This document shows positions 1-64,000 of a stretch of DNA of 64,000 nt, one piece after another. Source of the stretch: an uncultured Eubacteriales bacterium (lineage in GTDB: Bacteria; Bacillota; Clostridia; Oscillospirales; Acutalibacteraceae); contig CAKVEP010000007.1 in the NCBI GenBank assembly GCA_934729465.1, forward strand, positions 9,380 through 73,379. The letters run 5' to 3'. How positions within the stretch are numbered: the stretch's first letter is position 1; each line of letters begins with the position of its first letter. The notes below the pieces were generated by a model, which was not told the DNA's origin, ran no database searches, and saw only the letters and a program-made list of their open reading frames with translations. A program made the translations under genes and the position numbers.

Positions 1-105
1 CCCTACTTGCAAAGTGTTTGTGCAAAAGGTACAAAAACACCATACGTCCCACCTCAATTTACGGCGAGGGCGCAAAACGTGATTTTTTGGAAAGGAGGAA
101 AGAAA

Positions 106-690
106 ATGAAAATAGAAAAAATTAAGATTGGAGAAATAAAGCCATACGAAAACAACGCAAAGCTCCACCCTGCCGAACAAGTGGAGCAGATAAAAAAATC
201 AATACTGGAGTTTGGAAACAACGACCCGATAGCGATAGATGAAAACAACGTAATAATCGAAGGACACGGGCGTTATTTGGCATTAAAAGAGTTGGGATAT
301 AAGGAAATCGAAGTTATAAGGCTCAATCATTTAACGGAGGAACAGAAGCGGGCGTATGCAATAATTCATAATAAATTAACCATGGACACAGGCTTTAATT
401 TTAATATTTTAGGCGCGGAACTAACCTATATAAACGAGATAAATATGAGTGATTTTGGCTTTGAAGATGAAGAAATAAACGAAGAAGATTTTGAAACCAA
501 TTTTAATTTAGAAATACGAGAAAACTTAGATACGCGCTTTATGACATTATCGTTGCATAAAAATCAATTTGACTTCATAAAAGAATGTTTAGAGCAAGTA
601 AAAGACACTAAAATAATGAAGTTTGACGGAGCAAGTGAAAGTGGCAATTTGCTATATGAAATAGTAAAACAGTATTTAGAAGCAAGGTAA
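106..690 (+). CDS. ParB-like nuclease domain protein (phage)
   Basis: ParB N-terminal domain motifs (KPYENNAKLHP, IEGHGRY). GGAGG RBS before the ATG at 106, which is internal to track ORF 7..690. Confidence 0.65.
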   Translation: MKIEKIKIGEIKPYENNAKLHPAEQVEQIKKSILEFGNNDPIAIDENNVIIEGHGRYLALKELGYKEIEVIRLNHLTEEQKRAYAIIHNKLTMDTGFNFNILGAELTYINEINMSDFGFEDEEINEEDFETNFNLEIRENLDTRFMTLSLHKNQFDFIKECLEQVKDTKIMKFDGASESGNLLYEIVKQYLEAR

Positions 691-701
691 AAGGTGAAAT
701 T

Positions 702-1274
702 ATGAAGATACAGAAAATCAAAATTGAAGTTATAAGACCTTATGAAAACAACGCAAAGCTCCACCCGACCGAACAGGTGGAGCAGATAAAAAAATCAATA
801 AAAGAGTTTGGCAATAACGACCCGATAGCGATAGATGAAAGAGGCGTAATAATCGAGGGACACGGGCGCTACCAAGCATTAAAAGGCTTAGGATACAAAG
901 AAGCTGAGGTTATAAGGCTTAAACATTTAAGCGAGGAACAAAAGCAAGCGTATATATTAATTCACAACAAATTAACTATGAATACAAGTTTTGACCTTGA
1001 TGTTTTAAGCGAAGAATTAAAGAAAATAAAATCAATAGATTTAGGCTGTTTTAATTTTGATAGTGAAATATCAGAAGATAACGAAGAAACAGAGGCAGAA
1101 CAGGATTTCAAGCAAATGAGCTTTATGTTTAACATAGAGCAGTACAAAATAATTGAAAAAGTAATTAAGGATACACAAGAATTAACTTTTGATATGTTTG
1201 GAAATAGAAATAAAAACGGAAATAGAATTTATGAGGTTGTGAGACGTTGGGCAGAGCAAAAGAAATTAAGTTAA
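702..1274 (+). CDS. ParB-like nuclease domain protein, tandem paralogue
   Basis: N-terminal ~100 aa nearly identical to the preceding ORF. The C-terminus is diverged. Confidence 0.65.
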   Translation: MKIQKIKIEVIRPYENNAKLHPTEQVEQIKKSIKEFGNNDPIAIDERGVIIEGHGRYQALKGLGYKEAEVIRLKHLSEEQKQAYILIHNKLTMNTSFDLDVLSEELKKIKSIDLGCFNFDSEISEDNEETEAEQDFKQMSFMFNIEQYKIIEKVIKDTQELTFDMFGNRNKNGNRIYEVVRRWAEQKKLS

Positions 1275-1969
1275 AAGTAATACCGAGCCAAATAGCGGTA
1301 CCGTTCGTAAAAAAACACCATTACAGCGGGAAAGTTGTCACTAACAGTAATCTTCACTTTGGAGCATTTTTAGACGGAAAACTTCACGGAGTAATGAGCT
1401 TTGGCTCGTCAACGGATAAGTCTAAACTAATAACACTTGTTGAAGATACAAAATGGAATGAATTTATGGAATTAAACCGCATGGCTTTTGATGATTATCT
1501 ACCAAGAAACAGCGAAAGCAGGTGCATATCACAAGCGATAAAATTAATAAAGCGAAACGCTCCCAATATTAAATGGATAATAAGTTTTGCGGACGGTTGC
1601 AGCTGCGGGGACGGAACTATTTACAGAGCAAGTAATTTTGTGCTTACGGGAATAAGGAAAAATGGGGGTATTTGCCAGCTCCCAAGCGGTGAGAAGATAC
1701 ACAAATTGACCTTACACACAGTACCCAATAAAAAGCGTGCGGAACTCGGAGGAAAAAGTTTTTATGAAGTGACGGGCGGAGTGTACAGTTTCAAAAAATA
1801 TCTTGAATATTCAGGAGCAAAGCTACTTGACGGATATCAATTAAGATATATCTATTTTATAGACAAGTCATACAAAGATAAACTAACTGTACCGATACTG
1901 CCATTTAGTGAAATAGACAAGTTAAACGCGAGAATGTACAAGGGGAAAAAATTAGATGTGCGAGTATAG
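1247..1969 (+). CDS. Hypothetical phage protein (TTG start; possible DNA-modification enzyme, unassigned)
   Basis: 240-aa ORF between the ParB genes and terS. No recognisable methyltransferase or HNH motifs. Confidence 0.35.
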   Translation: MGRAKEIKLKVIPSQIAVPFVKKHHYSGKVVTNSNLHFGAFLDGKLHGVMSFGSSTDKSKLITLVEDTKWNEFMELNRMAFDDYLPRNSESRCISQAIKLIKRNAPNIKWIISFADGCSCGDGTIYRASNFVLTGIRKNGGICQLPSGEKIHKLTLHTVPNKKRAELGGKSFYEVTGGVYSFKKYLEYSGAKLLDGYQLRYIYFIDKSYKDKLTVPILPFSEIDKLNARMYKGKKLDVRV

Positions 1970-2120
1970 TTTAAAGAGTAAAACGGCACGCTTCCAGCGT
2001 ACAAAAAGAGGTGCAATTCCTACTTGCTCGCTCCAGCGGGGAATCCTCGCCGATAATTTGCGAATACAGAAATAATAAATAAGAAATATTGCGCCCGTGC
2101 TTATAGAAAGGAGGAACGAG

Positions 2121-2477
2121 ATGTCAAAGATAGATTTAAACGAACAGGCGAAAGAGATTTTGAGAATAGCCGAAAGGCACGGAGTAGAAAGTAATTTTTT
2201 CTTTTTAACCACCTTTAAGCGATACCAAGTGCAAATCGGAATTTTGAACGATTTAGAACAGACGATAAAAGAGGCGGGGATTTTAGTTACAAAGGAGTAT
2301 GTCAAAGGCAGGAAAAATGTATATTCTCACCCAGCAATACAAGATTATAACCGCACGACCGACAGCGCAAATAAAACGGTTGTAACGCTTATGAAGATAA
2401 TCACAGTTTTAAGGGACAGAAAAGAAAACGACGAACCCGACCCATTACTTGAAATTCTGAGCGGCAGAAAAATATAA
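2121..2477 (+). CDS. Terminase small subunit (P27-family-like)
   Basis: Sequence resembles P27-type TerS and lies immediately upstream of terL. GGAGG RBS before the ATG at 2121. Confidence 0.7.
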   Translation: MSKIDLNEQAKEILRIAERHGVESNFFFLTTFKRYQVQIGILNDLEQTIKEAGILVTKEYVKGRKNVYSHPAIQDYNRTTDSANKTVVTLMKIITVLRDRKENDEPDPLLEILSGRKI

Positions 2478-2502
2478 AAGTAAGGAGGTGAAAAAAGTGT
2501 AA

Positions 2503-4182
2503 ATGATAAAGGAACATAAAAGTTATAAATACGCACAAGGTGTGGTAAATGGCGAAGTTTCAGCGCCAAAATATGTTATAAAACAGTGCAGAGATTTTAT
2601 AGAAATCTGCGACGGAAAATCAAAGAAATATTTTATTGATGAGGAAAAATTAAGTAAAATTGATAACATTTTAAAGCTACTAATTATGCCGCGAGGGCTT
2701 AAAACGGGCGAAAATATTTATAACTGTTCATGTGGGTATCAATGGTTAATTTATGCGGCTTTGTGCGTAGTTTACAGAGAAAATCCAGACAAACGCCGAT
2801 ATGAAACAATAATACTTGAAGTAGGACGAAAAAACTTTAAAACCTTTACGGTTGCCACGATTTTCGTCTTGCTTTTTTTATTAGAGCCAAAATTCAGTAA
2901 ATTTTATAGTGTTGCGCCAGACGGAGCGCTTTCAAGGGAAGTCAAGACGGCAATCGAAGAAATTTTAAAATCAAGCCCTACAATTTATTATTATAATTCC
3001 CTCCCTCGTTTTAAGATTTTAAGGGACTATATAGGATTTAACTTAACTGAGAGCAGATATATACCACTAAATTACAGCAATTCCCGAATGGACGGAAAAT
3101 TACCAAACGTCTTTTTAGCGGACGAAGTAGGCGCGCTTCCCAATTCTTACGCAATCGAAGCCATGAGGTCGGGGCAGCTTAACATTTTAAATAAGTTAGG
3201 TTGTATTATTTCCACGAAGTACCCGACAGCAAATAATCCTCTTGAAGATGAAGTAAATTATGCGAAAAAAGTTTTAGACAGCGTACAAAAAGACGAGACC
3301 ATATTTTCCCTTTTATACGAGCCAGATAATACGGAGGACTGGACAAATGACGATACAATTTTAAAACATGCAAACCCCGTAGCTTTGGAGATACCCGAAA
3401 TATGGGAAGATTTATTAAAAAAGCGAGCAAGGGCAATAACGGTCGAAAGCGCGAGAGAAAATTTTCTGACGAAGCATTGTAATATTATTTATCAAGGCGC
3501 AGGAACAGAGAGTTTTATTGATATAAAAGATTTGCAGAATTGCAGAGTAAATAATATTGATTGGAAAGGTCGTGAAGTCTATGTGGGCGTTGACTTATCT
3601 ATGACAAACGATAATACAGCCGTTGCAATTTGCACGGAGCAAGACGGAAAAATTTTAGCCGACGTGATGTGTTTTATTCCAGAGGGAAGAATCAACGAAA
3701 AGAACAAAATGGAGCGGTTAAACTACCGCCAGTTTATAAATGCGGGGAAATGTATATCTTGTGGGAATAAAACCATTGATTATGGCGTGGTTGAAGATTT
3801 TGTATTTAAAATTGAAGAAAGATATGGTGTAACAGTTAAAGCGATAGGTTTTGACCGATACAACGCCCTATCTTCGGCGCAAAAGTGGAACAAAAAATAT
3901 AATACGATTGAAATCCGCCAACATAGCGACACGCTACACCCACCGACGAAGCTACTTTATGAAAAAATAAGCAATCACGAGTTTGAATACGAGAAAAACA
4001 CATTACTGGAAATAAACTTTGAAAACGCAAGATGTACCTATGATACAAATATGAACAGATACGTCACAAAGAAAAAATCCTGCGGCAAAGTAGATATGGT
4101 AATCGCGCTAATTAACGCGGTTTATCTCTTGCAGCAGGACGTTATTTTTTCCGACAATTCGTGGGTTGTTCAGGTAATTTAA
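2503..4182 (+). CDS. Terminase large subunit
   Basis: 559 aa at the expected position. ATPase and nuclease-like architecture, with an AAGGAGGTG RBS upstream. Confidence 0.85.
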   Translation: MIKEHKSYKYAQGVVNGEVSAPKYVIKQCRDFIEICDGKSKKYFIDEEKLSKIDNILKLLIMPRGLKTGENIYNCSCGYQWLIYAALCVVYRENPDKRRYETIILEVGRKNFKTFTVATIFVLLFLLEPKFSKFYSVAPDGALSREVKTAIEEILKSSPTIYYYNSLPRFKILRDYIGFNLTESRYIPLNYSNSRMDGKLPNVFLADEVGALPNSYAIEAMRSGQLNILNKLGCIISTKYPTANNPLEDEVNYAKKVLDSVQKDETIFSLLYEPDNTEDWTNDDTILKHANPVALEIPEIWEDLLKKRARAITVESARENFLTKHCNIIYQGAGTESFIDIKDLQNCRVNNIDWKGREVYVGVDLSMTNDNTAVAICTEQDGKILADVMCFIPEGRINEKNKMERLNYRQFINAGKCISCGNKTIDYGVVEDFVFKIEERYGVTVKAIGFDRYNALSSAQKWNKKYNTIEIRQHSDTLHPPTKLLYEKISNHEFEYEKNTLLEINFENARCTYDTNMNRYVTKKKSCGKVDMVIALINAVYLLQQDVIFSDNSWVVQVI

Positions 4183-4355
4183 TTTTCATCAGGTAATTCA
4201 ATTTTGCCATGCTCTTTTTCAAATTCATTTACAAAATTTCTTATAAAATTAAGAATTTGTCCATTAGCAGACCTGTCTTCATATTTGCAGGCATATCTAA
4301 ATTTTTTAAGTAAATCATCTTCTATTCTTACAGAAAGATGTCTAATATCATTCAT
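4179..4355 (-). CDS. Ribbon-helix-helix (Arc/CopG-like) regulator, 58 aa (not in the ORF track)
   Basis: Minus-strand ORF MNDIRHLSVRIEDDLLKKFRYACKYEDRSANGQILNFIRNFVNEFEKEHGKIELPDEN. An RHH beta-strand motif follows the start. GGAGGTG RBS. Its stop overlaps the terL stop. Confidence 0.55.
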   Translation of the reverse strand: MNDIRHLSVRIEDDLLKKFRYACKYEDRSANGQILNFIRNFVNEFEKEHGKIELPDEN

Positions 4356-4405
4356 AATACACCTCCAAAAAGAACTTTATATAGGTTCATTTTATCCATA
4401 AAAAA

Positions 4406-4450
4406 TGATATAATGTGCTCAAGAACCCATATTGAACCTTATACAGGTTC
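4406..4450 (+). promoter_or_regulatory. Extended -10 promoter (TGATATAAT) plus palindromic operator gaacct-N5-aggttc in the divergent RHH/SLOG intergenic region
   Basis: TGnTATAAT at 4406-4414. Perfect 6-bp inverted repeat at 4434-4450. A related half-site (tataggttc) lies near the RHH start. Confidence 0.45.
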
Positions 4451-4472
4451 TAAATTTTAAGAGGTGAAGAAT

Positions 4473-4808
4473 ATGAAAGTAGCAATAATAGGTTCAAGGA
4501 GTTTAACAAACGTAGAAATATCAAAATTCATCCCAAAAGATACAACGGAGGTAATCTCTGGTGGAGCGAAAGGTATCGACACCTTAGCGGAAGAATGGGC
4601 GGATAAAAACGGTATACCGAAAACGATTATCAAGCCAGAGTATGAGAAATATAAACGTGGCGCACCGTTAAAAAGAAATGAAAAAATCGTTGAAAGTGCA
4701 GACATAATAATTGCCCTCTGGGACGGAAAATCCAGAGGGACGAAATTTACGATAGATTATGCAAAAAAACTAAACAAGGAAGTGAAAATTTACATTGCAG
4801 ACAAATAG
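4473..4808 (+). CDS. SLOG-superfamily protein (DUF2493 / YpsA-DprA-LOG-like), phage accessory
   Basis: Rossmann-like GSRS...GGAKGID...ALWDGKSRGT motifs typical of DUF2493. ATG at 4473 with a GAGGTG RBS. Confidence 0.55.
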   Translation: MKVAIIGSRSLTNVEISKFIPKDTTEVISGGAKGIDTLAEEWADKNGIPKTIIKPEYEKYKRGAPLKRNEKIVESADIIIALWDGKSRGTKFTIDYAKKLNKEVKIYIADK

Positions 4809-4881
4809 TGTAAATATGTATTGATTTTGTGTAAATAATGTGATACAATATGAATATACTAATACTGAGGAGGTAATTAAA

Positions 4882-5151
4882 ATGGCAAAAACAGAAACCT
4901 TACACATGAGAATTGACGCAGATTTAAAGAGTAATGCAGAGTATCTTTTAAACCAATTGGGGATGTCTACAACCGAAGCTGTTAGTATATTTTTAAGACA
5001 GGTTATTTTAAACAGAGGACTTCCCTTTGATGTAAAACTGCCAAAGTATAACGAAGAAACCGAAGAGGCTATGAGAGAAGCAAGAAAAATCAGTAAAAAT
5101 GGAAAAGGGTTTAATGATATAGATTCTCTTTTTGAGGAGCTTGACAAATAA
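4882..5151 (+). CDS. dinJ: DinJ/RelB-family antitoxin
   Basis: The MAKTETLHMRIDADLK RHH N-terminus is typical of DinJ. GGAGG RBS. Overlaps the toxin gene start (TAATG). Confidence 0.75.
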   Translation: MAKTETLHMRIDADLKSNAEYLLNQLGMSTTEAVSIFLRQVILNRGLPFDVKLPKYNEETEEAMREARKISKNGKGFNDIDSLFEELDK

Positions 5152-5423
5152 TGCTGGAAATTAAATTTACGTCTAAATTTAAAAAAGACTATAAATTAAT
5201 AAAAAAGCGTGGTATGAATATTAATCTTTTAAAAGAAATAGTCAATAAATTAGCAAATAATATTCCTTTGGAGGAAAAGTACAAAGACCACGAACTAATG
5301 GGGAATTACAAAGGATTTAGAGAGTGTCACATACAACCCGATTGGTTACTTATTTATCTTATTGAAGATAATAAATTAACATTAACTCTTTCCAGAACAG
5401 GGACGCATTCAGATTTATTTTAA
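5151..5423 (+). CDS. yafQ: YafQ/RelE-family mRNA interferase toxin
   Basis: 90 aa with the YafQ-like motifs DYKLIKKRG and HELMGNYKGFRECHIQPDWLLIY. Translationally coupled to the antitoxin. Confidence 0.75.
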   Translation: MLEIKFTSKFKKDYKLIKKRGMNINLLKEIVNKLANNIPLEEKYKDHELMGNYKGFRECHIQPDWLLIYLIEDNKLTLTLSRTGTHSDLF

Positions 5424-5487
5424 AAAATTTAAAGATTAGCTATGTACAATTATGTGCATGGCTTTTTCTTTTTAGAGGAGTGAAAAA

Positions 5488-6684
5488 GTGAATATATTTA
5501 AGAGAAAGCGAGCAGAACCAACAGTATCTCCGCCCGTAGATGATGTTTTATTAAAATCTTTGCTTTACGGAGAAGAAATAGACCGAGAAAAAGCACTAAA
5601 TGTCCCAGCAGTAGCAAAGTGTGTAAATTTAATATCCGAAACCGTCAGCATGATACCGATTAAGCTATATAAAGAGGAAATGGTAGACGGAAAGTCAAAA
5701 ACAATCGAAGTTGCAGGCGATAACCGCCCCGACTTGTTAAATGATGACACAAAGGACACATTAAACGGCGTACAGTTTAAGCGGGTGATAGTCAGAGATT
5801 ATTTGCTTTTCGGGAAAGCGTACGCGTATATAAATAAAAAGAGAAACAACGTGCAATCACTACACTATATAGAAGCACAGAAAGTGCAGGTAAATAAAAA
5901 TTTTGACCCAATATTTAAAGATTATGACTTAATCGTACATGGGCAAACGTACAAACCTTTTGAATTTATAAAAATTACACGAGCAAGCACAGACGGAATA
6001 AACGGAGCAGGAATAATCAAGGAAAATCAAGAATTATTAAAAATAGCGTATCAGACGTTAAAATTTGAACAGAATTTAGTCACAACGGGCGGTAATAAGC
6101 GAGGATTTGTAAAGTCAAAAAACACGCTCACAAAAGAAGCAATTAAAGCTCTAAAAGACGCATGGCACAAGATGTATTCAGACCCAAGCGAAAATAACGT
6201 GGTAATATTAAATAACGGTTTAGAATTTCAGGAAGCAAGCAGTACATCAGTTGAAATGCAGCTAAACGAAAGCAAAATAGCGACAAACAACTCAATCCTA
6301 GATATTTTAGGGGTGCCGCAAGATTTTAATTATGAAACATTTATAAAAACAGCAGTAATGCCCGTAATAACGGCGATAGAATGCGCATTAAACAAAGACT
6401 TACTTCTCGAAAAAGAGAAAAAGTCTTTTTATTTTGCGTTCGATACGAAAGAAATTACAAAAGGCGATATTAAGACACGTTTTGAAGCATATAAGACCGC
6501 ACTTGACGCAAATATTATGCAGATAGATGAAATTCGCTATATGGAGGATTTAGAGCCGTTAGGATTAAATTTCATAAAACTTGGTTTACAAGATGTTTTA
6601 TTTAATCCCGAGACAAAGGAAGTCTACACGCCAAACACAGGACAGACCGCGACAATTAAAGAAAATATAGGAGGCGACGGATAA
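5488..6684 (+). CDS. Phage portal protein (HK97 family)
   Basis: 398 aa downstream of terminase. Portal-like sequence with a GTG start after a GGAGTG RBS. Confidence 0.8.
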   Translation: MNIFKRKRAEPTVSPPVDDVLLKSLLYGEEIDREKALNVPAVAKCVNLISETVSMIPIKLYKEEMVDGKSKTIEVAGDNRPDLLNDDTKDTLNGVQFKRVIVRDYLLFGKAYAYINKKRNNVQSLHYIEAQKVQVNKNFDPIFKDYDLIVHGQTYKPFEFIKITRASTDGINGAGIIKENQELLKIAYQTLKFEQNLVTTGGNKRGFVKSKNTLTKEAIKALKDAWHKMYSDPSENNVVILNNGLEFQEASSTSVEMQLNESKIATNNSILDILGVPQDFNYETFIKTAVMPVITAIECALNKDLLLEKEKKSFYFAFDTKEITKGDIKTRFEAYKTALDANIMQIDEIRYMEDLEPLGLNFIKLGLQDVLFNPETKEVYTPNTGQTATIKENIGGDG

Positions 6685-7292
6685 TGCAAGTAGAAGTGAG
6701 AAATGACAGTGTACTTTTGGACGGATATGTAAACGCAGTAGCGCGCGATTCAAAGCCAATGTTAGACGAAAACGGAGAAAAGTTTATAGAGCAGATAACG
6801 CCAAAAGCATTTGAGAGAGCAATCGGAAGAAACGAGGACATTTTATGTCTATTAAACCACGAGCCAAATAGGAAATTAGGAAGCACAAAGGACGGAAATA
6901 TAAAACTTTTTGAGGATAATATCGGACTTAGGGCGATATGCGAAATCACGGACAGCGAAGTGATAGAAAAGGCAAAAGAGCAGCGGCTCAGAGGTTGGAG
7001 TTTTGGTTTTGAGGCTATTAAAGAACACGAAGAAACCATAAGCGATAACTTAAAACGTAGGTTTATTGACGAAATGAATTTACTCGAAGTGTCGATAATA
7101 GATGATAAAAAAGTGCCGTGTTATGTAGGAACGAGCATTGAAACAAGAGCCGAAAAACTAATAAAAACAGAGTTTAGAGGGCGAGAAGCTCCGTGCGTTT
7201 TTATAACCAATCAGAGTTTAAACACGCCACAAGAAATAGATTATTCAGTTTATGAAAATATTTTAAAACAAGTACAAAATAAAAGAATTTAA
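6684..7292 (+). CDS. Prohead maturation protease (HK97 family)
   Basis: 202 aa. Conserved position between portal and capsid. Start overlaps the portal stop. Confidence 0.8.
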   Translation: MQVEVRNDSVLLDGYVNAVARDSKPMLDENGEKFIEQITPKAFERAIGRNEDILCLLNHEPNRKLGSTKDGNIKLFEDNIGLRAICEITDSEVIEKAKEQRLRGWSFGFEAIKEHEETISDNLKRRFIDEMNLLEVSIIDDKKVPCYVGTSIETRAEKLIKTEFRGREAPCVFITNQSLNTPQEIDYSVYENILKQVQNKRI

Positions 7293-7307
7293 AGGAGATT
7301 GAAATTT

Positions 7308-8462
7308 ATGAAACTAAAGTATTTAACCGAGCAAAGAGCAGAGAATCAAAGCAAAATGCAAGAAATGTTAAATGGAGCAAAGGATGAAAAAAGAGCCATG
7401 ACGGAGGAAGAAATTAAGAAATTTAAGGAACTTAAAAAGATGATTGACGAAATAGACGAGACAATAAAAGCTGAAGAAATCGCAAGAAAAGAGGAACTTG
7501 ATGAAAGCCAAAAAGAAGAAACAGATAAACAGTCGGAAAGCGCAGAAATCACGGAGCAAAGAGCTTTTGCAAACTTTATAAGAGGAATTAAAGCTGAAAA
7601 AAGAGCAAACAATCTTGACTTAGGGAACAACGGAGCAATTGTACCGCAGACAATAGCGAATAAAATTATTGAAAAAGTTAAGGAAATATGCCCGATTTAT
7701 AGCCTTTCAGAAATTTACAACGTCAAAGGCGATTTAGTAATTCCCTATTACAGTGAAAATGCAGGCGAAGATATAACTTGTGCATATGCTACCGAATTTA
7801 CAGACCTAACAAGTACCGCAGGAAAATTTACAAGTATAAATTTATCGAGCTATTTAGCAGGAGCACTAACTAAAATTTCAAAATCCCTTATAAATAAGAG
7901 CGATTTTGATTTGACAAATTTTGTGATTAATAAAATGAGCGCAGCAATCGCAGAATTTATTGAAAAAGAGCTTTTAAGCGGTACAGGTACAAATGCGTGT
8001 CAAGGAGTTTTAACAGGTGCGACAAATATTGTTGAAAGCTCGACAAGCGGAAAAGTAAGCGCAGATGATTTAATAGATTTACAAGAAAGCGTAATCGATA
8101 ACTACCAGAAAAACGCGGTATTTATAATGAATAGAAGCACTCGAAAAGCAATCAGAAAATTAAAGGACGGAGATGGAAATTATCTTTTAAATCGCGATAT
8201 TACATCTGCGTGGGGTTACTCATTACTCGGGAAACCAGTTTATACAAGCGAAAATATGCCAGAAATCGGAGTAAATAAAAAAGTAATAATTTACGGCGAT
8301 ATGACAGGCTTATCGGTAAAATTAGCAAAAGACGTTGAAATTCAAGTTTTGCAGGAATTATACGCCGCACAGCACGCTTTAGGGGTTGTAGGTTGGGTTG
8401 AAATTGACGGCAAAGTTACAGACCAACAAAAACTCGCGGTCTTACAAATGAAATCCGAATAA
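7308..8462 (+). CDS. Major capsid protein (HK97 fold)
   Basis: ~385 aa with an N-terminal delta-domain-like acidic coiled coil, then a capsid domain. AAAGGAG RBS before the ATG at 7308. Confidence 0.8.
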   Translation: MKLKYLTEQRAENQSKMQEMLNGAKDEKRAMTEEEIKKFKELKKMIDEIDETIKAEEIARKEELDESQKEETDKQSESAEITEQRAFANFIRGIKAEKRANNLDLGNNGAIVPQTIANKIIEKVKEICPIYSLSEIYNVKGDLVIPYYSENAGEDITCAYATEFTDLTSTAGKFTSINLSSYLAGALTKISKSLINKSDFDLTNFVINKMSAAIAEFIEKELLSGTGTNACQGVLTGATNIVESSTSGKVSADDLIDLQESVIDNYQKNAVFIMNRSTRKAIRKLKDGDGNYLLNRDITSAWGYSLLGKPVYTSENMPEIGVNKKVIIYGDMTGLSVKLAKDVEIQVLQELYAAQHALGVVGWVEIDGKVTDQQKLAVLQMKSE

Positions 8463-8505
8463 GTTGAAATACACAAAAATTAATATTTGAAAGGAACGCG
8501 GGCGG

Positions 8506-8802
8506 ATGAAAATTAGTGAGATAACAACGGATAATCTCATAAATTATTTGAGGTTATCCCCCGAAGAAATGGACGAAAAAGAAGCAGCCGAAATAAAGAC
8601 TTTTTTAGAAACCGCCAAAGAATTTATATATTCATACACAGGGCTAACGCCCGATGAAGCCGACAGCCACGAGGATTTTTCTATTTGCGTGTTTGTTTTG
8701 GTGCAGGATATGTACGATAATCGGTGCTTTTACGTTGATAAAAGCACCTTAAATAAAGTTGTAGAAATAATTTTAAATATGCACAGAATTAATTTATTGT
8801 GA
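8506..8802 (+). CDS. Head-tail connector (gp6-like)
   Basis: 98-aa acidic protein directly after the capsid gene. Confidence 0.5.
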   Translation: MKISEITTDNLINYLRLSPEEMDEKEAAEIKTFLETAKEFIYSYTGLTPDEADSHEDFSICVFVLVQDMYDNRCFYVDKSTLNKVVEIILNMHRINLL

Positions 8803-8810
8803 GGCAAAAA

Positions 8811-9140
8811 ATGTATGTAAATGCAGGAAGTTTTAATAAAAAAATAGAGATAATCAAGTTAGAAGAAACCAAAGATAAAGACGGTTTTCCTGTAAAAAAC
8901 GAAGTTTTGGTATTAAAAACATGGGCGCAGATTACAAATATCAGCGGAACGGAATTAATTAAAAGTAATTCGGATTTTGCGCAGATAAAGACGAGATTTT
9001 TAGTTCGCACACCGAAAAAAATTATCAAAAAAGATATGTTTATCAAGTTTAGAAATAATTTTTATAATATAACTTATGTTAACAATTACTGTTTTAAAGA
9101 CCAGTACACCGAGATAATAGCGGAGTTGGTGGTGAAATAA
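8811..9140 (+). CDS. Head closure / head-tail adaptor protein
   Basis: Size and position in the conserved order. GAGG RBS before the ATG at 8811. Confidence 0.5.
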   Translation: MYVNAGSFNKKIEIIKLEETKDKDGFPVKNEVLVLKTWAQITNISGTELIKSNSDFAQIKTRFLVRTPKKIIKKDMFIKFRNNFYNITYVNNYCFKDQYTEIIAELVVK

Positions 9141-9532
9141 TGGCAGATTTTAGCGCGTCTGTAAATTTAGAAGATATTATCCCAGAAGCCCTGCAAGATG
9201 AAAATTTGGCAAAAGAAATGGTAAAATTAGGGCAACAAGTTTTACAAAACGCAATAAAAAATAATGCACAAAAATATAAGAAAACGGGTTCAATGGCAAA
9301 TTCAGTAAAGGCAAAAGCCCCGACATTAACCAGAAGCGGAGGAGTTGTCGGGAGTGTGACGTTTACGGGAAAAGACAAAAACGGAATGAACAACGCACAA
9401 AAGGCTTTATGGCTGGATTATGGAACAAAGCATATAAATGGGACGGCATTTGTAAGGTCGGCGGTAAAATCGAGTGAGAGCGCAATTTTGCAGGCTATGG
9501 AGCAAATTTTTAATCAGAAAGCAAAGGGGTGA
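9140..9532 (+). CDS. Tail-component protein (HK97 gp10-like neck protein)
   Basis: Position and size. Start overlaps the upstream stop. Confidence 0.45.
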   Translation: MADFSASVNLEDIIPEALQDENLAKEMVKLGQQVLQNAIKNNAQKYKKTGSMANSVKAKAPTLTRSGGVVGSVTFTGKDKNGMNNAQKALWLDYGTKHINGTAFVRSAVKSSESAILQAMEQIFNQKAKG

Positions 9533-9583
9533 TTTTAAATTAATATCAATCCGATAGTTGAGGAAATTTTAAAAAATTTTGAG

Positions 9584-9889
9584 GTGGACGGGACAAAAAT
9601 CCCTATTTGCTTTTTACAGTTTACGGGGCAATCAGAGACATATTTAACCTATTATACATGGTACGAAAAGCCCGATAATTTTTCAGATGACGAGCATAAA
9701 AACGAAATTTCATATTTGACTGTTGATGTGTTTTCAAAGAAAAATTTTAAGGACATAGTTAAAAAGCTAAAAAAGATTATGAAGCAAAGTGGCTTTATAT
9801 GGGAGGATACAGCCCCCGAACAATACGAAAGCGACACGGGATATTATCATGTGCCCGTGAATTTTTATTATTTAGGAGATGTTGAATAA
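9584..9889 (+). CDS. Tail completion protein (GTG start)
   Basis: Position before the major tail protein. Start overlaps the next gene. Confidence 0.45.
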   Translation: MDGTKIPICFLQFTGQSETYLTYYTWYEKPDNFSDDEHKNEISYLTVDVFSKKNFKDIVKKLKKIMKQSGFIWEDTAPEQYESDTGYYHVPVNFYYLGDVE

Positions 9890-10446
9890 TGGCAGGAATA
9901 GGTTTAAAAAGTTTTAAATATGCAAAATTAAACGATGACGGCAAAACGTACGGAGAAGTAAAAACGCTTGCGGGAGCGATTGAATGTAAAGTATCAATCG
10001 AGCTTGCGGAGGCAACGCTTTATGCGGACGATAGCGTAAAAGAACAAGTATCGGTATTCAAAAGCGGCACAATAACAGCAGGAATTGATGATGATAACGA
10101 TAAAATTTTTGCGGAACTTTTAGGGCAGACAATAGACGAGGAAAGCGGACTTGTAACGTCTAATGCGAGCGATACGCCAATTTATGTGGGATTTGGACAT
10201 ATTGTTCCGAAAATGGTAGGAGGAAAAAGGAAGTATAAGGTGGAATGGTTCCCGAAAGTCAAATTTAAACCATTTATAACGGACGCAAAAACAAAGGGTG
10301 ACAGCTTAGAATTTACCACGCCATCAGTAGAAGCGACAATCTTTGAAGATAGCGATGGCAACTGGGAAAAGCATAATATTTTTAATACGGAAGATGAAGC
10401 GGTAACAGGACTAAATGCACTTTTTGTGCAGCCTCAAACAGCTTAG
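9889..10446 (+). CDS. Major tail protein (phi13/TP901-1-like)
   Basis: 185 aa. MAGIGLKSFKYAKL N-terminus typical of siphovirus major tail proteins. Lies immediately before the chaperone pair. Confidence 0.75.
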   Translation: MAGIGLKSFKYAKLNDDGKTYGEVKTLAGAIECKVSIELAEATLYADDSVKEQVSVFKSGTITAGIDDDNDKIFAELLGQTIDEESGLVTSNASDTPIYVGFGHIVPKMVGGKRKYKVEWFPKVKFKPFITDAKTKGDSLEFTTPSVEATIFEDSDGNWEKHNIFNTEDEAVTGLNALFVQPQTA

Positions 10447-10459
10447 GAGGAAGTTTTAA

Positions 10460-10810
10460 ATGCTTGATACAATAAAATATTTAGAAACAGAAAGTGAAAA
10501 ATATCCCTTAGCTTTTACGCTAAATGTCATGGAAATAATACAGGAAAAATACGGCAGCATTGAGACTTGGAGTGAACTCATACAGAAGCAAGGCGAACCA
10601 GATATAAAAGCATTAAAATTTTTCATCACGGAGGCAATTAACGAGGGACTAGATATTGAATCAGAAAAAACAGGGGAAAAGAGGGAACTAATCACACCCA
10701 GAAAAGCGGGGAGAATTTTAACTGAAATCGGATTAAAACAAGCAACAAATACAGTAGCAAGTGTAATAACCGAAAGCGTACGAGCGGATAAAACCTCAAA
10801 AAACGAATAA
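10460..10810 (+). CDS. Tail assembly chaperone (G-like)
   Basis: 116-aa acidic protein between the major tail protein and the tape measure. Ends in the slippery site A_AAA_AAC. Confidence 0.6.
   Translation: MLDTIKYLETESEKYPLAFTLNVMEIIQEKYGSIETWSELIQKQGEPDIKALKFFITEAINEGLDIESEKTGEKRELITPRKAGRILTEIGLKQATNTVASVITESVRADKTSKNE
10798..10804 (+). promoter_or_regulatory. -1 programmed ribosomal frameshift slippery heptamer A_AAA_AAC (G to GT)
   Basis: The heptamer is in the X_XXY_YYZ register of ORF 10460..10810, two codons before its stop. The -1 frame continues into ORF 10831..11088. Confidence 0.6.
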
Positions 10811-10830
10811 CGCCCGCAGGAGATAGAAGT

Positions 10831-11088
10831 GTGGGCGGTAAAAATACAAATTTATGTTTAGAGAATGAGTGCGAAATGGGTCAAGCGTCATGTTTGGATT
10901 TTTCATGGCTTTTATTTGTAGGAGTGAAAATGCTCGGTTTTACGGAAAAAGCAGTCGGGCGTATGACACTAAAAAAATGGAATTTGTTATTTGAACATTT
11001 TAAAAAATATCACAATTTTAAGACTAAAGGCGGGCTTTTCAAAGAGGAAAAGGAAGTAATCCAAGATGACGAGTGGATTAAAGGTTAG
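10831..11088 (+). CDS. Tail assembly chaperone T segment (expressed as a G-T fusion through the -1 frameshift)
   Basis: The ORF is in the -1 frame relative to G and starts just after the slippery site. This is the conserved G/GT arrangement of siphoviruses. Confidence 0.5.
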   Translation: MGGKNTNLCLENECEMGQASCLDFSWLLFVGVKMLGFTEKAVGRMTLKKWNLLFEHFKKYHNFKTKGGLFKEEKEVIQDDEWIKG

Positions 11089-11124
11089 TTGTGGTTAAAA
11101 CCATTGTGTGCAGCATATAATATA

Positions 11125-11153
11125 TTGACGTACGCAAAAACGTATGTTATAAT
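11125..11153 (+). promoter_or_regulatory. Consensus sigma-A promoter (TTGACG-17-TATAAT) driving the yefM-yoeB moron
   Basis: Exact -35 and -10 hexamers with a 17-nt spacer. The spacer contains a partial palindrome (acgtacg..acgtatgt) that could be the YefM operator. Confidence 0.6.
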
Positions 11154-11171
11154 ATAAACGGGGTGATTTAT

Positions 11172-11420
11172 ATGTATAACACTAATGTAACTAATGCAAG
11201 GGCGAATTTATATAATTTAATAAATATGGCTATTGACAATAACGAAGTAATTAATATTAATACAAAAAACGGAAATGCAGTACTCATTAGCGAAGAAGAT
11301 TATAATTCTTTAATAGAGACACTTTATCTGTCATCAGACCCAGAGTATAAAAAGTCTTTAATTAATGGAAAAAATACTCCCTTAGAAGACTGTGTAGATG
11401 AGGAAGAGGTTGAATGGTAG
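11172..11420 (+). CDS. yefM: Phd/YefM-family antitoxin
   Basis: 82 aa with YefM fold signatures (NARANLYNLI, EEDYNSLIETLYL). ATGGTAG overlap with the toxin gene. Confidence 0.75.
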   Translation: MYNTNVTNARANLYNLINMAIDNNEVININTKNGNAVLISEEDYNSLIETLYLSSDPEYKKSLINGKNTPLEDCVDEEEVEW

Positions 11421-11680
11421 GATTCAAAGTAAAGTTTACAAAACAAGCGGTAAAAGATTTAGAATACTTAAAAGCCGCAAATCTCTCTAAAAAAGCAAAA
11501 AAATTAGTTGATATAATGAAAGAAAACCCGTATCAAAATCCCCCTCCTTATGAGAAGTTAATTGGTGATTTAGACGGTATGTATTCAAGGAGAATAAATA
11601 TTCAACATAGATTGGTTTATGAGGTTGATAACGAAGAAAAGATTATAAAAATTATTAGAATGTGGAAACATTATGAATAA
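11414..11680 (+). CDS. yoeB: YoeB/Txe-family toxin
   Basis: 88 aa with YoeB motifs (KFTKQAVKDLEYL and YSRRINIQHRLVYEV), ending ...WKHYE. Confidence 0.75.
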   Translation: MVGFKVKFTKQAVKDLEYLKAANLSKKAKKLVDIMKENPYQNPPPYEKLIGDLDGMYSRRINIQHRLVYEVDNEEKIIKIIRMWKHYE

Positions 11681-11737
11681 TTAGAAAAAGCGCTCAGGAG
11701 TGGGCGTTTTTTTGTTGTGCAAAAAGGCGGTGAAAAC

Positions 11738-13657
11738 GTGGGAGTAACAACATTTGGAGGAAAAATAAAGTTAGAGGGCGAGCGTGAATATAGGCAGGCG
11801 ATCTCGCAGATAAATTCAGATTTAAAAGTGTTTTCTTCAGAGATTGGAAAGTTAACGGCGGAGTTTGGCAAAAATGATACGTCTACAAAGGGTTTAACGG
11901 AGCGGAACAAGGTTTTAACCGAACAAATTGAAAAACAAAAAGAAAAAATAGCGACTTTAAAAGGTGCGGTCGAGGATTCGGCGGAGCAGTATGGCGAACA
12001 TGACAAAAAGACAAATAACTGGAAAACGACTTTAAACAAAGCCGAAGCAGAGCTAACCAAAATGGAAAAAGAACTGGACGGCAATAACAAACAGCTTGGC
12101 GAAAACGGAGAAAATTTAGATGACGGGAGTAAATCTCTTGATGAATTTTCTAAAAGTGAGGACGAAGCAGGACAAAAAGCCCTTAAGTTCGGAGACTTGG
12201 TTAAGGCAAATTTAGTAAGCGAAGTGATAATAAGCGGGATAAAGAAGCTTGGCGAGGGTATAACGAAAGTCAAAGAATATTTGACGGATTCGGTAACAGC
12301 GGCAGCAAGCTATGCGGACAATATTTTAACTATGTCTACACAAACAGGTATCAGTACGCAGACTTTACAAGAATACGGTGCAGTAGCGGAACTTGTAGAC
12401 GTAAGTGTTGATACCATGACAGGTTCAATGGCGAAAAATATAAAATCCATGACGAGTGCTGCAAGCGGAACGGGAACGGCGGCGGAAGCATATAAAAAGC
12501 TGGGCGTATCCGTTACGGATTCGAGCGGAAATTTAAAAGATAGCGAACAAGTTTATTGGGATACAATAGACGCTTTAGGGAAAATTCCAAATGAAACTGA
12601 GCGCGACAGCATAGCTATGCAAATTTTAGGTAAATCCGCACAAGATTTAAACCCATTAATAGCGCAAGGAAGTGCAGGAGTAGAAGAACTTACATCAAAA
12701 TATGCCAGATTTGGAACGGTTCTATCAGAAGAAGCCCTCAACTCTTTAGGGGCACTTGATGATAGTATGCAAATTTGGAAAATCACGACAGAAGCAACGG
12801 GAAATTTACTCGGAACACTTCTAGCTCCTGCAATGACAGATATCATAACTAATGCTAACGATATGTCAGGCGAATTAAATTCTTTAATAGATTCAGCTTT
12901 CAACGGAGGGGATATGGAAGCAGCGGTGATGAACTTTGCTGATACAGTTAGAGAAGCTGTAACGAATATATCTGGGGCTATCCCCCAGATAATCGAAGTT
13001 GGGAAGAATCTTATTTCAGTGCTTTTAGAGGGTTTAACCGCTGCTCTACCTTATATTTTAGAAGCCGCGGGACAAATAATTCCTGAAATAATCACGGGGA
13101 TAACATCAGTTTTACCACAGCTAACAAACGCAGCAATTACTATAATTATGGCGCTTTCCACCGCACTAATTAATTCTTTGCCACAAATTATTCAAGCGGG
13201 AGTAGAAGTCATCACAACACTTGTCAGCGGAATATCACAGTCTTTACCTATTTTAATTCCTGCAATCGTGTCCGCCATGATATTAATTGCGCAGTCTTTA
13301 ATTGACAACATAGACTTAATAATACAAGCAGGAATTGATTTGTTTATGGGACTGGTACAATCAATCCCGCAGATTATAGCCGTTTTAGTACCGAAAATTC
13401 CAGAGATAGTAAACAGTATAGTAAATGCTTTAGTAAATAATGTTCCTTTACTTTTAGACGGAGCAATAACACTTTTCATGGCGATAGTATCGGCAATCCC
13501 CGAGATTATCGTTATTTTAGTACAAAACGTGCCTCAGATTGTAACGGCGATAATTAATGGGCTTTCAAAACTTCCAGAACTAATCGGAGGAATTTTAGGA
13601 ACAGTTTTAAATAGATTCACCGAGTGGGGCGTATTCAAGCACGATAAAAAAATATGA
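11738..13657 (+). CDS. Tail tape measure protein (start GTG 11738 with RBS; the track uses 11717)
   Basis: Long helical protein with the usual TMP features: coiled-coil N-terminal part, then Gly/Ala/Ile-rich hydrophobic repeats. It sits after G/GT. Confidence 0.7.
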   Translation: MGVTTFGGKIKLEGEREYRQAISQINSDLKVFSSEIGKLTAEFGKNDTSTKGLTERNKVLTEQIEKQKEKIATLKGAVEDSAEQYGEHDKKTNNWKTTLNKAEAELTKMEKELDGNNKQLGENGENLDDGSKSLDEFSKSEDEAGQKALKFGDLVKANLVSEVIISGIKKLGEGITKVKEYLTDSVTAAASYADNILTMSTQTGISTQTLQEYGAVAELVDVSVDTMTGSMAKNIKSMTSAASGTGTAAEAYKKLGVSVTDSSGNLKDSEQVYWDTIDALGKIPNETERDSIAMQILGKSAQDLNPLIAQGSAGVEELTSKYARFGTVLSEEALNSLGALDDSMQIWKITTEATGNLLGTLLAPAMTDIITNANDMSGELNSLIDSAFNGGDMEAAVMNFADTVREAVTNISGAIPQIIEVGKNLISVLLEGLTAALPYILEAAGQIIPEIITGITSVLPQLTNAAITIIMALSTALINSLPQIIQAGVEVITTLVSGISQSLPILIPAIVSAMILIAQSLIDNIDLIIQAGIDLFMGLVQSIPQIIAVLVPKIPEIVNSIVNALVNNVPLLLDGAITLFMAIVSAIPEIIVILVQNVPQIVTAIINGLSKLPELIGGILGTVLNRFTEWGVFKHDKKI

Positions 13658-14705
13658 AATCAAGATTAACGGTCAGGCTTTTAGTCAATCAAATTTCACA
13701 ACAAATCCACTAACAGGGAGTGGCACTTGTACAGTTAAGATAACGGATTCAAGAAACAGGACAGCGAATCAAAGTCTTTCGTACTCAGTAACGAGTTATG
13801 CAAATCCGACTATCAATAATTTTACAGTTGTAAGATGTAATCAAGACGGCACAGAAAGTGACGAGGGGGCATATGCAAAATGCACCCTTAAATCCACTAT
13901 TTCAAGCGTAAATAATAAGAATGACAAAAATTTTCAATTATTTTATAAAAAGCTTACTGATAGCAATTATACTACAATAAGTTTGTCAAACAACAGTTAT
14001 TCTTATGATAATACACAAATCATCGTAGCCGATATAAATAGCGAATATGAGTTCATTTTCAATGTAACAGATTATTTTAGTACAGTACAAAAATCACTAA
14101 ATTTAGGGACAGCATTCACGCTTGTTGACTACAACGCAAGCGGTCGGAGCGTAGCTTTTGGGAGAGTATCAACAGCAACATCAAGCCAGAAAAAATTACA
14201 AATTAAACTTGATACCGAAATCGAGGGAACATTAAAAATAAATAATAAAACAGTTTTTGATTTAATTTATCCAGTAGGTTCTATCTATATGTCCGTAAAT
14301 AGCACAAATCCAAAAGACTTATTTGGCGGAACTTGGTCACAATGGGGCTCGGGACGTGTACCAGTATGCGTCAATGTTTCTGATTCAAGTTTTGATACAG
14401 CCGAAAAAACAGGAGGTAGTTTGTCACATCGGCATGAGTTTAGAATTGGTATGCACTGGTGGTATGGCGGGGCTTGCGGAGAGGGTTCATATAGTGAAAC
14501 AGGTGCGTATCGCTTTTCCGATAACCAATATGACGGTTGGGCGAGAGAATTAGATGGACAATCTTTACGCGTAAACAGTGCAATTTACAACAATTCTTCT
14601 ACAACAACCGCAAATCCAAACGGGAAATGGTCTAGGGGCGATACGTCAGAATCAAGCAATTTACAACCTTATATAACGTGTTACATGTGGAAAAGAACAG
14701 GTTAA
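13611..14705 (+). CDS. Tail fibre / receptor-binding-like protein frame with no start codon (open in the +1 frame relative to the TMP; first possible start is TTG 13983)
   Basis: Frame 0 is open from 13611 to the stop at 14705. It encodes the conserved ...PVGSIYMSVNSTNPKDLFGGTWSQWGSGRV... motif common in Firmicute phage host-specificity proteins. There is no ATG/GTG/TTG between 13611 and 13983. Confidence 0.45.
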   Translation: MDSPSGAYSSTIKKYEIKINGQAFSQSNFTTNPLTGSGTCTVKITDSRNRTANQSLSYSVTSYANPTINNFTVVRCNQDGTESDEGAYAKCTLKSTISSVNNKNDKNFQLFYKKLTDSNYTTISLSNNSYSYDNTQIIVADINSEYEFIFNVTDYFSTVQKSLNLGTAFTLVDYNASGRSVAFGRVSTATSSQKKLQIKLDTEIEGTLKINNKTVFDLIYPVGSIYMSVNSTNPKDLFGGTWSQWGSGRVPVCVNVSDSSFDTAEKTGGSLSHRHEFRIGMHWWYGGACGEGSYSETGAYRFSDNQYDGWARELDGQSLRVNSAIYNNSSTTTANPNGKWSRGDTSESSNLQPYITCYMWKRTG

Positions 14706-14907
14706 ATTTTAAAGGTATATATTAAAAACTAGATTTACCCAAACATCTGGATTTAAAGTAGACTATCTCATATGCTTGAAACATTTTGACAGGTATTTTA
14801 ATTTTAAGAGGGAGCACCTATATCTATGATATTTTTAAAACTTTCACAAATATAAAATAAAAACTTTCCATGAATAAAAATTCACAGAAAGAATATTATA
14901 ATAATGT

Positions 14908-14936
14908 GTTGACAATAGACAACACAAAGTATATAA
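14908..14936 (+). promoter_or_regulatory. Consensus sigma-A promoter (TTGACA-17-TATAAT) with an overlapping inverted repeat tgtgttg-N8-caacaca
   Basis: Exact hexamers seen directly. The 7-bp IR spans the -35 element. Confidence 0.55.
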
Positions 14937-14942
14937 TAAAAG

Positions 14943-15045
14943 TAGTAGGAGCAAAACCGTTTGAAAAGCGGTCAGCCTCCAAAAGAATCTACTAATAAAA
15001 GCCGATACTGTGGTGAGTGGCGGCTTTTATATTTTTGTGTTTTTA
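14943..15045 (+). ncRNA. Candidate small RNA (~100 nt) from the consensus promoter to an intrinsic-terminator-like hairpin (aaagccg...cggcttt followed by a T-run)
   Basis: No ORF. 5' tagtag pairs with a downstream ctacta. There is an internal hairpin accg...cggt and a terminal GC hairpin with U-tract at 14997-15045. Confidence 0.3.
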
Positions 15046-15326
15046 TCTATATAATTAACAGCACTAAATAGCACTATAAAATACATTATAAGAGGACTTA
15101 TAAAAATGATAAAATCCAACATAATATCTACCTCCTCTGGGAGGCAGATTAACCGCCATTCATAGGCTAAACTCCTACTACTAATGTATCATTATAAATT
15201 ATAGAACAAGCAATTACAACATAATTCTACAAAGAAAAATAAGTTTATAAAGGCTCGCTAAATTTGATTAGCCAGCCTTTTTTATTTTATATAAATACAA
15301 GAAATAAATATTTTTTATTTTTAGCA

Positions 15327-15375
15327 TTGACTTTTGTCGACAAAAAGGATAGAATAATTTTGTCAGACAAAAGGA
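15327..15375 (+). promoter_or_regulatory. Promoter TTGACT-17-TAGAAT with two direct repeats of tttgtc(g/a)(a/g)acaaaagga (putative operator for the downstream RHH protein)
   Basis: Repeats at 15333-15349 and 15358-15375, one within the spacer and one just downstream of the -10. The first contains the palindrome gtcgac. Confidence 0.45.
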
Positions 15376-15383
15376 GGGTAGAA

Positions 15384-15551
15384 TTGACAAAGCCTAAAAT
15401 AGGCAGACCTACTGATGACCCTAAACCTTTCAAAATAGATGTAAGATTAAGTGAACGTGATATAAATATACTTGATGATTATTGCAAAAGGACGGGAAAG
15501 ACTCGACCAGAAAGTGTCAGGGAAGCGATTAGAGGTCTCAAAGAAAAATAA
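15384..15551 (+). CDS. Ribbon-helix-helix (CopG-like) transcriptional regulator, 55 aa (TTG start with AAGGAGGG RBS)
   Basis: ...KIDVRLSERDINILDDYCKRTGKTRPESVREAIRGLKEK is an RHH pattern. The upstream part of track ORF 15264 lacks an RBS. Confidence 0.45.
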   Translation: MTKPKIGRPTDDPKPFKIDVRLSERDINILDDYCKRTGKTRPESVREAIRGLKEK

Positions 15552-15696
15552 AAAGAGAGTAGGCGTGTTGTCAGACACTTATTCACCTACTCCGTATACA
15601 CCCACAGCCCAAAAGAGCTAGAGTATAAATATTATATCATGTGCTTAATGAACTTTCAAGTTGGCTGGGGGAAATAATTTGAAAGGAATTTAATTT

Positions 15697-16086
15697 ATGA
15701 GCAAAGATTTTAACAAAAAGACGGAAATTGAAGAGCTGGCATGCAAGATATTGGAAAGCATTATAAATACATTTAGCTAGCCTACATATTTATCACAGAG
15801 ACACAAAGAAAATTCAGAATATTATGACGAATTTGAAAAAGAGTTTGAGAAAGGACTAAGTTATGAGCAAAAAAAAGATTTAGATTCACTAATATCAATA
15901 AAAAATGCAGTAGAATCAACACAATTTGACTATACATTGCTTTTGGGAATGCAAATAAAATCTGCCATAGAAGAAATAATAAAAAATCCTCTTAAAATCT
16001 TAAATTTATACGACAACGAGGGAATCCCTGTTAGAGATATTTATAAATCTATTAAGCAAAGAAGTGAGGGTGTCAATAATGGGTAA
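15697..16086 (+). pseudogene. 129-codon ORF interrupted by an in-frame TAG at 15778-15780 (27 aa, amber, then 101 aa); hypothetical
   Basis: The reading frame is continuous apart from the single amber codon. Its 3' end overlaps the ATG of the next gene (ATGGGTAA), which suggests an operon. Confidence 0.3.
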
Positions 16087-16366
16087 TTTCAAGGAAAATA
16101 TAAATTTATTTTTAACAGAATCAATGAATAACTGTTTTATAAAATTAAAACAAATTGATAAAAATTATCAAGATATAAACGCTGCGAGAATAAAAGCCTC
16201 TCAAAAATTTGAGGACTTTTTAGATACGTTAAATTCAAAAGACAGACAATTTTTAGAGAACTACAAAAGCGAGGGATATTTAGCGGACAGCATAGAAAAA
16301 GAATGGCTTTATTTACAAGGTTACAAGGACTGTATAAAGTTATTAAAAATGATTGAAGAAATTTAA
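16079..16366 (+). CDS. Hypothetical protein (95 aa), coupled to the upstream interrupted ORF
   Basis: GTGAGGGTG RBS before the ATG at 16079, followed by an intrinsic terminator. Confidence 0.4.
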   Translation: MGNFKENINLFLTESMNNCFIKLKQIDKNYQDINAARIKASQKFEDFLDTLNSKDRQFLENYKSEGYLADSIEKEWLYLQGYKDCIKLLKMIEEI

Positions 16367-16407
16367 AAGGCGAAATAGATAAAAAAATTAAATAAAATTC
16401 TACATGA

Positions 16408-16440
16408 GGAGTGAGCTAAAATCACTCCCTTTTCTTTATT
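16408..16440 (+). terminator. Rho-independent terminator (ggagtga-gctaaaa-tcactcc then T-rich)
   Basis: Perfect 7-bp stem followed by cttttctttatttt. Confidence 0.6.
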
Positions 16441-16880
16441 TTGTTTGCTAATTTACCACCTATTTTACTTTATTCACCAATATTTGTTTATAAATTCATC
16501 CCCAAAATCCGTCTATAAGGGTGAGAGGAAATTTATTCTAATCAATGTACTTTGAAAATTGAATACATACATTCTCAGCCACGTTGTCCGCTGTGTTTCA
16601 AGTGAAACAAGCGTTTTATACGGTGCGCCAAGACCTAAATGATATATTAAAATTTACACTTCTATTATATACAAATTTAGCGAGCGATATTCCACCAATA
16701 TATAAAATCGTCTGTGGTGGGCGATTCTCAACAACAGCAGCGGTGATAATGATACTCCTACATAGTCGAGGTTAAGTCCCAGAGTGTAGCCCAAGGAAGG
16801 GACGTGCAATTCGTGTGTTGATACCTAACCAGTATCAGGTTGAGGATGTCAAAAAAATTTATTTATAAGGAGTTTTTATA

Positions 16881-17603
16881 TTGAATTTGGACTATGAACA
16901 CGTTATCAATAAAAAAATAAATGGATGTGACATATCAATTTATTTTTCAAAAGAGCACAATCCAAAAATTAAAGAGAAAGATAGATATATAAGGAAAGAC
17001 GGAAGTGAGTATAAAATAGATGAATTAAAATATACTTGCTACCATAAGACAAGGAAATTAAGCGATTGTGACGGACAGACTTCATACAGAGCCGAGAAAA
17101 TAGACAACGCAGTTTTAGCGGTACTTGAAGATTTATTTAAGAAAATAAAAGAAATACCGCAATCAAAAGCACTTGAAAGACGGTATAAATTGCAAGTATC
17201 GGGATGTAATGAGAGATATAAAAAAGCGAATGCCGAAGTAGAAAAGTTAGGCAATCAACTAAGAACATTAAAACTTGAAATCGGTAAGGCTCTAGTAGGG
17301 GAAAGCACATTTACAGCGGAACAACTAAGCGAAGCAATCAAAGTTACGCAAAATAAATTAAGTGAAGCAAACTTAGAAATGGAAAAAGTAAAATCACAGT
17401 TAGATAACAAAAAAGAAGCTATGGGGAAACTAGGTTACCATTATGAAAGTTTTTTAAGTTGGGCAAATGAATTTGAAAATTCACCGCTCGAGCAAAGAAA
17501 AATGATAGCGTGTCAGCTTATAAGACAAGTTTTAGTTAGCGCAGGATATAACATAAAGATTGAGTTTGATATGAACTACCAGCAGTTTTGCGAGGGATTA
17601 TAA
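16881..17603 (+). pseudogene. Large serine recombinase C-terminal fragment (zinc-ribbon/coiled-coil plus DUF4368-like tail); catalytic resolvase domain absent
   Basis: The 240 aa resemble the C-terminal half of SpoIVCA/TnpX-type recombinases (coiled-coil ...LRTLKLEIGKAL..., ending ...QLIRQVLVSAGYNIKIEFDM). A stop lies 12 nt upstream in frame. No Ser-recombinase catalytic domain is found upstream. Confidence 0.45.
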
Positions 17604-17656
17604 CAATCATAAAATTGAAAGCTACAACAAGTGTTTTTTACGGTATGAAACTATAA

Positions 17657-17720
17657 CGCTCGGTAGAGCATGCGGCTGTTAACCGCAGGGTCGTTGGTTC
17701 GAGTCCAACTTGGGGAGCCA
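17657..17720 (+). tRNA. Partial tRNA-Asn (anticodon GUU) 3' fragment; lacks the 5' acceptor strand and has a shortened D-arm (probable att-site remnant)
   Basis: Anticodon stem-loop tgcgg-ctGTTaa-ccgca, T-arm gttgg-ttcgagt-ccaac, and acceptor 3' strand ttgggga-g-CCA are all present. No complementary 5' strand (tccccaa-like) occurs within 80 nt upstream. Confidence 0.5.
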
Positions 17721-17783
17721 AAGAAGAGTTCGGTATTTATAGATGCCTAACTTTAATGTTTATACAATCTGGAGGAATTTATA

Positions 17784-18035
17784 ATGTCTGAATTTAAATA
17801 CGATACGCAACTTTTGATTGAAGGAAAAAATTTAAGTGAAGAAAAAATAAATGATTATTTTGTAAATAAATTTCAAGGAGATTGTCTTTTGGTGGTCAGT
17901 GATGATGATTTGGTTAAGATTCATTTTCATACAAATGAGCCATGGAAAGTACTAGAATATTGTGCAAGTATTGGAGAAATTTATGATATTATAATTGAGG
18001 ACATGGACAGGCAAGAAAGAGGATTAAAAGGATAA
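17784..18035 (+). CDS. Small protein resembling the C-terminal segment of DAK2/FakA-family proteins (possible gene fragment)
   Basis: ...GDCLLVVSDDDLVKIHFHTNEPWKVLEYCASIGEIYDIIIEDMDRQE resembles the conserved C-terminal end of fatty-acid kinase FakA. It has its own GGAGG RBS. Confidence 0.3.
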   Translation: MSEFKYDTQLLIEGKNLSEEKINDYFVNKFQGDCLLVVSDDDLVKIHFHTNEPWKVLEYCASIGEIYDIIIEDMDRQERGLKG

Positions 18036-18126
18036 AAATTTTGTGTAAATAAATATTTTATAATTAAAGATAAATAAAAAATAGGTTTATCCACAATTTT
18101 ATGGGTAAACCTGTTTTATTTAAATA

Positions 18127-19524
18127 TTATTTCCAAAACATAGTATCGTATATTCCGTTAGCAGGAGCGTTAAAAATGGGGTCTTTGTTTTGAGATTTTT
18201 GTTTTGAATAATCATTCAAAGCAAGCGTGGAACGCTTGGTAAGAAGAAGAATTGCTATGATATTAACAATGGCCATGAGTCCCATACAAATATCAGCGAA
18301 ATTCCAAACTACTTCAGCGCTCGCCATTGCGCCTAAAATAACAGGGATTATGCACATTGCCCTAAATATATTTAAAACATAGTGATTATCTTTAATAAAC
18401 AACAAATTGGATTCAGCATAGCAATAGTTACCAATTATTGAGCTAAATGCGAAAGCAAATATTGAAAAAGTCATAAAGTGAATCCCTATAGTTCCTATTT
18501 GACCGTTAAGAGCCTCTTGAACTAAAGGTATGCCATCGGCGTGACCGTCTATAGCAACACCGGACAACATTATTATAAAAGCTGTTGTGGTGCATATTAA
18601 AAACGTGTCTATAAACACAGATAAAACTTGAACAATTCCCTGTTTGACCGGGTGAGAAACATCAGCGGTTGCGGCGGCGTTAGGAGCACTTCCCATGCCA
18701 GCTTCATTTGAGAACAAACCTCTTTTTATTCCGATAAGTACGGCACTTCCGGCGAATCCGCCGAAGATAGATTTGAAATCAAAAGCTTTGCTAAAGATGA
18801 CGGAGAACATTGAGGGGAGCTTGTCTATATTTCTCAAAGTAATAAAGACGCCCAAAGATAAATAAATAATAGCCATTATTGGTACAATTATTGAAGAAAT
18901 AAATCCAATTCTGTGAACTCCACCAAAAATGATGAATGCGGTGAAAATACCAAGTACTATCCCAACGACTAACGGCCAAATGGAATGTTCGTATCCGGGA
19001 ATATAATATTGGAACGAAGACGAAATATTATACGCTTGAAGGGCGTTGAATCCAATTGCGAAACAAGATATTAGTAACACCGAAAATAAAATACCTATGC
19101 TTCTTTTGCCAAGAGCCATTTGTATATAATATGACGGTCCACCTCTAAAAGAATTTTCATCTTTATCATTAACTTTGTATATTTGAGCCAGTGTGCTTTC
19201 AACGAAAGCCGAAGCAGATCCAAGAAAAGCCATTATCCACATCCAAAATATAGCTCCGGGACCTCCTGCAACTAAAGCGGTTGTGATGCCCGCTATGTTT
19301 CCGGTTCCAACCTTAGAAGCTGTTGAAATCATAAGTGCTTGGAAAGATGACACTCGATTTCCAGAAGACTTTTCAGTCATAAGTTTTATGGACTCGGGAA
19401 GGAATCGCAACTGAACAAATTTAGTACGGAAGGTAAAATAGAGTCCGCACAAAACCAAAAGTGCAATGAGTATGTTACTGTACAAAAAATTATTAATGTT
19501 TGACAACATTGTTTCTAACTGCAA
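18127..19524 (-). CDS. agcS: Alanine/glycine:cation symporter (AGCS family)
   Basis: 465 aa. Multi-TM protein with AGCS-family architecture. Confidence 0.8.
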   Translation of the reverse strand: MQLETMLSNINNFLYSNILIALLVLCGLYFTFRTKFVQLRFLPESIKLMTEKSSGNRVSSFQALMISTASKVGTGNIAGITTALVAGGPGAIFWMWIMAFLGSASAFVESTLAQIYKVNDKDENSFRGGPSYYIQMALGKRSIGILFSVLLISCFAIGFNALQAYNISSSFQYYIPGYEHSIWPLVVGIVLGIFTAFIIFGGVHRIGFISSIIVPIMAIIYLSLGVFITLRNIDKLPSMFSVIFSKAFDFKSIFGGFAGSAVLIGIKRGLFSNEAGMGSAPNAAATADVSHPVKQGIVQVLSVFIDTFLICTTTAFIIMLSGVAIDGHADGIPLVQEALNGQIGTIGIHFMTFSIFAFAFSSIIGNYCYAESNLLFIKDNHYVLNIFRAMCIIPVILGAMASAEVVWNFADICMGLMAIVNIIAILLLTKRSTLALNDYSKQKSQNKDPIFNAPANGIYDTMFWK

Positions 19525-19602
19525 AACAAAATCACTCCTTTACATATTAATTTGAATTATACCATAAAAATCCATATATTTTCAACACTTAGTGAAATTA
19601 TA

Positions 19603-20016
19603 TTAATATTTTATTTTTTTACGCTTGTTAACACCCAAAATTCCACCTACAGCACCCGTTAAAAGCATGAGTAAAAGACGAATAAGTGTTGTTAATGAAA
19701 GGGAATCTCTAACTGTGACAAGTCCGGCAATAAACAGTATTACAAACATAACGAATCCACAAACCATGCCGCACAACATACCATTTTGTTTTAAAATTCT
19801 TGCCCCGATATATCCGCCCGCAAACGCTCCACATCCTGCAATCATCATAACTAATGGACTAACGGCTAAATGTGGAATATTACTGCTTTTTGTTAAAACA
19901 AACGCGCTTAAAAATAATAGTGCTATGCATAATATTATACCTAAAAATGAACCAATAATTATAGATTTTACGAAATTCTCTGTATTATTTTTATTTCTGG
20001 TTGATTTTTTAGCCAC
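19603..20016 (-). CDS. Small membrane protein (TIGR04086/DUF3792-like)
   Basis: 137 aa with four predicted TM helices and a basic tail. Confidence 0.45.
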   Translation of the reverse strand: MAKKSTRNKNNTENFVKSIIIGSFLGIILCIALLFLSAFVLTKSSNIPHLAVSPLVMMIAGCGAFAGGYIGARILKQNGMLCGMVCGFVMFVILFIAGLVTVRDSLSLTTLIRLLLMLLTGAVGGILGVNKRKKIKY

Positions 20017-20114
20017 TGATTATTACATCTCCTTAAAAAAATTCCGCACAAATACTTGCAACAAAACAAATATATCGTGCGGTAAATAATATTCAAATAA
20101 GAAGAAAAATATTC

Positions 20115-20426
20115 TTATTGCTTATTTTCAACATTTTTATTGTCAACGCTGGAAACAGCCCATTTTTTTATACGAATTTTATTGCTTCCAGATTCTATAA
20201 TTAAAGAATCTGTGTCATCTTTAATGTTTATAATGCGACCAACGATTCCACCAATGGTAGTAATTTCATCGCCAAGTTGTAGACTCTTTTTTAGCTCTTC
20301 CTCTTGTTTTCTTCTTTTCTGTTGAGGGCGCACCATTATAAGATACATTCCTCCAAAAATGATTACGTAAACTAATATCATTGAAATTAGCTGACTATTA
20401 ATTCCCAGACCATCAAAAAAATTCAT
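20115..20426 (-). CDS. yajC: Preprotein translocase subunit YajC
   Basis: MNFFDG...YVIIFGGMYLIMVRPQQKRRKQ... is the YajC signature. GGAGG RBS 9 nt upstream of this internal ATG. Located downstream of tgt, as in many bacteria. Confidence 0.85.
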   Translation of the reverse strand: MNFFDGLGINSQLISMILVYVIIFGGMYLIMVRPQQKRRKQEEELKKSLQLGDEITTIGGIVGRIINIKDDTDSLIIESGSNKIRIKKWAVSSVDNKNVENKQ

Positions 20427-20520
20427 AAATAAAATCCTCCAAAAATTTAATAAATAAAGTATATCAATTAAATAAAGTTTTATCAACACATTTTTTATCT
20501 ATATTAGTGCCAACAAAGCA

Positions 20521-21705
<1,185 letters not shown>

Positions 21706-21749
21706 TTAAGTTGTTATAATAAACAAAAAACATTGAAAGGATGAGTAAA

Positions 21750-22112
21750 ATGGAATATAATACAACAAATTTTGGTTTTGATGAAAATACTAGTAACAGA
21801 GTAAATCCTGACTTTGATGAAGAAGATGACAACAGAGCAAATTTTGGATTTAGAAGAACCGATATTAGCAGAACAAATTTTAATAAAGATGAAAATAGAA
21901 GAGCAGGCTTTAAAGTTATGTTTAAAGGGGAGCAAAATAATAAAGCGTATTTAGATAAAAGTTTAAGCAGAGATTATAGTGGAAATTGGGGTCTTACAAG
22001 AAAGCAGCCTTACGTTGTAAGCGAGGTATTCGAAGACTACCAAGGAAATGTAATTTATGGCTTAGCAGGGATAAGAGGCTATTTCCATGCGGATTGTTTT
22101 GAGCGTGTTTGA
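21750..22112 (+). CDS. Hypothetical protein (120 aa), lone + strand gene between tgt and queA
   Basis: ORF with a GAAAGG RBS. Repeated NFGF motifs. No assignable family. Confidence 0.35.
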   Translation: MEYNTTNFGFDENTSNRVNPDFDEEDDNRANFGFRRTDISRTNFNKDENRRAGFKVMFKGEQNNKAYLDKSLSRDYSGNWGLTRKQPYVVSEVFEDYQGNVIYGLAGIRGYFHADCFERV

Positions 22113-22170
22113 CAATTAAAATGAATGAGCTTTACAGGATGATAAACTTAATAGTTTATTGTCCTGTGTT

Positions 22171-23244
22171 TTATATTATCATCATAGCGTCGCCAAAGCT
22201 AAAAAATCTGTACTTTTCATTAACAGCAGTTTTGTAAGCATTCATGGTGTTTTCGTAGCCTGCGAAAGCCGAAACTAGCATTATCAGAGTACTTTCGGGA
22301 AGGTGAAAATTAGTTATCAATCCGTCGATACATTTAAATTCGTATCCCGGATGAATGAATATGTCTGTCCACCCTTCGGACGACTTAATACAATTATTTT
22401 TTGAAGCGATTGTTTCGAGAGTTCTACAACTGGTTGTCCCAACAGCAATCACTTTTCCACCATTTTGTTTAGTATTGTTGATAATCTCAGCAGTTTCTTC
22501 CGACATAAAATAATGTTCGGAGTGCATTTTATGTTCGTTAATGTTTTCCGTTTGAACCGGACGAAATGTACCTAATCCAACATGGAGCGTAACGAAACCG
22601 ATGTTTACGCCCTTTTCTTTTAATTTGTCGAGGAGTTCGGGAGTAAAGTGAAGACCTGCAGTTGGAGCAGCGGCAGAGCCGAGGTCCTTTGCGTATACGG
22701 TTTGATATCTTGACTTATTTTTTAAGGACTCTTTTATGTAAGGCGGCAACGGCATTTGACCAATTTCATCTAAAATGTTGAAAAAATTACCTTCGTATTT
22801 AAATTCGATAATTCTGTTTCCGTCATCTTTAACGTCTGTAATTTTGCCGATAAGCTTGCCGTCTCCGAATGAGAACGAGGTGCCACATTTAGCTTTTTTC
22901 CCCGGTTTTACTAACGTTTCCCATGAATTGTTTGAAACCTGTTTTAGTAAGAGAAACTCAACGAGCTTTGAATTTTCGCAATTATTTTCTGAAGAAAGCT
23001 TATTACCGAAAATTCTTGCAGGCAAAACTTTTGAATTATTTAATATTAAGCAATCGCCCTTGTTTATAAAATTTATTATATCTTTAAAATGTTGGTGTTT
23101 TAAAGTGCCTGTGGTTTTGTCAAGAACAAGCAATTTTGAAGCATCTCGAGGCTCTATTGGCGACTGTGCAATGAGCTCAGGAGGAAGGTCGAAGTTAAAC
23201 TGACTTTTTTTAGTAAGACTTTGCTGTGAAAAAATTTCTTTCAA
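22171..23244 (-). CDS. queA: S-adenosylmethionine:tRNA ribosyltransferase-isomerase
   Basis: ...[26 protein letters not shown]... is the QueA N-terminal signature. TTG start 8 nt after a GGAGG RBS (the track start at 23268 lacks an RBS). Confidence 0.8.
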
Positions 23245-23269
23245 AGGGATACCTCCAATTGTACTCAAA

Positions 23270-23299
23270 TTGACAACTTATTGAATACAGTGATATTAT
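23270..23299 (+). promoter_or_regulatory. Promoter for asd-dapA-dapB (TTGACA, 18-nt spacer, TGnTATTAT extended -10)
   Basis: Hexamers seen directly in the queA/asd divergent intergenic region. Confidence 0.45.
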
Positions 23300-23380
23300 T
23301 AAGCATAGTAAAAATTATATTGTATTTATCAAAAAATTACAACAGCTTAAAATAATATAAAAGGAAGGTATGATGATAAT

Positions 23381-24460
23381 ATGAGCAAGACATACAAAGT
23401 TGGAATAATAGGAGCAACTGGAATGGTTGGTCAAAGGTTTATAACGCTTCTTGAGAACCACCCGTGGTACGAAATTGAAGTTTTGGCAGCAAGCAAAAGG
23501 TCGGCAGGAAAAACTTATAAAGAAGCGGTTGGAAAAAGGTGGGTAATGGATAGAGAAATTCCAAAAGATGTTGAAAACAAGGTTATGTTTGACGCTGTTG
23601 AAGACATTAATGAAATTGTTAGCAAGGTAGATTTTGTTTTCTGTGCTGTAGACATGAAGAAAGAAGACATAATAAAACTTGAGGAGATGTATGCTAAAAA
23701 GGAATGTCCGGTAGTTTCAAACAACAGTGCCCACAGATTTACTCCTGATGTACCGATGGTAATTCCCGAGGTAAACCCAGAGCATATAGAAATAATAAAT
23801 CAGCAGAGAAAACGTTTGGGTGTTAAAAAAGGATTTATAGCTGTGAAATCTAATTGTTCGCTTCAATGCTATGTTCCGGCACTCCACCCGTTAAAAGACT
23901 TAGGAATTAAAAATGTTTTGGTGTGTACGTATCAAGCAGTGTCCGGAGCGGGAAGAACTCTCCAAAATTGGGAAGAAATGAACGATAACATAATTCCATA
24001 CATAGGCGGTGAAGAAGAAAAATCTGAGAAAGAACCGCTAAAAATTTGGGGTCATATTAATAAAGATAAAATTGAGCTGTCTCAGACTCCGAATATTACG
24101 GCTCAATGTATAAGGGTTCCCATCAGCGACGGACACACAGCAGCAGTGTTTGTAGATTTTGAGAGAAAAGCGTCTGTTGCCGAAATTATTGACAGATGGA
24201 AAAATTATGTGGTAAACTCGGAGTTAAGAGAATTACCAAGTTCTCCTAAGCAGTTTATCCACTATTTTGAAGAGCAAGACCGTCCTCAAATAAAACTTGA
24301 AAGAAACTTGGAAAATGGTATGGCTATATCAGTTGGCAGACTACGGGAAGATACTCAGTATGATATGAAATTCGTGTGTATGTCGCATAATACCATAAGA
24401 GGTGCTGCCGGAGGAGCTATACTTCTTGCGGAATTGCTTTGTCAGAAGGGATATATTTAA
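23381..24460 (+). CDS. asd: Aspartate-semialdehyde dehydrogenase
   Basis: N-terminal NAD-binding VGIIGATGMVGQ motif and a catalytic cysteine region. 359 aa. Confidence 0.85.
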   Translation: MSKTYKVGIIGATGMVGQRFITLLENHPWYEIEVLAASKRSAGKTYKEAVGKRWVMDREIPKDVENKVMFDAVEDINEIVSKVDFVFCAVDMKKEDIIKLEEMYAKKECPVVSNNSAHRFTPDVPMVIPEVNPEHIEIINQQRKRLGVKKGFIAVKSNCSLQCYVPALHPLKDLGIKNVLVCTYQAVSGAGRTLQNWEEMNDNIIPYIGGEEEKSEKEPLKIWGHINKDKIELSQTPNITAQCIRVPISDGHTAAVFVDFERKASVAEIIDRWKNYVVNSELRELPSSPKQFIHYFEEQDRPQIKLERNLENGMAISVGRLREDTQYDMKFVCMSHNTIRGAAGGAILLAELLCQKGYI

Positions 24461-24502
24461 TGGGAAATGTCTATGAAAAATTTATAATATCGAGAAAGAG
24501 AG

Positions 24503-25408
24503 ATGTTCATTTTGAAAAAAACAATTTTTAAAGGTTCAGGGGTAGCTATTATAACGCCTATGAATGAGGATGGCTCTATAAATTTTGAAGAGATGGGAAA
24601 ATTAATTGATTTTCATTTGAGCAATAACACAGACGCTATAATCGTATGCGGAACAACAGGAGAGTCTGCAACACTCACAAGCGAGGAACACAGTAATCTT
24701 ATTAAATTTACGGTGGAGAGAGTAAACAAGAGAATTCCGGTAATAGCAGGAACGGGAAGCAACAACACAAACCATGCCATAGAATTGTCAAAGCAAGCCG
24801 AAAAATTGGGTGCAGACGCTCTTCTCGTGGTGACACCTTATTATAATAAAACCTCTCAAACGGGTCTTGTTAAGCACTATTTTGCTATCGCAGATGAGGT
24901 TAACATACCAATTATATTATATAATGTTCCGTCAAGGACGGGGTGTAATATAAAGGCAGAAACTTACGTTGAGCTCGCAAAACACAAAAATATAGTTGCG
25001 GTTAAAGAGGCAAGTGGCAACATATCAGCAGTAGCAGAAATAGCGGCGAAGTGCGGGGATAGTTTAGACATATATTCCGGAAACGATGACCAGATTGTTC
25101 CAATATTATCCTTAGGCGGCGTTGGAGTTATATCTGTTTTGGCAAATGTGTTCCCGAAGGAGACTCATGAAATAGTAGACGAATTTTTAAACAGAGATAA
25201 AAACAAAAGCAAGGAATTACAGTTATATTACCTCGAGCTTATAAATGCACTATTTTCGGATGTAAACCCGATACCTGTTAAAGCAGCAATGAATATTAAA
25301 GGGTTTGAATGTGGGAGATGTAGATTACCTCTTGATGATATGAGTAAAGACGGTTTTGAAAATCTTAAGAAGGTTATGGAAAAATACGGAATTAAAAATA
25401 CAAAATAA
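24503..25408 (+). CDS. dapA: 4-hydroxy-tetrahydrodipicolinate synthase
   Basis: The GSGVAIITPM...GTTGES... DapA/NAL-family motifs are present. 301 aa. Confidence 0.85.
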   Translation: MFILKKTIFKGSGVAIITPMNEDGSINFEEMGKLIDFHLSNNTDAIIVCGTTGESATLTSEEHSNLIKFTVERVNKRIPVIAGTGSNNTNHAIELSKQAEKLGADALLVVTPYYNKTSQTGLVKHYFAIADEVNIPIILYNVPSRTGCNIKAETYVELAKHKNIVAVKEASGNISAVAEIAAKCGDSLDIYSGNDDQIVPILSLGGVGVISVLANVFPKETHEIVDEFLNRDKNKSKELQLYYLELINALFSDVNPIPVKAAMNIKGFECGRCRLPLDDMSKDGFENLKKVMEKYGIKNTK

Positions 25409-25459
25409 AAGGTGGGAAATAGCGACATAAAGATAAATAAAAAATGTCGCAAGGAAGTA

Positions 25460-26212
25460 ATGACGAAAGTATTAATATGTGGAAGCAACGGAAAAATGGG
25501 TAGAGTAGTTGCAGAAGTGGTTGGTCGTACGGATGGCTGTGAAGTAGTAGCAGGAGTAGATGTGAGTGAAAACACAGATTCAAAGTTTCCTGTTTATAGG
25601 TCGATGGAGAAAATAGACGTGGATGTGGACGTTATTATAGATTTTTCCCACCCGTCAGCATTGACGCCTATATTGGATTATGCAAGAAAACATTTAATTC
25701 CAGTTGTGTTGTGCACCACGGGCTACGACAAAAATCAAGTGGAAGAAATTAAACAAGCTTCTGAAGTAATACCCATTTTTTCATCTAGGAATATGTCTTT
25801 GGGGATAAATCTATTGATAGAGCTTTCTAAAAAAGCGTGTGAAGTACTGGGGAGCGATTTTGATATAGAGATAGTAGAAAAGCACCACAATCAAAAAATA
25901 GATGCACCAAGCGGGACGGCTTTAATGATAGCGGATGCCTTAGCGGAAACAAGAGATGTTGCAACGCAGTATGTGTATGACAGGCATTCTTACAGAAAAC
26001 CAAGGGAGAAGTCGGAAATAGGAATACACACCATACGTGGAGGAAATATAGTTGGCGACCACGAGGTTATATTTGCCGGAACGGGAGAAGTAATAACAGT
26101 GTCGCACCATGCGCAGTCTAAAGACGTTTTTGCAGTTGGAGCGGTTAAGGCAGCTGAGTTTTTAATAAATAAAAAGCCAAAAATATATGACATGAGTGAT
26201 TTAATTAAATAA
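25460..26212 (+). CDS. dapB: 4-hydroxy-tetrahydrodipicolinate reductase
   Basis: MTKVLICGSNGKMGR N-terminus and the ...EIVEKHHNQKIDAPSGTA... motif match DapB. The internal ATG at 25460 is preferred over the track start. Confidence 0.85.
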   Translation: MTKVLICGSNGKMGRVVAEVVGRTDGCEVVAGVDVSENTDSKFPVYRSMEKIDVDVDVIIDFSHPSALTPILDYARKHLIPVVLCTTGYDKNQVEEIKQASEVIPIFSSRNMSLGINLLIELSKKACEVLGSDFDIEIVEKHHNQKIDAPSGTALMIADALAETRDVATQYVYDRHSYRKPREKSEIGIHTIRGGNIVGDHEVIFAGTGEVITVSHHAQSKDVFAVGAVKAAEFLINKKPKIYDMSDLIK

Positions 26213-26218
26213 GATTGT

Positions 26219-26253
26219 GCCTGTATGGATAATCCATATGGGCATTTTATTTT
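26219..26253 (+). terminator. Rho-independent terminator after dapB
   Basis: 11-bp stem gcctgtatgga/tccatatgggc (two G-U pairs), 3-nt loop, then attttatttt. Confidence 0.5.
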
Positions 26254-26378
26254 GAAATAAAAATAAATTTGAAATTCTATGATTAAAATTCATAAAATTA
26301 GCTCAAAATAATTTTGTTAAGAAAAATCAAAAGTTGGTATTTAAATTGCGTAAGCAAAATATACTGGAGAGTGAAATT

Positions 26379-26753
26379 ATGAATATCAAAAGAGGAGATA
26401 TATATTATGCAGACTTAAGCCCTGTTGTAGGCTCTGAGCAGGGAGGAATAAGACCTGTACTTATAGTTCAAAATGACGTTGGAAATAAATTTAGTCCAAC
26501 AGTGATAGCGGCGGCAATAACAAGCCAGCACTCAAAGGCGAGTCTTCCAACTCACATACAAATCAATGCTAAAGAGAGCGGTCTATCAAAAGATTCTGTG
26601 GTGTTGCTTGAGCAGATAAGAACGATAGATAAAAGAAGACTAAAAGAAAAAACCGGTGAAGTAAACAATGTGGAAATGAAGCAGGTAAATTATGCGTTGT
26701 CGGTGAGTTTCGGATTGGGACAACGAGAAGATTTGGCTGTTAGAGCTACATAA
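26379..26753 (+). CDS. ndoA: EndoA/MazF-family mRNA interferase toxin
   Basis: Near-collinear match to B. subtilis EndoA ([31 protein letters not shown]...). No antitoxin ORF lies in the 166-nt gap upstream. Confidence 0.8.
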
Positions 26754-26782
26754 AAAATTTAATAGCCGCTAGAAATGCTTGA

Positions 26783-26815
26783 TAAGACACTTTTTAAAAA
26801 GTGTCTTATTTTAAA
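26783..26815 (+). terminator. Rho-independent terminator after ndoA (perfect palindrome taagacacttttt/aaaaagtgtctta then T-run)
   Basis: Seen directly. Strong hairpin followed by ttttaaat. Confidence 0.6.
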
Positions 26816-27125
26816 TGCGAGAAATAAAATAAAATTAACAAGTTTATGTAAATACACTCAAAAATTACAAAAAACAACCAATAATGCCAATAAAAAACGA
26901 AAAATCTATTATTTTTTAATACAGAATTAATGGTCAAAGTCGAAAAATAGTGATATAATTCTTTCATAAGGTAAAGTTCACAAAATTAATCAATATAATT
27001 GAATGTTATAAGTGAATAATCCTTTTGGTTTAATTCCTACAAATTAAAACTTCTATAAGGGAATTAAAATTTATTAAATAAGTAAATGAGGTGGTCGAAC
27101 ATATAAATAAAGTAAATTTTTATTA

Positions 27126-28112
27126 ATGAGGATGGGGGCGAAAAAATTGTTTAAAGATAAAAAAGCTAAATCTCAAAACAAAACTAAGCGTCCGTTTATA
27201 AAGAATGTAAAAAGGAACCTCGGCTCAGACATTTACATAGAAAATCCTCAAGATGAAGAAACTCGAAGATGGGCAGTTGACACCGACGATTATCACGATA
27301 AAGAAACAATGGCTCTTGAAAATAAAAAACGCTTTTTTCAAAAGGACGTGAAAATGGAAGAGGTTCTACCCAACAATGAGAAAAAAGATGAGATTATACC
27401 AAAGAAATTTGGCTACTTTGAAACCAAAGAAGGTACGGTTTTAGTTGGATACGATAAATACAACAAAAGAAAAGCGCCCATGGGCTTTACGTTGCTTAGC
27501 GATGATAGTACAGAAGAAAATAAAATTCCTGAAAACGAGCCGTATGATATGAACACATACTTCGGCAAAAATTATCAAGGCAATGAGAAGTATTTTGAAA
27601 CGAATTCATCAAGTTTCGTTTATGACCCTAAAAATGAAATCATACAAAAACTTATGGATGACGATAACAACAGTGAAAATGATGATGAAGAATTATTGTA
27701 TCAAACATCTAAAGAGGAGCTAAACGAGGATGAATTGAAAGATGAAAAAGACGATTTACCAAAAAATCAAAGAAAAGTTATAGATAAAAAGATTAATCTA
27801 ACAAAGCAGATAATAAAAGAAAAAGAAGATAAAAATAAAAGTTTTTTACACGAGATTGAGGAATTTATAAAGCATTTCGAAAACGATAAATTAAACACAA
27901 TTATAGATTCCGAAGACGCAGTCACAAGAAGAAAAAGGATTACGGAAATGTCAGTATGGATAATAGAGTATGAGAGAATTAAGAACATACTGAAGAAAAT
28001 GGACGTAAAGAATTTAAACGAGCAAGAAATATATAGTTTAATAAAAGATAAAGTTAACAGAATTTCAAAAGCAGATATAAAAAGAATTATTGATGAGCTT
28101 AAAAATCAGTAA
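27126..28112 (+). CDS. Hypothetical acidic, Lys/Glu/Asp-rich protein (328 aa) immediately upstream of the tail cluster
   Basis: Long ORF with biased composition. No recognisable domain. Start uncertain. Confidence 0.35.
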   Translation: MRMGAKKLFKDKKAKSQNKTKRPFIKNVKRNLGSDIYIENPQDEETRRWAVDTDDYHDKETMALENKKRFFQKDVKMEEVLPNNEKKDEIIPKKFGYFETKEGTVLVGYDKYNKRKAPMGFTLLSDDSTEENKIPENEPYDMNTYFGKNYQGNEKYFETNSSSFVYDPKNEIIQKLMDDDNNSENDDEELLYQTSKEELNEDELKDEKDDLPKNQRKVIDKKINLTKQIIKEKEDKNKSFLHEIEEFIKHFENDKLNTIIDSEDAVTRRKRITEMSVWIIEYERIKNILKKMDVKNLNEQEIYSLIKDKVNRISKADIKRIIDELKNQ

Positions 28113-28256
28113 AAAAACACATCTAAATACGGTTAGCAATAAATTGGGGCTCATTTCCCTTTTTTATATGTTACATAAATTTTATACATCTAAGCTAATT
28201 TTTTAAGCGAAAGGAGAGAAAGGTTCTTACTTAAAAAGTAGAGAACCGAAAGAATT

Positions 28257-29978
28257 ATGGCAGAATATTTATCACCAGGAGTGTACCTAGAAGAATTTGA
28301 CAGTGGACCAGTTCCTATGGCAGGAGTTGGAACAAGTACAGTAGGATTTGTTGGAGTTGCAGAAAAAGGTCCGGTTATAGGAAGTCCTGTATTAGTAACA
28401 AGTCCATCTGATTTCACAAAGAAGTTTGGAGGATATTTGTCGGCAAGTGAATTCGGAGAATACAGATACTTAGCTTATGCGGTAAACCATTTCTTCATAA
28501 ACGGAGGCTCAAGAGCTTTTGTTATGAGAGTTGCGCCATCAGACGCAGTAACAGCAGCAAGTAAATGTGTTGAAGGAAAAGAAGGCATTATCGACATTAA
28601 AGCTAAGAACCCGGGTGCATGGGGAAACTCAGTAGTTGTAACATTCGCACCTGCAAGTGAGAGTAAATCTCAGGTTCTTGAAGACCTTGGAGAAGGCAAA
28701 TATCGTTTGAAAAATGCTGTGGGATTTAACCCTGGCGATGTTGTATCAACAGACGGTTTAGACAAGCCTGAATACAATGTTGTAAAAGCAGCTAAGGGCA
28801 ACAAGGTTACATTCGAAAAGCCATTTAAGGCGAAGATTGTGGACACAAACGTAGTGCCAAAAATTAAAATAAAAACCTGTGAACTTAAAGTCAAGGTAGA
28901 AAATGACGATGTTTCTGAAGTATATGAATTAGCAACATTAAATGTAAATGTTCCAGAATTTATAGAAAAAGTAATGGCAAAATCAGAGATAGTAGATTTA
29001 ACTGCTAAGCCGTTAACAGAAGCAAAGAATCCGATGGATTTAGTAAGAGAAGTTTTTGGCGGAAAAGACGAAGAAATAGTTGTTCCATTGGTAGGAGGAA
29101 CTAACGGAGCTGCAGCAAGCTTAACAGACGCTGACTTCATCGGTAAGGATGGCGGACCTGGCGAACGTACAGGTATTCAAGCTTTCTTAGACAATTCTGT
29201 TGTAAGTTTGATGGCAGTACCGGGAATAGTTAGCCCGAATGTTGAGTTAGCACTTGTAAATCATTGTGAGAAGCTAGGCAGTAGGTTTGCAGTGTTAGAC
29301 ATGCCTCAGAACTTAAAAACACCGACCGACTTATTACAACACAGAGATATAGTAGACAGTGATTACTGTGCAATGTATCATCCGTGGTTAAAGGTATTTG
29401 ACCCGCTAGACAAGAGAGACATATATATTCCGCCTTCAGGTTCAATACTTGGAATATATGCAAGAAGCGACAATGCAAGAGGAGTTCACAAAGCACCAGC
29501 AAATGAAGTTGTTGCAAATTGTACGGGACTTTCTGTAAACTACAACGTTGGTGAGCAAGATATGCTTAATCCAAAAGGAGTAAACTTAATAAGAAGGTTC
29601 CCTGGAGCAGGAATAAGAGTATGGGGTGCCAGAACGGCAACATCAAGACCTCTATGGAAATACATAAACGTAAGACGTTTGTTTATCTACTTAGAAGAGT
29701 CAATAAAGGCAAACACAAATTGGGTAGTGTTTGAGCCAAACGACCCGGCTCTTTGGGCTAGAGTACAAAGAACGATTGAAATATTCCTTGAAGGAGTATG
29801 GAAATCAGGAGCTCTTGCCGGAGGCGGACCTGGCGATTCATTCTTTGTTGACATTGGAACTAATACTATGTCGCAGGATGATATAAACAATGGTAGATTA
29901 GTATGTGTAATAGGTGTGGCGCCTGTTAAACCGGCAGAGTTTGTAATATTCCGTGTTACTCAGAAAACCGGTGAATAA
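28257..29978 (+). CDS. Contractile tail sheath protein
   Basis: The MAEYLSPGVYLEEFD... N-terminus and C-terminal sheath-domain motifs are present. 573 aa, with an inserted domain. Confidence 0.85.
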   Translation: MAEYLSPGVYLEEFDSGPVPMAGVGTSTVGFVGVAEKGPVIGSPVLVTSPSDFTKKFGGYLSASEFGEYRYLAYAVNHFFINGGSRAFVMRVAPSDAVTAASKCVEGKEGIIDIKAKNPGAWGNSVVVTFAPASESKSQVLEDLGEGKYRLKNAVGFNPGDVVSTDGLDKPEYNVVKAAKGNKVTFEKPFKAKIVDTNVVPKIKIKTCELKVKVENDDVSEVYELATLNVNVPEFIEKVMAKSEIVDLTAKPLTEAKNPMDLVREVFGGKDEEIVVPLVGGTNGAAASLTDADFIGKDGGPGERTGIQAFLDNSVVSLMAVPGIVSPNVELALVNHCEKLGSRFAVLDMPQNLKTPTDLLQHRDIVDSDYCAMYHPWLKVFDPLDKRDIYIPPSGSILGIYARSDNARGVHKAPANEVVANCTGLSVNYNVGEQDMLNPKGVNLIRRFPGAGIRVWGARTATSRPLWKYINVRRLFIYLEESIKANTNWVVFEPNDPALWARVQRTIEIFLEGVWKSGALAGGGPGDSFFVDIGTNTMSQDDINNGRLVCVIGVAPVKPAEFVIFRVTQKTGE

Positions 29979-30009
29979 TCAATAAGGTATATGAAAGGAG
30001 AGATTTATT

Positions 30010-30531
30010 ATGGCGTATAGCCCATTGCCAAATGCAACTGGCGTATTTGACTCAGAGGCTTTAACAGATTTTAAAATGCCTCTTCGTGGACACAGATTTT
30101 TAGCATTATTTGATGGAACAGATGTTATAACTTCATCATGGAAAACGATTACCGGAGGTCTTGAACAAATATCTCAAGACCCATTAGAGTATCGTGAAGG
30201 TGGGTTTACCTATCCGTGGAGCATGTTCTTCCCGAATGGTAAAACAAATCAGGGAAATACTGAGTTGGAATTTGAAAAAGGTATGTTCCTAGGCAACACC
30301 ACTATACCTGACTTCGTTAAAAGCTATTTTGACGGAACAAACACAAGTTACATTCAAACTGTTACCATAGACATATATGATGCTTATGGAAAAGAAGTAG
30401 TGGCAGAATATGTTTGTCATAAATGTTTCCCGACTGGCTATGACAACGGCGGAAGCATTGATGCAACAAGTGCAGACCAATGGATGGAAAAATTAAAAAT
30501 GAAATGCGAATGGATAGAGCGTAAAAAGTAA
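30010..30531 (+). CDS. Tail tube protein (gp19/Hcp-like fold)
   Basis: 173 aa. ...SSWKTITGGLEQISQDPLEYREGG... is the tube-family signature. Lies directly after the sheath gene. Confidence 0.7.
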   Translation: MAYSPLPNATGVFDSEALTDFKMPLRGHRFLALFDGTDVITSSWKTITGGLEQISQDPLEYREGGFTYPWSMFFPNGKTNQGNTELEFEKGMFLGNTTIPDFVKSYFDGTNTSYIQTVTIDIYDAYGKEVVAEYVCHKCFPTGYDNGGSIDATSADQWMEKLKMKCEWIERKK

Positions 30532-30622
30532 AATAGTTTATATTGTTATATCATCCCTGTTTTGTGGGATGATATAACATGTAATATAAAAATAAAATGT
30601 AGGAAAGTAGTGTGATGTTGGA

Positions 30623-30994
30623 ATGTCAGCTTTTGAAACAGAAATAGAATTTGTATTACCTAAGGGATATGTTGATGAGAAAGGTGAAGTTCATAAAAAG
30701 GGGAAAATGCGTTTAGCTAATGCAGCCGACGAAATTATACCTTTGAATGACAGAAGAGTAAAAATGAATCCTGGATACCTTAGCATTCTCTTGTTAGAGA
30801 GAGTAATAACACAACTTGGTACGTTAGAGAAAGTGGATGCTCAAGTAATCGAGAGTTTATTTACGGCAGACATGGCATATTTACAAGACTTATATCAAAA
30901 ATTCAATGCCGTTGAACCTCAGCTTATGGATGTGACATGCCCTAAGTGTAATCACAAATTTAGGATGGACGTCCCTTTTTTCGGGGAAGCCTAA
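30623..30994 (+). CDS. Tail assembly chaperone (gpE/G-like) with C-terminal zinc-ribbon CPKC..H..; source of a -1 frameshift product
   Basis: Position between the tube and tape-measure genes. Ends with T_TTT_TTC eleven nt before the stop. Confidence 0.55.
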   Translation: MSAFETEIEFVLPKGYVDEKGEVHKKGKMRLANAADEIIPLNDRRVKMNPGYLSILLLERVITQLGTLEKVDAQVIESLFTADMAYLQDLYQKFNAVEPQLMDVTCPKCNHKFRMDVPFFGEA

Positions 30995-31191
30995 AAAGTT
31001 ATCCACAAAAAGCTCTTTATGAAGAGATAGCTTTTTTGGCTTATTATTTACATTGGTCTCATGATGAGATTAGAAACCTTAGTCATAAGGAAAGAGCAAA
31101 ATACTGTAAGGAAGTTTCGAAAATAAACAAGAAAATGAATGCAAACGGGGAAGAAAATAAAAATATTTTTGACCTCGACAACTTTGATTAA
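30976..31191 (+). promoter_or_regulatory. -1 PRF slippery heptamer T_TTT_TTC (30976-30982) plus a ~70-codon -1 frame extension to the TAA at 31189-31191 (E' segment)
   Basis: The heptamer is in the correct codon register. The -1 frame is open for 70 codons with no start codon of its own until near its end. Confidence 0.5.
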
Positions 31192-31214
31192 ACAAAAAGG
31201 AAGGAGGATTATAT

Positions 31215-32333
31215 ATGGCTGAAGAGAATAATAAACAAGGTCAGCAATTGGGCATAACTAACTGGGCAGCGAATGCACTTGCGGGGATAACAGGAAAGTC
31301 GATTTTGAAAGATAAGTATGGTAGACCCAGAATGCCGGTTCCACAAATATCGTCTGAGGAATCGCTTCGCTCTGGTGGCGCTGCTAGGTTTAGATTTATA
31401 TTAACGCTAAACAATTTTACCTATGGATTTAAAAATATAACGGGTATGAAAGTGTCTAGGAACCTCAATCCAATTTTACAAGGTGGGGTAAATGACCAAT
31501 CAATTTTTGTTGGTATGCCGGATGCTGCTGATACAGAATTAACGCTTACAAGAGGCTTTCTAATAAGGGAGTGGCCCATTGCTACGACCGCTGCATTGAT
31601 GGCAGCCTCGCAAATACCGAATAATTTATTGAGAAGAACAGCGCTTATGGCGGTTGGATTGACAGACGCTCAATATACTTTAGAGCATGGACCTGCATTT
31701 GGAGATATAAAAGTATATAATCCTCGTACTTTTGAATTGTCAGACTGGTGGACATTCATATCTTATGGAATAATAGATAGAAGTCCTGATGGTTTGGACG
31801 CATCTAGCGGAGAACCTGCTATGGAGAGTATTACCCTTAAGGTGACTGATTTAAAACAAAGGTCTGTAAAGAGAATGCCGACAAATTATAATAGCGTAGT
31901 GAAAATGTTTCAGCTAGATGATTATGAAAACGAGTTCAAGCCTTTAGGAGGGGAGACTCAAAATAAAGGCAGCCACTACACCGGCGAAGAGGAAGGAACC
32001 GGAGGAGCTTTAGGCTTGAAAGATAATACGGGTAGTAATTACACCGGCGAAGAGGAAGAAACCGGAGGAGCTTTAGGCTTGAAAGATAGCACAGGTAGTA
32101 ATTATATAAAAAAGGATAAAGCTAATGTGGAAAGAGAAGCCAAAAAAGAAGCTTTGAAAAAGTCTATGGATAAGAAAAATCTTGGAAGTAGTTATACCAG
32201 TGAAGAGGAACGTAAAGAAAATTTGAAATTAGAAGAAGCTAAAAAGAGAGCTGCTGAAGAAAAGAAAGCTGAGCAAGCTCAAAAACAAAAGGAACAAGAT
32301 GCAATGGATAAATTTATAAGCGAGAATATTTAG
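31215..32333 (+). CDS. Second tube-like protein (tube-initiator/Afp5-gp54-like N-terminal domain) with a long disordered Lys/Glu-rich C-terminal extension
   Basis: ...FRFILTLNNFTYGFKNITGMKVSRNL..QGGVNDQSIFVGMP..ELTLTRGF is the tube-fold signature. Residues ~250-372 are low complexity with tandem repeats. Confidence 0.5.
   Translation: MAEENNKQGQQLGITNWAANALAGITGKSILKDKYGRPRMPVPQISSEESLRSGGAARFRFILTLNNFTYGFKNITGMKVSRNLNPILQGGVNDQSIFVGMPDAADTELTLTRGFLIREWPIATTAALMAASQIPNNLLRRTALMAVGLTDAQYTLEHGPAFGDIKVYNPRTFELSDWWTFISYGIIDRSPDGLDASSGEPAMESITLKVTDLKQRSVKRMPTNYNSVVKMFQLDDYENEFKPLGGETQNKGSHYTGEEEGTGGALGLKDNTGSNYTGEEEETGGALGLKDSTGSNYIKKDKANVEREAKKEALKKSMDKKNLGSSYTSEEERKENLKLEEAKKRAAEEKKAEQAQKQKEQDAMDKFISENI
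31977..32102 (+). repeat. Tandem 63-nt repeat x2 inside the tube-like gene (encodes YTGEEE(G/E)TGGALGLKD(N/S)TGSN)
   Basis: Two near-identical 63-nt units seen directly. Confidence 0.7.
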
Positions 32334-32417
32334 ACATTAATTATAATTTAACTTAATATTTATGTTTAAATGTTATAATAGAGAAAGGGAAATATAGTTG
32401 GGAGTGAGTGTGATAAT

Positions 32418-35387
32418 ATGAAAAATTTAAGAATGACAAAAGGAATAACAGTTAATAGTAGCTACAGAATAGGAGCGCTCACTCGAACTAATACGTTTTA
32501 TAATAACATATCTAAAATTCATGTAAACATAGGTTTACTGCAGTCCGACGACGTAGCAAAATACGATTTCGGAAATGAGCTTATATACAATACTTCAAAT
32601 GGGTCGTTACTTGAGCAAGAGGCACTTAGAAACATAACCGACCTATTACTACAATTACGTGCTGCACAAAGTGACCAAAATGTGTTTGTACAAAACAATA
32701 CGGTTGTAAGGCAGCAGATTTTAGACCAGTTAAAACGTGAAATATTCAATGTTCAAAATAATTTAACCCAAAAAGAAGTTAAACAATTAGAGGTAGTGTC
32801 AAACAACCTCTTTGATGAAGACACACTAAATGATTTAATAAAATCTTTATTAAGCGACACAAAAAAAAAATTAGATTATAGTTGGGACCCAAAAAGCAAT
32901 AATATTGCGTTGAGAGAGCCTGAAACTTCTTTAACCAACACAAAAGCAATAACGTCTTTTAAGCCTATAGACGTTATAAAGAAGTATCAGAATATTCTTT
33001 ATAACACGATAAATAACTTCTCAACAGATAGAGTATTGCGTAAAAACAATATAATCAACAAAACAAGGTATTACGACGCAGAGCAAACAAGAAATGAACT
33101 TGTTATAAGAGAAGTCAAACAACCTGTTGAAGTAACCACGGAAGAATTTATAAGAAAAGAAAATCTAATAGAAAACCTTGAGAAGGTATATAATGAGAAG
33201 CTGTTAAAAAGGGTAGACTTTACCCCATTAGTTACTAAAACGTTTTTAAAAACGCTTGAATCGGGCGGAATAAAGAACTATAAAGAGATAGTTTCTAAGG
33301 TATGGGACAAAGTATATTTAAAGTCGGAAGTTCCGGAAACTACGCTTTTAACCCATCATAAAATAACAGACAAAATTAATTCTGTTGAATTAAAGCAGGA
33401 TTTTATAGATACCTATTTTAATAAAATATTAACTCAAGACATAACAGGTTTAACGCTCTATAAGGATATAACAAGAGCGTATAGAAGTAAGAAATTAAAC
33501 TTAAAAAATGTGTTGATAAACAACAGTAATAAGGATTTTATTGAAACAGATATACTAAAAAGGTATAACTATATAACACGTTCTGTCAATGAAAAGGTCT
33601 ATAAAAATAAGTTGCTAACTGAGGCTAATTTAATTAATAAAACAGTAGACTACGAAATAGAGCAAAACAGGAACGTGGCAAAAACCCGAAATACGTTTTT
33701 ATATGAAACAGAAGTAGAGAAAGTATATAAAAAGAGCGTGTTCAATAAAGACGTAAGGAATGAAAATCGTTTAACTACAGTAAAGTTTGAAAACGAGTTT
33801 ACAAACGTAATAGAAACGGTAGCTAAGAAGACAGCAGAAACGGTAACGCAGAATAAGCTTTTAAACCGCTATGAAAATATGATTGAAACAACAGTTGAAA
33901 GGGTGTTTAAAGATACTGTTGAAAATCGTAGAAGCAGAACTAACAGCAAGGTTATAAATAAGAAAAATGTTAAGAGCTTTAAAGACATAACTGATGTAAC
34001 TTCAAAATTATCTGTTATAAACGAGTTTGAAAAACAATATGAAAAAAGTGCGTTTAATGTAGAAAACCTCAAAGAGAGAGTATTAAACAGGAAGGCATAT
34101 CACACACTTAAAAATACGCTAAATGCCTTAGAAATTACGAATGAAAAACATTTTGATATTGTAAAACACGAAAACGAAATAATAAACAGACATAACAGAT
34201 TAGTGTCTAATATTATAGAGAACGTGGGCATTAACAGAAATATTGACAGAACAAATCTTGTAAATAAGTATGTTAAAAACGATAAAGATATTGAGCAATT
34301 AGTAAATAAAATAATTGAAAATCAACCTGATGAAAACTCAATAAAAAGCTTAATTTCAAAATCTAAAAATGTAACCACGAGTGAAATAAACAGATTAATA
34401 AATGTCAATAATTATAGAGATGTAATAAATCAAATCGATACCAATTTAATAAATAATTACAATGAAAACGAAATTAAAAGAATTATTGAAACAGAAAATC
34501 TGATAAATAGGAACGTTTCAAATAAAGTTGATATTTTAGAGTATTTGCCTCAAATACAAAAAATTCAAGAGAACATATTAAATACTAAAGAAATAAAAAG
34601 GGTAAAAGATAGAACCTACAGCTCAACCTTAGACTATGTGGACAAAATATTATCTAAAAATTTAATAGAGATTAACGAGGAGAAGATAAACGAACACATA
34701 AAAAATTACAGGGATAAAATACAAAGTAATTTAACAATTTTAAACCTTGTTGAAAGTAACGCCAAAGGTAGAGAAGTCTTTAACGACGTTGTTGAAAAAA
34801 GGTATAGAGAAAACCTGTTTGTAGAGCAGCCGAACAAGATTTTAGAAAAAATAGAAAAATTATATAACGTTAATAAGGTTGTAAATCAAAAGAAAGTTAA
34901 TGTGCTTCCTCCAACGATCCTTCAGCATAGAAGAACGAGAGTTAATGAAAATACTATCTATAGAGAAGTAGAAGAAAATCAACTTTCGTATCACACTCAA
35001 GAGGTAGAAGACATAGCAAAAGCAACGCTTATAAACGATAATGAATCTTTAAACCTCAGCAATATCACTGAGATGGTTTATAAGAAAGACCCAGTATATA
35101 ACGAGATTAAAAAGGTGGAACAAAAGCAACAGGAAGCCAAGAAGGAAGACGAAGAAAGGATAGTAAAAAGAATAGAAAGTAAAATAGCGCCGATTTTGCG
35201 TAAGGCTCAAAAAGCAGAACCTCAGGTTTCAAACGTTAAGCAGGAAAAGGGTTTAACGACAAAAGAAGTGGAAAATCTGATACAGTCTTACATAAGCGAC
35301 ATAAATGTTAGTACAATATCAAAAATTGTAATAAACGAAGTCCAGCAAAAGATGAATTTGGACCGCAGAAGAAGAGGGATAATGTAG
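32418..35387 (+). CDS. Tape-measure-like / tail-length protein (989 aa, Asn/Lys/Glu/Ile-rich, predicted all-helical)
   Basis: Located where the TMP is expected (after chaperone and tube-like genes, before the hub). Lacks the Gly/Ala-rich hydrophobic repeats of classical TMPs. Confidence 0.45.
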   Translation: MKNLRMTKGITVNSSYRIGALTRTNTFYNNISKIHVNIGLLQSDDVAKYDFGNELIYNTSNGSLLEQEALRNITDLLLQLRAAQSDQNVFVQNNTVVRQQILDQLKREIFNVQNNLTQKEVKQLEVVSNNLFDEDTLNDLIKSLLSDTKKKLDYSWDPKSNNIALREPETSLTNTKAITSFKPIDVIKKYQNILYNTINNFSTDRVLRKNNIINKTRYYDAEQTRNELVIREVKQPVEVTTEEFIRKENLIENLEKVYNEKLLKRVDFTPLVTKTFLKTLESGGIKNYKEIVSKVWDKVYLKSEVPETTLLTHHKITDKINSVELKQDFIDTYFNKILTQDITGLTLYKDITRAYRSKKLNLKNVLINNSNKDFIETDILKRYNYITRSVNEKVYKNKLLTEANLINKTVDYEIEQNRNVAKTRNTFLYETEVEKVYKKSVFNKDVRNENRLTTVKFENEFTNVIETVAKKTAETVTQNKLLNRYENMIETTVERVFKDTVENRRSRTNSKVINKKNVKSFKDITDVTSKLSVINEFEKQYEKSAFNVENLKERVLNRKAYHTLKNTLNALEITNEKHFDIVKHENEIINRHNRLVSNIIENVGINRNIDRTNLVNKYVKNDKDIEQLVNKIIENQPDENSIKSLISKSKNVTTSEINRLINVNNYRDVINQIDTNLINNYNENEIKRIIETENLINRNVSNKVDILEYLPQIQKIQENILNTKEIKRVKDRTYSSTLDYVDKILSKNLIEINEEKINEHIKNYRDKIQSNLTILNLVESNAKGREVFNDVVEKRYRENLFVEQPNKILEKIEKLYNVNKVVNQKKVNVLPPTILQHRRTRVNENTIYREVEENQLSYHTQEVEDIAKATLINDNESLNLSNITEMVYKKDPVYNEIKKVEQKQQEAKKEDEERIVKRIESKIAPILRKAQKAEPQVSNVKQEKGLTTKEVENLIQSYISDINVSTISKIVINEVQQKMNLDRRRRGIM

Positions 35388-35405
35388 AAACAAATGTTTT
35401 AAAAG

Positions 35406-36632
35406 GTGATGTGTATGGGAATTTTAAATAATTTATTAGATTCAGCGTCTAAAGGAGCCGAAGGGCGACCATTTGCCACAGTAAAATTCGGAGGGGTTGC
35501 TTGGAATTCTAAAAAAGCCGGAATATACATTATTGATGTTAACATGGGGATTAATGGAGATGCATCAACGTGTGTGATAGTGCTAAAGGGAAACCATGCG
35601 GAAGTAAGCAAAAATAAAGTAGAAATAAGCTCCGACTTTGGAAAAATAAAAATCGGAGCAAAAGTAGAGGTGTCACTTGGATATACGGGTAAAGCCCCTT
35701 CGATAAAGACAGACGTTTCACCTGTGTTTAAAGGCTTCGTGTCTGACATGGAGATAGAAATTGATTACGACAAATCGGTTACTGTGACGGTAACTTGTAT
35801 GGACGGAAAAATATGGTTAATGGCAAGTAATGAAACTAAAATTTTTAAAAATATCACAAGCTATTCAAACGCAATAAAAGCTATTTATAGCAGTAATTCT
35901 TCAAAATTTTATGGATTAAAGGTGGGCAAAACTCCAAATTTGAAGACGCCTATATATATGTGCGACGAAAGTTATTATAATTTTTGTGTTAGAGCAGCTA
36001 AGATTACGGGAAAATATTTTTTCGTGTTTTTGGGAGTGCTGTATTTTATAGATTTAAAAGGTGTTGTATCTAAAACTAAAGTCATATCGCCGTCACAAAA
36101 TGTTAGAAAAGTGACATTTAGAGCAAGTCCTTTCGGAATACCAAAATTTGTTGAAGTAAAGAGTATAAACGATAAAGATATAAATAAACCGTTAGAAACG
36201 AAGGTGAGCAAGGTTGAAGGCGGAGTAGGTTCAGGGAAGGATACCTTGGGGATGATTTCGAGTTTAAACAGCACAATTACTGTTTATGATGAAACAGTTA
36301 CGTCTGTAAAAGAAGCTCAAAATCTTGCAAATTCAATTTTAGAGCAGCGGTCGCTTAACCTAGCTCAAACTGAGTTAGAAATCGAAGGAGACCCTAAAAT
36401 AGAATTAGCATCTAAACTTAAACTGTCAGGCTTTGGAATTCCTATAGATAACTCCTATGTGATTACGGGCATACAACATTATTGTAATTTTGACTCAGGG
36501 GAATATACAACAAATATTCATTTGTCGGCTTACAAATATACACCGCAAGGGGGCGGTATAGGAGGAGCGCTTTCAGGAGCAACAGGAGCGCTTTCGGGAG
36601 CGGTAGGAGCACTTTCAAGTCTTTTAAAATAA
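35406..36632 (+). CDS. Baseplate hub protein (P2 gpD / gp27-like late control D family) with Gly/Ala-rich C-terminal tail
   Basis: 408 aa. Position and gpD-like sequence features. C-terminus GGGIGGALSGATGALSGAVGALSSLLK. Confidence 0.55.
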   Translation: MMCMGILNNLLDSASKGAEGRPFATVKFGGVAWNSKKAGIYIIDVNMGINGDASTCVIVLKGNHAEVSKNKVEISSDFGKIKIGAKVEVSLGYTGKAPSIKTDVSPVFKGFVSDMEIEIDYDKSVTVTVTCMDGKIWLMASNETKIFKNITSYSNAIKAIYSSNSSKFYGLKVGKTPNLKTPIYMCDESYYNFCVRAAKITGKYFFVFLGVLYFIDLKGVVSKTKVISPSQNVRKVTFRASPFGIPKFVEVKSINDKDINKPLETKVSKVEGGVGSGKDTLGMISSLNSTITVYDETVTSVKEAQNLANSILEQRSLNLAQTELEIEGDPKIELASKLKLSGFGIPIDNSYVITGIQHYCNFDSGEYTTNIHLSAYKYTPQGGGIGGALSGATGALSGAVGALSSLLK

Positions 36633-36635
36633 GGA

Positions 36636-37403
36636 GTGATTTATTTGTCTTATAATATGTTTTACGATATGGGTATCGGTGGCAATGGAGGTGGAAGAGG
36701 CGGTGGCAGCGGAATGAGAGGGCTAAAGCTTGGAGTTGTTACGAGCCTAAACGACAAATCAAATCTTAATAAAGTTAAAGCTCTTATTCCAGACTTGAAG
36801 CTAGAAACTCCTTATTTACCGGTTATTCAATCTATGGCCTCCAAAAAAAGGGGAAGTGTCATCATTCCCGACGTTGGAGATGTTGTGGTGATAGGCTTTA
36901 TAGGAGGAAAAATTAGTAACGGAATAATCTTGGGGAGTATATATCACAGTCAAAATAAACCGATTACTAAAGTGAATAAAAAAAATTCAATAATGAGAAT
37001 GAGAACAAAAGGCGGAATAGACATTGCTATTGACAACACAAAAGACAAACAAAAAGTTAGTGTTAAAACTCCTAAAGGTTTGAGTATGGTTTTAGATGAT
37101 AAAAAACAAAGCATAACATTGTCAGACAAAACCACAAAAAATTTTATTAAGCTTGAGCCTAAAAAGCAAAATCTTGCAATACAAACAGGTAAAAAAATAT
37201 TTCTGAAAGCCGGCTCCACTTCATTGACTCTGGAAAACGGAAAAGGACTATCTTTCAAATCTAGTCTTGGCGGTGTAAATATGAAGTGTAAAGATTTTAA
37301 AGTAACAGCCAACGCAGCCGTAAAAATTGAGGGAATGGCAAAAGCAGAGTTAAAGTCTAAAGGAGCAGCCATACTAAAGGGTACGATAAACAAAATAGGA
37401 TAA
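36636..37403 (+). CDS. Baseplate spike protein (P2 gpV / gp5 OB-fold family)
   Basis: The ...GLKLGVVTSLND...LKLETPYLPVIQSMASKKRGSVIIPDVGDVVVIGFIGG... segment matches the gpV OB-fold signature, after a Gly-rich N-terminal linker. Confidence 0.65.
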   Translation: MIYLSYNMFYDMGIGGNGGGRGGGSGMRGLKLGVVTSLNDKSNLNKVKALIPDLKLETPYLPVIQSMASKKRGSVIIPDVGDVVVIGFIGGKISNGIILGSIYHSQNKPITKVNKKNSIMRMRTKGGIDIAIDNTKDKQKVSVKTPKGLSMVLDDKKQSITLSDKTTKNFIKLEPKKQNLAIQTGKKIFLKAGSTSLTLENGKGLSFKSSLGGVNMKCKDFKVTANAAVKIEGMAKAELKSKGAAILKGTINKIG

Positions 37404-37422
37404 GTTAAGGAGGAGTGAGTTT

Positions 37423-37809
37423 ATGGCAACGATAAAAGGATGGAAGTTCCCAATTCAGGTTGATAAGGACACAGGGAAAATACAAATGATAGAAGATAAC
37501 GAAAATGTGAAGCAAGATGTTAGGATAATACTTGGAACAGAGCAATACGAACGAAAAATATATGCTAATTTCGGAACAAATACCAGGTCGTTTATGTTTG
37601 AAACGGTTGACCCTGTATTTATGACAAACCTTAAAAGAACGATTGAAGATTCCTTAAAAATTTGGGAAAAACATATATCCGAACTTGATGTTGAAGTAAA
37701 TGCTCCTCCGGGGCCAATATCAAAGGTAGAGGTGAACATAGATTACACAACCGATATTATACCTGTTCAGGAAAGATATACTCATGAGATAAACACAAGC
37801 GGAGATTAA
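37423..37809 (+). CDS. Baseplate wedge protein (gp25 / GPW lysozyme-like family)
   Basis: 128 aa. ...VKQDVRIILGTEQYERKIYANFGT... is the GPW/gp25 core. Confidence 0.75.
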   Translation: MATIKGWKFPIQVDKDTGKIQMIEDNENVKQDVRIILGTEQYERKIYANFGTNTRSFMFETVDPVFMTNLKRTIEDSLKIWEKHISELDVEVNAPPGPISKVEVNIDYTTDIIPVQERYTHEINTSGD

Positions 37810-37841
37810 GTTTAAGAAAAATATTATAAGAAAGGAAGATA

Positions 37842-40800
37842 ATGTTGAGTAATATACCAAAACTTGATGGAAGAACGTCTGGTGATATATTAGAGCAAGT
37901 CAAGAACATGGCTAAGCAATACACTCCGGAATGGAACTTCGATGAATACAGCTCCGATGTTGGAATAGTATTTTCGAAAATATTTTGCGATATGCTTGAA
38001 GGCACTATAAGCAGGTATAATAAAACGTCTTATAATTATTATCTCACATTTTTAAATATGCTCGGCACAAAACTTCGTCCTGCATCATCTGCTGAAGGAA
38101 TGATAACGGTATCAGCAACAAGGGGAGCCTACATACCAAAAAATTCTCAGCTTTCGGCAAACGCAGATACCGAAGAAGGAAGCGTTATATATGAAACTAC
38201 AGATAGTCTGTTAGCCATAAATACGGCAATCAAAGGAGTGTTTTATACCGACGGTCTTTCAGATACTATAGTAAAGGTTTGCGAGGTAGTGGATGATTCC
38301 AACGAAAAGATGAAGCCGTTTAGAATATTTGATGATGTGTCTCATGAAAATTTACAGTGTCATGAATTGTATTTCCGTGATGACACTATATTTAACATGA
38401 AAAAATCAGACATAACATTTTTATTTTACAATGAAATTTCCGAAAAGGGAGAAAAAATGTTACCGGATTTATTTTCAGATAAAACCAATGTAAAATGGCA
38501 GTATTCTATGGGAGAAAATAATTGGGTAAACATAAAAAATGTTGAAAAAGTTGACCATGGTGTGCGATTAATTTTTGAAAATAAAGTTGTAAGCGCTGAA
38601 GCGGTAAAAGAACAAAGTAGATTTATAAGATGTGTGTTTAAAAAAGCGTTGAGCGAAGAAGTTGCGGTTACGAGAATAGAATATAAATCTAATGCAAGCA
38701 ATATGACTCCTGACGATATGACGTCGGAGGACGAAGAGCTAGACAAAAATGATTTTTTCCCGTTCAAGGAACAATACAATTTATATGATTGTTTTTATTT
38801 TTCCTCTGAAGAGGCATTCACCAAAAGAGGAGCAGAAGTGAGCGTTGAGTTTGATTTACAGTTTGTAAAAATAAAAAACGAAATGGTAGACCCATCCATC
38901 CAAAGAAAATACAGAAACATAATGAGTGGTATGGATTTTGCAGACATGGAACCTTCTGATGTTATGATAGAAAAAGTTTCTTGGGAATACTGGAATGGTA
39001 CAGGTTGGGCAAAGCTTACTACGAAAAAAGAATATGAAGAGCTGTTTAAAATAAGGGAGCAAGACTACAACTCAGAAGGAATTAAAAAGGTGTTTAAATT
39101 TGTTTGTCCGGCTAATTTGACTGAGTATGTTGCAACAACTTCCGAGGGATTTTATATAAGAGCCAGAATAACTAAAATATTAAACCAGTTCAACTCTTAT
39201 GCAGACTACATTTCCCCATATATCCATAACATCAATATAACCTACGATTATCCGGTTCAGGGACATATTTGTAAAAGCGTTATGGTTAAGAATAATATGG
39301 AGGAATACCCCCTGACCGTTTACAACAATGGAGCGGTGAAGATTTTTAAAAAGACGCTCTATGAAAATCCGGCAATGTATTTTTGTTTCACAGAACCTTT
39401 GATAGAAGGAACTATACGCTTTTTCGTAGACATACAAGAGGGAATATACAGATATAATCCGTCAACGAAATGGGAGTATTGTGCCGACGATAAAAAGGGA
39501 GGATTCGTGTGGAAACACATAGATGTGTTAGACCTAACGGAAGATTTTTCTCATAGCGAAACAATAACAATGATAGGTAGAAAAGATTTTAAAGAAGTAC
39601 AACTTTTTGGGGAAACGGGATATTTTATAAGGGTTATAAACCCAGATGGAAGGTACCATACCAACAAAGACATTTCAACAAGACCGGTTATAAATAATAT
39701 AATGTTAAATGCGGTAAGGGTTGTTCAGAGGGATACTCACACACCGGAATATTTTTCTATAGTACAAAATGAAGCAAATAAAGTGTGTCAGTTGTCATAT
39801 CCGAATGCGGCGAATATAGAGGTGTGGGTTGACGAGTTTGGAGCTTTATCAACAAGCGACCAAGAAAAATATTTAGCGCTTGCAGGGGAGCAATCTGAAC
39901 CGGAATATGATGATTTGGGAATGCTTAGAAGACTATGGATAAAATGGAAACCTGTTTCAACATTGATATGTACAGGTATGTATGACAGAGTGTATGAAGT
40001 TGATTATTCAAAAGGAGAAGTCCTTTTTGGAGATGGTAAAAATGGTAAAATTCCTCCAGAGCAGTTTAGCGAAAGCATAAGAATAAATTATTCTGTGTGT
40101 AACGGTAGCTATGGAAATATCCAGTCAGAAATGATAACTGATTTTATGGAAGCAATCCCTGGAGTTAGCGGTGTTAAAAACCCTGAGCCGATAATGGGAG
40201 GCGTTGACAAGGAAACAATAGACAGAGCTGCAAGTAGAATGTTTGGACAGGTTGCAGGAGCTAACAGATTGGTTTCGCTTTCTGATTTTGAAAGTACAAT
40301 TAAATACAACGACAGAAATATATATAAAGTAAAATGTAAAGCTCATGTTGACCAAGACAGTAATCCATGTTTGGGCATAATATCTGTTGCGGTACTTCCT
40401 AGGGACTACATGCAGGGATATGAAAAATTCCAAGGGATAAAAAATAGGATTTGGAAATTCGTGGATGAAAAAGCATCGATTAATTTAGTAAAGACTTCTA
40501 AGATAAGAATTTTTGAAGTTAAGTATGTTGAAACGGTTATTAGTATAGACGTGTCTATAAGAGACTTTAATATGTATCAAGACGTTCATAAGGGGATAAG
40601 AAGAAGACTACAAAAATTTTTAAACCCGATAACGGGAAATTTCTCTGGTAAGGGATGGAATATAGGCGAATTTCCCAGAAAAGAATTTATATATAACTAT
40701 ATAAAAAATGTTCCAAACATAAAATGGATAAAGAATATAAACATATTCACCAAGGTCATAACAGAGCAAGGAAAAAAAGAAGTAGATTTTGAAAAGATAA

Positions 40801-40862
40801 GAAAAGAAAGCTTTGTGGTGCCTATTTTCGGGGAACCTGAGATTAATATTTCTATGGACTAA
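37842..40862 (+). CDS. Baseplate J-like protein (gp6/gpJ family), giant 1006-aa form
   Basis: N-terminal Baseplate_J-type region (...DILEQVKNMAKQYTPEWNFDEYSSDVGIVFSKIFCDMLEGTISRYNKTSYNYYLTFLNMLG...) followed by long extensions. Confidence 0.6.
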   Translation: MLSNIPKLDGRTSGDILEQVKNMAKQYTPEWNFDEYSSDVGIVFSKIFCDMLEGTISRYNKTSYNYYLTFLNMLGTKLRPASSAEGMITVSATRGAYIPKNSQLSANADTEEGSVIYETTDSLLAINTAIKGVFYTDGLSDTIVKVCEVVDDSNEKMKPFRIFDDVSHENLQCHELYFRDDTIFNMKKSDITFLFYNEISEKGEKMLPDLFSDKTNVKWQYSMGENNWVNIKNVEKVDHGVRLIFENKVVSAEAVKEQSRFIRCVFKKALSEEVAVTRIEYKSNASNMTPDDMTSEDEELDKNDFFPFKEQYNLYDCFYFSSEEAFTKRGAEVSVEFDLQFVKIKNEMVDPSIQRKYRNIMSGMDFADMEPSDVMIEKVSWEYWNGTGWAKLTTKKEYEELFKIREQDYNSEGIKKVFKFVCPANLTEYVATTSEGFYIRARITKILNQFNSYADYISPYIHNINITYDYPVQGHICKSVMVKNNMEEYPLTVYNNGAVKIFKKTLYENPAMYFCFTEPLIEGTIRFFVDIQEGIYRYNPSTKWEYCADDKKGGFVWKHIDVLDLTEDFSHSETITMIGRKDFKEVQLFGETGYFIRVINPDGRYHTNKDISTRPVINNIMLNAVRVVQRDTHTPEYFSIVQNEANKVCQLSYPNAANIEVWVDEFGALSTSDQEKYLALAGEQSEPEYDDLGMLRRLWIKWKPVSTLICTGMYDRVYEVDYSKGEVLFGDGKNGKIPPEQFSESIRINYSVCNGSYGNIQSEMITDFMEAIPGVSGVKNPEPIMGGVDKETIDRAASRMFGQVAGANRLVSLSDFESTIKYNDRNIYKVKCKAHVDQDSNPCLGIISVAVLPRDYMQGYEKFQGIKNRIWKFVDEKASINLVKTSKIRIFEVKYVETVISIDVSIRDFNMYQDVHKGIRRRLQKFLNPITGNFSGKGWNIGEFPRKEFIYNYIKNVPNIKWIKNINIFTKVITEQGKKEVDFEKIRKESFVVPIFGEPEINISMD

Positions 40863-40883
40863 GTATGCAGAGGGTGAGAAGAA

Positions 40884-43043
40884 GTGATAGAATTACAAAA
40901 TTTAAATAATCAATCTCTGGAAGAAATTCTTGATGACGCTAAAAGACAAATTTCTTATTTAAGCGACGAATGGACAAACCATCAAGAGGCTGACCCCGGA
41001 ATAACACTCGTTGAGTTGTTTGCTTGGCTTAAGTGGGTTCAGCATGAGTATTTAAACAGAGTATCTCCCGGAGTAAAGAAGAAGTTTTTAAAACTTTTAG
41101 AGATAGAGCCTTATAAAAACAAAGGCTCGAAAGCACTTTTACAAGTTGCTGATTTAGAAAAAGACATAAATATACCAAAGGGAACTAAATGGCAGGCAGG
41201 AAACGTAGTGTTTGAAAATCCGAAGGAGCATAGTTTAACTAATTCTGAAATATTAAGTGTTTTGTTTGAGAACCCCGATTTTTCGATGGTTTCTGAATAC
41301 TACAAGTTTGACAGAACAAGAATTTTTCATCTTTTTGGCGATAAATTCAGGTCTGTTGATAAGAATGTAAAACGTCAGTTCACGATAAATTTTGATAAAC
41401 CGTTATCAAGTAAAAAAGAGTTTGGTATTTATTTTGAAGTGTACACAGGCGGAAAATTAAAACGTAATCCGGTTAGTCAAGACGACGATTTCTTAGAAAT
41501 GGCGGAAGTGAAATGGGAATATTACGGCAAAGAAAACGGAGAGCTTGGTTGGCATGAAGTGGTTGTGAACCAAGACGACACACATAGTTTTTTATTTTCA
41601 GGCGTTGTGAATTTAACGATAAACGGTAGTATGTGGGCAAACAACGGAGTGTATTCATTAAGATGTAAATTAGTGAGCGAAGAGTATGATTTTCCTCCGA
41701 AGGTGTTAAGTATTTTAACTAATGTTTTTCAGGTGGAGCAAAAGTCAACTATGTGTGAAAACGTTACGATAAAGAAAAAAGAGCTTTCTAAGAATATGTC
41801 TGTAAAGATAAAGACCCACATGGCTATATACGGACAGCACATAGTTTATTTTAAAAAGGGAAAAAGCTGGGTACAAACAAATAATTACAGGGTAGAAAGA
41901 GACGTAGAAAAGGGAAACATCAATTTATATGTTGAAGAGAAAAATTTGAATGTAAGCAAATACGGCGAAGATGAAGAATTGGTAATGCTCGTGTCATACG
42001 ACGGCTCTATTGCAAGGAAAATGATACTTGGCAGCGGAACAGGAACTTCAGCACAATTTATTGAATTTAGAGATAAAAATGTGCTTTACGACGGGTTTGA
42101 AATATTAGTTGGGAAAACCGTGAATAATACAGAGATTTTTGATAAATGGAGAAGAGTAGATGACTTCTTTTCTTCGACTAAATATGACAAAGATTATGTT
42201 TTAGACCACACTAAAGAAATGATTACCTTTGGAAACCACGAAAATGGATACGCTCCGAGAGTGGGGAAAGACAACATAAGGCTATGTAGGCTTGAATATT
42301 GTATGGGCTCAAATTCAGACGTGAAAAAAGGCATGATAAATAAGGTTCAAACAGAGAATACAACGCTGAAAAAAGCCAGAATTAATCAAGTAACATCAGC
42401 GGTTGGAGGCAGAGATACAGAAACCATAGCACATGCCGAGGCAAGGGCAGCGGAAGTTTTTGCCGACTGCGGAAGAGCTGTTACTTTGGAGGACTACGAA
42501 AAAATTATAAACAATACTCCCGGACTGTTGTTTAAAAATGTTAAAGTGTTACCTAATTATATGGTTGGAGAGAATTGTAATGAACAAAACTGTATAACGG
42601 TTGCGGTTAGGTGGAACGACAGAATAGGACAAAATTTACCAATAAGCTATGAAAAAAATATAATGCATCAAATTGATAAATACCGTCTTATTAACACTAA
42701 AGTTAAAGTGGTGTGTCCGGAGTATATAGGCTTGATAATAAGCGGAGAAATAGTTGTAAATTCGTTTTACAGAGAGCGTGATAGGTTAATAGAAAAAAGT
42801 ATATTAAGCTATATAAACGTGGTGAACATGGAAATGGGCAAGCCGTTACATTTCGGTGATTTATTTGGCATGATAGACAATTTAGACTACGTTTCATATA
42901 CCAATAAATTATATATAACCCCAATAGGAAATTATATAGAAAAAACAGTTTCCGAGGATATAATAGTACCGCCGAACGGTATATACTATGTGAAAGAAAT
43001 AAATTTGAATTATCTGAAAAGTTCAGAAATTTATAACGATTAG
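40884..43043 (+). CDS. Second baseplate J-like protein (gp6/gp7-like), 719 aa
   Basis: N-terminus ...DPGITLVELFAWLKWVQHEYLNRVSPGVKKKFLKLLEIEPY... parallels the Baseplate_J start of the preceding gene. Confidence 0.5.
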   Translation: MIELQNLNNQSLEEILDDAKRQISYLSDEWTNHQEADPGITLVELFAWLKWVQHEYLNRVSPGVKKKFLKLLEIEPYKNKGSKALLQVADLEKDINIPKGTKWQAGNVVFENPKEHSLTNSEILSVLFENPDFSMVSEYYKFDRTRIFHLFGDKFRSVDKNVKRQFTINFDKPLSSKKEFGIYFEVYTGGKLKRNPVSQDDDFLEMAEVKWEYYGKENGELGWHEVVVNQDDTHSFLFSGVVNLTINGSMWANNGVYSLRCKLVSEEYDFPPKVLSILTNVFQVEQKSTMCENVTIKKKELSKNMSVKIKTHMAIYGQHIVYFKKGKSWVQTNNYRVERDVEKGNINLYVEEKNLNVSKYGEDEELVMLVSYDGSIARKMILGSGTGTSAQFIEFRDKNVLYDGFEILVGKTVNNTEIFDKWRRVDDFFSSTKYDKDYVLDHTKEMITFGNHENGYAPRVGKDNIRLCRLEYCMGSNSDVKKGMINKVQTENTTLKKARINQVTSAVGGRDTETIAHAEARAAEVFADCGRAVTLEDYEKIINNTPGLLFKNVKVLPNYMVGENCNEQNCITVAVRWNDRIGQNLPISYEKNIMHQIDKYRLINTKVKVVCPEYIGLIISGEIVVNSFYRERDRLIEKSILSYINVVNMEMGKPLHFGDLFGMIDNLDYVSYTNKLYITPIGNYIEKTVSEDIIVPPNGIYYVKEINLNYLKSSEIYND

Positions 43044-43054
43044 GGGGTGACGTT

Positions 43055-44209
43055 TTGGCATCAGGAGCGAAAAGTATAGTTTTAAACAGAGAAGAAGACT
43101 GGAAAGAAAAAAGCGTGTTGTTCCACATAAGTTTTGATAACGATGAATTAGTATCGGAAAACAAAACAGGTGAAAATGGAGTGTATATCTCGAACTGTTT
43201 TGACAGCGGTGAAAACGAAACAGTTTGGCATAGATTAAGATTAAACGTAGATTTACCACCCACAGGCTCGTTAAAACTTAGATTGTATGCAAGCGATGAA
43301 ACAAGCGTTATAATACCGGCTTCCGGAGGAAAGGGAATGTCTAGGGTAAATATCAACGAGTTTATATCAGACAAAAGTGTTAATATAAACAGAAAGGTTG
43401 ATATGTTTGATTACATAGGTGCGAGATTGTATGAAAATCCTAACGACGTGCTTATGTTTGACCAAGTTGGAAGGTATTTATGGGTTTGTATAGAAATAAT
43501 TAACTACGAGCAGGAAAAAACAATAATAAAAAGCATGAAAATAGAATTTCCGAGAGTGTCATTTGTTGACTACTTGCCCGAGATATATAAGGAAGGACTT
43601 AACACAGATTCATTTTTATCACGTTATTTGGGAATATTCCAAAATATATATGTTGACCTTGAAGACCGAATAGACGTTACTCCAACGAACTTTGACCCCA
43701 ATACTACAACAAAGGGATTTCTTAATTGGATGGCAGAGTGGTTCTCGATAAAGGACGCAGCGATATGGGGAGAAAAAAAGCTTAGAATGATACTTAGAGA
43801 TTCAGTTAAGATTTACAAAATGAAAGGTACAAAACGAGCCATTTCGAAGATAGTAGAGGCGTACACAGGCATTGAACCGATAATAGTTGAAAAGTTTGAT
43901 ATAAAGGAAAATCAGTATTATCAAAAGCATAAAAGCCTTATGGACGAGCTATATGGCGACAATGGATTTGTATTTACAGTTATAATAAGCGACAAATACG
44001 TTAAATCTTCAGAGGAGTATATAGAATTGTTAAGAGTAATAAATAGCGTAAAACCGATAGATTCAATATGTAACTTAGTGGTGCTGAACGACAAAATTTA
44101 TTTAGACCATCACTGTTATATGGGAATGAATTCGTATATAGCACAAAATCAAAATCTTGTTATAGGAGAAGGTCAGCAGGATTTAAACACATTAATGATT
44201 GCAGAATAA
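43055..44209 (+). CDS. Tail protein I (P2 gpI family)
   Basis: ...DYLPEIYKEG...FLSRYLGIFQNIYVDLEDRI...FLNWMAEWFSIKDAAIWGEKKLRMILRDSVKIYKMKGTKRAISKIVEAYTG... is the gpI signature. Confidence 0.65.
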   Translation: MASGAKSIVLNREEDWKEKSVLFHISFDNDELVSENKTGENGVYISNCFDSGENETVWHRLRLNVDLPPTGSLKLRLYASDETSVIIPASGGKGMSRVNINEFISDKSVNINRKVDMFDYIGARLYENPNDVLMFDQVGRYLWVCIEIINYEQEKTIIKSMKIEFPRVSFVDYLPEIYKEGLNTDSFLSRYLGIFQNIYVDLEDRIDVTPTNFDPNTTTKGFLNWMAEWFSIKDAAIWGEKKLRMILRDSVKIYKMKGTKRAISKIVEAYTGIEPIIVEKFDIKENQYYQKHKSLMDELYGDNGFVFTVIISDKYVKSSEEYIELLRVINSVKPIDSICNLVVLNDKIYLDHHCYMGMNSYIAQNQNLVIGEGQQDLNTLMIAE

Positions 44210-44241
44210 AATAAAAAAATAGCGTTAAAGGAGGACTTGCG

Positions 44242-44550
44242 GTGGAAAAACAAATGTTAGATAAAATTGAAGCTTTATTAAACGACGAAGACTTTATGAT
44301 GGCATTGTTGGCGCAAGACACAGCTGAAGATGTGAAGGCACTATTTTTACAGCAAGAAATAGAGCTTTCGGATGAATATGTGGAAAATCTGGGGAAAATG
44401 CTAGTAAAGCTTCTAACAAGAGGCGGAGAACTCACAGATGAAGATTTAGCTGAAATTTCCGGGGGAAGAGATTTCGGAAGTCGGATTAATTTGGACTTTA
44501 TAAATAATTTAAAAAATGATGTATCAATTGGAAACTGGCTTAAATTTTAA
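44242..44550 (+). CDS. Small protein with Nif11-like leader domain and double-glycine motif (...ELTDEDLAEISGG) followed by a 27-aa C-terminal peptide RDFGSRINLDFINNLKNDVSIGNWLKF
   Basis: N-terminal ~55 aa match the Nif11/N11P leader pattern (L.K.EALLNDEDFMMALLAQDTAEDVKALFLQQEIELSDEYVE). A GG motif is positioned as in N11P RiPP precursors. GGAGG RBS upstream. Confidence 0.5.
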   Translation: MEKQMLDKIEALLNDEDFMMALLAQDTAEDVKALFLQQEIELSDEYVENLGKMLVKLLTRGGELTDEDLAEISGGRDFGSRINLDFINNLKNDVSIGNWLKF

Positions 44551-44586
44551 ATAGAGATATAAAATATTTGAGAGGGGTATAATGAT

Positions 44587-46377
44587 ATGAACAATAAGCA
44601 GTATTATTCGTGTGAGCGTAATCATTACTTTTTTGGTAAGCTTATGACCGTAAGGGACTTTGAGAGTGAACAAATTTACTTCAACTCAAAAAGACGCCTT
44701 ATAAACAGAATGTTAAACGGAGTTGGAATAGTTTCGGGACTAGACGTAATTCTTGTTGACAACAAAACATTTTCACTTGAACCGGGAATGGCTCTTGACT
44801 ACATGGGAAGAGAAGTGGTGGTTTCAGAGCCTTGTATTAGACGTTTAAATGTTATTGAAGGGTTTGAAGAGAATAAGGACAAAGGAATATTGTATTTATG
44901 CATTAGATACAAGGAAGACTTAACAGAAACAACCTTTTCAGTTGCAGGGTCAGGCAAAAATAGTGGTGTTGGTGAGGAATATAATAGAATATCAGAAAAT
45001 TATGAGTTATTTTTAACCCCGACGGCTCCAAATGAACAAGAATTAAAGCTTGATAATTTAGTAACGCAGAAGATAGAATTATACAATAAAGACGGAATAA
45101 AAATTATTTTGAATGCATCAAGATATGTAAATCCTGGCAAATGTATAAAAATGTCGGTAACGTTTGAAAAGGAAAATGTTGAAGCTCCGGTTAAATATTC
45201 GTTTGACATTGGCGGAGAGTTCTTTAGAAACACAAACGGAGATAAAAAATTTAAAGTTGAGTATCAGGAATCAGAGGTTTCAACATATAAATCGAATACA
45301 GTAGATTTGTTTATGTATTGCGACGCCACAGTTGATGCACTTTCGAATTTAATTGTAGACAAAGATTCATTTAAATTAACCGTTGGAAAAGATGAATTTT
45401 CTATAGAAAAAGATATAGAAATTCCTGTGTCTATAAAAAACACTCCAATACGTGATTTGATAACGAATGATTATTACGCTAAGCATTTTGTAGACACAAT
45501 AGAAAATGTTGACGGAAAAGAAATTTATCTTGCAAAATTCCATATAGTAACGAACCAAATCACATATTTTATAGAAGGATTTGAAAAACATCCGTTTAAA
45601 CAGTATTTGTTTAGCAACGAGCTGATGAGAGTGCTTGAGAACGTCGACGTAGACAACCTTAAAGCTCCGGTTGTTGATAATGAAAAATTTATATCAAAAG
45701 AAGTTAATCCAGAGGTAAAGGAAATCCCCGAGCCGAAGATAGACAACATTATGACAGGCGTTGAAAGAATAAATTTAGGATTTAACCCTAAGGTTGGAAA
45801 ATCCTATTATTCATATGAGTTTGTACATGGTTTAGGAGAAGGGAATGTTGCCGTAGTAACAGCGATAGACAACAAGGCTAATTATCTCACAGACGAAAAA
45901 GGCTTATTAGTGTTTGGAGACAAAGGTATATTTGGTAAAGAAGAGATAAGTGTGTCTGCGCCAAACGTACAAATAGCAGCAATAGCTAACTCGGAAAAGG
46001 GTACGATACGTTTAGGAGTAAGGCTTGTTGAAAAAACAACAGCTCAGGCAGTAGACGTGCGCTGGTGGGCGTTCAAGCCTGTTGAAACCATTAAACCGGA
46101 AGAAGACTTAGCTATAGATGAAGACATAAAGGTTGTTATAACGCCAAACACAACGAGGGTAAAACCGCTTGAGAAGGTAAGGTTTGAAGCACATATTGAA
46201 GGGTCAAACAGCCAAGAAATACGTTGGGCAATGGCTGAAAGTAATACCGGAACGATAGACAATAATGGACTATACTCAGCACCGGCAAAAGAAGGCGTGT
46301 ATGAAATAAAGGCATACAGCGTTAAATTCTCAGACAAGAGTACTTCAGCTTATGTTGTTGTAAGTTCAGCAGAATAG
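44587..46377 (+). CDS. Putative tail fibre / receptor-binding protein with C-terminal Ig-like (Big_2) domain
   Basis: Last gene of the cluster, 596 aa. The C-terminal ~90 aa have a Big_2-like pattern (VVITPNTTRVKPLEKVRFEAHIEGS...NGLYSAPAKEGVYEIKAYS). Confidence 0.45.
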   Translation: MNNKQYYSCERNHYFFGKLMTVRDFESEQIYFNSKRRLINRMLNGVGIVSGLDVILVDNKTFSLEPGMALDYMGREVVVSEPCIRRLNVIEGFEENKDKGILYLCIRYKEDLTETTFSVAGSGKNSGVGEEYNRISENYELFLTPTAPNEQELKLDNLVTQKIELYNKDGIKIILNASRYVNPGKCIKMSVTFEKENVEAPVKYSFDIGGEFFRNTNGDKKFKVEYQESEVSTYKSNTVDLFMYCDATVDALSNLIVDKDSFKLTVGKDEFSIEKDIEIPVSIKNTPIRDLITNDYYAKHFVDTIENVDGKEIYLAKFHIVTNQITYFIEGFEKHPFKQYLFSNELMRVLENVDVDNLKAPVVDNEKFISKEVNPEVKEIPEPKIDNIMTGVERINLGFNPKVGKSYYSYEFVHGLGEGNVAVVTAIDNKANYLTDEKGLLVFGDKGIFGKEEISVSAPNVQIAAIANSEKGTIRLGVRLVEKTTAQAVDVRWWAFKPVETIKPEEDLAIDEDIKVVITPNTTRVKPLEKVRFEAHIEGSNSQEIRWAMAESNTGTIDNNGLYSAPAKEGVYEIKAYSVKFSDKSTSAYVVVSSAE

Positions 46378-46418
46378 TATTATTAAAGTATAAATTAAAA
46401 GCGAATAATTGAAAAAAC

Positions 46419-46462
46419 AAGCTCATGCTAAAATTTACTTTAAGCATGAGCTTTAAATTTTA
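46419..46462. terminator. Bidirectional rho-independent terminator closing the tail cluster (11-bp stem aagctcatgct/agcatgagctt)
   Basis: Perfect 11-bp stem with a 13-nt loop, flanked by A-runs upstream and T-runs downstream. Confidence 0.65.
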
Positions 46463-46651
46463 TAGTTTGTTAATTTCTATCCATTTTCTCGCACGGTTCA
46501 CGTTTTCATCTGAGGCAATAGGAGTGTTGCTGTTAGGCAGCTTAGTGTTAGGATAAATTTCAGGTATTGCTAATTTGCTTTGCGGTTGAGAATTTATCAA
46601 ATTTTTGATAAAATTATGATTTTTAAAATGTTTTGGCTTGTATATCCCCAT
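46460..46651 (-). CDS. Hypothetical small protein (63 aa), convergent to the tail cluster
   Basis: ORF with an AGGA RBS-like motif. No family assignment. Confidence 0.2.
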   Translation of the reverse strand: MGIYKPKHFKNHNFIKNLINSQPQSKLAIPEIYPNTKLPNSNTPIASDENVNRARKWIEINKL

Positions 46652-46794
46652 AAAAACACATCCTGATATAAAATTTATGCATTAAAGACATAAATATATT
46701 TTCCCCGATTTTTTAATATGCATACACAATTTTTGTAAGATTTATCACACATAGTTTTTTAAAAGCAAACATAAACATTAATAAAAACGTTGGA

Positions 46795-47949
46795 GTGATA
46801 AATTTGAGAAAAATCAAAAAAATTTGTAGTATAATAATAGCTTTTTGTATAGTGATAGCAAGCACGGTTGAGGTTAGTGCAGAAAACGAAATAGAAGTAA
46901 CGGCACCGAGTGCTATTTTAATGGAGCAAAATACAGGGAAAGTATTGTTTGAAAAAAACGCAGATGAAGTTCGTACGGGAGCTTCGCTAATGAAAATAAT
47001 GTGTTTACTTATTGCTATGGAACGTATAGATGAAAATAAGTTATCTTTAACCGAGACAGTAACAGCGAGTGATAATGCAGCAGAAGTAAAAGGAGCGGAT
47101 GTGTGGATAAAATCGGGAGAAAGCATGAAAGTGGAAGATTTAATAAAAGCGATTGCGATGGTTTCGGCTAATGACGCCACGGTTGCGTTGGCAGAAAGAA
47201 TTGCAGGTTCGGAGCAAAAATTTGTTGAAATGGAGAACGAGAAGACAAAGCAACTCGGAATGCAAAACACGGTATTTAAAGATGCAGTTGGTTCTGAGGA
47301 GAGCGGAAGTGTGACAAGTGCAAGAGATGTGGCTCTTATGTCGAGAGAATTAATGCGATACAAAAATATAATACCCTACGTAACGTCGTGGATAGACCAC
47401 CTAAGAGATGGTCAAACACAAATAGTAAATACGAATAAAATGGTCAGAACCTATCAAGGAACAACAGGTCTTAAAACGGGAACGAGTGAAAAATCAGGGA
47501 GCTGTATATCTGCAACGGCACAAAAAGACGGAATGGAATTAATAGCTGTGGCGCTTGGGTGCAGCAACAGTAAAGACAGGTTTAAAGACGCAACCGTTTT
47601 ATTAGACACCGGATTTTCGGAATACAAATCAATTAAACCCAGACTTCCTGAAGATATACCTAACTTTATAAAGGTGAAAAATGGTATGCAAAGCGAAGTT
47701 GAGCTGACAACTGAAGTCGATGGAGAGTTCCTTGTTAAAAAAGGTGAGGAAAAATCGATTTCGTGTAGCGTGGAGCTGAAAGAAGAATTAACAGCTCCCG
47801 TATCTAAGGGAGAAGAAGCGGGTAAACTTATTTATAAGCTCGGAGATGAAATCCTCGCAGAGTATGGTATATACACAATTTATGATGTGGAACAGGTTAA
47901 TTTTAAATCTGTGTTTAATGGGATAGTGTTGCAATTTTTGAAATTGTAA
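46795..47949 (+). CDS. dacF: D-alanyl-D-alanine carboxypeptidase (low-molecular-weight PBP, DacF-like)
   Basis: Signal peptide, SxxK motif (GASLMK), peptidase S11 N-terminal region and PBP5 C-terminal domain. Confidence 0.8.
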   Translation: MINLRKIKKICSIIIAFCIVIASTVEVSAENEIEVTAPSAILMEQNTGKVLFEKNADEVRTGASLMKIMCLLIAMERIDENKLSLTETVTASDNAAEVKGADVWIKSGESMKVEDLIKAIAMVSANDATVALAERIAGSEQKFVEMENEKTKQLGMQNTVFKDAVGSEESGSVTSARDVALMSRELMRYKNIIPYVTSWIDHLRDGQTQIVNTNKMVRTYQGTTGLKTGTSEKSGSCISATAQKDGMELIAVALGCSNSKDRFKDATVLLDTGFSEYKSIKPRLPEDIPNFIKVKNGMQSEVELTTEVDGEFLVKKGEEKSISCSVELKEELTAPVSKGEEAGKLIYKLGDEILAEYGIYTIYDVEQVNFKSVFNGIVLQFLKL

Positions 47950-47994
47950 AATATAATCTTAGAGTTATAATAAATAGTTTTAGGAGTGAAACGT

Positions 47995-49332
47995 ATGTGT
48001 ATAAATTTAGTTACTAAATACTTGAAAGATTATATAAAAGATGAAGAATATGAATTGATATTTCCGCAGGTTGAGATGTCGCATAATTTGTTACACAGCA
48101 AGAAAGGAGCCGGAAACGACTTTACAGGCTGGGTTAATTTGCCGTGTGAATATGATAGAAAAGAATTTGAAGATATAAAATTAACAGCGGAAAAAATAAA
48201 GAAAAATTCCGATGTGCTTGTAGTTATAGGGATAGGTGGCTCGTACCTTGGAGCCAGAGCTGTTATTGAGTATATGAAGTCGGTAAACTATAATCTTTTA
48301 AATGAAAATACTCCTAAAATTTATTTTGTGGGCAACAATATGAGTTCGAGCTATATCCTCGATGTTTTAAAGCTGTGTGAAAACAAGGAAGTTTCAATAA
48401 ATGTGATATCAAAGTCTGGAACAACCACCGAGCCTGCCATAGCGTTTAGAATCTTTAGAGAATTTATGGAAAATAAATACGGAAAAGAAGAAGCTAAAAA
48501 ACGTATATATTGTACAACAGACCAACGCAAAGGTACTCTAAAAGAGCTTTCGGACGCAAATGGATACAAAACATTTGTAATTCCCGACAATATCGGCGGT
48601 AGATTTTCTGTGTTAACGGCGGTGGGATTACTTCCGATAGCAGTGAGCGGAGTTAACATAGATGAGCTTATGAAGGGCGCAGCAAAAGCACAGCTCGATT
48701 TTTCAAATGCTGATATTAGTAAAAATATTTGTTATAAATATGCAGCTATTAGAAATATTCTATATAGAAAAGGAAAATTAATAGAGGTGTTTGCAAGCTA
48801 TGAACCTAATCTTTTGATGCTTGCTGAGTGGTGGAAACAGCTTTACGGCGAAAGCGAGGGCAAAGACGGCAAAGGATTATTTCCGGCTGCTGTTCAGTTT
48901 TCAACTGACTTACACTCTATGGGACAGTATATTCAGGACGGAAACAGAATAATGTTTGAAACAGTACTGTTTTTAAACAGAGAGAAAAGCGGGATAACAA
49001 TAAAAGAAAGCAAGGAAAACGGCGACGGATTGAATTTTCTTTCAGGAAAAACAGTGTCTTATGTAAACAAGAAGGCTTTTGAAGGTACGCTTATAGCTCA
49101 CTGCGACGGAGGAGTACCGAATATTTTGATAGACATAAAAGATGATTCAGAGAGTACCCTTGGATATTTAATTTACTTTTTTGAAAAAGCGTGTGCAATT
49201 TCCGGATATATGCTAGGAGTAAATCCATTTAATCAGCCCGGGGTGGAAGCTTATAAAAAGAATATGTTTGCGTTGCTTGGAAAACCCGGATATGAAAAAG
49301 AAAAGGAAAAACTTGAGCTTAGGTTAAAGTAA
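47995..49332 (+). CDS. pgi: Glucose-6-phosphate isomerase
   Basis: ~446 aa with PGI-family motifs (...[11 protein letters not shown]..., ...[14 protein letters not shown]...). Confidence 0.85.
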
Positions 49333-49383
49333 AAGGACGTAGTGTACAATCCCAAAAATAAAATATATTAGGGGGAGTAAATT

Positions 49384-49800
49384 ATGTTGTCATTAATTGC
49401 AGGTAAAGTTGGAGCGGGAAAAACAAAAAAGCTCGTGGAAATAGCAAATAAAGATGCGGAAAATTGTAAGGGAAGTATAATATTTATTGAAAGAGGAAAT
49501 GAGCTAAAGTTTGATTTATCCCACAATATTAGGTTAGTGGATATTAATAAATATTCAATTCACGATTTTGATGTGTTATATGGATTTATTTGCGGAATAT
49601 GCTCAGATAATTATGATATTTCGGAAATTTTTGTTGACACGGTACTAAGCGTTGGAAGCGAAAATTTACATGAATTTGAAGTATTTGTGGGAATGATTAA
49701 GGACATATCAGAAAAAAGAAATATAAAAATATATATGTCTGTGTCGATAGAGTTTAAGCACTTACCAAGCTTTATTTCCAGGGAAATACAAAAAAATTAA
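49384..49800 (+). CDS. Hypothetical P-loop (Walker A-like GKVGAGKT) protein, 138 aa
   Basis: Walker A-like motif near the N-terminus. No further assignment. Confidence 0.35.
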   Translation: MLSLIAGKVGAGKTKKLVEIANKDAENCKGSIIFIERGNELKFDLSHNIRLVDINKYSIHDFDVLYGFICGICSDNYDISEIFVDTVLSVGSENLHEFEVFVGMIKDISEKRNIKIYMSVSIEFKHLPSFISREIQKN

Positions 49801-49813
49801 AATATGTATTATC

Positions 49814-49858
49814 AGTAGGGTCATTGCACAATATAATTGTGATGACCCTACTTTTTTA
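49814..49858 (+). terminator. Rho-independent terminator (tagggtcat...atgacccta then T-run)
   Basis: 9-10 bp perfect stem followed by cttttttaaaa. Confidence 0.6.
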
Positions 49859-50197
49859 AAAGGAAAGAGATAATATGAATTTCAAAAATATCGCTGAATA
49901 AAAGCGTGAGGAAAACGGATTAATATATTACAAAATACCTAATATAAACGTTAACAGCAAAGAATTTGAGATAAAGGTAGTTAAAAATCATGAATACACA
50001 AATTTTTGGAAAATTAAATTTTCTCAAACATATCTCCGATAAATCCTTAGTTACTTTGACTAAAGACAATCCTACCGGGAAATCCCGCAAATTAACTTAC
50101 CTCGTCTTAATAAAGCCTATTAAAGAAGGAAAATGTTAAGGGGAAAATATCTATGAAAAATTAATGCAAACAGTGTTAAAACAGAGTAATTTATTGC

Positions 50198-50226
50198 TTG
50201 ACAAAATTAAAGAATAATTATATAAT
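50198..50226 (+). promoter_or_regulatory. Consensus sigma-A promoter (TTGACA-17-TATAAT) for the yceD-rpmF operon
   Basis: Exact consensus hexamers, 27 nt upstream of the yceD GTG. Confidence 0.6.
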
Positions 50227-50252
50227 AAACTGGTGTGACAGTGAGGTGAGCT

Positions 50253-50747
50253 GTGATTATTAATCTTGAAGAAATATTTTTACATGGTAAGCCATTAAAA
50301 ATTGACCATTATCCTATAAATATTGACGTTCAAGACTTGCCAAGGCAAGACATAAAAAATTGTAAAGCCGAGGCGTGCGTGAGTATAGAAAAGGTTATGA
50401 GCGATGTTTATTTAGAGGCAGAGGTTAATTTGGCGTTTGATTGTTTGTGTGATAATTGTGTGGAATCTATTAAAAAGAATCTTAGTTTTTCGTTTAAACA
50501 CTTACTCGTTGTAAAAGAGGAAGCGGACAGTGATGTGGACTGTATAAGCGTTAAGGACTATAAACTTGATTTGGATTCTTTAATTATTGAAGACATTATA
50601 TTGGAATTTCCAAGCAAAATATTGTGTAGTAATGATTGTTTAGGATTATGCCTTAAATGCGGCAGAAATTTAAATCATGGCGACTGTGGCTGTGCAAAAA
50701 AGAGCGTAGACCCTCGGTTGGAGGCTCTGAAAAGTTGGCTTTATTAA
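50253..50747 (+). CDS. yceD: YceD/DUF177-family protein (large-ribosomal-subunit-associated), upstream of rpmF
   Basis: C-terminal CxxC...CxxC motif and the conserved yceD-rpmF synteny. Confidence 0.65.
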   Translation: MIINLEEIFLHGKPLKIDHYPINIDVQDLPRQDIKNCKAEACVSIEKVMSDVYLEAEVNLAFDCLCDNCVESIKKNLSFSFKHLLVVKEEADSDVDCISVKDYKLDLDSLIIEDIILEFPSKILCSNDCLGLCLKCGRNLNHGDCGCAKKSVDPRLEALKSWLY

Positions 50748-50801
50748 GGATTATATTAACATCTTAACAACGATGTTTTAATTTTTAAGGAGGTGCTCGG
50801 G

Positions 50802-50990
50802 ATGGGTGCAATATGTCCTAAGAGAAAAACGTCTAAGGCAAGAAGAAATAAAAGACGTTCAAATGTGTGGAAAATACAGGCTCCGGCTCTTGTAAAATGC
50901 GATAAGTGTGGAGAGTATAAACTATCACATAGAGTTTGCAGAGTATGCGGATACTATAACGGTAGAGAAGTGCTCAAAAAGGAAGCTTAA
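50802..50990 (+). CDS. rpmF: 50S ribosomal protein L32
   Basis: ...[15 protein letters not shown]... is the L32 signature. AAGGAGG RBS 8 nt before the ATG at 50802. Confidence 0.85.
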
Positions 50991-51065
50991 GAGCTGAGGT
51001 GTTATAGAGGAGGAAATAATCCTTCTCTATTTTTTTGATAAGAAAAAGAAAGGATGTGAGTTAGC

Positions 51066-52400
51066 ATGGGGATGCCTGTAATAGCGATAGTTGGAAGACC
51101 AAATGTTGGAAAATCTACTCTTTTTAATAAACTTATAGGTCAAAGATTGTCGATAGTTGACGACTCTTCTGGAGTGACGAGAGATAGAATATACGGTGAG
51201 TGTGAGTGGAGAAACAGAAAAGTTAAATTAATAGACACCGGAGGGATAGAGCCGTTTTCAGATGACCCTATACTTTCTCAGATGAGAAGACAAGCGGAGC
51301 TTGCGATAAGTACAGCAGACGTTATTGTGATGGTGGTTGACGTTAAATCGGGGGTTGTTTCGGCTGATGAAGAAGTGGCAATAATGCTGAAAAGAAGCGG
51401 AAGACCTGTAGTGTTGTGTGTTAATAAGTGCGACAAAATAGGGGAACCTGAATCGGAATTTTACGAATTTTATAATTTGGGGCTAGGTGAGCCTATTCAG
51501 GTTTCGTCTGTACACGGTCACGGAACCGGAGATTTGCTTGATGCAATTTATGATAATTTGCCTGAAGACTATTCAGATGAAGAAGTTGAAGATGATGCAA
51601 ATATTGCTGTAATAGGAAAGCCTAATGTTGGAAAGTCTTCACTGATAAACAGTATATCCGGCAAGGAAAGATGTATAGTATCAAACGTCGCGGGAACGAC
51701 TCGTGACAGCATAGATATGAGAATATCTAATAGTTTTGGAACGTATAATTTTATCGATACAGCCGGAATAAGGCGTAAAAGTAAAATTAACGAGTCTATA
51801 GAAAAATACAGTATAATAAGAGCGAAACTTGCGATAGAACGTAGCGACGTTTGTTTGATTATGATTGACGCTTGCGAGGGAGTAACGGAGCAGGACACTA
51901 AGATTGCAGGAATGGCGCATGAAGCAGGAAAAGCGAGTGTTATAGTGGTCAATAAATGGGACGCTATCGAGAAAAACGACAAAACTATGACAGAATACAG
52001 AAAAAAAATAGAAAAAGAATTTGCGTTTATGTCGTATGCTCCGATTGTGTTTATATCGGCTAAAACAGGGCAAAGGCTAGACAGAATTTTTGTATTAATA
52101 AATCATGTTTTAAATTCTGCAGCAATGCGTATATCAACCGGTATGATAAATGATTTGTTGTCGCAGGCAGTGTCTAGGGTACAGCCTCCAACGGATAAAG
52201 GCAAAAGGCTTAAGATATATTATATGACTCAAGTTGGAGTAAAGCCGCCAACGTTCGTGTGCTTTGTTAATACGGCTGAATTATTTCACTTTTCATATCA
52301 AAGGTATATAGAAAATTGTATAAGGAGTACTTTTGGTTTGGAGGGGACGCCCATAAGATTTATAATAAGGGAGAAGGGCGAGAAAGATAATAGGAGATGA
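51066..52400 (+). CDS. der: Ribosome-biogenesis GTPase Der (EngA)
   Basis: Two tandem GTPase domains (GRPNVGKS and GKPNVGKS) plus a KH-like C-terminal domain. Confidence 0.9.
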   Translation: MGMPVIAIVGRPNVGKSTLFNKLIGQRLSIVDDSSGVTRDRIYGECEWRNRKVKLIDTGGIEPFSDDPILSQMRRQAELAISTADVIVMVVDVKSGVVSADEEVAIMLKRSGRPVVLCVNKCDKIGEPESEFYEFYNLGLGEPIQVSSVHGHGTGDLLDAIYDNLPEDYSDEEVEDDANIAVIGKPNVGKSSLINSISGKERCIVSNVAGTTRDSIDMRISNSFGTYNFIDTAGIRRKSKINESIEKYSIIRAKLAIERSDVCLIMIDACEGVTEQDTKIAGMAHEAGKASVIVVNKWDAIEKNDKTMTEYRKKIEKEFAFMSYAPIVFISAKTGQRLDRIFVLINHVLNSAAMRISTGMINDLLSQAVSRVQPPTDKGKRLKIYYMTQVGVKPPTFVCFVNTAELFHFSYQRYIENCIRSTFGLEGTPIRFIIREKGEKDNRR

Positions 52401-52410
52401 ATTTCTTAGT

Positions 52411-53088
52411 ATGTTAATGGGGTATGGAATATGGTTTTTGATAGGTTCTGTGTTATCATACTTAATAGGGAGTGTAAGCTTTTCAATTATAGCAGCGAAG
52501 CTGTCCGGGGATAGGACAGACATAAGAAGTAAAGGGAGCGGGAACGCTGGTTTCACAAACGTGTTAAGAACAGTGGGACTGGCGCCGGCTATGGCAACAT
52601 TTGCAGGAGATTTCTTAAAGGGAGTTGCTGCGGTGTGGCTTGGCAGGACGATACTTACATTAGCAACAGGAACGAGTGATGTAATATTACTGTCAAGTAT
52701 GAGCTATTTGTGCGGTCTTTGTTGCGTTGTTGGTCACCTTTACCCGTGCTTTTTCGGGCTAAGGGGAGGAAAGGGTATTTTAACGGCTTGGTCGATAATG
52801 CTTTTAATAGATTGGCGAGTTTTCTTGGTGGTAATATCCGTATTTTTAGTTGTACTTATTGTAACTAAAATTGTATCTTTAGCGTCGCTTTCGGCGGCTG
52901 TTGCCTATTTCCCAACCATATTTTTGTTTACATATTTCACGAATTACAAAATTTATTACAATTTGACATATCTTATATTTGTGTCGATAGTATCTGTTGT
53001 AATATCTGCGATGGCTATTGTAAAACATAGGTCTAACATAGAAAGACTGCTCGCAGGAAGTGAAAAGAAAATTACGAGAAAAAGATAA
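52411..53088 (+). CDS. plsY: Glycerol-3-phosphate acyltransferase PlsY
   Basis: ...GSGNAGFTNVLRT... PlsY motif. Membrane protein. Conserved der-plsY synteny. Confidence 0.85.
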   Translation: MLMGYGIWFLIGSVLSYLIGSVSFSIIAAKLSGDRTDIRSKGSGNAGFTNVLRTVGLAPAMATFAGDFLKGVAAVWLGRTILTLATGTSDVILLSSMSYLCGLCCVVGHLYPCFFGLRGGKGILTAWSIMLLIDWRVFLVVISVFLVVLIVTKIVSLASLSAAVAYFPTIFLFTYFTNYKIYYNLTYLIFVSIVSVVISAMAIVKHRSNIERLLAGSEKKITRKR

Positions 53089-53101
53089 AAGGAGGGTTAA
53101 A

Positions 53102-53806
53102 ATGAAGTCATATGTTATCCATTTGATACGCCATGGAATGACAGAGGCAAATGTTAAAGGACAGTATGTTGGAGTAACAGACACACCTTTGTGTGACGAA
53201 GGCAAAAGAAAGCTTTATGATTTAAGGGAAAATTATGAATATCCTAAAGTTGATTTGTATTATAGCAGTCCGCTTTCGAGGTGTGTGGATACGTGCAAGA
53301 TAATATATCCCGAGTCTGAAATTAAGATAGTTGACGATTTAAGGGAATGTAATTTTGGGGACTACGAAGGTAAGACAACCAAAGAGCTTTCTAAAGACGA
53401 AGGCTTTTTGAAATGGCTTGAGAGCGGTCAGCAAATAAAGCCTCCGAACGGAGAAAGCGGACCTGATTTTCAAAAAAGGGTTTGTAAGGCGTTCGAGGGT
53501 ATAGTTGAAGAAATGATGAGGAGCGGGACGACTTCATCGGCAGTGTTTGCCCACGGTGGAGTTATAATGTTACTTTTGACTGCGTATTCAGTTCCGAAGT
53601 CTGATTTCTATGATTGGATAGTAGACAACGGATGTGGATATTCATTGAGAATAACGCCGGGTCTGTGGATGAGAAGTAAGGTTCTGGAGGTATATGATAA
53701 AATACCTCTTGGCTGCAAGAGCGAGATTGAAGGGGATTTTAAATATCTCATGGAAACTGTAAAAAAGGCAGCTCGCAAAGCCTACGGGACAAGCGAAGAA
53801 GTTTAA
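53102..53806 (+). CDS. Histidine phosphatase family protein (phosphoglycerate mutase-like)
   Basis: RHG catalytic motif (IRHGMTEAN) near the N-terminus. Confidence 0.65.
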   Translation: MKSYVIHLIRHGMTEANVKGQYVGVTDTPLCDEGKRKLYDLRENYEYPKVDLYYSSPLSRCVDTCKIIYPESEIKIVDDLRECNFGDYEGKTTKELSKDEGFLKWLESGQQIKPPNGESGPDFQKRVCKAFEGIVEEMMRSGTTSSAVFAHGGVIMLLLTAYSVPKSDFYDWIVDNGCGYSLRITPGLWMRSKVLEVYDKIPLGCKSEIEGDFKYLMETVKKAARKAYGTSEEV

Positions 53807-53836
53807 TTGTATTTTTAGAATGAAAGAGGAGAAAAA

Positions 53837-55654
53837 ATGGGAGTAAGAGAAGATTTAAGAAATATAGCAATAATAGCGCACGTTGACCATGGTAAGACGA
53901 CGCTTGTTGACCAAATGCTAAAACAAAGCGGAATATTCCGTAGCAATGAATCTGTGGCGGAAAGAGTAATGGATTCTAACGATTTGGAAAGAGAAAGAGG
54001 AATAACCATACTTTCTAAAAACACAGCGGTGATGTACAACAATATAAAAATTAATATAGTAGATACTCCGGGTCACGCCGATTTCGGAGGAGAAGTGGAA
54101 CGTATATTAATGATGGTAGACGGAGTAGTGCTTCTTGTTGACGCATTTGAAGGCTGTATGCCTCAAACAAGATTTGTTTTAAAGAAAGCGCTAGGATTAG
54201 GCAAAAAACCTATTGTAGTGTTAAATAAAATAGACCGTCCTGGAGCAAGACCTGAAGAGGTTGTTGACGAAGTGTTAGACCTATTCATTGAGCTTGGCGC
54301 AGATGACGACCAATTAGAATTTCCTGTTGTTTATGCATCTGGTCGTAACGGATACGCAAAGTACAATGTTGAAGACGAAGGTAAAAATTTAGTACCGTTG
54401 TTTGAAACAATAGTAAAAGAGGTTCCGCCTCCGGAAGGAGAGATTGATGGTCCTCTTCAGATATTGTTCTCAAATATAGACTACGATGAGTACGTTGGAA
54501 GAATAGGCATAGGAAGAGTTGAAAGAGGAAACGTTAAAAACGGACAAACTGTGGCTCTATGCAAGAGGGATGGTACAGTTAAGAATGTTAAAATAGGAAA
54601 GCTTTATCAATTCGAGGGTCTAAAGAGGGTGGAAATGGACAGTGCTAAGCTTGGAGACATTATAGCCGTTTCAGGGATAGCAGACCTAAACATAGGCGAA
54701 ACTGCTTGTTCGCTGGATAAGGTAGAACCACTTCCGTTCGTAAAGATAGATGAGCCTACTGTTTCTATGATGTTCATGGTAAATAATAGTCCGTTTGCGG
54801 GTCGTGAAGGAAAGTTTGTAACATCGAGGAACCTAAGAGACAGGCTTTTCAAAGAGATAGAAACAAATGTTGCGATGAGGGTTGAAGAAACCGATTCTGC
54901 TGATACTTTCAAGGTTTCGGGAAGAGGAGAGCTGCATCTTTCAATACTGATAGAAACAATGCGCAGACAAAATTATGAATTTCAAGTGTCAAGACCAAAA
55001 GTAATTATGAAAGAGGTTGACGGTAAGAAATATGAGCCTATAGAAACCTTAATGATAGAAGTTCCGGATAACTACGTTGGAGCTGTAATGGAAAAATTAG
55101 GTGCTCGTAAGGCGGAAATGATAGACATGAAGGTTAAAGACGGTGGAACAACTCACCTAGAATTTAAAATACCGTCAAGAAGCTTGATGGGTTACAGAAC
55201 CGAATTTTTAACCGACACTAACGGAAATGGTATAATGAACCATGTGTTCGACGGATATGAACCTTATAAGGGAACTATTGTACAACGTCAACAGGGGTCT
55301 TTAATCGTGCATGAGACCGGCGAAACTACAGGTTATGGATTGTATGCTGCTCAAGAGCGTGGAAGATTGTTTGTTGGACCGGGCGTACCTGTTTACGAGG
55401 GAATGATTGTTGGAGCGAGCCCGAAATCTGATGACATAGTTGTTAATGTGTGTAAGAAGAAGCACCTGACAAACACAAGAGCTTCAGGCTCAGACGACGC
55501 ACTAAGCTTAACTCCGCCGAGCATACTCAGCTTGGAGCAATCGCTTGAATTTATAAATGACGATGAGCTTGTTGAGGTTACGCCTAAGAGTATCAGACTC
55601 CGTAAAATGATATTAAGCAAAGAGCAAAGACTTAAAAAAGCTAACAGAAAATAA
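53837..55654 (+). CDS. typA: Translational GTPase TypA/BipA
   Basis: The NIAIIAHVDHGKTTL G-domain and EF-G-like domain order typical of BipA are present. 605 aa. Confidence 0.9.
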   Translation: MGVREDLRNIAIIAHVDHGKTTLVDQMLKQSGIFRSNESVAERVMDSNDLERERGITILSKNTAVMYNNIKINIVDTPGHADFGGEVERILMMVDGVVLLVDAFEGCMPQTRFVLKKALGLGKKPIVVLNKIDRPGARPEEVVDEVLDLFIELGADDDQLEFPVVYASGRNGYAKYNVEDEGKNLVPLFETIVKEVPPPEGEIDGPLQILFSNIDYDEYVGRIGIGRVERGNVKNGQTVALCKRDGTVKNVKIGKLYQFEGLKRVEMDSAKLGDIIAVSGIADLNIGETACSLDKVEPLPFVKIDEPTVSMMFMVNNSPFAGREGKFVTSRNLRDRLFKEIETNVAMRVEETDSADTFKVSGRGELHLSILIETMRRQNYEFQVSRPKVIMKEVDGKKYEPIETLMIEVPDNYVGAVMEKLGARKAEMIDMKVKDGGTTHLEFKIPSRSLMGYRTEFLTDTNGNGIMNHVFDGYEPYKGTIVQRQQGSLIVHETGETTGYGLYAAQERGRLFVGPGVPVYEGMIVGASPKSDDIVVNVCKKKHLTNTRASGSDDALSLTPPSILSLEQSLEFINDDELVEVTPKSIRLRKMILSKEQRLKKANRK

Positions 55655-55697
55655 AAAATAGTGCAATAAAAAAGGCTTTACCAAACGGTAAAGTCTT

Positions 55698-56747
55698 TTA
55701 TTTTTCAATACTGTCTTCATAAATGAACTTTGCTAAATCGTATTTAGCTTTCGTCATGTCGTTAATTACCAAAACCATTTTTTGGTCAATAGTTTCGTTT
55801 CTAACATTATCATTTGTCGGCAACCTAAATTCTTCGTTCGTAAATTTTGAATAGCTAGCAACGTTAGAAGCCAATTTTGTTATTTCTGAAGTTTTAAAAT
55901 TGGTTGTAATTAAAGGTGCAACATCTGAAATAGCCTTTGTTATTTGAGGAATACTGGCGGTTTTGAATTTTTCAATTACAGCTATCATAACATTTCTTTG
56001 TCGTTGAGTACGGTCATAATCTGAACCGGCGCTATGACGATTTCTAGCATGACTTAAAGTTTGAAGACCGTTTAGATGGACGACTCCTGTACCAACAATT
56101 TTGGTTTGACTTTGAGAATCAGAATTTACATAAGCGATTTCTTTGTCGGTCAACTTCATGTCAACCCCACCAAGAGCATCTATAATTTTGGCAAATCCGT
56201 TAAAATCAACCGAGGCATATCTGTCTATGTGAACTCCAAAATTATGTTCAATTGTTTTGATAGCTAATTTTGCGCCACCATAAGAGTAAGCGGCGTTGAG
56301 CCTGTCCTTGTGATAGCCGGGGATTTGAACCCATATATCCCTCATGAGGGAAGTAATTTTAATTTTTTTGTGCTTGAGGTCAAGTGAAATAAGCATTGTA
56401 CTGTCGCTTCGACCATTATCACTGTCAGACCTTGTATCTGTTCCGAGAAGTAACACGTTTAAAATCATCGAGTCGTTTAAATAAGTGTCTTCCGGTTCGG
56501 AAGCAGCTGATGGATGTTGTTCATCGGATAAATCATCATAGTTGACGGAGTTTAAAGTGTTATACACGTAAATCATTAATCCCCCGACGGTCCCCAAGAT
56601 TGAAAAAAACAAAATTGAAAACACCCTAAGCCACGGAAATTTTCTTTTAGGACCTCTTCGACTACCTGAAGAAATATCAACATATTCGCTGTTTTTTCCT
56701 TGATAATATCTGTAGTGGTCACCGTATCTGTCGTCTTTTTTTTTCAT
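55698..56747 (-). CDS. LytR-CpsA-Psr (LCP) family cell-envelope phosphotransferase
   Basis: Short cytoplasmic tail, one TM helix, and an LCP core (...LLLGTDTRSD...STMLISLD...). The internal ATG (MKKKDDR...) is preferred over the track start. Confidence 0.7.
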   Translation of the reverse strand: MKKKDDRYGDHYRYYQGKNSEYVDISSGSRRGPKRKFPWLRVFSILFFSILGTVGGLMIYVYNTLNSVNYDDLSDEQHPSAASEPEDTYLNDSMILNVLLLGTDTRSDSDNGRSDSTMLISLDLKHKKIKITSLMRDIWVQIPGYHKDRLNAAYSYGGAKLAIKTIEHNFGVHIDRYASVDFNGFAKIIDALGGVDMKLTDKEIAYVNSDSQSQTKIVGTGVVHLNGLQTLSHARNRHSAGSDYDRTQRQRNVMIAVIEKFKTASIPQITKAISDVAPLITTNFKTSEITKLASNVASYSKFTNEEFRLPTNDNVRNETIDQKMVLVINDMTKAKYDLAKFIYEDSIEK

Positions 56748-57114
56748 TATAAAATCACACTCTCCTAAGAGTACATATATTAAACTAATTTGTGTTCTTA
56801 CATTATATAACATTATCTGTCATAAATCAATAAGTTTGGCAACTTATAAAGACTCAACCGGCTTGTAAAACGATAATAGTTTATACTAATATGTGATTTA
56901 TTATACTTAATTAATGATTTGAATGTTTAAAATTCAGCAAAAATAGAATTTATTTAGTAATGATTTAATCATAAATAAAATAAGATGTGTTGAATATAAA
57001 TATATTTAATTAAAGTTTAAAAGACAAAATATGCAAAATATATTGACTTAAAAACAATAAAGATATATAATAAAAAATATTATTTACAATTTATTTTACA
57101 AAGGAGAGATTGCA

Positions 57115-58851
57115 ATGTCAGTAAAAATTCCTAAGGTAACGGTCCCACCAAAAGGCGTTGAAAAATTGTCAACAAGAAAGGGTGCTTTAGAGTTAGTTGG
57201 CTATTTAGAAGGACAGCTATCAATTTGGGGTAGAATGAGAAAAACTTTTAAAAAACAGTCCTATAGCTACGATAAAATAGTGGCTGATGCTATAGACGGC
57301 ATAAAAAAATTAGATAGAGATGTAAATTATTTTGGATTTCCAAAACTCCCTATAGATACTGAATTTATGAGGAAATTATATCAAGATTTGCTTGATTATT
57401 CTCAACATGGGACTAATACCGAAAGAAGGGCACTAATAAAAACGCATTTTATAGATAACAAGCTTTTACAACAAACTATTGAAAAACTTCAAGAAAACGA
57501 CATAATTACTAAAGCGCAAGAAGAAAATTTTAAACAAGCAAAAGAAAATCTTGAAGAAATTCAAAATCAATTTTATGAAATTAATAAAAAAATTGGTGAC
57601 AAAAATTCAGAATACGAAAAAGTAAAAAAGGAATTGAATTCAAAACAAAAGGAATATAAAGATATAGTTGAGAAAATCAAAAAGGTAGCAAAAGAAACTA
57701 AAAATGTGGAGCTGGAGGCTCAAGCTAAAGAAGCGGAACTAAAAATAAAAAAGCAGGAAGAAGAACTAAAAAAAACAGAAGCGGAACGTAAAAACAAGGA
57801 AGCGGAACAAAAGAGGGCAGAAGCCGAACAAAAGAGGGCAGAAGCCGAGCGTGAAAAGCAGGAAATAAAGCTTCAAAGGCAAAAAGAGAAGCTTGAAAAA
57901 GAAAAACAGGCGGTAAAAGATATGGCTGGGATAAACTCTGAGTATGCGGCAAAGGGATTGGTAGAAGAATTGAATAATTGCAAAGAAAAAATTGCTATAA
58001 AAAAACTTGAGGATTGCATTAAAGCAACTCAAGATGAATATAAAGATGAAAGGATTTTTAGCAAACTGGGAAAGTTGCAAATTTGTTTATATGTAACAAA
58101 CAAGCAAGCTGAATTTTTAAAAAACCAAAAGAAAAATTTAAAGAAATTAAGAATTGGAATTGTTAATAATAAGTATTTAGATGAAATGAAAACACAACAA
58201 ACTCACCTAAGTTACATTGACAACACTGTAAAGAGTATTGACAATGCCTTAAGTAAATGGGAATCATTAAAAGAGAAAATAGATACGGAAACTACAAGAT
58301 TAGAAAATTTAAAAACCAAAAGAGAAAAGTGGCTAGAAGTTAATAAAGGTTGTATGGTGAAGGAGTACAAAGGATGGAATAGGCTTATTAGCGGGATTTT
58401 GATGAGCCCCCCAAGAAAATTTACGGTTGGCGCTTTGTTAAAAAATGTGGAGAGCGCTACAAATACTTTATATTATCAAGATTTAATAAAAAATTTCAAG
58501 AAAATTACAGGTATTAATTATGATGAAGAATTAAAAAAACATCTTAATACAATGAAAAATATTACACGTACTTTAGATTATAGAGAATTAATAAAACAGC
58601 TTCAAACTAACGGAATGATTAAAGCAGGAGAACTTAATAAAACAGGAGTGCATTATCAACTATTTACAAGCGATACATGTGAAAAGACGGTTTTAAGCTG
58701 GGAGGGAGTTGCGCATAAATTTAAAAGTGACACACCTTTTTTTAGTTTAGATTTGATGATTAGCTACATTTATGAATCATATATGAAAGGCGAATGGTTA
58801 GTCAAAGTGGACGAAAGCGGTGATGGTGCTTACGTGTCGGATAAGAGCTGA
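57115..58851 (+). CDS. Hypothetical coiled-coil protein (578 aa) with a Lys/Glu-rich central region and AEQKR tandem repeats
   Basis: Long ORF after a 300-nt AT-rich intergenic region. No domain assignment. Confidence 0.35.
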   Translation: MSVKIPKVTVPPKGVEKLSTRKGALELVGYLEGQLSIWGRMRKTFKKQSYSYDKIVADAIDGIKKLDRDVNYFGFPKLPIDTEFMRKLYQDLLDYSQHGTNTERRALIKTHFIDNKLLQQTIEKLQENDIITKAQEENFKQAKENLEEIQNQFYEINKKIGDKNSEYEKVKKELNSKQKEYKDIVEKIKKVAKETKNVELEAQAKEAELKIKKQEEELKKTEAERKNKEAEQKRAEAEQKRAEAEREKQEIKLQRQKEKLEKEKQAVKDMAGINSEYAAKGLVEELNNCKEKIAIKKLEDCIKATQDEYKDERIFSKLGKLQICLYVTNKQAEFLKNQKKNLKKLRIGIVNNKYLDEMKTQQTHLSYIDNTVKSIDNALSKWESLKEKIDTETTRLENLKTKREKWLEVNKGCMVKEYKGWNRLISGILMSPPRKFTVGALLKNVESATNTLYYQDLIKNFKKITGINYDEELKKHLNTMKNITRTLDYRELIKQLQTNGMIKAGELNKTGVHYQLFTSDTCEKTVLSWEGVAHKFKSDTPFFSLDLMISYIYESYMKGEWLVKVDESGDGAYVSDKS

Positions 58852-58870
58852 AATTTTACGATAAATTTAT

Positions 58871-60085
58871 ATGGAGAGGGTGAAAAAAGTGTTTTTGGGA
58901 AGGTCTATGATTTTAGGCGTAACCGGAAGTCCGCTTACGTATAGAGCTATAAATATAGCAAGATATTTAGTTTCGCAAAAAGCAGATGTACATGTCCTGA
59001 TGACCGAGGAGGCAACAAAATATATTAATCCGATTATGTTTGAATCTATCACTCATAATAAGTGTTTTGTTAACGTTTCAGATGAAGACTATAGTCTTGA
59101 AAATGATGGTAATATACTGTCGAAGAGTGCAGACTTGATTATTATAGCTCCAACGTCGGCGAATGCTATATCAAAGCTTTCGAGGGGAATGGCAGATGAT
59201 ATGCTCACAAAAACGGTGTTAGCAAGTAATTGTGTTAAACTGGTGGCACCGGCATTGAGCTTGAATGTTCAAAAAAATCCTATTGTTCAAGATAATATAG
59301 ATATTTTAAGAGCATATGGCTTTGACGTTATAAACCCAAAACTTTTAGATATAAACGGCAACAATTCAGATTATTATAAAATGGCGTCTGATGAGGAAAT
59401 ATTCGACCATATAGAAAGATGTATAGCATATAAAAAAGACCTTATCGGTAAGAAGGTACTTGTCACAGCCGGACCAACGTGTGAAACTATTGACCCTTTA
59501 AAATGTATAACAACGATGTCCACAGGAAAAACAGGTTATGAAATAGCAAAGGCTTGTATGCTAAGGGGCGCCGACGTTACGCTTATAACCGGTAAAACAG
59601 GGCTACACAAACCGGGCTTTGTTAAGATAATAGATGTGGTGAGCGCAAAAGATATGTTTATGGCAGTAAACAATAATTTTGCAAATCAGGACATTATCAT
59701 AAAGACAGCCGGTGTGGTTGATTATGCGCCGAGCAGGACTAATTTACAAAAAATATCGTCTGATGAAGACGTTATAAATTTAAAATTAAGAAAAAACCCA
59801 GACATACTTGAATATATAGGAGAAAGAAAAAAGAAAAATCAATTCATATGTGGAATGTCGCACGAAACCCAAAATATACTCGAAAAGGCAAGGGAAAAAT
59901 TAAAAAGAAAAAATTTAGACATGATTATAACAAGTAACTTAAAGTCGGCGGGGGCGGAGTTTACTAACGACATGAATGTTGCAACAATTATCACTAAGGA
60001 TGTAGAGGTAAAATTAAATAAGATGTCGAAAAGAGAAATAGCCCACAAGGTAATAGACCAGATTTTATTAGAAATAAGCTTGTAA
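58871..60085 (+). CDS. coaBC: Bifunctional phosphopantothenoylcysteine decarboxylase / phosphopantothenate-cysteine ligase (alternative start GTG ~58889)
   Basis: N-terminal flavoprotein domain (ILGVTGS...) and C-terminal CoaB domain (...VLVTAGPT.E.IDP...). Confidence 0.8.
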   Translation: MERVKKVFLGRSMILGVTGSPLTYRAINIARYLVSQKADVHVLMTEEATKYINPIMFESITHNKCFVNVSDEDYSLENDGNILSKSADLIIIAPTSANAISKLSRGMADDMLTKTVLASNCVKLVAPALSLNVQKNPIVQDNIDILRAYGFDVINPKLLDINGNNSDYYKMASDEEIFDHIERCIAYKKDLIGKKVLVTAGPTCETIDPLKCITTMSTGKTGYEIAKACMLRGADVTLITGKTGLHKPGFVKIIDVVSAKDMFMAVNNNFANQDIIIKTAGVVDYAPSRTNLQKISSDEDVINLKLRKNPDILEYIGERKKKNQFICGMSHETQNILEKAREKLKRKNLDMIITSNLKSAGAEFTNDMNVATIITKDVEVKLNKMSKREIAHKVIDQILLEISL

Positions 60086-60153
60086 AAATTAACGAAAAGT
60101 AATATATTTATAAGTATATGAATTAATTATAGCGTATTCGGAGGTTTTCGATA

Positions 60154-61149
60154 ATGGATAAAATTTCCAATTTGAAGAATATAATGATTATTGGTACGGG
60201 CGGTACCATTGCAGGAGTTGGCGAAACAGGAAAGACAGCTTCTTACGACACGGGTCAAATAAATATAGAAAACTTAACTGCCGGAATATCACATATACAC
60301 GAACTTGCTAATTTGTCTATGAGGGATGTGTTGAGCGTAGATAGTTGCGATATAACACGTAAAGACTGGGTGAATTTAGCAAATAGTATCAATGAAATGG
60401 CGAAGAGCGACGAGATAGATGGTTTTGTGATAACCCACGGAACAGACACTCTTGAAGAAACTGCATACTTTTTAAATTTAACTGTTAAAACAAATAAACC
60501 GGTTGTTATAACAGGCTCAATGAGACCAGCAACAGCAACCAGTCCGGACGGACCGTTTAATTTATATCAAGCTGTTGCTTTGGCAAAAAGCGATGAGGCT
60601 GTGGGAAAAGGTGTGCTTGTTGTGTTCTCAGACGGTATATATGGGGCTAGAGATATACAAAAGGTTAACACATATAAAACAGATGCATTTAACCAAAGAG
60701 ATTTAGGAAGCTTAGGCTTTATGAGAGACGACAAGGTTTATTTTTACAATGCTTCTCTAAAAAAGCACACGGTTGATTCTGAATTTGATGTGTCTAATAT
60801 AGAAGAGTTGCCGAATGTTGGAGTAGTGTATTTTTATGCGGACGCCGATGTAAGAATGTTAGAATATGCTATGGAAGTATCTGATGGGCTTGTAATTGCA
60901 GGAGCGGGCTGTGGAGGAAGCAGTATAATCTGGAATGACAAAATCAGAAAAGCCGTGGAAAGCGGATATCCTGTGGTAAGGAGTTCAAGAATTTTAAATG
61001 GACTTGTCACGGGTGAAGACTTAACGGTTGAGGACAAAGGAGTGTGTGCTAATACTTTGTCGCCGCAAAAGGCAAGAATATTACTTTCTCTTGCTTTAAC
61101 CAAAACTAAGGACATTAAAGAAATAAAAAATATATTTGAGATATATTAA
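60154..61149 (+). CDS. L-asparaginase (type II family)
   Basis: The IIGTGGTIAG threonine-active-site motif and ...VITHGTDTLEETA... are present. Confidence 0.8.
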   Translation: MDKISNLKNIMIIGTGGTIAGVGETGKTASYDTGQINIENLTAGISHIHELANLSMRDVLSVDSCDITRKDWVNLANSINEMAKSDEIDGFVITHGTDTLEETAYFLNLTVKTNKPVVITGSMRPATATSPDGPFNLYQAVALAKSDEAVGKGVLVVFSDGIYGARDIQKVNTYKTDAFNQRDLGSLGFMRDDKVYFYNASLKKHTVDSEFDVSNIEELPNVGVVYFYADADVRMLEYAMEVSDGLVIAGAGCGGSSIIWNDKIRKAVESGYPVVRSSRILNGLVTGEDLTVEDKGVCANTLSPQKARILLSLALTKTKDIKEIKNIFEIY

Positions 61150-61284
61150 TGCTTAAATTAAGATTTATAAACGTAATCTTTGCGCCGTACAGATTGTATG
61201 TAGGGGTGCAAAGATTTTTTATTTAAAATTATGTATAGAGAGACTTGCCCGAGACAAAATATAATATAAAAGGATGTGATAAAC

Positions 61285-61728
61285 ATGAAGATTACACCGG
61301 ATGAATACTCCAAAATGACAGACCAAGCATCACCCGGAAGCAAGATATGGAAGGATATGTTTCTAGCGTTTATATCGGGAGGAATAATATGTACAATAGG
61401 TCAGGCGCTAGGTAATTTATACATGAACTTAGGAATGACTCAAAAAGATTCAAGAGCAGTGGTTTCGATAACGCTAGTGGCGTTGGGCGCACTTTTAACA
61501 GCATTTAAAGTTTATGACAATATAGCAAAGCATTGTGGAGCAGGTACGCTTGTTCCGATAACGGGCTTTGCAAATTCAATAGTTGCCCCTGCGATAGAGT
61601 TTAAAAGCGAGGGTCACATTATGGGGATAGGAGCTAAAATGTTTGTGATAGCAGGACCAGTTTTGGTGTTTGGAATAACGTCGTCGGTTGTTTACGGAAT
61701 TATAGCTTGGATTTTTCACTTATATTAG
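61285..61728 (+). CDS. spoVAC: Stage V sporulation protein AC
   Basis: 148 aa membrane protein. ...GAGTLVPITGFANS... is the SpoVAC/SpoVAEb family signature. AAAGGA RBS before the ATG at 61285. Confidence 0.65.
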   Translation: MKITPDEYSKMTDQASPGSKIWKDMFLAFISGGIICTIGQALGNLYMNLGMTQKDSRAVVSITLVALGALLTAFKVYDNIAKHCGAGTLVPITGFANSIVAPAIEFKSEGHIMGIGAKMFVIAGPVLVFGITSSVVYGIIAWIFHLY

Positions 61729-61748
61729 TATAAAATTTAAACATTTAA

Positions 61749-61790
61749 AAGCCTGTGAATTTTAATTTTCATAGGCTTTTAATTTGCTTG
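61749..61790 (+). terminator. Rho-independent terminator after spoVAC
   Basis: Stem aaagcctgtgaa / ttcataggcttt (one G-U pair), then T-run. Confidence 0.5.
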
Positions 61791-61871
61791 TGCGTAATCT
61801 TAATCTTTTATTTACCGTTAAAAAGTGATATAATATAAAATGAATATTGAATATTGATAGGGGTGCTATAA

Positions 61872-63848
61872 ATGGGTAACACGAAAAAATTTTATATAAC
61901 AACACCAATATATTATCCATCAGGAAATGCTCACTTAGGGCATAGTTACAGTACTGTTGCGGCAGACGTTGCGGCTAGATACAAAAGAATGCAGGGATTT
62001 GACGTTATGTTCTTAACCGGGACGGATGAACATGGTCAAAAAATAGAGCTTAACGCTAAGAAAGCGGGCGTTTCGCCGAAGGAGTATGTTGACAAAATAG
62101 CGGCTCATTTTAAAGATTTGTGGAAAATATTAGGTGTATCGAATGATAAATTTATTCGTACTACAGACGAATATCATAAAAAAGCTGTGCAAAAAATATT
62201 TAAACAGCTTTATGACAAAGGCGAAATATACAAAGGTAGCTATAAAGGCTGGTACTGCACTCCGTGTGAATCATTCTTTACCGAGACTCAGCTAAAAGAT
62301 GGAAAGTGTCCAGACTGCGGAAGAGAAGTAAAATGGGAAGAGGAAGAGGCTTATTTCTTTAAACTTTCTAAATATGCCGATAAACTTTTAAAGCTTTATA
62401 AAGATAACCCTGATTTTATTCAACCGGAGAGTCGCAGAAATGAGATGATTCAATTTATTGAAAGTGGATTAAATGATTTATGTGTGAGCCGAACGAGCTT
62501 TACATGGGGAATACCTGTGGAATTTGACAAAAAACACATTGTTTACGTTTGGCTAGACGCTCTTACTAACTACATTACTGCCCAAGGGTTTGCGTCTGAT
62601 GATGATTCCGATTACAAAAAATATTGGCCGGCGGATGTACATTTCGTAGGTAAGGAGATAGTAAGGTTTCACGCTGTGATATGGCCTGCAATCTTAATGG
62701 CGTTAGACTTGCCGCTTCCTAAAAAAATATATGGTCATGGATGGCTTCTTTTTGGTAATGGTGAAAAAATGTCAAAATCTAAGGGCAATGTTGTTGACCC
62801 TGAAATATTATGCTCGAGGTATGGAGTGGATGCTATAAGATACTTCCTTTTAAGGGAGATACCTTTCGGCTCAGACGGAATGTTTACAAATGAAGCACTT
62901 GTAAATAGAATAAACTATGATTTAGCAAACGATTTAGGAAATCTTGTTTCGAGAACCACAGCCATGGTAAATAAATACTTTGGCGGGAGGATACCGTCTG
63001 AGAAAAAGGCTGGTAATATAGACAACGAGTTAATAATAATGGCTAAAAATTTGCGTAGTGAATACGCTAAGAGAATGGACGAATTTAGATTTTCCTCAGC
63101 ATTAGCGCAAGTGTGGCTTTTAATATCGAGGTGCAATAAATATATAGATGAAACAATGCCATGGGAGCTTGGCAAGCACGAGGAGAGTAAAGACAGACTA
63201 GCAGCAGTTCTTTATAATTTGTGTGAGTGCTTGAGGATAGTGTCTATACTTATAAGTCCGTTTATGCCGGAAACATCGAAAAAAATTCAGGAGAAAATCG
63301 GAGCCGGCGAAGATGTTTGTACATGGGACAGTGCAAACGAATGGGGAATTTTGCCTGATGATGCGGAAATAAAAAAAGGAGAGGCTCTTTTCCCACGTAT
63401 AGATGTTGAAAAAGAAATGAGCGAACTTCAAAAATTGTTCCCAAATAAAAGTGATAATAGTAGCGAAGAAGATAAAGAAAAATCAGCGGGAAAAAAGGAA
63501 AACGAGAAACCACAAAATTGTGTTAGTTTAATAGACATACAAGATTTTGCCAAGGTAGAGCTAAAGGCTGCAAAGATAGAAGAATGTGAGCCTGTAAAAA
63601 AATCTAAGAAGCTTTTGAAGCTTACTTTAAATGACGGGGAAAGTCAAAGAACAGTTGCATCGGGTATAGCAAATTATTATAAGCCCGAAGAGCTTGTTGG
63701 GAAAAGTGTTATACTTGTGTGTAATTTAAAGCCAGCTAAATTGTGTGGAGTTGAGAGTAACGGTATGATTTTAGCGGCAGAGACTAAAGCTGGCGATGTT
63801 AGAGTGATATTTTTAGACGACATACCGGCTGGTAGTAAAATAAGATAG
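61872..63848 (+). CDS. metG: Methionyl-tRNA synthetase with C-terminal tRNA-binding (EMAP/Trbp111-like) domain
   Basis: HIGH-type motif (PSGNAHLGH), KMSKS motif, and four-Cys zinc knuckle. 658 aa. Confidence 0.9.
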   Translation: MGNTKKFYITTPIYYPSGNAHLGHSYSTVAADVAARYKRMQGFDVMFLTGTDEHGQKIELNAKKAGVSPKEYVDKIAAHFKDLWKILGVSNDKFIRTTDEYHKKAVQKIFKQLYDKGEIYKGSYKGWYCTPCESFFTETQLKDGKCPDCGREVKWEEEEAYFFKLSKYADKLLKLYKDNPDFIQPESRRNEMIQFIESGLNDLCVSRTSFTWGIPVEFDKKHIVYVWLDALTNYITAQGFASDDDSDYKKYWPADVHFVGKEIVRFHAVIWPAILMALDLPLPKKIYGHGWLLFGNGEKMSKSKGNVVDPEILCSRYGVDAIRYFLLREIPFGSDGMFTNEALVNRINYDLANDLGNLVSRTTAMVNKYFGGRIPSEKKAGNIDNELIIMAKNLRSEYAKRMDEFRFSSALAQVWLLISRCNKYIDETMPWELGKHEESKDRLAAVLYNLCECLRIVSILISPFMPETSKKIQEKIGAGEDVCTWDSANEWGILPDDAEIKKGEALFPRIDVEKEMSELQKLFPNKSDNSSEEDKEKSAGKKENEKPQNCVSLIDIQDFAKVELKAAKIEECEPVKKSKKLLKLTLNDGESQRTVASGIANYYKPEELVGKSVILVCNLKPAKLCGVESNGMILAAETKAGDVRVIFLDDIPAGSKIR

Positions 63849-63916
63849 ATTTAAATTATTAAAATGCTGGCTTTGTGTAAAGTCAGCAAATAATTTTATG
63901 TAAAGATTAGGAAAGA

Positions 63917-64000
63917 AGGTAAAAATGTGGAACAGATATTCGACTCTCATGCGCACTACGATGATGACGCCTTTTTAGAAGATAAAGATTTGCTATTAAA
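63917..64000 (+). CDS. TatD-family hydrolase, 5' part (runs off the window)
   Basis: N-terminal ...IFDSHAHYDD... metal-binding motif. GTG start after a GAAGG RBS. Confidence 0.55.

Follow-up and report, generated by a model that had tools for sequence, protein, structure and literature searches.

The closest described counterparts of the tail gene examined here are the DUF859 (PF05895)/Gp10_C minor structural proteins of siphophages, known from Streptococcus prophages and as the 'tail protein' of the gut phages Ca. Heliusvirales. These proteins have ~590–640 residues, and their genes lie past Tal, where the tail module ends. The DUF859 family is functionally uncharacterised: the literature on it is nearly empty, with three papers mentioning it in a full-text search, and the DUF859 protein has no NCBIfam model. 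Overlapping frames in phage tail genes are known from the programmed −1 shift of the gpG/gpGT chaperones. As for prophages that have lost genes, the cryptic prophages of E. coli K-12 are defective prophages that decay by deletion.

The locus described here lies in the window, i.e., the whole stretch of 64,000 nucleotides that was analysed. The window contains a siphovirus-type prophage that has become defective (cryptic); its host belongs to the low-GC gut Clostridia. One frame of the locus matches, over its whole length, the ~360 C-terminal residues of the DUF859/Gp10_C proteins but has neither the DUF859 N-terminal part nor the start codon. The locus resembles the gpG/gpGT genes in that two frames overlap in the tail module and an A-run lies near the overlap. 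However, the A-run at 13646–13652 is off the frame junction and ancestrally in frame, and intact relatives do not share the overlap. The prophage shares with the cryptic prophages of E. coli K-12 its locking in the chromosome, structural genes cut by deletions between short direct repeats, a shortened integrase, nonsense mutations, and the retention of toxin-antitoxin morons. It differs from them in its host (uncultured, low-GC gut Clostridia), in the early stage of its decay, with most head and tail-tube genes open, and in the intact allele that still circulates at 96–99% identity (in the prophage L200).

Results

The tape measure protein (TMP) gene comes after two ORFs (10460–10810 and 10831–11088) in the position of the tail chaperone pair; between these two ORFs, at 10798–10804, lies a canonical candidate for a real −1 site, A AAA AAC. 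As read from the sequence, the TMP ORF (11717–13657, 646 aa) begins with GTG and ends with a TGA at 13655–13657, just past a run of seven A (hereafter A7). The +1 frame, which is frame 0 of the window, opens at 13611, just behind a TAA at 13608–13610, and extends uninterrupted over 364 codons to its own stop at 14703–14705. Its first ATG, GTG, or TTG is the TTG at 13983, and the 124 codons that precede it are start-less. The original prediction, made from the sequence of this region, had described the position of the TMP stop just past A7 and the long start-less opening of the +1 frame accurately.

It had also placed a conserved domain in the +1 frame, and this domain was recovered: the frame matches the Pfam profile Gp10_C (PF21939, E = 1.7e-24, 87.7 bits for a cut-off of 27) and the 'tail protein' family PHROG 372 (profile positions 269–643 of 743). 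Chance is no plausible source of the match, given that even the start-less stretch shows homology to complete tail proteins right from its first residues. Over its entire 364 residues, the remnant shares 98% identity with P0001, a protein of 620 aa with DUF859 and Gp10_C domains, and its DNA is 99.0–99.3% identical to positions 10788–11863 of L200. Pfam gave no DUF859 match in the remnant, whereas the full-length proteins (P0001 and that of the related prophage L164) have one; all that is left of the gene is its C-terminal 58%, which is presumably untranslated. The C-terminal domain matches T4 gp10 (PDB 2fkk, E = 1.5e-5), a likeness of sequence only. To call it 'receptor-binding' is an over-reading: on this similarity, it is best described as a putative baseplate domain, like the C-terminal one of T4 gp10, within a DUF859 minor structural protein.

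The TMP side was identified by the PHROG TMP families 5493 (E = 3.5e-36) and 58 (E = 6.7e-34), and the Pfam profile PhageMin_Tail scored just under its cut-off (E = 8e-7, 29.5 bits for a cut-off of 33.2). It is 99.3% identical to L200 4667–6579, which is part of a TMP of 901 aa. Matches to the TMP relatives at 74–84% identity end at residue 638 in all cases. The C-terminal 263 residues of the L200 TMP (...GIHSPSKVFEDEVG...) are missing from that of the window; past the point where the two diverge, the L200 protein continues as ...EWGGNVIKTGKEK... instead of ending within a few codons (Table 1).

Table 1. Features of the defective prophage discussed in the text (positions in the window)
Feature	Position	Strand	Description and basis
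5' remnant of the tape measure gene	11717..13629	+	native codons 1–638; 901 codons in the intact relative
Deletion junction	13621..13629	+	sole kept copy of the 9-bp direct repeat CGAGTGGGG; 13/14 matches over 13616–13629
Out-of-frame tail of the TMP ORF	13630..13657	+	eight foreign codons (V F K H D K K I) and TGA, in DNA of the DUF859 gene
3' remnant of the DUF859/Gp10_C tail-protein gene	13630..14705	+	codons ~263–620 of 620 and stop; no promoter-proximal start
A7 run	13646..13652	+	native in-frame DUF859 codons ATA AAA AAA TAT (I K K Y)
Pseudogene of a 129-aa prophage gene	15697..16086	+	C-to-T at 15778 (CAA to TAA); codon-by-codon comparison with L200 12870–13259
Second deletion junction (839 bp relative to L200)	16478..16486	+	9-bp repeat CAATATTTG; blastn offsets and endpoint alignment
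Chimeric ORF from a third deletion (1,182 bp, junction ~16977/16978)	16881..17603	+	comparison with L200 14893–15090 and 15175–16797

The prophage L200 is near-identical to that of the window (96–99% identity) and intact. It encodes the 901-aa TMP, Dit (Sipho_tail), Tal (Prophage_tail), and a DUF859 and Gp10_C protein of 620 aa that starts with ATG. When compared by blastn, positions 8512–13629 of the window match L200 1459–6579 (96.1% identity) and positions 13616–15333 match L200 10774–12491 (99.0% identity). These two matches overlap at exactly 13616–13629, only at the repeat. In a three-way alignment, the repeat CGAGTGGGG is present at both endpoints in L200, at ~6571–6579 and 10779–10787 (9/9 matches, 13/14 when extended), and once in the window, which follows the TMP side of L200 to the left of it and the tail-gene side to the right, with a clean switch. 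The segment missing relative to L200 measures 4,208 bp and encodes the C-terminus of TMP, Dit, Tal, and the N-terminus of the DUF859 protein; the loss thus amounts to TMP codons 639–901, both tail-tip genes, and ~262 DUF859 codons. Since 4,208 leaves a remainder of 2 on division by 3 (3n+2), the TMP and DUF859 remnants are out of frame with each other. The more distant, intact L164 and L161 give the same junction, with 4,838 bp and 4,757 bp missing, respectively, both again 3n+2. We rejected the reverse polarity, i.e., that L200 gained 4.2 kb by insertion. The genes that abut the junction are both shortened in the window (638 of 901 native codons for TMP, codons ~263–620 of 620 for the DUF859 gene) and complete in L200 and in the distant phage NatCom_19828; the TMP is also complete in L164 and L161, and the order TMP-Dit-Tal-DUF859 is conserved.

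Alignment with related prophages, a check proposed with the original prediction, placed Dit and Tal between the TMP and tail-protein genes in both L200 and L164. An unfused arrangement with a valid start in relatives had been named as evidence against a fusion, and this is what we found: TMP, Dit, Tal, and the tail protein are separate genes in both, the last with ATG in L200 and with ATA at the start position in L164. The latter prophage has Dit, Tal, a GrpB moron, and the DUF859/Gp10_C gene, and NatCom_19828 has the same order of TMP, Dit, Tal, and a DUF859-type gene.

The scar, together with A7, is also found in two other independent assemblies, L082 (IMG/VR) and L199 (ENA ERZ827156). The three scar assemblies come from different projects and are base-identical at the junction and at A7, with 0.5–15% difference elsewhere; the head genes of L082 are only 82–85% identical. 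The site patterns of the window, L082, L199, and L200 conflict (with L164 as a too distant outgroup), and relative to the intact L200 the copies with the scar do not clearly form a single clade. Either a single origin with recombination or recurrent deletion at the same repeat may thus account for the scar. A DNA search of the GenBank phage collection revealed no close relative, the only match being of 110 nt at 74.5% identity. Protein-guided scans of IMG/VR returned a scar-bearing twin (L002/L082) and no other close copy; the next-best relatives, 41–46% identical, are too distant for a base-level view of the junction.

Further lesions lie downstream (Table 1). The 839-bp deletion takes out a gene with a Sigma70_r4 domain (Pfam scan of L200 14066–14464). 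In the chimeric ORF, a small ORF from upstream contributes ~32 codons, and a large serine recombinase of 540 aa contributes its C-terminal ~208 codons. The intact recombinase of L200 has Resolvase, Recombinase, and Zn_ribbon_recom domains; that of the window lost the resolvase domain, which is the catalytic domain of the integrase, and retains only matches to Zn_ribbon_recom and to the C-terminal part of PHROG 95. A different deletion, of 957 bp, affects the same gene in L082, and the distinct recombinase deletions in the two copies indicate ongoing decay. Among close copies, nonsynonymous to synonymous differences number 2:3, 2:3, and 5:3 in the DUF859 remnant versus 5:12, 5:17, and 3:12 in the TMP part, a suggestive hint of relaxed constraint in the remnant, given that there are only 5–8 differences per pair in the remnant and that the pairs are not independent. 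The open frame of the remnant implies that the deletion is recent or that the elapsed time was too short for visible decay. The upstream head, connector, and tail-tube genes are all still open, and the element includes two toxin-antitoxin pairs. We infer that the prophage cannot make tails.

Discussion

The comparisons above make it very probable that the join between TMP and the start-less frame was left as a scar by a 4.2-kb deletion of tail-tip genes, and was not produced by a frameshift at A7. No observation ran counter to the deletion. Of the explanations put forward in the original prediction, the deletion of Dit, Tal, and the 5' end of a fibre-like gene is the one that stood, and it could be mapped to the base against L200. 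A homopolymer length error or +1 frameshift that fuses TMP to a C-terminal domain fits poorly: the change of frame occurs at the deletion junction, 17 nt upstream of A7. The emphasis on A7 as a site of slippage was likewise misplaced, as L200 and L161 have the run natively and in frame in their intact genes, and it is identical in the three scar assemblies. Nor does the homology in frame 0 begin at or after A7; it starts ~20–25 nt upstream, at 13621–13632.

The mechanism would belong to the class of microhomology-mediated deletions. The ancestral tail module probably encoded the tail chaperones, a YefM/YoeB toxin-antitoxin pair, a TMP of 901 aa, a Dit of 209 aa, a Tal of 597 aa, and a DUF859/Gp10_C protein of 620 aa. 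One event of illegitimate recombination or replication slippage between the copies of CGAGTGGGG, which fall in TMP codons 636–638 and in DUF859 codons 260–262, probably dropped the 4,208 bp and left a single copy of the repeat at the junction. The TMP ORF therefore runs through eight wrong-frame codons to a chance TGA, and the DUF859 remnant is still open in the +1 frame, deprived of a start codon and a ribosome-binding site.

That the arrangement is a sequencing or assembly artefact, with a different true length of the A-run or a collapsed assembly masking separate intact genes, is exceedingly improbable. Indel errors are known to arise in homopolymers, and a single base sets the two frames apart, but another length of the run could neither bring back 4.2 kb nor give the remnant a start codon. 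The base-identity of junction and A7 across assemblies from different projects also speaks against an artefact, as does the repeat, since 9 bp do not suffice to collapse an assembly; in L200, the intact allele was assembled normally. Recoding on A7 would require a +1 slip of the ribosome (tRNA-Lys moving from the AAA at 13649–51 to that at 13650–52) or the loss of one A in transcription, to yield a functional TMP-DUF859 fusion. Such AAA-to-AAA re-pairing is formally possible, even if trivially so for any A7 run. Moreover, the run sits between the frame-0 stop (13608–10) and the TMP stop (13655–57), the frame of the remnant has stayed open throughout, and three assemblies retain the arrangement. 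We nevertheless consider recoding highly unlikely. A7 is older than the deletion and is plain Lys-Lys coding in the intact genes. It lies 17 nt into the DUF859 remnant and does not coincide with the end of the TMP homology and the start of the tail-gene homology, both at 13621–13629, so any fusion would carry the wrong-frame residues VFKHDKK. The two-frame arrangement is absent from the intact relatives: in L200, L164, and NatCom_19828, Dit and Tal lie between a TMP gene and a distinct DUF859-type gene. The RNA downstream of A7 is not unusually structured: no stimulatory structure was found in the 80 nt from 13653 (−12.6 kcal/mol, z = −1.36, with 17 of 200 shuffles folding as well), and a reading of the sequence showed no Shine-Dalgarno-like stimulator at the right spacing, a few nt upstream of the run. 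A7 runs are commonplace in the window, where 58 are found, fewer than the 161 expected from shuffles, and seven A's are a short run for efficient slippage. Finally, with Dit and Tal gone, the tail tip could not be built whatever is fused.

A different question is whether the deleted element is a domesticated derivative kept by the host, head-only or toxin-antitoxin-bearing, in which the tail deletion was fixed because it prevents lytic killing. Three diverged copies bear the same scar, and the head genes of L082 are at only 82–85% identity, which implies that the element persisted and recombined once the deletion had occurred. The genes for head, connector, and tube are open alongside the two toxin-antitoxin pairs, and the integrase was independently disabled in two copies. 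We still regard domestication as improbable, because the continuing and differing deletions and the nonsense mutation indicate decay rather than maintenance, and the substitution counts, which are too small, give no positive sign of selection; the identity of the junction would be unchanged either way. It is also very doubtful that this tail-less and integrase-less prophage is retained as a toxin-antitoxin-stabilised element bearing a head module, in which low-level slippage on A7 might yield an active TMP-DUF859 chimera, the sole grounds for this being the persistence of the scar in three diverged copies and the frames that are still open.

The deletion scar, our preferred reading, is for a cryptic prophage a routine case of microhomology-mediated deletion, with nothing new in principle. 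Its significance lies mainly in annotation. One deletion event made pseudogene fragments of both the 646-aa 'TMP' and the TTG-initiated ORF of 240 aa at 13983–14705. The labels of fusion, frameshifted gene, or short receptor-binding protein would be wrong for them, and the prophage should be annotated as defective. It offers a clean, base-resolved case of prophage decay by deletions between 9-bp repeats, with the intact allele still in the population.

Two reading frames at the end of the tape measure gene

The ORF of the tape measure protein (TMP) stops immediately after a run of seven adenines (A7), and an overlapping +1 frame runs for 124 codons before its first ATG/GTG/TTG, a TTG at 13983 (see table). 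The original prediction had described these two frames, the A7 and the missing start, and the sequence bears it out. The upstream ORF is a TMP, matching PHROG families 5493 (E=3.5e-36) and 58 (E=6.7e-34) and Pfam PhageMin_Tail (29.5 bits), with profile matches limited to the first two-thirds to three-quarters (e.g., positions 487-882 of 1102). Its relatives in GTDB genomes (74-84% identity) all stop matching at residue 638 of the window TMP and extend ~260 residues past the point where the match ends.

The +1 frame matches Pfam Gp10_C (E=1.7e-24) and positions 269-643 of 743 of PHROG 372 (‘tail protein’), so it corresponds to the C-terminal portion of something longer. When compared by tblastn with annotated phages and IMG/VR contigs, it aligned from residue 1-6 on, matching the last ~360 residues of tail proteins of ~620-640 aa. 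This homology begins upstream of A7, and the final dozen or so codons of the TMP ORF fall within it. The window motif SPSGAYSSTIKKYEIKING aligned with TASGSYSSTIKSYKI and INGAAGSYGSTIKSYSI of relatives, which places the Lys-Lys encoded by A7 within the conserved alignment. The domain is similar to the C-terminal one of T4 gp10, a baseplate protein (2fkk, E=1.5e-5); a ‘receptor-binding’ role is not established, and DUF859 proteins are uncharacterised.

Features of the prophage region in window coordinates
Feature	Position	Strand	Description
SLOG/YspA-like protein and RelB antitoxin/YafQ toxin pair	4464-5423		Between terminase large subunit and portal
Tail-chaperone pair	10460-10810 (frame 2), 10831-11088 (frame 1)		Differ by -1 frame
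Heptamer A AAA AAC	10798-10804		Zero frame UCA AAA AAC, at overlap of chaperone pair
YefM antitoxin and YoeB/Txe toxin pair	11163-11680		TIGR02116, E=1e-27; between tail chaperones and TMP
TMP ORF	11717-13657	+	646 aa, GTG start; stop TGA 13655-13657
+1 frame	13611-14705	+	364 codons; preceded by TAA 13608-13610; stop 14703-14705
Direct repeat CGAGTGGGG	13621-13629		9 bp, one copy left
A7 run	13646-13652		AAAAAAA
Nonsense mutation	15778		C-to-T, CAA to TAA, in gene 15697-16086 (129 aa), intact in L200
839-bp deletion	16478-16486		At a second 9-bp repeat, CAATATTTG; removes 132-aa Sigma70_r4-domain gene
Chimeric ORF	16881-17603		Left by 1,182-bp deletion; resolvase domain gone
1,182-bp deletion	~16977/16978		Joins small-ORF start to C-terminal ~208 codons of serine recombinase
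83-aa ORF	17784-18035		Isolated FakA-like middle domain (PF21645, E=2.5e-20), adjoining prophage right end

Intact relatives and the deletion junction

Used as the query in a protein search, the +1 frame retrieved P0001, a 620-aa protein 98% identical across the whole query and carrying both DUF859 and Gp10_C domains. Its contig (ENA ERZ27271080 k141_165707, locus L200) holds a near-identical prophage with an intact tail module, encoding, in order, a YefM/YoeB pair, TMP (901 aa), the tail-tip proteins Dit (Sipho_tail, 209 aa) and Tal (Prophage_tail, 597 aa), DUF859/Gp10_C (620 aa, ATG start), several small genes, and a large serine recombinase (540 aa). In the distant phage NatCom_19828, TMP (1011 aa) is followed by a 216-aa protein, two tail proteins, a 181-aa protein, the relative of the +1 frame (636 aa), and then holin, endolysin, and recombinases. 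L164, a more distant intact prophage, encodes Dit (PHROG 33), Tal (Prophage_tail), a GrpB moron, and DUF859/Gp10_C in the interval that corresponds to the scar. Dit and Tal, which the original prediction had proposed to seek in related prophages, are therefore both present between TMP and the tail gene in L200 and L164. The GrpB-family moron of L164 (15327-15887, - strand) lies between Tal and DUF859, and the L164 DUF859 gene (~15995) has ATA in place of the ATG start found in L200 and L161, another distant relative. The DUF859 gene of L161 is split by a frameshift (7506-7575), which may reflect an error in the MAG assembly or a further pseudogene.

The blastn alignment matched window positions 8512-13629 to L200 1459-6579 (96.1% identity) and 13616-15333 to L200 10774-12491 (99.0%). 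In a three-way alignment, L200 reads ...ATTCACCGAGTGGGG|AGGAAACGTC on the TMP side of the breakpoint and ...GTTTCAGCGAGTGGGG|CGTATTCAAGCACGATAAAAAAATATGAAA on the tail-gene side, and the window reads ...ATTCACCGAGTGGGGCGTATTCAAGCACGATAAAAAAATATGAAA. The window retains one copy of a direct repeat (13/14 matches when extended) and lacks the 4,208 bp found between the two copies in L200; this length, 3n+2, explains the +1 offset. Lost are TMP codons 639-901, all of Dit and Tal, and the first ~262 codons of DUF859; past this point, the TMP frame continues for eight foreign codons (VFKHDKKI) up to a TGA that occurs by chance. The same junction is obtained with the more distant intact relatives, which have 4,838 bp (L164) and 4,757 bp (L161) where the window has the scar, both 3n+2. 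The join is almost certainly a deletion between the repeat copies, an alternative already raised in the original prediction and here confirmed to the base by L200. It is a textbook cryptic-prophage scar of microhomology-mediated deletion, with nothing novel in kind.

The original prediction had also considered a length error or translational slippage at A7. The intact genes of L200 and L161 carry ATAAAAAAATAT in frame (I K K Y), so A7 is older than the deletion and part of the normal coding sequence; the L164 equivalent is ATAAAAAGCTAT (I K S Y). An assembly-specific homopolymer error is excluded because A7 is identical in two further scar-bearing assemblies: L082 (IMG/VR UViG_3300045988_187082; 1 mismatch across the 801 nt surrounding the junction) and L199 (ENA ERZ827156 NODE-1535; 98.8% over 5.5 kb). 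It is formally possible that a +1 slip of tRNA-Lys, or the loss of one A in transcription, makes a TMP-DUF859 chimera, which would carry the diagnostic peptide ...FKHDKK-YEIKING... There is no sign of programming or of any use for such a slip, and the loss of Dit and Tal would prevent a tail tip from being built even with the chimera. A7 runs are rarer than expected in this AT-rich window (58 versus 161 from shuffles), and the 80 nt from 13653, directly after A7, show no unusual RNA structure (z = -1.36). Unlike in programmed frameshifts, the frame change and the slippery run do not coincide, and the two-frame arrangement is missing from functional relatives; the junction thus falls outside that class. 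With A7 ancestral and in frame, and the frame change elsewhere, both A-run explanations are rejected in favour of the deletion. The tail module's genuine gpG/gpGT-type -1 programmed frameshift is probably the heptamer at the overlap of the chaperone pair.

Decay and history of the prophage

Beyond the tail deletion, the window has three more lesions relative to L200 (two deletions and a nonsense mutation, see table), and the element is a decaying, defective prophage. L082 keeps the segment lost in the 839-bp deletion, with the sigma-like gene; L199 matches this segment to the locus end (L200 position 14028), just before the Sigma70_r4 gene. In the recombinase region, L082 has a different deletion, of 957 bp (~16427), showing that the integrase was disabled independently in two scar-bearing copies. 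The tail deletion is common to all three copies, and the later lesions differ.

Among close copies, nonsynonymous to synonymous codon differences are 2:3, 2:3, and 5:3 in the remnant (the +1 frame) and 5:12, 5:17, and 3:12 in the TMP part; these counts fit relaxed constraint on the remnant and are too few to be conclusive. Site patterns conflict on a single origin versus recurrent deletion at the repeat. Compared with the window (2515-9146, 9131-15826), L082 is a mosaic: head, portal, and terminase are 81-88% identical and the scar-bearing tail region 97-99%. Head module and tail segment thus differ in history, a pattern that points to recombination.

The accessory genes also vary. The YefM/YoeB pair is present in L200 but not in L164, whose TMP gene adjoins the chaperone region; the SLOG/YspA-RelB/YafQ block is also missing from L164 (window positions 4182 and 5471 correspond to L164 4342 and 4338). 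In L164, the DUF859 gene is directly followed by those for an Amidase_3-SPOR endolysin and a 93-aa protein (17822-18776); the window counterpart (14705-14819) is ~110 nt of unrelated sequence, as in L200. The whole stretch from the tail gene to the recombinase has no recognisable endolysin or holin. The isolated FakA-like domain at the right end suggests integration into a fakA/DAK2-type gene.

These results are of value for annotation, in which the two gene remnants should be labelled as pseudogene fragments and the prophage as defective.

Follow-up and report, generated by a model that had tools for sequence, protein, structure and literature searches.

In a window of 64,000 nt from an uncultured Eubacteriales bacterium of the Acutalibacteraceae (contig CAKVEP010000007.1), positions 16441-17720 form the attR-side right end of a defective siphovirus-type prophage of ~27 kb, whose insertion site is the tRNA-Asn gene that terminates an rRNA operon. 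Taken as a whole, the account that we consider likely is that this attR end carries two deletions, that the crossover took place in the tRNA D stem, and that the phage probably brought a tRNA-Asn of its own. The recombinase gene at this end is truncated and fused to a small upstream gene, the same species harbors unoccupied alleles of the site, and an intact tRNA-Asn stands at the left end of the element. The locus is ordinary biology overall, and it offers one modest novelty, a clade of phages with a large serine recombinase (LSR) that seems to break tRNA-Asn and to bring its own copy. The features on which the analysis turns are as follows.

16064-16366: preceding phage gene, DUF6809/phrog_28204 (gene-family assignment)
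16408-16428, + strand: terminator-like hairpin closing the preceding phage gene (consensus scan)
16471-16496, + strand: 26-nt stretch, putative scar of deletion one (alignment to relative L006)
16549-16861, + strand: conserved, possibly structured untranslated 5' leader of the X-LSR operon (nhmmer profile)
16746-16818, + strand: pemK RNA motif, Rfam RF02913, in the 3' third of the leader (covariance-model match)
16881-16976, + strand: codons 1-32 of the fusion, from small gene X (BLASTP, tblastn)
16977-17603, + strand: C-terminal 208 codons of the LSR, with the second half of the zinc ribbon, the coiled coil and the C-terminal tail (alignment to relative L007)
17636-17664, + strand: P arm of the recombinase attachment site (conserved beside the LSR stop codon)
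17636-17647, + strand: outer 12-nt inverted repeat TTTTACGGTATG, within the P arm
17658-17720, + strand: 5'-truncated tRNA-Asn(GTT), B' side of attR (Rfam partial match, alignment to the intact gene)
17665-17666, + strand: putative crossover dinucleotide AG, in the shared core (T)AGAGC of the tRNA D stem
17710-17894, no strand: lysogen-specific haplotype (SNP listing, junction table)
17784-18035, + strand: intact host gene encoding an 83-aa protein that consists of the FakA-like middle domain alone (Pfam PF21645)
18071-18124, no strand: long AT-rich hairpin between the convergent 83-aa mini-ORF and symporter gene
18127-19524, - strand: Na/alanine symporter gene (family assignment)
Putative attP, reconstructed: GTGTTTTTTACGGTATGAAACTATAACGCTCGGT-AG-AGCGAATGGCATAGTAACATACCGTAAAAGAAAA

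The tRNA-Asn site with and without the prophage

An earlier note on this DNA had described a 5'-truncated tRNA-Asn(GUU) copy with anticodon arm, T-arm and CCA, and this description stands. The Rfam tRNA model matches 17658-17709 at model positions 10-63 of 71 with 36 bits, and ARAGORN calls no tRNA in the window. The piece runs from a remnant of the D stem to the CCA, with the GTT anticodon, T arm and CCA intact up to 17720; in alignment with the intact gene, the first ~17-22 nt of tRNA-Asn are replaced by phage DNA. Positions 17658-17720 therefore do not offer the complete cloverleaf, with 5' acceptor strand and D arm, of a functional tRNA-Asn.

The unoccupied site in related strains and the intact tRNA-Asn elsewhere in the genome, both of which that note had proposed to look for, were found. 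Prophage-free site contigs were obtained by exact-protein look-up, and a junction table comprises 26 contigs and the window. In six prophage-free contigs of the same species an intact tRNA-Asn is joined to the same right flank, and five further prophage-free contigs break inside tRNA-Asn with the same junction alleles. The whole gene and this flank are present in L227, L230 and L259-L261, whereas L231, L234 and L262-L264 start inside the gene; the second set of prophage-free strains has the same alleles as the first. In L227 and L230 the intact tRNA-Asn lies beside the 23S/16S rRNA. In same-species contigs, at 99.5-99.6% identity, the match to the window begins no earlier than 17660. A search of GTDB genomes for the unoccupied site, with the symporter as anchor, returned only relatives of 68-70% identity without synteny.

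At the left end, an intact tRNA-Asn (L245 201-276) lies on the same contig as the window, ~9 kb to its left, and is followed by a terminator and then by Sak, RusA, DnaB, ParB, Mom and TerL genes, an arrangement with which L246 and L247 agree. The attR is thus accompanied by an unoccupied allele in the same species and by a matching attL on the same molecule. The unoccupied alleles and the left-end tRNA-Asn agree with the earlier proposal that this is the right boundary of a prophage at tRNA-Asn, reshaped by later deletions.

The element is a typical grounded (defective) prophage, with nothing unusual about it in this respect: its integrase gene is truncated, no lysin, holin or baseplate families were recognized among its called genes, toxin-antitoxin pairs are kept, and related copies bear independent deletions.

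The recombinase remnant and its leader

The 240-aa ORF (16881-17603, + strand, TTG start) begins 12 nt downstream of an in-frame TAA at 16866-16868, as the earlier note had observed, and is preceded by the Shine-Dalgarno sequence AAGGAG at 16867-16872. It had been taken for the C-terminal half of an LSR, and for most of its length this is borne out: the ORF matches positions 399-562 of 651 of the PHROG integrase profile, and its residues 33-240 align without gaps to residues 324-531 of the L007 LSR at 70% identity. Recombinase homology starts only at nt 16977 (codon 33), however, and the first 32 codons come from gene X, which sits ahead of the LSR in intact relatives. BLASTP aligns residues 3-32 of the fusion with residues 29-58 of the L007 ORF X (60% identity, E 5e-12), and tblastn places X residues 4-33 at 16887-16976. 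At the DNA level homology to the LSR genes begins at 16977/16978 for L001, L004 and L006, and at 16993 for L007. The joint between X and the LSR falls in frame at an AAGAT microhomology (16975-16979), with roughly 1.1 kb deleted.

The zinc-ribbon/coiled-coil/DUF4368-like content that had been proposed for the ORF holds for the second half of the zinc ribbon and the C-terminal region, but DUF4368 has no Pfam match in it. The zinc ribbon (PF13408) is matched at profile positions 24-57 of 58 only, with 20 bits against a cutoff of 25.3, and its first Cys pair (CAHCGG in relatives) is missing; matches of coiled-coil type are weak. Of the parts that define an LSR, the ORF retains the coiled-coil/C-terminal region and an adjacent att site, whereas it has no complete zinc ribbon, no match to the Resolvase catalytic domain with its serine nucleophile (PF00239) and no Recombinase domain (PF07508). 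Lacking the catalytic serine domain and the Recombinase domain, the fusion product cannot recombine DNA, and the prophage is stuck. Frameshifted N-terminal remnants had been suggested as something to look for, and tblastn detected neither these nor other LSR segments in 16441-16976 or elsewhere in the window. The ORF is a true truncation and not a member of a short protein family, because relative L007 has a full gene in the same place, with an intact 531-aa product carrying Resolvase (residues 16-166), Recombinase (residues 197-286) and Zn_ribbon_recom domains.

Relatives L006, L003 and L004 bear different, independent LSR truncations. The L003 enzyme lacks residues 49-179 and that of L006 starts near codon 113, compared with codon 324 in the window. 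Several database proteins begin near MRKDG, but a breakpoint that recurs in the zinc ribbon, or an element that intervenes there, was rejected because these deletion end-points differ.

The original module, as kept in L007, consisted of a sigma-like ORF, the ~310-nt leader with its pemK motif, X, the 531-aa LSR and the attachment site. The 26-nt stretch at 16471-16496 is present twice in L006, where the two copies bracket an 812-nt segment with a sigma-factor-like ORF, and the alignments overlap accordingly (window 15587-16496 with L006 3548-4457, window 16471-16565 with L006 5270-5364). A sigma-like ORF also precedes the leader in L007, and tblastn finds none in the window. Deletion one removed this ORF in the window lineage, and deletion two, of ~1.1 kb, joined X codon 32 in frame to recombinase codon 324.

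The leader between the two scars is conserved. An nhmmer profile built on three diverged leader copies matches 16549-16861 over its full length; the leader shares 68-70% identity with L006 8253-8581 (minus strand), and L007 570-853 is a further homolog of it. From three sequences only, RNAalifold predicts a long-range stem that closes the leader, as well as 21 base pairs that show compensatory change. In an E-value-mode scan the pemK match within the leader reaches 39.4 bits (gathering score 34.8, E 3.9e-5); it surfaces only under laxer filters, so that it is not listed by the gathering scan of the whole window. The L007 motif, at 718-817, scores 49.6 bits and lies upstream of X and the full LSR. 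Rfam yields only the pemK motif in 16441-16880, with no group I/II intron or other known RNA there, and an intron was rejected on this ground.

The pemK motif is described as preceding recombination-related genes, and to our knowledge no function has been established for it. It conforms to type here, exceeding the gathering threshold both in the window and in L007 and lying in the 5' leader of recombination-related genes; it differs in that the 61-position motif takes up no more than the 3' third of the conserved ~310-nt leader, and in that no pemK toxin gene follows. The main text of its 2017 discovery paper does not mention the motif. The location of the motif upstream of an ORF that has a Shine-Dalgarno sequence would fit a cis-regulatory role in the 5' UTR. 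A weaker possibility is that the whole leader might be a larger structured RNA, of which the Rfam motif would be one domain. The position of the motif directly in an integrase-operon leader provides a concrete system in which its role can be tested.

The fusion of X to the LSR C-terminus might be a functional protein rather than junk, with promoter, leader and ribosome-binding site kept, whose coiled coil could bind related integrases or directionality factors and hinder the integration or excision of related phages. Its reading frame, Shine-Dalgarno sequence and pemK-bearing leader are intact, its C-terminal region aligns gap-free to the full-length enzyme, the exact protein occurs on 28 contigs, and the LSR-derived part (16977-17603) is identical in all four lysogen contigs compared. 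The lysogen contigs are near-clonal, however, so that their identity is uninformative about selection, and the low dN/dS against L001 (0.07) reflects the period in which the gene was full-length. The zinc ribbon lacks one half, and relatives show other truncations but not this architecture. We consider a function for the fusion very unlikely.

Attachment site, putative crossover and right flank

The P arm is kept beside the LSR stop codon in L001, L004 and L006, and in a diverged form in L007. At 24 of 34 positions it is a mirror image of the P' arm that same-species contigs carry upstream of the tRNA, compared with a mean of 8.9 and a maximum of 22 mirrored matches in 20,000 random trials. 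In these contigs, 5' tRNA fragments upstream of the intact tRNA abut the P' arm. An attP rebuilt from the P arm and these P'-arm scars would be 60 bp long, with perfect 12-bp terminal inverted repeats. The dyad symmetry of this reconstructed attP is centered on the AG at 17665-17666. In all lineages tRNA identity extends leftward no further than this AG, and the 5' tRNA fragments extend rightward no further than it. On these sequence patterns we infer that the crossover took place at the D-stem AG; 17658-17720 would then be the 3' part of a tRNA cut by the recombinase. The L007 fragment differs in its tRNA-Asn sequence but is consistent within itself, as a B' arm derived from the target would be. 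Against our account, three exact patterns for an intact attP or attL retrieved nothing from IMG/VR, and no free or circular phage genome with the reconstructed attP (P core P') was found.

In L004, the arrangement of tRNA, element, LSR-P arm and fragment is present and the 5'-fragment/P' unit upstream of the tRNA is absent, an observation that counts against the D-stem crossover with a phage-borne tRNA.

The exchange behind the present junctions could instead be placed at the very 3' terminus of the tRNA, in GGGGAGCCA (17712-17720), with a tyrosine-type integrase or homologous recombination as the agent and the tRNA-like piece at 17658-17711 as phage-borne rather than displaced target DNA. The attL and the prophage-free sites read CAAC-AC-GGGGAGCCA and attR reads CAAC-TT-GGGGAGCCA, followed by the same host flank, a difference that, taken alone, would put the exchange at the tRNA 3' end. 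In the L007 lineage, moreover, phage early genes directly adjoin the stretch of LSR, P arm and tRNA 3' piece, and in L001, L002 and L003 the piece next to the LSR is decayed or chimeric, as non-functional phage-borne DNA would be. The TT, however, belongs to a lysogen-specific haplotype that differs from all prophage-free strains at 10 positions in 185 nt, including this TT for AC in the acceptor strand, and that runs into the mini-ORF; to the right of it, differences fall to ~4 per kb. The TT is therefore uninformative about the location of the crossover and would be owed to the lysogen-linked haplotype reaching ~17894, and a crossover in GGGGAGCCA deduced from TT/AC was set aside on this account. 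The prophage encodes no tyrosine integrase, and the 5' tRNA fragments that end in GGTAGAGC and are fused to the mirrored P' arm point to D-stem crossovers at this site. A P/B' site, finally, is of the attR type and would be inert for canonical serine-integrase integration. An exchange at the tRNA 3' end is accordingly improbable in our judgment.

All DNA to the right of 17720 is host DNA, including the 83-aa gene. The earlier note had seen in this ORF only the C-terminal end of a DAK2/FakA protein and had counted it as the third part of a scar; the recombinase fragment and the tRNA-Asn piece keep their places in that scar, but the mini-ORF is an intact host gene outside it and belongs to a widespread, conserved stand-alone family. 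That it could be the leftover of a larger DAK2/FakA gene wrecked by integration is suggested by its distance of only 63 nt from the tRNA piece and by its match to only part of FakA/YloV proteins (YloV positions 222-298 of 530, FakA positions 253-312 of 549, NCBIfam). The protein nonetheless covers the entire middle-domain model (PF21645 positions 1-78 of 80, E 2.5e-20), and the gene has its own ATG behind a Shine-Dalgarno sequence, GGAGG, at 17771-17775. The same gene adjoins the intact tRNA-Asn in prophage-free strains. Relatives are encoded on 554 metagenome stretches (tblastn-confirmed), the best 80 of which are near full length at 71-82% amino acid identity, and 83-aa copies also occur inside phage genomes, including phage tail modules. 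The prophage-free strains and stand-alone relatives refute the fragment reading, to which we give next to no credence.

The 83-aa protein matches the middle domain of the DAK2-domain fatty acid kinase FakA/YloV over its full length, but of the Dak2, middle and C-terminal domains of such a kinase it has the middle one only, without the Dak2 kinase domain and the C-terminal FakB-binding domain. Since this domain fills the protein and relatives of similar length are widespread, it represents a separate stand-alone family and not FakA. At six relative loci inspected the neighbors differ, and an 83-aa protein is called in four of them. No tRNA-Asn lies near the mini-ORF relatives in other genomes, so that the gene occurs independently of the tRNA. 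In annotation, the 240-aa ORF is to be labeled a recombinase pseudogene (deletion fusion), the tRNA piece an attR, the 83-aa gene a real host gene and the prophage defective. The hairpin at 18071-18124, which was matched on both strands as a spurious microRNA precursor, is probably a shared terminator.

Possible break and replacement of tRNA-Asn

At the left end, 89 nt separate the P' arm from the intact tRNA-Asn on its inner side. A TATAAT box stands just upstream of this tRNA-Asn, and the terminator and phage early genes follow it without a break; in six contigs of the L007 lineage, one uninterrupted stretch holds the tRNA 3' part, terminator and early genes. As it apparently stands on the phage side of the crossover, this tRNA-Asn is probably a phage-borne replacement and not simply a restored host gene. 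Its position inside the P' arm and its contiguity with the early genes suggest that the phage breaks the host gene and supplies a copy. The serine integrase would cut the D stem via a canonical palindromic attP, destroying the host tRNA-Asn, and the phage would bring a complete tRNA-Asn, possibly with its own promoter, followed by the terminator, 89 nt inside attL. As a property of a narrow LSR clade (at least ~69% identity to the window fragment), break-and-replace of tRNA-Asn is a tentative proposal, to which we give slightly less than an even chance. The relative L253, 62% identical, has no tRNA piece after its gene, and the tRNA-Asn target is therefore confined to the narrow clade. It speaks against break-and-replace that a phage whose attP is 89 nt from a perfect copy of its target would be expected to delete itself readily.

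If the proposal is right, the phage-borne tRNA-Asn would be the sole target left at the locus, and later similar phages would enter the resident prophage. With each cycle, a 114-nt unit consisting of a 5' tRNA fragment and a P' arm would be left behind, along with internal LSR-P/B'-early-gene junctions. This would point to serine integrases that are aimed at a tRNA gene and compensate with a phage-borne copy and, if confirmed, would add a new and highly conserved type of natural target, an attB in a tRNA gene, to the repertoire of serine integrases for genome engineering.

Serine integrases normally have common cores of 5-8 bp and disrupt their targets (PMC8092301). As in the Bxb1, phiC31, A118 and SPbeta prophages, the integrase gene here adjoins the attachment site, the architecture of the full-length relative comprises Resolvase, Recombinase and zinc-ribbon/coiled-coil parts, and the reconstructed attP would have a short common core (6-8 bp) and inverted-repeat arms. 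The target gene is physically disrupted, as for Int-S systems (PMC8092301). The present element differs from these in that its target is not a protein-coding gene but a tRNA gene, cut in the D stem, in that a whole replacement tRNA-Asn seems to be brought in just inside attL, and in that the window LSR is inactive, having lost residues 1-323 and been fused to a small upstream ORF.

With the prophages and islands that tyrosine integrases place in tRNA genes, the locus shares the pairing of an intact tRNA with a 3' tRNA fragment at the opposite end, a repeated segment of 58 nt, and the character of a hot spot, of which it is a well-resolved case, where stacked scars pile up. It departs from them in having no tyrosine integrase and in that the fragment starts in the D stem, and not in the anticodon loop, T loop or 3' end. 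The 3' segment carried by the phage apparently does not restore the tRNA, which would instead be replaced by a complete phage-borne gene.

The right prophage end and its tRNA-Asn piece

The scar lies downstream of prophage genes (terminase, portal, capsid, tape measure, a Gp10_C tail-fibre protein and a ribbon-helix-helix regulator) and is followed, on the opposite strand, by host genes for a Na/alanine symporter, yajC and tgt. Re-reading of the window sequence bore out the coordinates that the earlier note had given for the scar features, which we list here with those added by this analysis.

16471-16496: 26-nt stretch marking a deletion
16549-16861: homologous leader segment
16867-16872: Shine-Dalgarno-type AAGGAG
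16881-17603: 240-aa recombinase ORF with a TTG start
17636-17664: P arm, an att half-site beside the recombinase stop codon
17658-17720: tRNA-Asn piece (attR)
17784-18035: 83-aa ORF

ARAGORN called no tRNA across the 64-kb window, and at the scar Rfam matched only a partial tRNA (17658-17709, model positions 10-63 of 71), with the CCA reached at 17720, in agreement with the proposed 5'-truncated tRNA-Asn copy. Same-species contigs were found via the window's own symporter and 83-aa proteins, many of them at 99.5-99.6% identity. In the prophage-free contigs (L227, L230, L231, L234 and L259-L264), the match to the window begins at 17660 or later, and an intact tRNA-Asn(GTT) stands at the start of the match in L227 and L230. 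When the lysogen's own contig was followed leftwards (L245), an intact tRNA-Asn appeared ~9.0 kb before window position 1; a terminator comes next, and then the phage early genes Sak, RusA, HTH_36, DnaB, pRha, ParB, Mom and TerL. The unoccupied site in related strains and the intact tRNA-Asn at attL, both of which the earlier note had suggested looking for, were thus found. Given the unoccupied allele, the matching attL and the neighbouring integrase remnant, the piece is attR and the right prophage boundary, as had been claimed, and not a functional tRNA gene.

The tRNA-Asn of L227 is located directly 3' of 16S, tRNA-Ala, tRNA-Ile and 23S genes. No 5S rRNA was detected at the gathering threshold between 23S and tRNA-Asn (L227 11881-12157), and the operon seems to run directly from 23S into the scarred tRNA region.

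The prophage measures ~27 kb, its sole integrase is the truncated large serine recombinase (LSR), and no lysin, holin or baseplate genes were recognisable in it; the scar region is a typical grounded prophage end. Two toxin-antitoxin pairs in this defective element, RelB/YafQ and Phd/YoeB (~4840-5423 and ~10900-11700), the latter directly ahead of the tape measure gene, may aid its persistence. A weak full-length Rfam tRNA match (1960-2028, + strand; 30.4 bits, gathering score 29), without an ARAGORN call, sits between the Mom-like gene and the next prophage ORF. Elsewhere in the window, a PemK-family toxin gene lies 3' of dapB/dapA/asd, and a phage-sheath gene and a long series of large ORFs come after it (26334-26753 and 27126-47000); these may form a second phage-derived, possibly tailocin-like, cluster. 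In L006, a relative 99% identical in the common parts, what comes after the tRNA piece is not host DNA but a second prophage in inverted orientation (6675-12500). A tyrosine integrase split into three ORFs abuts the piece there, and this prophage also has holin and GH25 lysin genes and an HTH_17 Xis-like gene with a pemK-type leader.

A recombinase remnant behind a conserved leader

The 240-aa ORF, which has an in-frame TAA 12 nt 5' of its start, clearly derives from an LSR. It matches positions 399-562 of 651 of a PHROG integrase profile, Pfam shows recombinase similarity only below threshold and only to the zinc ribbon's second half, and a family search gave no match to DUF4368. Of the earlier description as the C-terminal half of an LSR, the C-terminal serine integrase origin stands, but the zinc ribbon is only half present and DUF4368 went unmatched; the catalytic and recombinase domains that define an active LSR are absent as well.

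An intact module is found in the viral contig L007, consisting of a sigma-like ORF, a pemK RNA motif (49.6 bits), a small ORF (X) and a 531-aa recombinase with Resolvase, Recombinase and zinc-ribbon domains. In L258, from the phage with the intact recombinase, a diversity-generating retroelement (425-5679; bAvd, reverse transcriptase, YDG/MBG target protein) lies directly 5' of the same module. Similarity of the window ORF to recombinase homologues starts no earlier than codon 33, and the DNA matches of all relatives start at 16977/16978 (16993 for L007) and, barring contig ends or further rearrangement, end at ~17725 (17707 in L003, 17683 in L002). Residues 3-32 resemble X (60% identity, E 5e-12), residues 33-240 align without gaps to residues 324-531 of the L007 recombinase (70% identity), and the two parts join at an AAGAT microhomology at ~16975-16979. 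Judged from these alignments, the ORF is a deletion fusion of X and the C-terminal part of the LSR. No remaining pieces of the recombinase, X or the sigma-like ORF occur elsewhere in the whole window, which disposes of the N-terminal remnants that the earlier note had considered.

The relatives are truncated differently: L006 joins the leader start directly to ~codon 113 of the recombinase, L003 lacks residues 49-179 and L004 retains 352 aa. Given this variety and the intact gene of L007, the fragment is a decayed gene, truly truncated as had been supposed, and not a full-length member of a short family. Comparison of the C-terminal region with L001 (dN/dS 0.07 at dS 0.37) points to evolution under strong constraint, which reflects its past within the full-length enzyme.

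The 440 nt ahead of the fusion ORF are, by homology, a conserved leader. The segment 16549-16861 is homologous to the leader 5' of X and the LSR in L007 and also to that of the Xis-like gene in the second prophage of L006, a gene adjoining the tyrosine integrase; L004 keeps part of it. The 3' third matches the Rfam pemK motif (39.4 bits, gathering score 34.8), and a fold computed for the consensus of three sequences, too few to be reliable, suggests that several helices form a closed structure, with some compensatory changes. The 26-nt stretch at 16471-16496 marks a second deletion, the loss of the sigma-like ORF.

Probable crossover site and probable origin of the intact tRNA

Lysogens and prophage-free strains alike carry one or two tandem 114-nt units 5' of the intact tRNA (L246 124-344; L245 94-200; L227, minus strand, ~11881-12110; L259 ~5570-5830). 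Each consists of a 5' tRNA-Asn fragment ending GGTAGAGC, joined to a mirrored P' arm (GAATGGCATAGTAACATACCGTAAAAG...), plus 89 nt. Unit number varies among strains, which suggests repeated integration and loss at tRNA-Asn; an older scar (CACCATTAGCTCAG...) lies directly 3' of the 23S rRNA in the same region. The P' arm imperfectly mirrors TTTTACGGTATGAAACTATAACGCTCGGTAGAGC, the window DNA running from the recombinase stop codon to the tRNA piece, and joining the arms gives a 60-bp site whose 12-bp terminal inverted repeats are perfect. About the AG at 17665-17666, 24 of 34 positions are mirrored matches, whereas random centres in the window averaged 8.9 matches and never exceeded 22 in 20,000 trials. 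The mirrored arm and the L004 P arm agree exactly over the outer 17 nt and differ in the inner 12, which is what a true second half-site, rather than a recent inversion, would show. The tRNA identity starts at TAGAGC in every lineage, and the L007 piece differs in its tRNA-Asn sequence while its anticodon stem pairs properly, which would be expected of DNA derived from the target. We infer that the crossover fell at this D-stem AG. In general, serine integrases use a palindromic attP that has a short core in common with the target, which they disrupt (PMC8092301), and the rebuilt site, short core and disrupted target would fit such an enzyme. What sets the element apart from classic tRNA-targeting ones is a serine-type integrase, a probable cut in the D stem, and a tRNA that is seemingly replaced, not repaired.

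An exchange within the last 9 nt of the tRNA would be indicated if one conflict were read alone: attL and the prophage-free sites have CAAC-AC-GGGGAGCCA, whereas attR has CAAC-TT-GGGGAGCCA in the window, L006 and another 12 loci with lysogen-type contigs. We consider this placement unlikely. Lysogens differ from all prophage-free strains at 10 positions within 17710-17894 (185 nt), against ~4 per kb beyond, and the non-lysogen alleles are common to two independent prophage-free strain sets; the TT therefore belongs to a prophage-linked haplotype. Most likely, homologous recombination carried the prophage from strain to strain along with a short flank, in an exchange that the data suggest ended inside the 83-aa ORF. 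The TT would then say nothing about where the site-specific crossover lay.

The left-end intact tRNA is probably phage-borne: it sits 89 nt inward of the P' arm, in one stretch with the early genes, and has a TATAAT box just 5' and a terminator just 3'. Six L007-lineage contigs have the order LSR, P arm, tRNA 3' piece, terminator and the same early genes, which would be the product expected of integration into a resident prophage's own tRNA, or of a cis reaction. From the left tRNA context and this order, we infer that the phage would break the host tRNA-Asn and bring its own copy, each round of integration and loss leaving one 114-nt unit behind; this break-and-replace reading would be a moderately novel variant. 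Its weak points are that an attP beside a copy of its own target looks unstable, that L004 is without the 114-nt unit, and that exact-pattern scans of IMG/VR turned up no free phage genome bearing the rebuilt attP.

The 83-aa gene beside the scar

The earlier note had taken the 83-aa ORF for a FakA C-terminal leftover within the scar. It has its own ATG and a GGAGG Shine-Dalgarno sequence, and encodes a complete FakA-like middle domain (PF21645 positions 1-78 of 80, E 2.5e-20). The corresponding positions, 222-298 of 530 in YloV and 253-312 of 549 in FakA, are mid-protein, and the product is therefore not the C-terminal end. With a whole domain and a place beside the intact tRNA in prophage-free strains, it is a real host gene and no part of the scar, and the earlier reading does not hold. 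Relatives were confirmed in 554 metagenome stretches, the best 80 of which are near-full-length at 71-82% amino acid identity, many on long chromosomal contigs. Their neighbours differ among the six loci inspected, and no tRNA-Asn was found nearby in the 43 larger loci scanned. Copies of 83 aa with 80% DNA identity to the host gene also occur in phage genomes (L005 6014-6265, Faecalimonas phage NatCom_26447; L008 892-1156), and the NatCom_26447 copy has the tail genes on one side and the tape measure gene on the other. The phage copies resemble the host gene from just 5' of the ATG as far as the stop codon, which is how a discrete cassette would look.

Follow-up and report, generated by a model that had tools for sequence, protein, structure and literature searches.

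A probable lineage-II contractile injection system operon, led by mazF, in an uncultured Eubacteriales bacterium

Thirteen contractile-tail ORFs, all intact and all on the + strand in an ORF check, occupy positions 28257-46377 of the window (the whole 64,000-nucleotide stretch of DNA analysed here), with housekeeping DNA on both sides, as the earlier note had described (Table 1). That note began the unit at 28257; the tail genes stand as listed, but the start does not, as the conserved block begins upstream with mazF and a gene that we call p328, and the whole extends over 26.4-46.4 kb. The head genes of the window, at 2.5-8.5 kb, belong, as had been proposed, to a siphovirus-type prophage that encodes a major tail protein and a tape measure of its own, and genes for an alanine symporter, yajC, tgt, queA, asd, dapA and dapB lie between this prophage and the cluster. 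No head or packaging gene for the contractile cluster is present in the window, in keeping with its description as a free-standing, headless tail module. Likewise, the window holds no ATPase, terminator or lysis genes for it: no holin or endolysin was found among the window ORFs tested, tblastn with haloarchaeal proteins found no DUF4255 cap, AAA+ Cis15 or PAAR protein in the window, and Pfam and PHROGs detected no cap, AAA+ or PAAR domain in any large window ORF scanned. The LysM protein had also been noted as missing, and indeed cap, ATPase, PAAR and LysM-Cis7 are all absent from the window and from ~90 related loci. No transmembrane or membrane-anchor protein is encoded in or beside the cluster.

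Table 1. Features of the mazF-to-Cis13 block, in positions of the window.
Feature	Position	Strand	Basis or remark
mazF	26379..26753	+	EndoA/MazF-type endoribonuclease toxin; PemK_toxin at 2.7e-36
p328 promoter	26931..26959	+	sigma-70-like, extended -10, TGGTCA-17-TGnTATAAT; promoter scan
p328	27126..28112	+	conserved protein, ~300 aa in relatives, no assigned function
Sheath upstream element and 5' leader	28148..28256	+	alignment of relatives
Leader motif GGCTCATTTCCCTTTTTTATATGTTA	28148-28173
Leader SD-like GAAAGGAG	28209-28216
Leader hairpin	28222-28247
Sheath (Cis2)	28257..29978	+	PF04984/PF17482; phrog_23 at 9e-74
Inner tube (Cis1)	30010..30531	+	T4 gp19 (PF06841) at 1.1e-7; TIGR02241 weakly
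Tail assembly chaperone, Zn ribbon	30623..30994 (0 frame)	+	phrog_508 weakly
Chaperone with -1 frameshift extension (DUF6760)	30623..31191	+
Second tube-like protein (Cis5-type tube initiator)	31215..32333	+	gp19 sub-threshold; C-terminal tail repeat- and K/E-rich
Putative tape measure (Cis14-like)	32418..35387	+	989 aa, N/K-rich, net charge +24
Baseplate hub (gpD / N-terminal half of Cis8)	35406..36632	+	phrog_52, phrog_196; VgrG_rel weakly
Spike (gpV / C-terminal half of Cis8)	36636..37403	+	Phage_base_V at 5e-15; net charge +27
gp25-like sheath initiator (Cis9)	37423..37809	+	GPW_gp25 at 1e-13
Cis11a, baseplate J-like	37842..40862	+	Baseplate_J, TIGR02243; PDB match 9gtp
Cis11b, baseplate J-like	40884..43043	+	Baseplate_J, TIGR02243; matches H. 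borinquense 646-aa Cis11
Cis12 (gpI-like baseplate protein, fibre adaptor)	43055..44209	+	Tail_P2_I at 5e-10; matches H. borinquense Cis12
Small ORF, Nif11-like double-glycine leader	44242..44550	+	lineage-specific
Cis13-family baseplate-attached 'fibre'	44587..46377	+	CIS13_fam (NCBIfam) 6e-28, residues 9-154

Pfam and PHROGs profile searches bear out the sheath, tube, hub, spike, gp25, Baseplate_J (two genes) and gpI assignments made earlier. The sheath is closest among PDB entries to the Halogeometricum contractile injection system (CIS) sheath 9ezm (1.6e-113), followed by the Streptomyces CIS structures 8bky and 8bl4, and retains 70-74% identity across the gut family. The inner tube (nearest PDB entry Pvc1, 1.8e-5) is strongly diverged, at 28-35% identity in relatives, and the inner needle proteins have changed far more quickly than the sheath. 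The second tube-like protein scores 23.9 bits against a gp19 cut-off of 28.2 and is recognised as such through its orthologues in relatives, which pass with PF06841; those relatives carry a shorter version together with a separate ~210-aa coiled-coil gene. Programmed -1 frameshifting in a chaperone gene upstream of the tape measure had been predicted, and at the level of sequence the predicted event is confirmed as real and conserved: a slippery heptamer T_TTT_TTC lies at 30976-30982, the -1 frame stays open as far as 31191, the predicted fusion product matches DUF6760 at 3.6e-16, and the extension is kept in 69 of 89 unique loci, 62 of which have no start codon of its own upstream of the motif. 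The tape measure is more tentative, as its sequence matches no family in profile searches; its composition, its position, equivalent to that of the tape measure genes of Brevibacillus and Heliobacterium, and its termini, the only conserved parts of a protein that ranges from 720 to 989 aa in relatives, nonetheless favour the assignment.

Among the baseplate genes, the hub orthologues give Phage_GPD matches, the spike is 29% identical to the baseplate V protein of Halogeometricum borinquense, and Cis11a aligns over its full length with the 1064-aa Cis11 of that archaeon. The last gene had been called a Big_2 fibre. Its Big_2 match, at residues 516-580, is weak and sub-threshold (E=0.009), whereas its N-terminus belongs to CIS13_fam and is homologous to Hbor_38800. 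Across 20 species Cis13 maintains 48-87% identity in every 40-residue block, rising to 69-87% over residues 401-596. The small ORF that precedes it does resemble a Nif11/double-glycine leader in sequence, but Pfam lends no support to this name; it matches no family, is missing between Cis12 and Cis13 of relatives, and probably does not belong to the core of the CIS.

Upstream of the sheath gene, the motif GGCTCATTTCCCTTTTTTATATGTTA occurs a single time in the window and once per locus in relatives, and the leader hairpin, which matches no Rfam family, comprises 13 pairs, four of them with compensatory changes, Brevibacillus and locus L081 included. The p328 product has an N-terminus that is basic and disordered, then a small beta domain, an acidic linker and a long helical hairpin; its gene stands where canonical relatives have the DUF4255 cap gene, and its promoter block AAAAATTAATGG...GTGnTATAAT is invariant in five diverged loci. 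The mazF product aligns over its full length with the Bacillus EndoA/PemK structures 4hke and 4me7 (E~1e-45); the gene has an alternative TTG start at 26334 and no adjacent MazE. The dapB terminator (26217-26245) and then a promoter-like site (26269-26298) precede it, and an AT-rich hairpin with a T-run follows its stop codon, signals by which mazF is predicted to be a transcription unit of its own. The earlier note had treated mazF as an orphan. However, the order mazF-p328-sheath is kept in 12 of 12 metagenome loci with enough upstream DNA, recurs in loci L007, L009, L091 and L093, and spans four distinct upstream chromosomal contexts; mazF opens the conserved block and so cannot count as an unrelated neighbour.

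Dozens of metagenome-assembled genomes (MAGs) of uncultured gut and rumen Clostridia carry the cluster in syntenic form. Intact, syntenic genes with housekeeping flanks and no head genes are found in more than 25 gut/rumen MAG species, at 30-80% protein identity, and neighbourhood comparison shows the block, mazF and p328 included, to be fixed across the clade. Paenibacillus, Brevibacillus, Heliobacterium and Syntrophomonas loci have the same gene order, and IMG/VR holds no family member at 70% sheath identity or above (best match 50%). Carried stably in the chromosome, the cluster is inherited vertically within a clade of uncultured gut and rumen Clostridia. Among the MAGs are members of the Acutalibacteraceae 'small-genome' clade, putative endosymbionts of protists (for clade biology, PMC10579323), and in relatives an ATP/ADP translocase gene lies beside the block. 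The window has none, which counts against a firm assignment of its organism to the endosymbiont clade. A gp25 scan places Ca. Paraimprobicoccus trichonymphae in the family, and in this permanent endosymbiont (L025) the cluster is decaying and fragmentary, from which it follows that it is not universally required.

We regard the block, with good though not complete confidence, as the main structural operon of a lineage-II CIS, a placement that follows from the tube, the double Cis11, Cis12, Cis13 and the chaperone with DUF6760. Its working can be sketched from homologues, probably along these lines. The baseplate would be built from the gpD-like hub, the gpV-like spike, gp25, two Cis11 proteins, Cis12 and Cis13, while the Zn-ribbon chaperone and its -1 DUF6760 product would help the ~990-aa tape measure to template the Cis5-like/Cis1 tube, around which the Cis2 sheath would polymerise. 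Particles may reach a target membrane after release or exposure, where a trigger would lead to sheath contraction and push the basic spike and the tube into that membrane. Because Cis13 is not diversifying and several members of the clade live inside protist cells, the target would be a conserved surface, most likely the membrane of a protist (eukaryotic) host or of neighbouring cells. Given a monoderm wall and no lysis or membrane-anchor gene, the CIS reading leaves the route to that target unexplained, and the absence of any recognised effector gene also speaks against it. The invariable adjacency of mazF and p328, presumably transcribed from promoters of their own, suggests that both are functionally tied to the CIS through regulation, release or stress coupling.

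The earlier proposal of a reduced particle that dispenses with ATPase and cap holds for the window only, since several relatives have adjacent Afp16/PAAR/Afp15 matches at a second locus (Table S5 of the preprint 10.1101/2025.07.29.667580). These match tables are permissive, with dozens of ATPases in each genome, and the Cis13 position besides, listed under Afp15, and the split-locus reading consequently takes its support only from the adjacency of the matches. Judged against true loss, a split locus is at least as likely, and the DUF4255 cap, the PAAR tip and the AAA+ ATPase may thus be supplied from elsewhere in the genome rather than be dispensable. If the genome truly lacked these components and LysM-Cis7, the particle would have to be assembled and terminated in another way.

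Other interpretations deserve consideration. One of two possibilities raised in the earlier note was an unrecognised R-type tailocin; in the form weighed here, its particles would be released by lysis of the producer and kill related Clostridia by membrane depolarisation. A chromosomal contractile tail with no head, a sheath-tube-chaperone(PRF)-TMP-baseplate order like that of P2, PBSX and diffocin, and the lack of any recognised effector gene speak for such a particle, yet the tube, baseplate and fibre are of CIS rather than P2/XkdM families, no holin/endolysin cassette was found among the ORFs tested, and the cluster is fixed in the whole clade rather than patchy. Moreover, tailocin specificity determinants diversify, and the conservation of the putative receptor-binding Cis13 across 20 species, above all in its C-terminal part, is therefore the opposite of a strain-specific bacteriocin fibre. 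Together with the eCIS already reported from the clade, this renders a tailocin improbable. It is still harder to see the cluster as the functionless remnant of a decaying myovirus prophage, a reading to which we give almost no credence: head and lysis genes are indeed missing and the copy in Ca. Paraimprobicoccus is fragmentary, but the window and more than 25 diverged species retain the thirteen ORFs, p328 and mazF in intact form, and these intact genes, the maintained frameshift site and the compensatory changes in the leader hairpin point to purifying selection throughout a long divergence.

A CIS that acts from inside its producer is a more serious competitor, though an unlikely one. It would be cytoplasmic or membrane-anchored, either firing outward in T6SS-like fashion, like the systems of haloarchaea or the Amoebophilus T6SSiv, or killing its producer under stress as the Streptomyces CIS does, with MazF in the same stress/death circuit. 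The nearest solved sheaths are from membrane-bound haloarchaeal and cytoplasmic Streptomyces systems, Cis12 and Cis13 are proposed membrane contacts in haloarchaea (PMC11566945) and Cis13 is here non-diversifying, lysis genes are absent, and MazF is invariably linked. Against this, the cluster brings no membrane anchor, the thick monoderm wall is an obstacle to outward firing, UACAU sites do not differ between CIS genes and housekeeping genes, and mazF has a predicted promoter and terminator of its own.

How the lineage-II CIS favoured here relates to known systems can be judged by gene order and protein family. The P2/PBSX-type layout proposed earlier reflects the order sheath-tube-chaperone(-1 PRF)-TMP-hub-V-W-J-I-fibre, shared with P2, R-pyocin, PBSX and diffocin. 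It does not survive at the level of families, the tube being nearest to Pvc1, the two J proteins being Cis11a and Cis11b, gpI being Cis12 and the fibre Cis13; the eCIS-like features noted alongside do hold. The P2, R-pyocin, PBSX and diffocin modules have other tube and chaperone families, a single J, diversifying fibres, terminator and completion genes and a lysis cassette. The classical lineage I eCIS, Afp/PVC, share sheath, gp19-type tube, gp25, Baseplate_J, gpI-like protein, fibre and tape measure, but add three sheath paralogues, a fused VgrG, PAAR, LysM Afp7, Afp15/Afp16 and downstream toxin payload genes that the window operon lacks. The Paenibacillus/Brevibacillus-type eCIS (eBAP3 fibres, Tail_P2_I adaptor; PMC12923769) have the same sheath-to-Cis13 order, PRF chaperone and leader hairpin, and differ in canonical gp19 tubes (E 1e-49), a CIS_tube+LysM Cis7 between tape measure and hub, a much larger Cis12 and a Cis13 ~30% identical to that of the window. 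The cluster for the T6SS-like CIS of H. borinquense (clade IIa, 9ezm, PMC11566945) matches gene for gene: its sheath, the nearest solved, has the same 574-aa architecture (40% identity overall; C-terminal domain E 3e-91), and it shares separate hub and spike, two Cis11, Cis12, the Cis13 N-domain and the chaperone (a 178-aa protein, 50% identical) followed by DUF6760. There DUF6760 has an overlapping gene to itself and is not the predicted product of a frameshift; the archaeal cluster, unlike that of the window, also includes DUF4255, AAA+ ATPase, PAAR, DUF4157 toxins together with their immunity genes, and a gene for a 6-TM anchor, and it has no tape measure, mazF or p328.

Finally, the CIS passages of a 2025 preprint (bioRxiv 10.1101/2025.07.29.667580) describe an Acutalibacteraceae eCIS of subtype IIb in most of the clade. 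By the gene order in its tables (TMP, tube, tube, sheath; hub, spike, gp25, J, J, Cis12, Cis13), the window cluster is almost certainly the same system as this eCIS of MAG-71/'small-genome clade' symbionts; both lack Afp6, Afp7 and an in-cluster PAAR, and both occur in human-gut and rumen MAGs. The preprint terms the set 'complete' and puts Afp15 two genes from the sheath, where all loci examined here have mazF. MazF goes unmentioned in its text, and neither the CIS passages nor Table S3 contain anything equivalent to p328, to the frameshift or leader hairpin, or to the pattern of conservation. The linkage of an antitoxin-less mazF and p328, the whole-length conservation of Cis13, the fast divergence of the needle and the leader hairpin are not mentioned in the literature found. 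The cluster itself is an already recognised kind of machine, neither an orphan prophage tail nor a new tailocin.

The region is a member of an already recognised lineage of contractile injection systems (CIS), its clade having recently been noted to carry the extracellular type (eCIS), and is as such not categorically new. An earlier note on this DNA had described a contractile-tail cluster without head genes embedded in housekeeping DNA, and so it is: 13 intact, uninterrupted ORFs run in one orientation between housekeeping flanks in low-GC Firmicute DNA (about 35% GC over the window), and no holin, endolysin, PAAR or AAA+ Cis15 gene was found in the window. What the note made of the cluster stands in part, as the genes encode a CIS and not the P2/PBSX tail or R-type tailocin it had considered. 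Measured against the eCIS/CIS core set of Chen et al., 2019 (PMC6899500), the cluster holds an Afp1/5 tube of the T4 gp19/TIGR02241 type with Pvc1 as its best PDB match, an Afp2/3/4 sheath whose top PDB matches are all CIS sheaths, the Afp8 hub and spike, Afp9 (gp25) and Afp11 (Baseplate_J); it has no Afp7 LysM/CIS_tube initiator. Subtype IIb is defined by the presence of Afp12 and Afp13 and the absence of PAAR (Table 1 in PMC6899500), and the locus correspondingly has Tail_P2_I and CIS13_fam proteins and no PAAR match; the subtype IIb assignment itself is that of the sheath tree in a preprint on rumen-ciliate symbionts (10.1101/2025.07.29.667580). Of the solved sheaths, that of the T6SS-like CIS of Halogeometricum borinquense (9ezm, a Cis2 protein of 574 aa; E = 1.6e-113) comes nearest, followed by the Streptomyces CIS and then Afp, PVC, tCIS and AlgoCIS, with R-pyocin and T4 far behind. 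PDB sequence searches with Cis13 and the chaperone gave no matches.

Positions of features in the window, their family evidence and their matches in the archaeal CIS cluster of H. borinquense
Feature	Position	Evidence or content	Archaeal match
Siphovirus-type prophage	1-17709	TerL, portal, protease, capsid, major tail and tape measure genes	
Tandem ParB-like nuclease/methyltransferase paralogues	7-690, 702-1274	prophage left end	
Mom-like gene	1247-1969	prophage left end	
Partial tRNA (with a recombinase fragment)	17658-17709	prophage right end	
Upstream flank		alanine symporter, yajC, tgt, queA, asd, dapA, dapB	
51-aa ORF	26775-26930		
p328, unknown-protein gene	27126-28112		
Conserved motif and 5' leader	28148-28256	GGCTCATTTCCCTTTTTTATATGTTA upstream of the sheath gene, then the leader	
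Leader hairpin	28222-28247	between SD-like GAAAGGAG and ATG	
CIS cluster	28257-46377	13 ORFs	
Sheath		PF04984 and PF17482; phrog_23 at 9e-74 (profile search)	Cis2, 40% identity
Tube, 173 aa		T4-gp19 type; PF06841 at 1.1e-7	
Inner needle (tube, second tube, hub, spike)	30010-37403		
Chaperone, 123 aa	from 30623	weak match to tail assembly chaperones	gene upstream of DUF6760 gene, 50% identity
Open -1 frame	30964-31191		
Slip site T_TTT_TTC	30976-30982		
Second tube-like protein		gp19-like, repetitive tail; below threshold here, orthologues pass	
Putative tape measure (TMP), 989 aa		N/K-rich; without family match	
Hub and spike	35406-37403	separate genes; spike of gpV type	spike: baseplate V protein
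gp25		present	gp25
J1 (Cis11a)		Baseplate_J/TIGR02243	1064-aa Cis11, full length
J2 (Cis11b)		Baseplate_J/TIGR02243	646-aa Cis11
gpI (Cis12)		Tail_P2_I	Cis12
p102, 102-aa ORF	44242-44550	between Cis12 and Cis13	
Cis13 (fibre), 596 aa		N-terminus: NCBIfam "CIS13 family contractile injection system protein"	N-domain: Hbor_38800
Downstream flank		S11 D-Ala-D-Ala carboxypeptidase, pgi, yceD, der, plsY, typA, lytR, coaBC, ansA, metG	
578-aa ORF amid housekeeping genes	57115-58851	no Pfam family; marginal PADLOC LmuB match (E = 0.004)	

One trait of P2/PBSX tails and tailocins is present, namely two chaperone products made by -1 frameshifting upstream of the tape measure. The last codons of the 123-aa gene are ...CCT TTT TTC GGG GAA GCC TAA, and a slip at this site would yield a fusion product matching DUF6760 at 3.6e-16. 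Among 89 unique loci with a homologue of the chaperone gene, the motif YP....YEE...HW..DE....EH.ER..WC.EIS.IN lies in the -1 frame in 69, a start codon 5' of it is lacking in 62 of those 69, and T_TTT_TTC or T_TTT_TTG occurs in 59 of the 89. This is strong comparative evidence for a programmed -1 frameshift, which the earlier note had correctly predicted for the chaperone. Frameshifting into DUF6760 appears to be unreported, and it gives this domain, whose function is unknown, a setting: it extends a CIS tail-assembly chaperone at the C-terminus. Otherwise a P2/PBSX tail or R-type tailocin fits the cluster poorly, because the tube is of the gp19/Pvc1 type, terminator, holin and endolysin genes are missing and the fibre is conserved; neither a P2 FII/XkdM-type tube nor terminator/completion proteins, a lysis cassette or a variable fibre tip was found. 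Across 20 species the N-domain of Cis13 retains 78-87% identity, its middle 48-64% and its C-terminal 200 residues 69-87%, a pattern that a strain-specific receptor-binding protein would not be expected to show; a non-diversifying fibre points to one conserved target. The Big_2 match of Cis13 is sub-threshold. A canonical T6SS (i-iii) is likewise a poor fit, as the cluster has a single Cis2-type sheath in place of a TssB/C pair and no TssJLM or other transmembrane protein and no ClpV.

A complete myovirus prophage is also a poor fit. Such head genes as the window has (2.5-8.5 kb) are those of a siphovirus-type prophage, which brings a major tail protein and a tape measure of its own and is situated about 9 kb from the CIS cluster with seven housekeeping genes between. 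Past the tape measure of this prophage neither distal-tail nor lysis genes were recognised, and since a recombinase fragment and a partial tRNA close it off, it may be defective. Contiguous myovirus head, portal, terminase and lysis genes were not found, the flanks being housekeeping in the window and in all relatives. A viral origin was rejected after a search of IMG/VR, which holds no close relative: the best sheath match is 50% identical, and the sheath matches are other eCIS loci. The plasmid collection contained only distant CIS (Streptomyces, Halogeometricum and others). The exact sheath protein recurs on many gut-metagenome contigs with identical flanks, and at least 120 protein clusters share at least 69% identity with it. 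A genome scan with a gp25 alignment recovered 27 loci with a common 12-gene order in uncultured Clostridia, Ruminococcaceae and Eubacteriales MAGs (human, goat, rumen) and in Ca. Paraimprobicoccus trichonymphae; some 50 more distant loci of Paenibacillus, Brevibacillus, Heliobacterium and Syntrophomonas share this order and have in addition a Cis7 gene of the CIS_tube+LysM type. Downstream of many relatives lie the housekeeping genes LemA, TPM and SpoIIR. In eight of them (L011, L012, L016, L017, L019, L021-L023; ~18.7-20.3 kb) Cis13 is followed by LemA, a TPM-domain protein and, where visible, SpoIIR, in place of the PBP5-type carboxypeptidase and pgi of the window; the right flank is therefore partly syntenic within sub-lineages. 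The system has long resided in the chromosome and is under purifying selection; it is not a prophage remnant. Decay does appear to be under way in one permanent protist endosymbiont, Ca. Paraimprobicoccus trichonymphae (AP027925.1, 1205265-1225636), because its sheath, tube and Cis11-13 genes give no matches; the surviving ORFs there are TMP-like, hub, spike and gp25 only.

The Acutalibacteraceae "small-genome clade" is made up of Ca. Paraimprobicoccus together with related MAGs from humans and ruminants, and its members have been read as intracellular energy parasites of gut protists equipped with an ATP/ADP translocase (PMC10579323). Two human-gut relatives carry a gene for a TLC ATP/ADP transporter (PF03219, 3.6e-140) some 200 nt upstream of mazF (L180, 3587-5128; L177, 1149-2690), which ties the family to this translocase-bearing clade; the window has no TLC gene. 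A literature search on Bacillota surfaced the rumen-ciliate preprint, which reports subtype IIb eCIS in Acutalibacteraceae MAG-71 and most of the small-genome clade, mentions "putative toxins" near them and proposes that the eCIS is an ancient adaptation to intracellular life (10.1101/2025.07.29.667580). Searches pairing contractile injection with Clostridia, MazF, Oscillospirales or DUF6760 found nothing specific.

The conserved unit extends upstream to a further pair of genes. A PemK/MazF gene and a gene for an unknown protein of 298-334 aa (p328 in the window) always precede the sheath in relatives, and they do so in four different upstream neighbourhoods: asd-dapAB, RNase J-gdpP-rplI, lepA-hemN, and a Zn-peptidase or ATP/ADP translocase. 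When metagenomes were scanned with a p328 alignment as seed, 17 loci emerged, and all 12 with enough upstream DNA have the order mazF-p328-sheath; neither gene occurs in IMG/VR CIS loci. This invariant module appears to be unreported. The toxin, encoded at 26379-26753, has the MazF/PemK fold (PF02452 at 2.7e-36, full-length alignment to EndoA structures) and is a full-length orthologue of Bacillus EndoA, compared with which the CIS-linked MazF proteins are slightly longer at the C-terminus, their extra tail ending in (S/P)TY or TT in most relatives. No MazE antitoxin gene adjoins it as in type II mazEF: the dapB terminator and 166 nt of non-coding DNA separate dapB from mazF, and five lineages show no conserved small ORF on either side of mazF. 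The 51-aa ORF was rejected as an antitoxin, since neither it nor its counterparts are conserved. Regulation of CIS mRNAs by MazF was also rejected, the test for target-site (UACAU) bias being negative, with 0.79 sites per kb in CIS genes against 0.73 in housekeeping genes and both slightly below codon-shuffle expectation. The p328 gene has its own conserved extended -10 promoter, at 26931, and no detectable family, defence-model or fold match; its homologues, two by single-sequence search versus 30 by profile search, are all unnamed. PADLOC defence-system models matched none of mazF, p328, p102, the TMP, the hub or Cis13. From this conservation of order we infer that mazF and p328 would be functionally coupled to the CIS. 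That they are working parts of it, such that the clade has joined a CIS to an antitoxin-less EndoA-type RNase, we nevertheless regard as unlikely.

Conservation is informative elsewhere in the locus. The leader hairpin is kept through compensatory changes, Brevibacillus included, and no Rfam family matches the conserved leader or intergenic regions; motif and leader may act as promoter or operator and as an element of translational control, and the leader element appears to be unreported. So does an asymmetry within the particle: the inner needle has only about 30-40% identity to relatives, whereas the outer parts are better conserved (sheath, 28257-29978, 70-74%; chaperone 73-81%; gp25 48-65%; Cis13, 44587-46377, about 70-80%). 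Similarity to gp19 is barely detectable in the gut-family tube, whereas in the Brevibacillus tube the match reaches 1e-49. No cluster protein has a transmembrane segment or membrane anchor, as no 19-residue hydrophobic window exceeds 1.7. The C-terminal tail of the hub, GGGIGGALSGATGALSGAVGALSSLLK, is glycine-zipper-like and the spike has a Gly-rich N-terminus and a net charge of +27, features that may be membrane-active. In p102, what reads as a Nif11-type double-glycine leader (...LTDEDLAEISGG) precedes a core peptide of 27 aa, the leader-like part ending ...LAEISGG; the label "Nif11-like" is without profile support, no transporter gene lies nearby, and the ORF is specific to the window's lineage, being absent from all relatives examined.

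Some standard components are missing from the locus. The Afp15 AAA+ ATPase is absent from the 64-kb window and about 90 related loci, and the Afp16 DUF4255 cap gave no tblastn match in the window. We rejected p328 as a diverged cap: it occupies the slot of the cap in three canonical relatives (L095, L137, L138), yet the hhalign probability is 0.1%. Table S3 of the preprint gives the same gene order as the window, without Afp6, Afp7 or Afp10, and places "Afp15" two genes from the sheath and Afp16 elsewhere (10.1101/2025.07.29.667580), whereas mazF fills that slot in the loci studied here. Table S5 is permissive, with dozens of "Afp15" matches per genome, but in several genomes the locus tags of the Afp16, PAAR and Afp15 matches run consecutively at a place other than the main cluster (00578/00580-00581-00582; 00215-00216-00217/00219; 00253/00255-00256-00257; 10.1101/2025.07.29.667580), and this suggests a split locus for cap, PAAR and ATPase in relatives. 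For the window's system we lean towards the same three parts being supplied from elsewhere in the genome.

By homology and conservation, the predicted particle comprises a baseplate (hub, spike, gp25, Cis11a/b, Cis12, Cis13), a TMP-templated tube, a contractile sheath and a frameshifted chaperone pair. It would act on a conserved membrane target, most plausibly that of a protist host or of neighbouring cells. The cluster has neither a lysis gene nor an anchor to account for a route across the monoderm wall. Were MazF involved, p328 might hold it in check until CIS assembly or stress freed it to drive dormancy or altruistic lysis, releasing particles in place of the missing lysis cassette; or MazF might be the delivered effector. 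The alternatives are an inside-acting mode, Streptomyces-like or T6SS-like, with which the sheath ranking and missing lysis genes are compatible and the missing anchor is less so; a tailocin, which shares the frameshift but would have a different tube, a lysis cassette and a variable fibre; and a dead remnant, at odds with intact ORFs under purifying selection.

The distinction matters, as an operon that is a CIS rather than a tailocin or dead prophage, whose unit includes mazF and p328 and whose cap, ATPase and PAAR are probably elsewhere, changes which experiments make sense; the unreported features (mazF-p328, the frameshift, the leader and the conservation asymmetry) give concrete ones. 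Human and ruminant gut metagenomes contain the family in abundance, and it is conserved throughout a clade whose members have been proposed to be parasites of gut protists. Work is under way to turn CIS into programmable devices for protein delivery, and what they do naturally in Gram-positive gut bacteria has hardly been characterised. Either role for MazF, if true, would link a toxin to a phage-tail machine in a novel manner, in human-gut bacteria that may live inside protists.

Among known systems, the cluster of H. borinquense matches that of the window gene for gene. It too has hub and spike as separate genes and encodes DUF6760; its authors placed it in clade IIa, with Bacillota as its nearest relatives by Cis11 (PMC11566945). 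The Brevibacillus relative, unlike the window cluster, has a CIS_tube/LysM protein of the Afp7 type. The canonical relatives carry the DUF4255 cap gene directly upstream of the sheath, whereas H. borinquense has it beside the AAA+ ATPase, after the second tube gene.

Follow-up and report, generated by a model that had tools for sequence, protein, structure and literature searches.

A predicted Nif11-like double-glycine precursor gene inserted within the operon of a clostridial contractile injection system

The gene at 44242-44550 of the 64,000-nt stretch of DNA analyzed here (the window) appears to encode a divergent clostridial Nif11-like double-glycine precursor, because it has 170 relatives, its leader matches a leave-query-out HMM that ends at GG75, and its predicted cleavage motif is intact. 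Residues 1-75 are very probably a divergent member of the Nif11-like (N11P) leader family, in a clostridial branch that for the most part lacks annotation. The gene stands between cis12 and cis13 of an extracellular contractile injection system (eCIS), where it is almost certainly a lineage-specific insertion.

Results

Position and start of the precursor gene

Translation yielded the 102-aa ORF and every amino acid stretch quoted for it in the preliminary description, the quoted leader stretch being residues 6-48. The ORF is on the + strand, as is the entire eCIS operon, 32 nt past the stop codon of the 43055-44209 gene and 36 nt ahead of the ATG of the 44587-46377 gene. It is laid out as follows:

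44227-44234, + strand: ribosome-binding site AAAGGAGG, read from the sequence; strong, 7 nt 5′ of the GTG
44242-44550, + strand: precursor gene, 102 aa plus stop codon
44245-44418, + strand: Nif11-like helical leader domain, residues 2-59, with four predicted helices (AlphaFold2 and family leader profile)
44428-44466, + strand: putative double-glycine motif ELTDEDLAEISGG for recognition and cleavage, residues 63-75; predicted cut after G75
44467-44547, + strand: predicted core peptide RDFGSRINLDFINNLKNDVSIGNWLKF, residues 76-102, 27 aa; no Cys, no Thr, net charge +1

The start codon is GTG. An alternative ATG at codon 5, which is the start in the gene call of the near-identical sequence P0001, lies 19 nt from the ribosome-binding site, and GTG is the likelier start because its spacing is 7 nt. 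The phmmer alignments of some homologues begin at query residue 1. An antisense 91-aa ORF (44160-44435) was considered as a gene and set aside as low-complexity and unsupported.

Homology of the leader

A word-indexed protein search with the precursor returned P0001 (98% identical) as its sole match, so that an exhaustive HMMER search was needed to reveal the family. Searching 1.84 billion representatives, phmmer found 170 matches at E ≤ 1e-3 (best remote match: 1.8e-8), nearly all confined to query residues ~5-77; the matched proteins are 75-178 aa long. The common leader of the family reads ...LLxDxxFxxxLxxxxTxEEVxxxFxxxGxELSxEExxxLGxxI...GELSEEDLxxVxGG, and the GG supplies the sole invariant columns of the family alignment (A2, 71 sequences); past the GG, the tails are highly variable and unrelated to one another. 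Among 71 sampled relatives, TIGR03798 matched 56 (E ≤ 0.01; best 1e-9), the class IIb bacteriocin model TIGR03949 matched 16, spanning the cleavage site, and PF10439 matched 14. The profile search also recovered P0169 and P0170, which their source names Nif11-like leader RiPP precursors, while most of the 26 profile matches and all near relatives carry no source name or Pfam domain.

The preliminary description had proposed TIGR03798 and PF07862 as the check on its assignment of the leader, and this check failed on the precursor itself: TIGR03798 gave 12.1 bits (E 0.18) against a curated cutoff of 32.3, aligning query residues 4-75 to model positions 5-68 of 68, and PF07862 gave no match at E ≤ 1. 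The bacteriocin-type GG signal model TIGR01847 scored 15.2 bits over residues 63-75 (E 0.025; cutoff 15.7). The ten closest relatives reached 18-35 bits on TIGR03798, only one of them above 32.3, and of the members tested none was farther from the Nif11 model than the precursor. As a control against circularity, the leader HMM was built anew with the query and P0001 left out. The new profile gave the precursor 88.0 bits (E 1.7e-29), its residues 5-75 aligning up to the profile end at GG75; the runner-up among 2,380 ORFs from the window and related loci scored 7 bits. Judged from these sequence comparisons, the resemblance of the putative leader to the family is far beyond chance. The assignment to a Nif11-like double-glycine leader is thus upheld through transitive homology (the 170 relatives and the 88-bit profile match), whereas the direct curated models leave the precursor below cutoff.

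With A2 as the alignment, AlphaFold2 predicted a structure with a mean pLDDT of 79 and helices at residues 2-13, 16-23, 28-36, and 44-59. The N-terminal 59 residues are predicted to form a four-helix domain (pLDDT 75-91), with a further helix over the GG motif (66-73) and another within the core (84-93). The leader, with a net charge of -13, is strongly acidic.

Cleavage motif and predicted core

The second motif ending in GG that had been noted before was found at residues 63-75, ELTDEDLAEISGG. Counted back from the predicted cut after Gly75, its residues at -4, -7, and -12 are Ile, Leu, and Leu. It is established that Nif11-type GG leaders are recognized by peptidase-containing ABC transporters (PCATs) and modifying enzymes (PMC6363468). 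One such PCAT, from Lachnospiraceae, has the C39 domain LahT150, which processes nine Nif11-type precursors; substrate mutagenesis placed recognition within the last 13 leader residues, where -4, -7, and -12 are critical and -3, -5, and -8 tolerate change (PMC6363468). The residues of ELTDEDLAEISGG would satisfy all recognition requirements of LahT150. Of 168 family leaders, 166 have GG as their last two residues, precisely where the profile stops, and the hydrophobic pattern at -4, -7, and -12 is conserved.

Core lengths across the family range from 3 to 105 aa. The precursor core showed no significant similarity to other family cores (blastp-short), including those of P0016, P0014, P0059, and P0053, which look alike by eye, and it resembles no characterized bacteriocin. 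Trp occurs within the last six residues in ~45% of family cores (76/168), often as ...RRW or ...GW; the core in the window ends in NWLKF. The tail had been described as a 27-aa, Cys-free, amphipathic peptide. Its length and lack of Cys stand, but its amphipathicity does not exceed that of shuffled sequences: the best 18-mer has a hydrophobic moment (muH) of 0.43, which 28% of shuffles reach. The core is weakly cationic, and lanthionine and sactionine cross-links are excluded because it contains neither Cys nor Thr.

The closest counterpart set beside it, by description, is LahA1-9/LahT of Lachnospiraceae bacterium C6A11 (PMC6363468), likewise from a clostridial host. In both, a long Nif11-type leader ends in a double glycine with hydrophobic residues at -4, -7, and -12, and in both families paralogues share one leader and carry diverse cores. 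Unlike the solitary gene in the window, which has no transporter in view, the LahA genes are clustered with a lanthipeptide synthetase and a transporter, and the window core, lacking Cys and Thr, cannot be a lanthipeptide. The prochlorosin and synechococsin precursors ProcA and SyncA (TIGR03798; PMC10783134) share the Nif11-like leader, the GG site, and hypervariable cores, and their genes too may stand singly among unrelated genes and be processed in trans (PMC10783134). They are, however, cyanobacterial, with Cys/Ser/Thr-rich cores modified by ProcM, and relative to these archetypal N11P precursors the window leader has diverged (12 bits on TIGR03798), while its core is not lanthipeptide-capable. 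Class II bacteriocins (class IIb lactobin A/cerein 7B; TIGR03949, PF10439, TIGR01847) resemble the precursor in their LSxxELxxIxGG-type signal, which in the precursor is borderline on TIGR01847, and in a short, unmodified, Cys-free core, as predicted here. Their leaders are about 15-30 aa long, in contrast to 75 aa with a folded domain in the window, and the window core, unlike class IIb peptides, is neither Gly-rich nor hydrophobic and has no adjacent immunity gene.

The operon that holds the gene

Genes of a contractile-tail machine span about 27.1 to 46.4 kb of the window:

27126-28112: 328-aa protein, matching none of the Pfam, NCBIfam, or PHROGs families
28257-29978: sheath (Phage_sheath_1 and 1C)
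30010-30531: tube (TIGR02241)
30623-30994: tail-assembly-chaperone-like ORF (phrog_508)
31215-32333: second gp19-like tube protein
32418-35387: 989-aa protein, matching none of the Pfam, NCBIfam, or PHROGs families
35406-36632: baseplate-hub-like protein
36636-37403: spike (Phage_base_V)
37423-37809: gp25/gpW-like protein
43055-44209, + strand: Cis12/gpI-like baseplate protein, upstream neighbor of the precursor gene (PF09684, 5.3e-10; NF053768 CIS12_fam, 1.8e-38; TIGR02242, 1.2e-24)
44210-44586, + strand: cis12-cis13 interval holding the insertion, 377 nt (44-87 nt in relatives)
44587-46377, + strand: Cis13-like putative fiber protein, last gene of the operon (NF053767 CIS13_fam, 6.3e-28, residues 9-154)

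The cluster also contains two large Baseplate_J-like proteins in tandem (1006 and 719 aa), and the C-terminus of the Cis13-like protein has a weak Big_2 match. Placement of the precursor gene between gpI and the fiber gene, as previously described, was confirmed by the Tail_P2_I/CIS12 matches upstream and by the CIS13 match to the N-terminal part of the protein downstream. Because the contractile-tail genes are flanked by housekeeping genes (asd, dapA, and dapB plus a mazF-like gene upstream; a PBP5-type carboxypeptidase gene and pgi downstream), the cluster is a chromosomal eCIS. It shares with Afp/PVC/Streptomyces-type systems (Cis1-16; PMC8213781) a sheath, tube, spike, gp25-like protein, two gpJ-like proteins, Cis12, and Cis13 in the usual order. 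No AAA+ ATPase (Afp15/Cis15-like) domain was found among the eCIS ORFs scanned (27126-46377). The mazF-like gene (26334-26753; NF007386, E 3.8e-10), directly upstream of the eCIS, would encode a MazF-like endoribonuclease toxin, and no obvious antitoxin ORF is listed with it.

A prophage-like head and tail module occupies 1-17.6 kb, apart from the eCIS:

2503-4182: TerL
5488-6684: portal
7299-8462: major capsid
11717-13657: tape-measure-like protein
13983-14705: Gp10_C-domain protein

Since ~9 kb of housekeeping genes separate this module from the eCIS, the window contains two independent phage-derived elements. Three ORFs of exactly 240 aa (1247-1969, 13983-14705, and 16881-17603) were compared as possible repeats; they align with gaps at 21-24% identity, and their equal length is a coincidence.

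A single-lineage insertion between cis12 and cis13

Starting from the Cis12 and Cis13 proteins, we retrieved 20 related eCIS loci out of clostridial MAGs and metagenomes. Both genes were present in 18 of them, with Cis12 36-70% and Cis13 44-78% identical to those of the window, and in all 18 the cis12-cis13 gap was 44-87 nt with no ORF inside. No member of the leader family occurred in the fetched flanks of any of the 20 loci. In the alignment, the insert lies directly after the cis12 stop codon and before the ancestral cis13 ribosome-binding region; it measures roughly 340 bp and carries its own ribosome-binding site. The only other carrier is a 1.7-kb ENA contig (L009) with the same context and 99.4-99.7% DNA identity, and degenerate-pattern scans of JGI metagenomes and IMG/VR returned no close relative of the peptide. 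These comparisons point to a recent, single-lineage insertion, not a conserved eCIS component.

Between the window and L009, the ORF differs by two nonsynonymous and no synonymous changes, T65P (44434-44436, leader position -11) and L84F (44491-44493, core), and the adjacent 1.25 kb of cis13 differs at four sites, all synonymous. There is no sign of purifying selection on the ORF in these changes, the counts being too small to test.

The insert is native in composition (GC 0.350, vs. 0.349 for the eCIS). It bore no signature of a mobile cassette, that is, neither DNA similarity to other family loci or elsewhere in the window nor an anomalous composition. An AT-only 8-bp direct repeat, ATAAAATA, brackets the insert (44206-44213 and 44559-44566) and is the sole flanking repeat. 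In DNA this rich in AT it is compatible with chance, its chance probability being estimated at 25% at least, and the ancestral gap it would imply, 24 nt, is shorter than that of any relative.

Promoter and terminator scans around the precursor ORF gave results at or below shuffle expectation, and a terminator-like hairpin was found at 46526-46541, past cis13. Because neither a terminator nor a convincing promoter accompanies it, the precursor gene is probably cotranscribed with the late eCIS genes cis12 and cis13. An Rfam search of both strands of 42000-47500 returned only a sub-threshold Ocean-VII match within cis13 (45258-45284; 20.2 bits vs. a gathering score of 53.5, E 0.017), which is most likely a chance match.

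Family members elsewhere and the missing transporter

In the wider family, two short contigs (L010 and L011) bear three to seven paralogues in tandem, alike in the leader but not in the core. On longer contigs the precursors are solitary among housekeeping genes: after polC (L013 and L017), beside fhs (L015, L019, L020, and L034), and after murA/ftsQ (L033). The same chromosomal site, after polC or beside fhs, holds different cores in different genomes, which suggests diversification in place. On L010, a 92-aa sigma-70-region-4-like gene (70-348) is directly upstream of six or seven tandem precursors (644-2894) and may serve to regulate that array specifically.

No C39 peptidase or bacteriocin-type ABC exporter was found among the window ORFs scanned, which agrees with the earlier statement that none is encoded nearby. 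That absence had been presented as an anomaly, a view that the family does not support: in eight contexts with flanks of ~5-10 kb per side where the contig allowed, none of the eight members had a C39/ABC transporter beside it, so absence of a transporter is typical of the family. Scattered solitary N11P precursors among unrelated gene families are documented in cyanobacteria (PMC10783134). There is likewise no small immunity-like gene by the precursor; the 377-nt interval holds only the precursor ORF, and both flanks are eCIS structural genes.

Discussion

We hold with moderate confidence that the gene is a dispersed Nif11-like precursor whose product is processed in trans by a PCAT and whose core is secreted, and that its location in the eCIS is incidental. 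The precursor would be transcribed together with the late eCIS genes and recognized in trans, through the C-terminal helix of its leader, by a PCAT whose gene lies at another place in the genome. Cutting after Gly75, this PCAT would release and export the 27-residue core, which would most likely act unmodified, as a class-II-type bacteriocin or a signaling peptide. Because no PCAT adjoins any family member examined, it is only from the motif that we infer PCAT processing, and we consider this processing and the secretion of the core slightly favored. The gene, one of a dispersed kind, would have come to lie in the operon by accident, and the precursor is best read as neither a component nor a chaperone nor a cargo of the eCIS particle.

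The location itself raises two particle-related readings. A tail-fiber assembly chaperone or baseplate adaptor for the Cis13-like fiber might be expected directly upstream of the fiber-like gene, and this position is all that speaks for such a role, which is extremely unlikely. The site is not the usual slot of a fiber chaperone, as the preliminary description had it, given that cis12 and cis13 are directly adjacent in the 18 related loci; and because the gene is absent from these loci, their Cis13 proteins must assemble without the precursor product. Searches of Pfam, NCBIfam, and PHROGs with the precursor ORF matched no chaperone family (PHROGs gave no match at all), Foldseek against the PDB gave no match below E = 1 (best E ≥ 1.4), the predicted fold is not chaperone-like, and the homology to a leader-peptide family is clear. 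Neither outcome that the preliminary description had named as refuting its reading, a chaperone-family match together with the lack of a Nif11 match or a chaperone-like fold docking to the fiber, was obtained. It is also very improbable that the peptide is coupled to the eCIS, as particle cargo or as a toxin or signal released with particles at lysis, its leader perhaps being removed in some other way. Residence in the operon and probable coexpression would fit such coupling, but the gene is missing from the related eCIS loci, the other family members examined are all in non-eCIS contexts, and the leader is strongly acidic and of a family that serves for recognition by PCATs and modifying enzymes (PMC6363468). 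An insertion confined to one lineage lends no comparative support to a functional link with the particle, and the earlier suggestion of a bacteriocin-like cargo or maturation peptide of a tailocin-like particle is likewise unsupported. Known eCIS effectors, unlike this peptide, are proteins, usually encoded downstream of the structural genes, and a RiPP or bacteriocin precursor has not been described as an eCIS component. The eCIS survey (PMC8213781) does not mention bacteriocin precursors, and our literature search found no paper connecting Nif11 leaders with contractile injection systems. The placement is thus unreported, and the comparative data indicate that it is incidental.

Two further readings leave the particle aside. 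The gene could be a functionless or decaying orphan copy that landed in the operon and is passively transcribed, with no working transporter or no selected activity. It occurs in one lineage, it is the farthest from the Nif11 model of the family members tested, no immunity or transporter gene is nearby, and both of its differences from L009 are nonsynonymous while the four in cis13 are synonymous, in numbers too small for a test. We nevertheless think this unlikely: the frame, the strong ribosome-binding site, the full-length leader, and all critical residues of the GG motif are intact, the composition is fully native, and family members that look intact usually stand alone as well. Alternatively, the product might stay uncleaved in the cell as a Nif11-domain protein with a C-terminal helix (a regulator or membrane-associated factor), the GG serving as a linker. 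The four-helix domain predicted for residues 1-59, the lack of a transporter beside any family member examined, and the many family tails that look like single transmembrane segments are in keeping with this. The invariant GG, placed exactly at the boundary between conserved and hypervariable sequence in 166 of 168 members, the conserved pattern at the positions that C39 requires, the class IIb bacteriocin matches across the cleavage site (16/71), and the tandem arrays, whose hypervariable cores are usual in families of secreted peptides, all tell against an uncleaved protein, which we regard as decidedly improbable.

The tempting story of a bacteriocin cargo or fiber chaperone for a tailocin-like particle is removed as unsupported, and the gene is relevant to eCIS biology only if its placement in the operon is functional. 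There is a very slight chance that the insertion was adaptive, coupling a diffusible peptide (toxin, signal, or priming factor), perhaps particle-borne, to particle production or release; if so, it would be the first link between a RiPP/bacteriocin-type precursor and a contractile injection system. For the family, the result means that Nif11-like double-glycine precursors have a large branch in clostridia that lies mostly under the curated cutoffs and so goes unannotated, and that genome mining seeded on biosynthetic enzymes or transporters will miss such solitary genes. Precursor genes of this kind appear to spread singly into intergenic gaps, even within a tightly packed structural operon.
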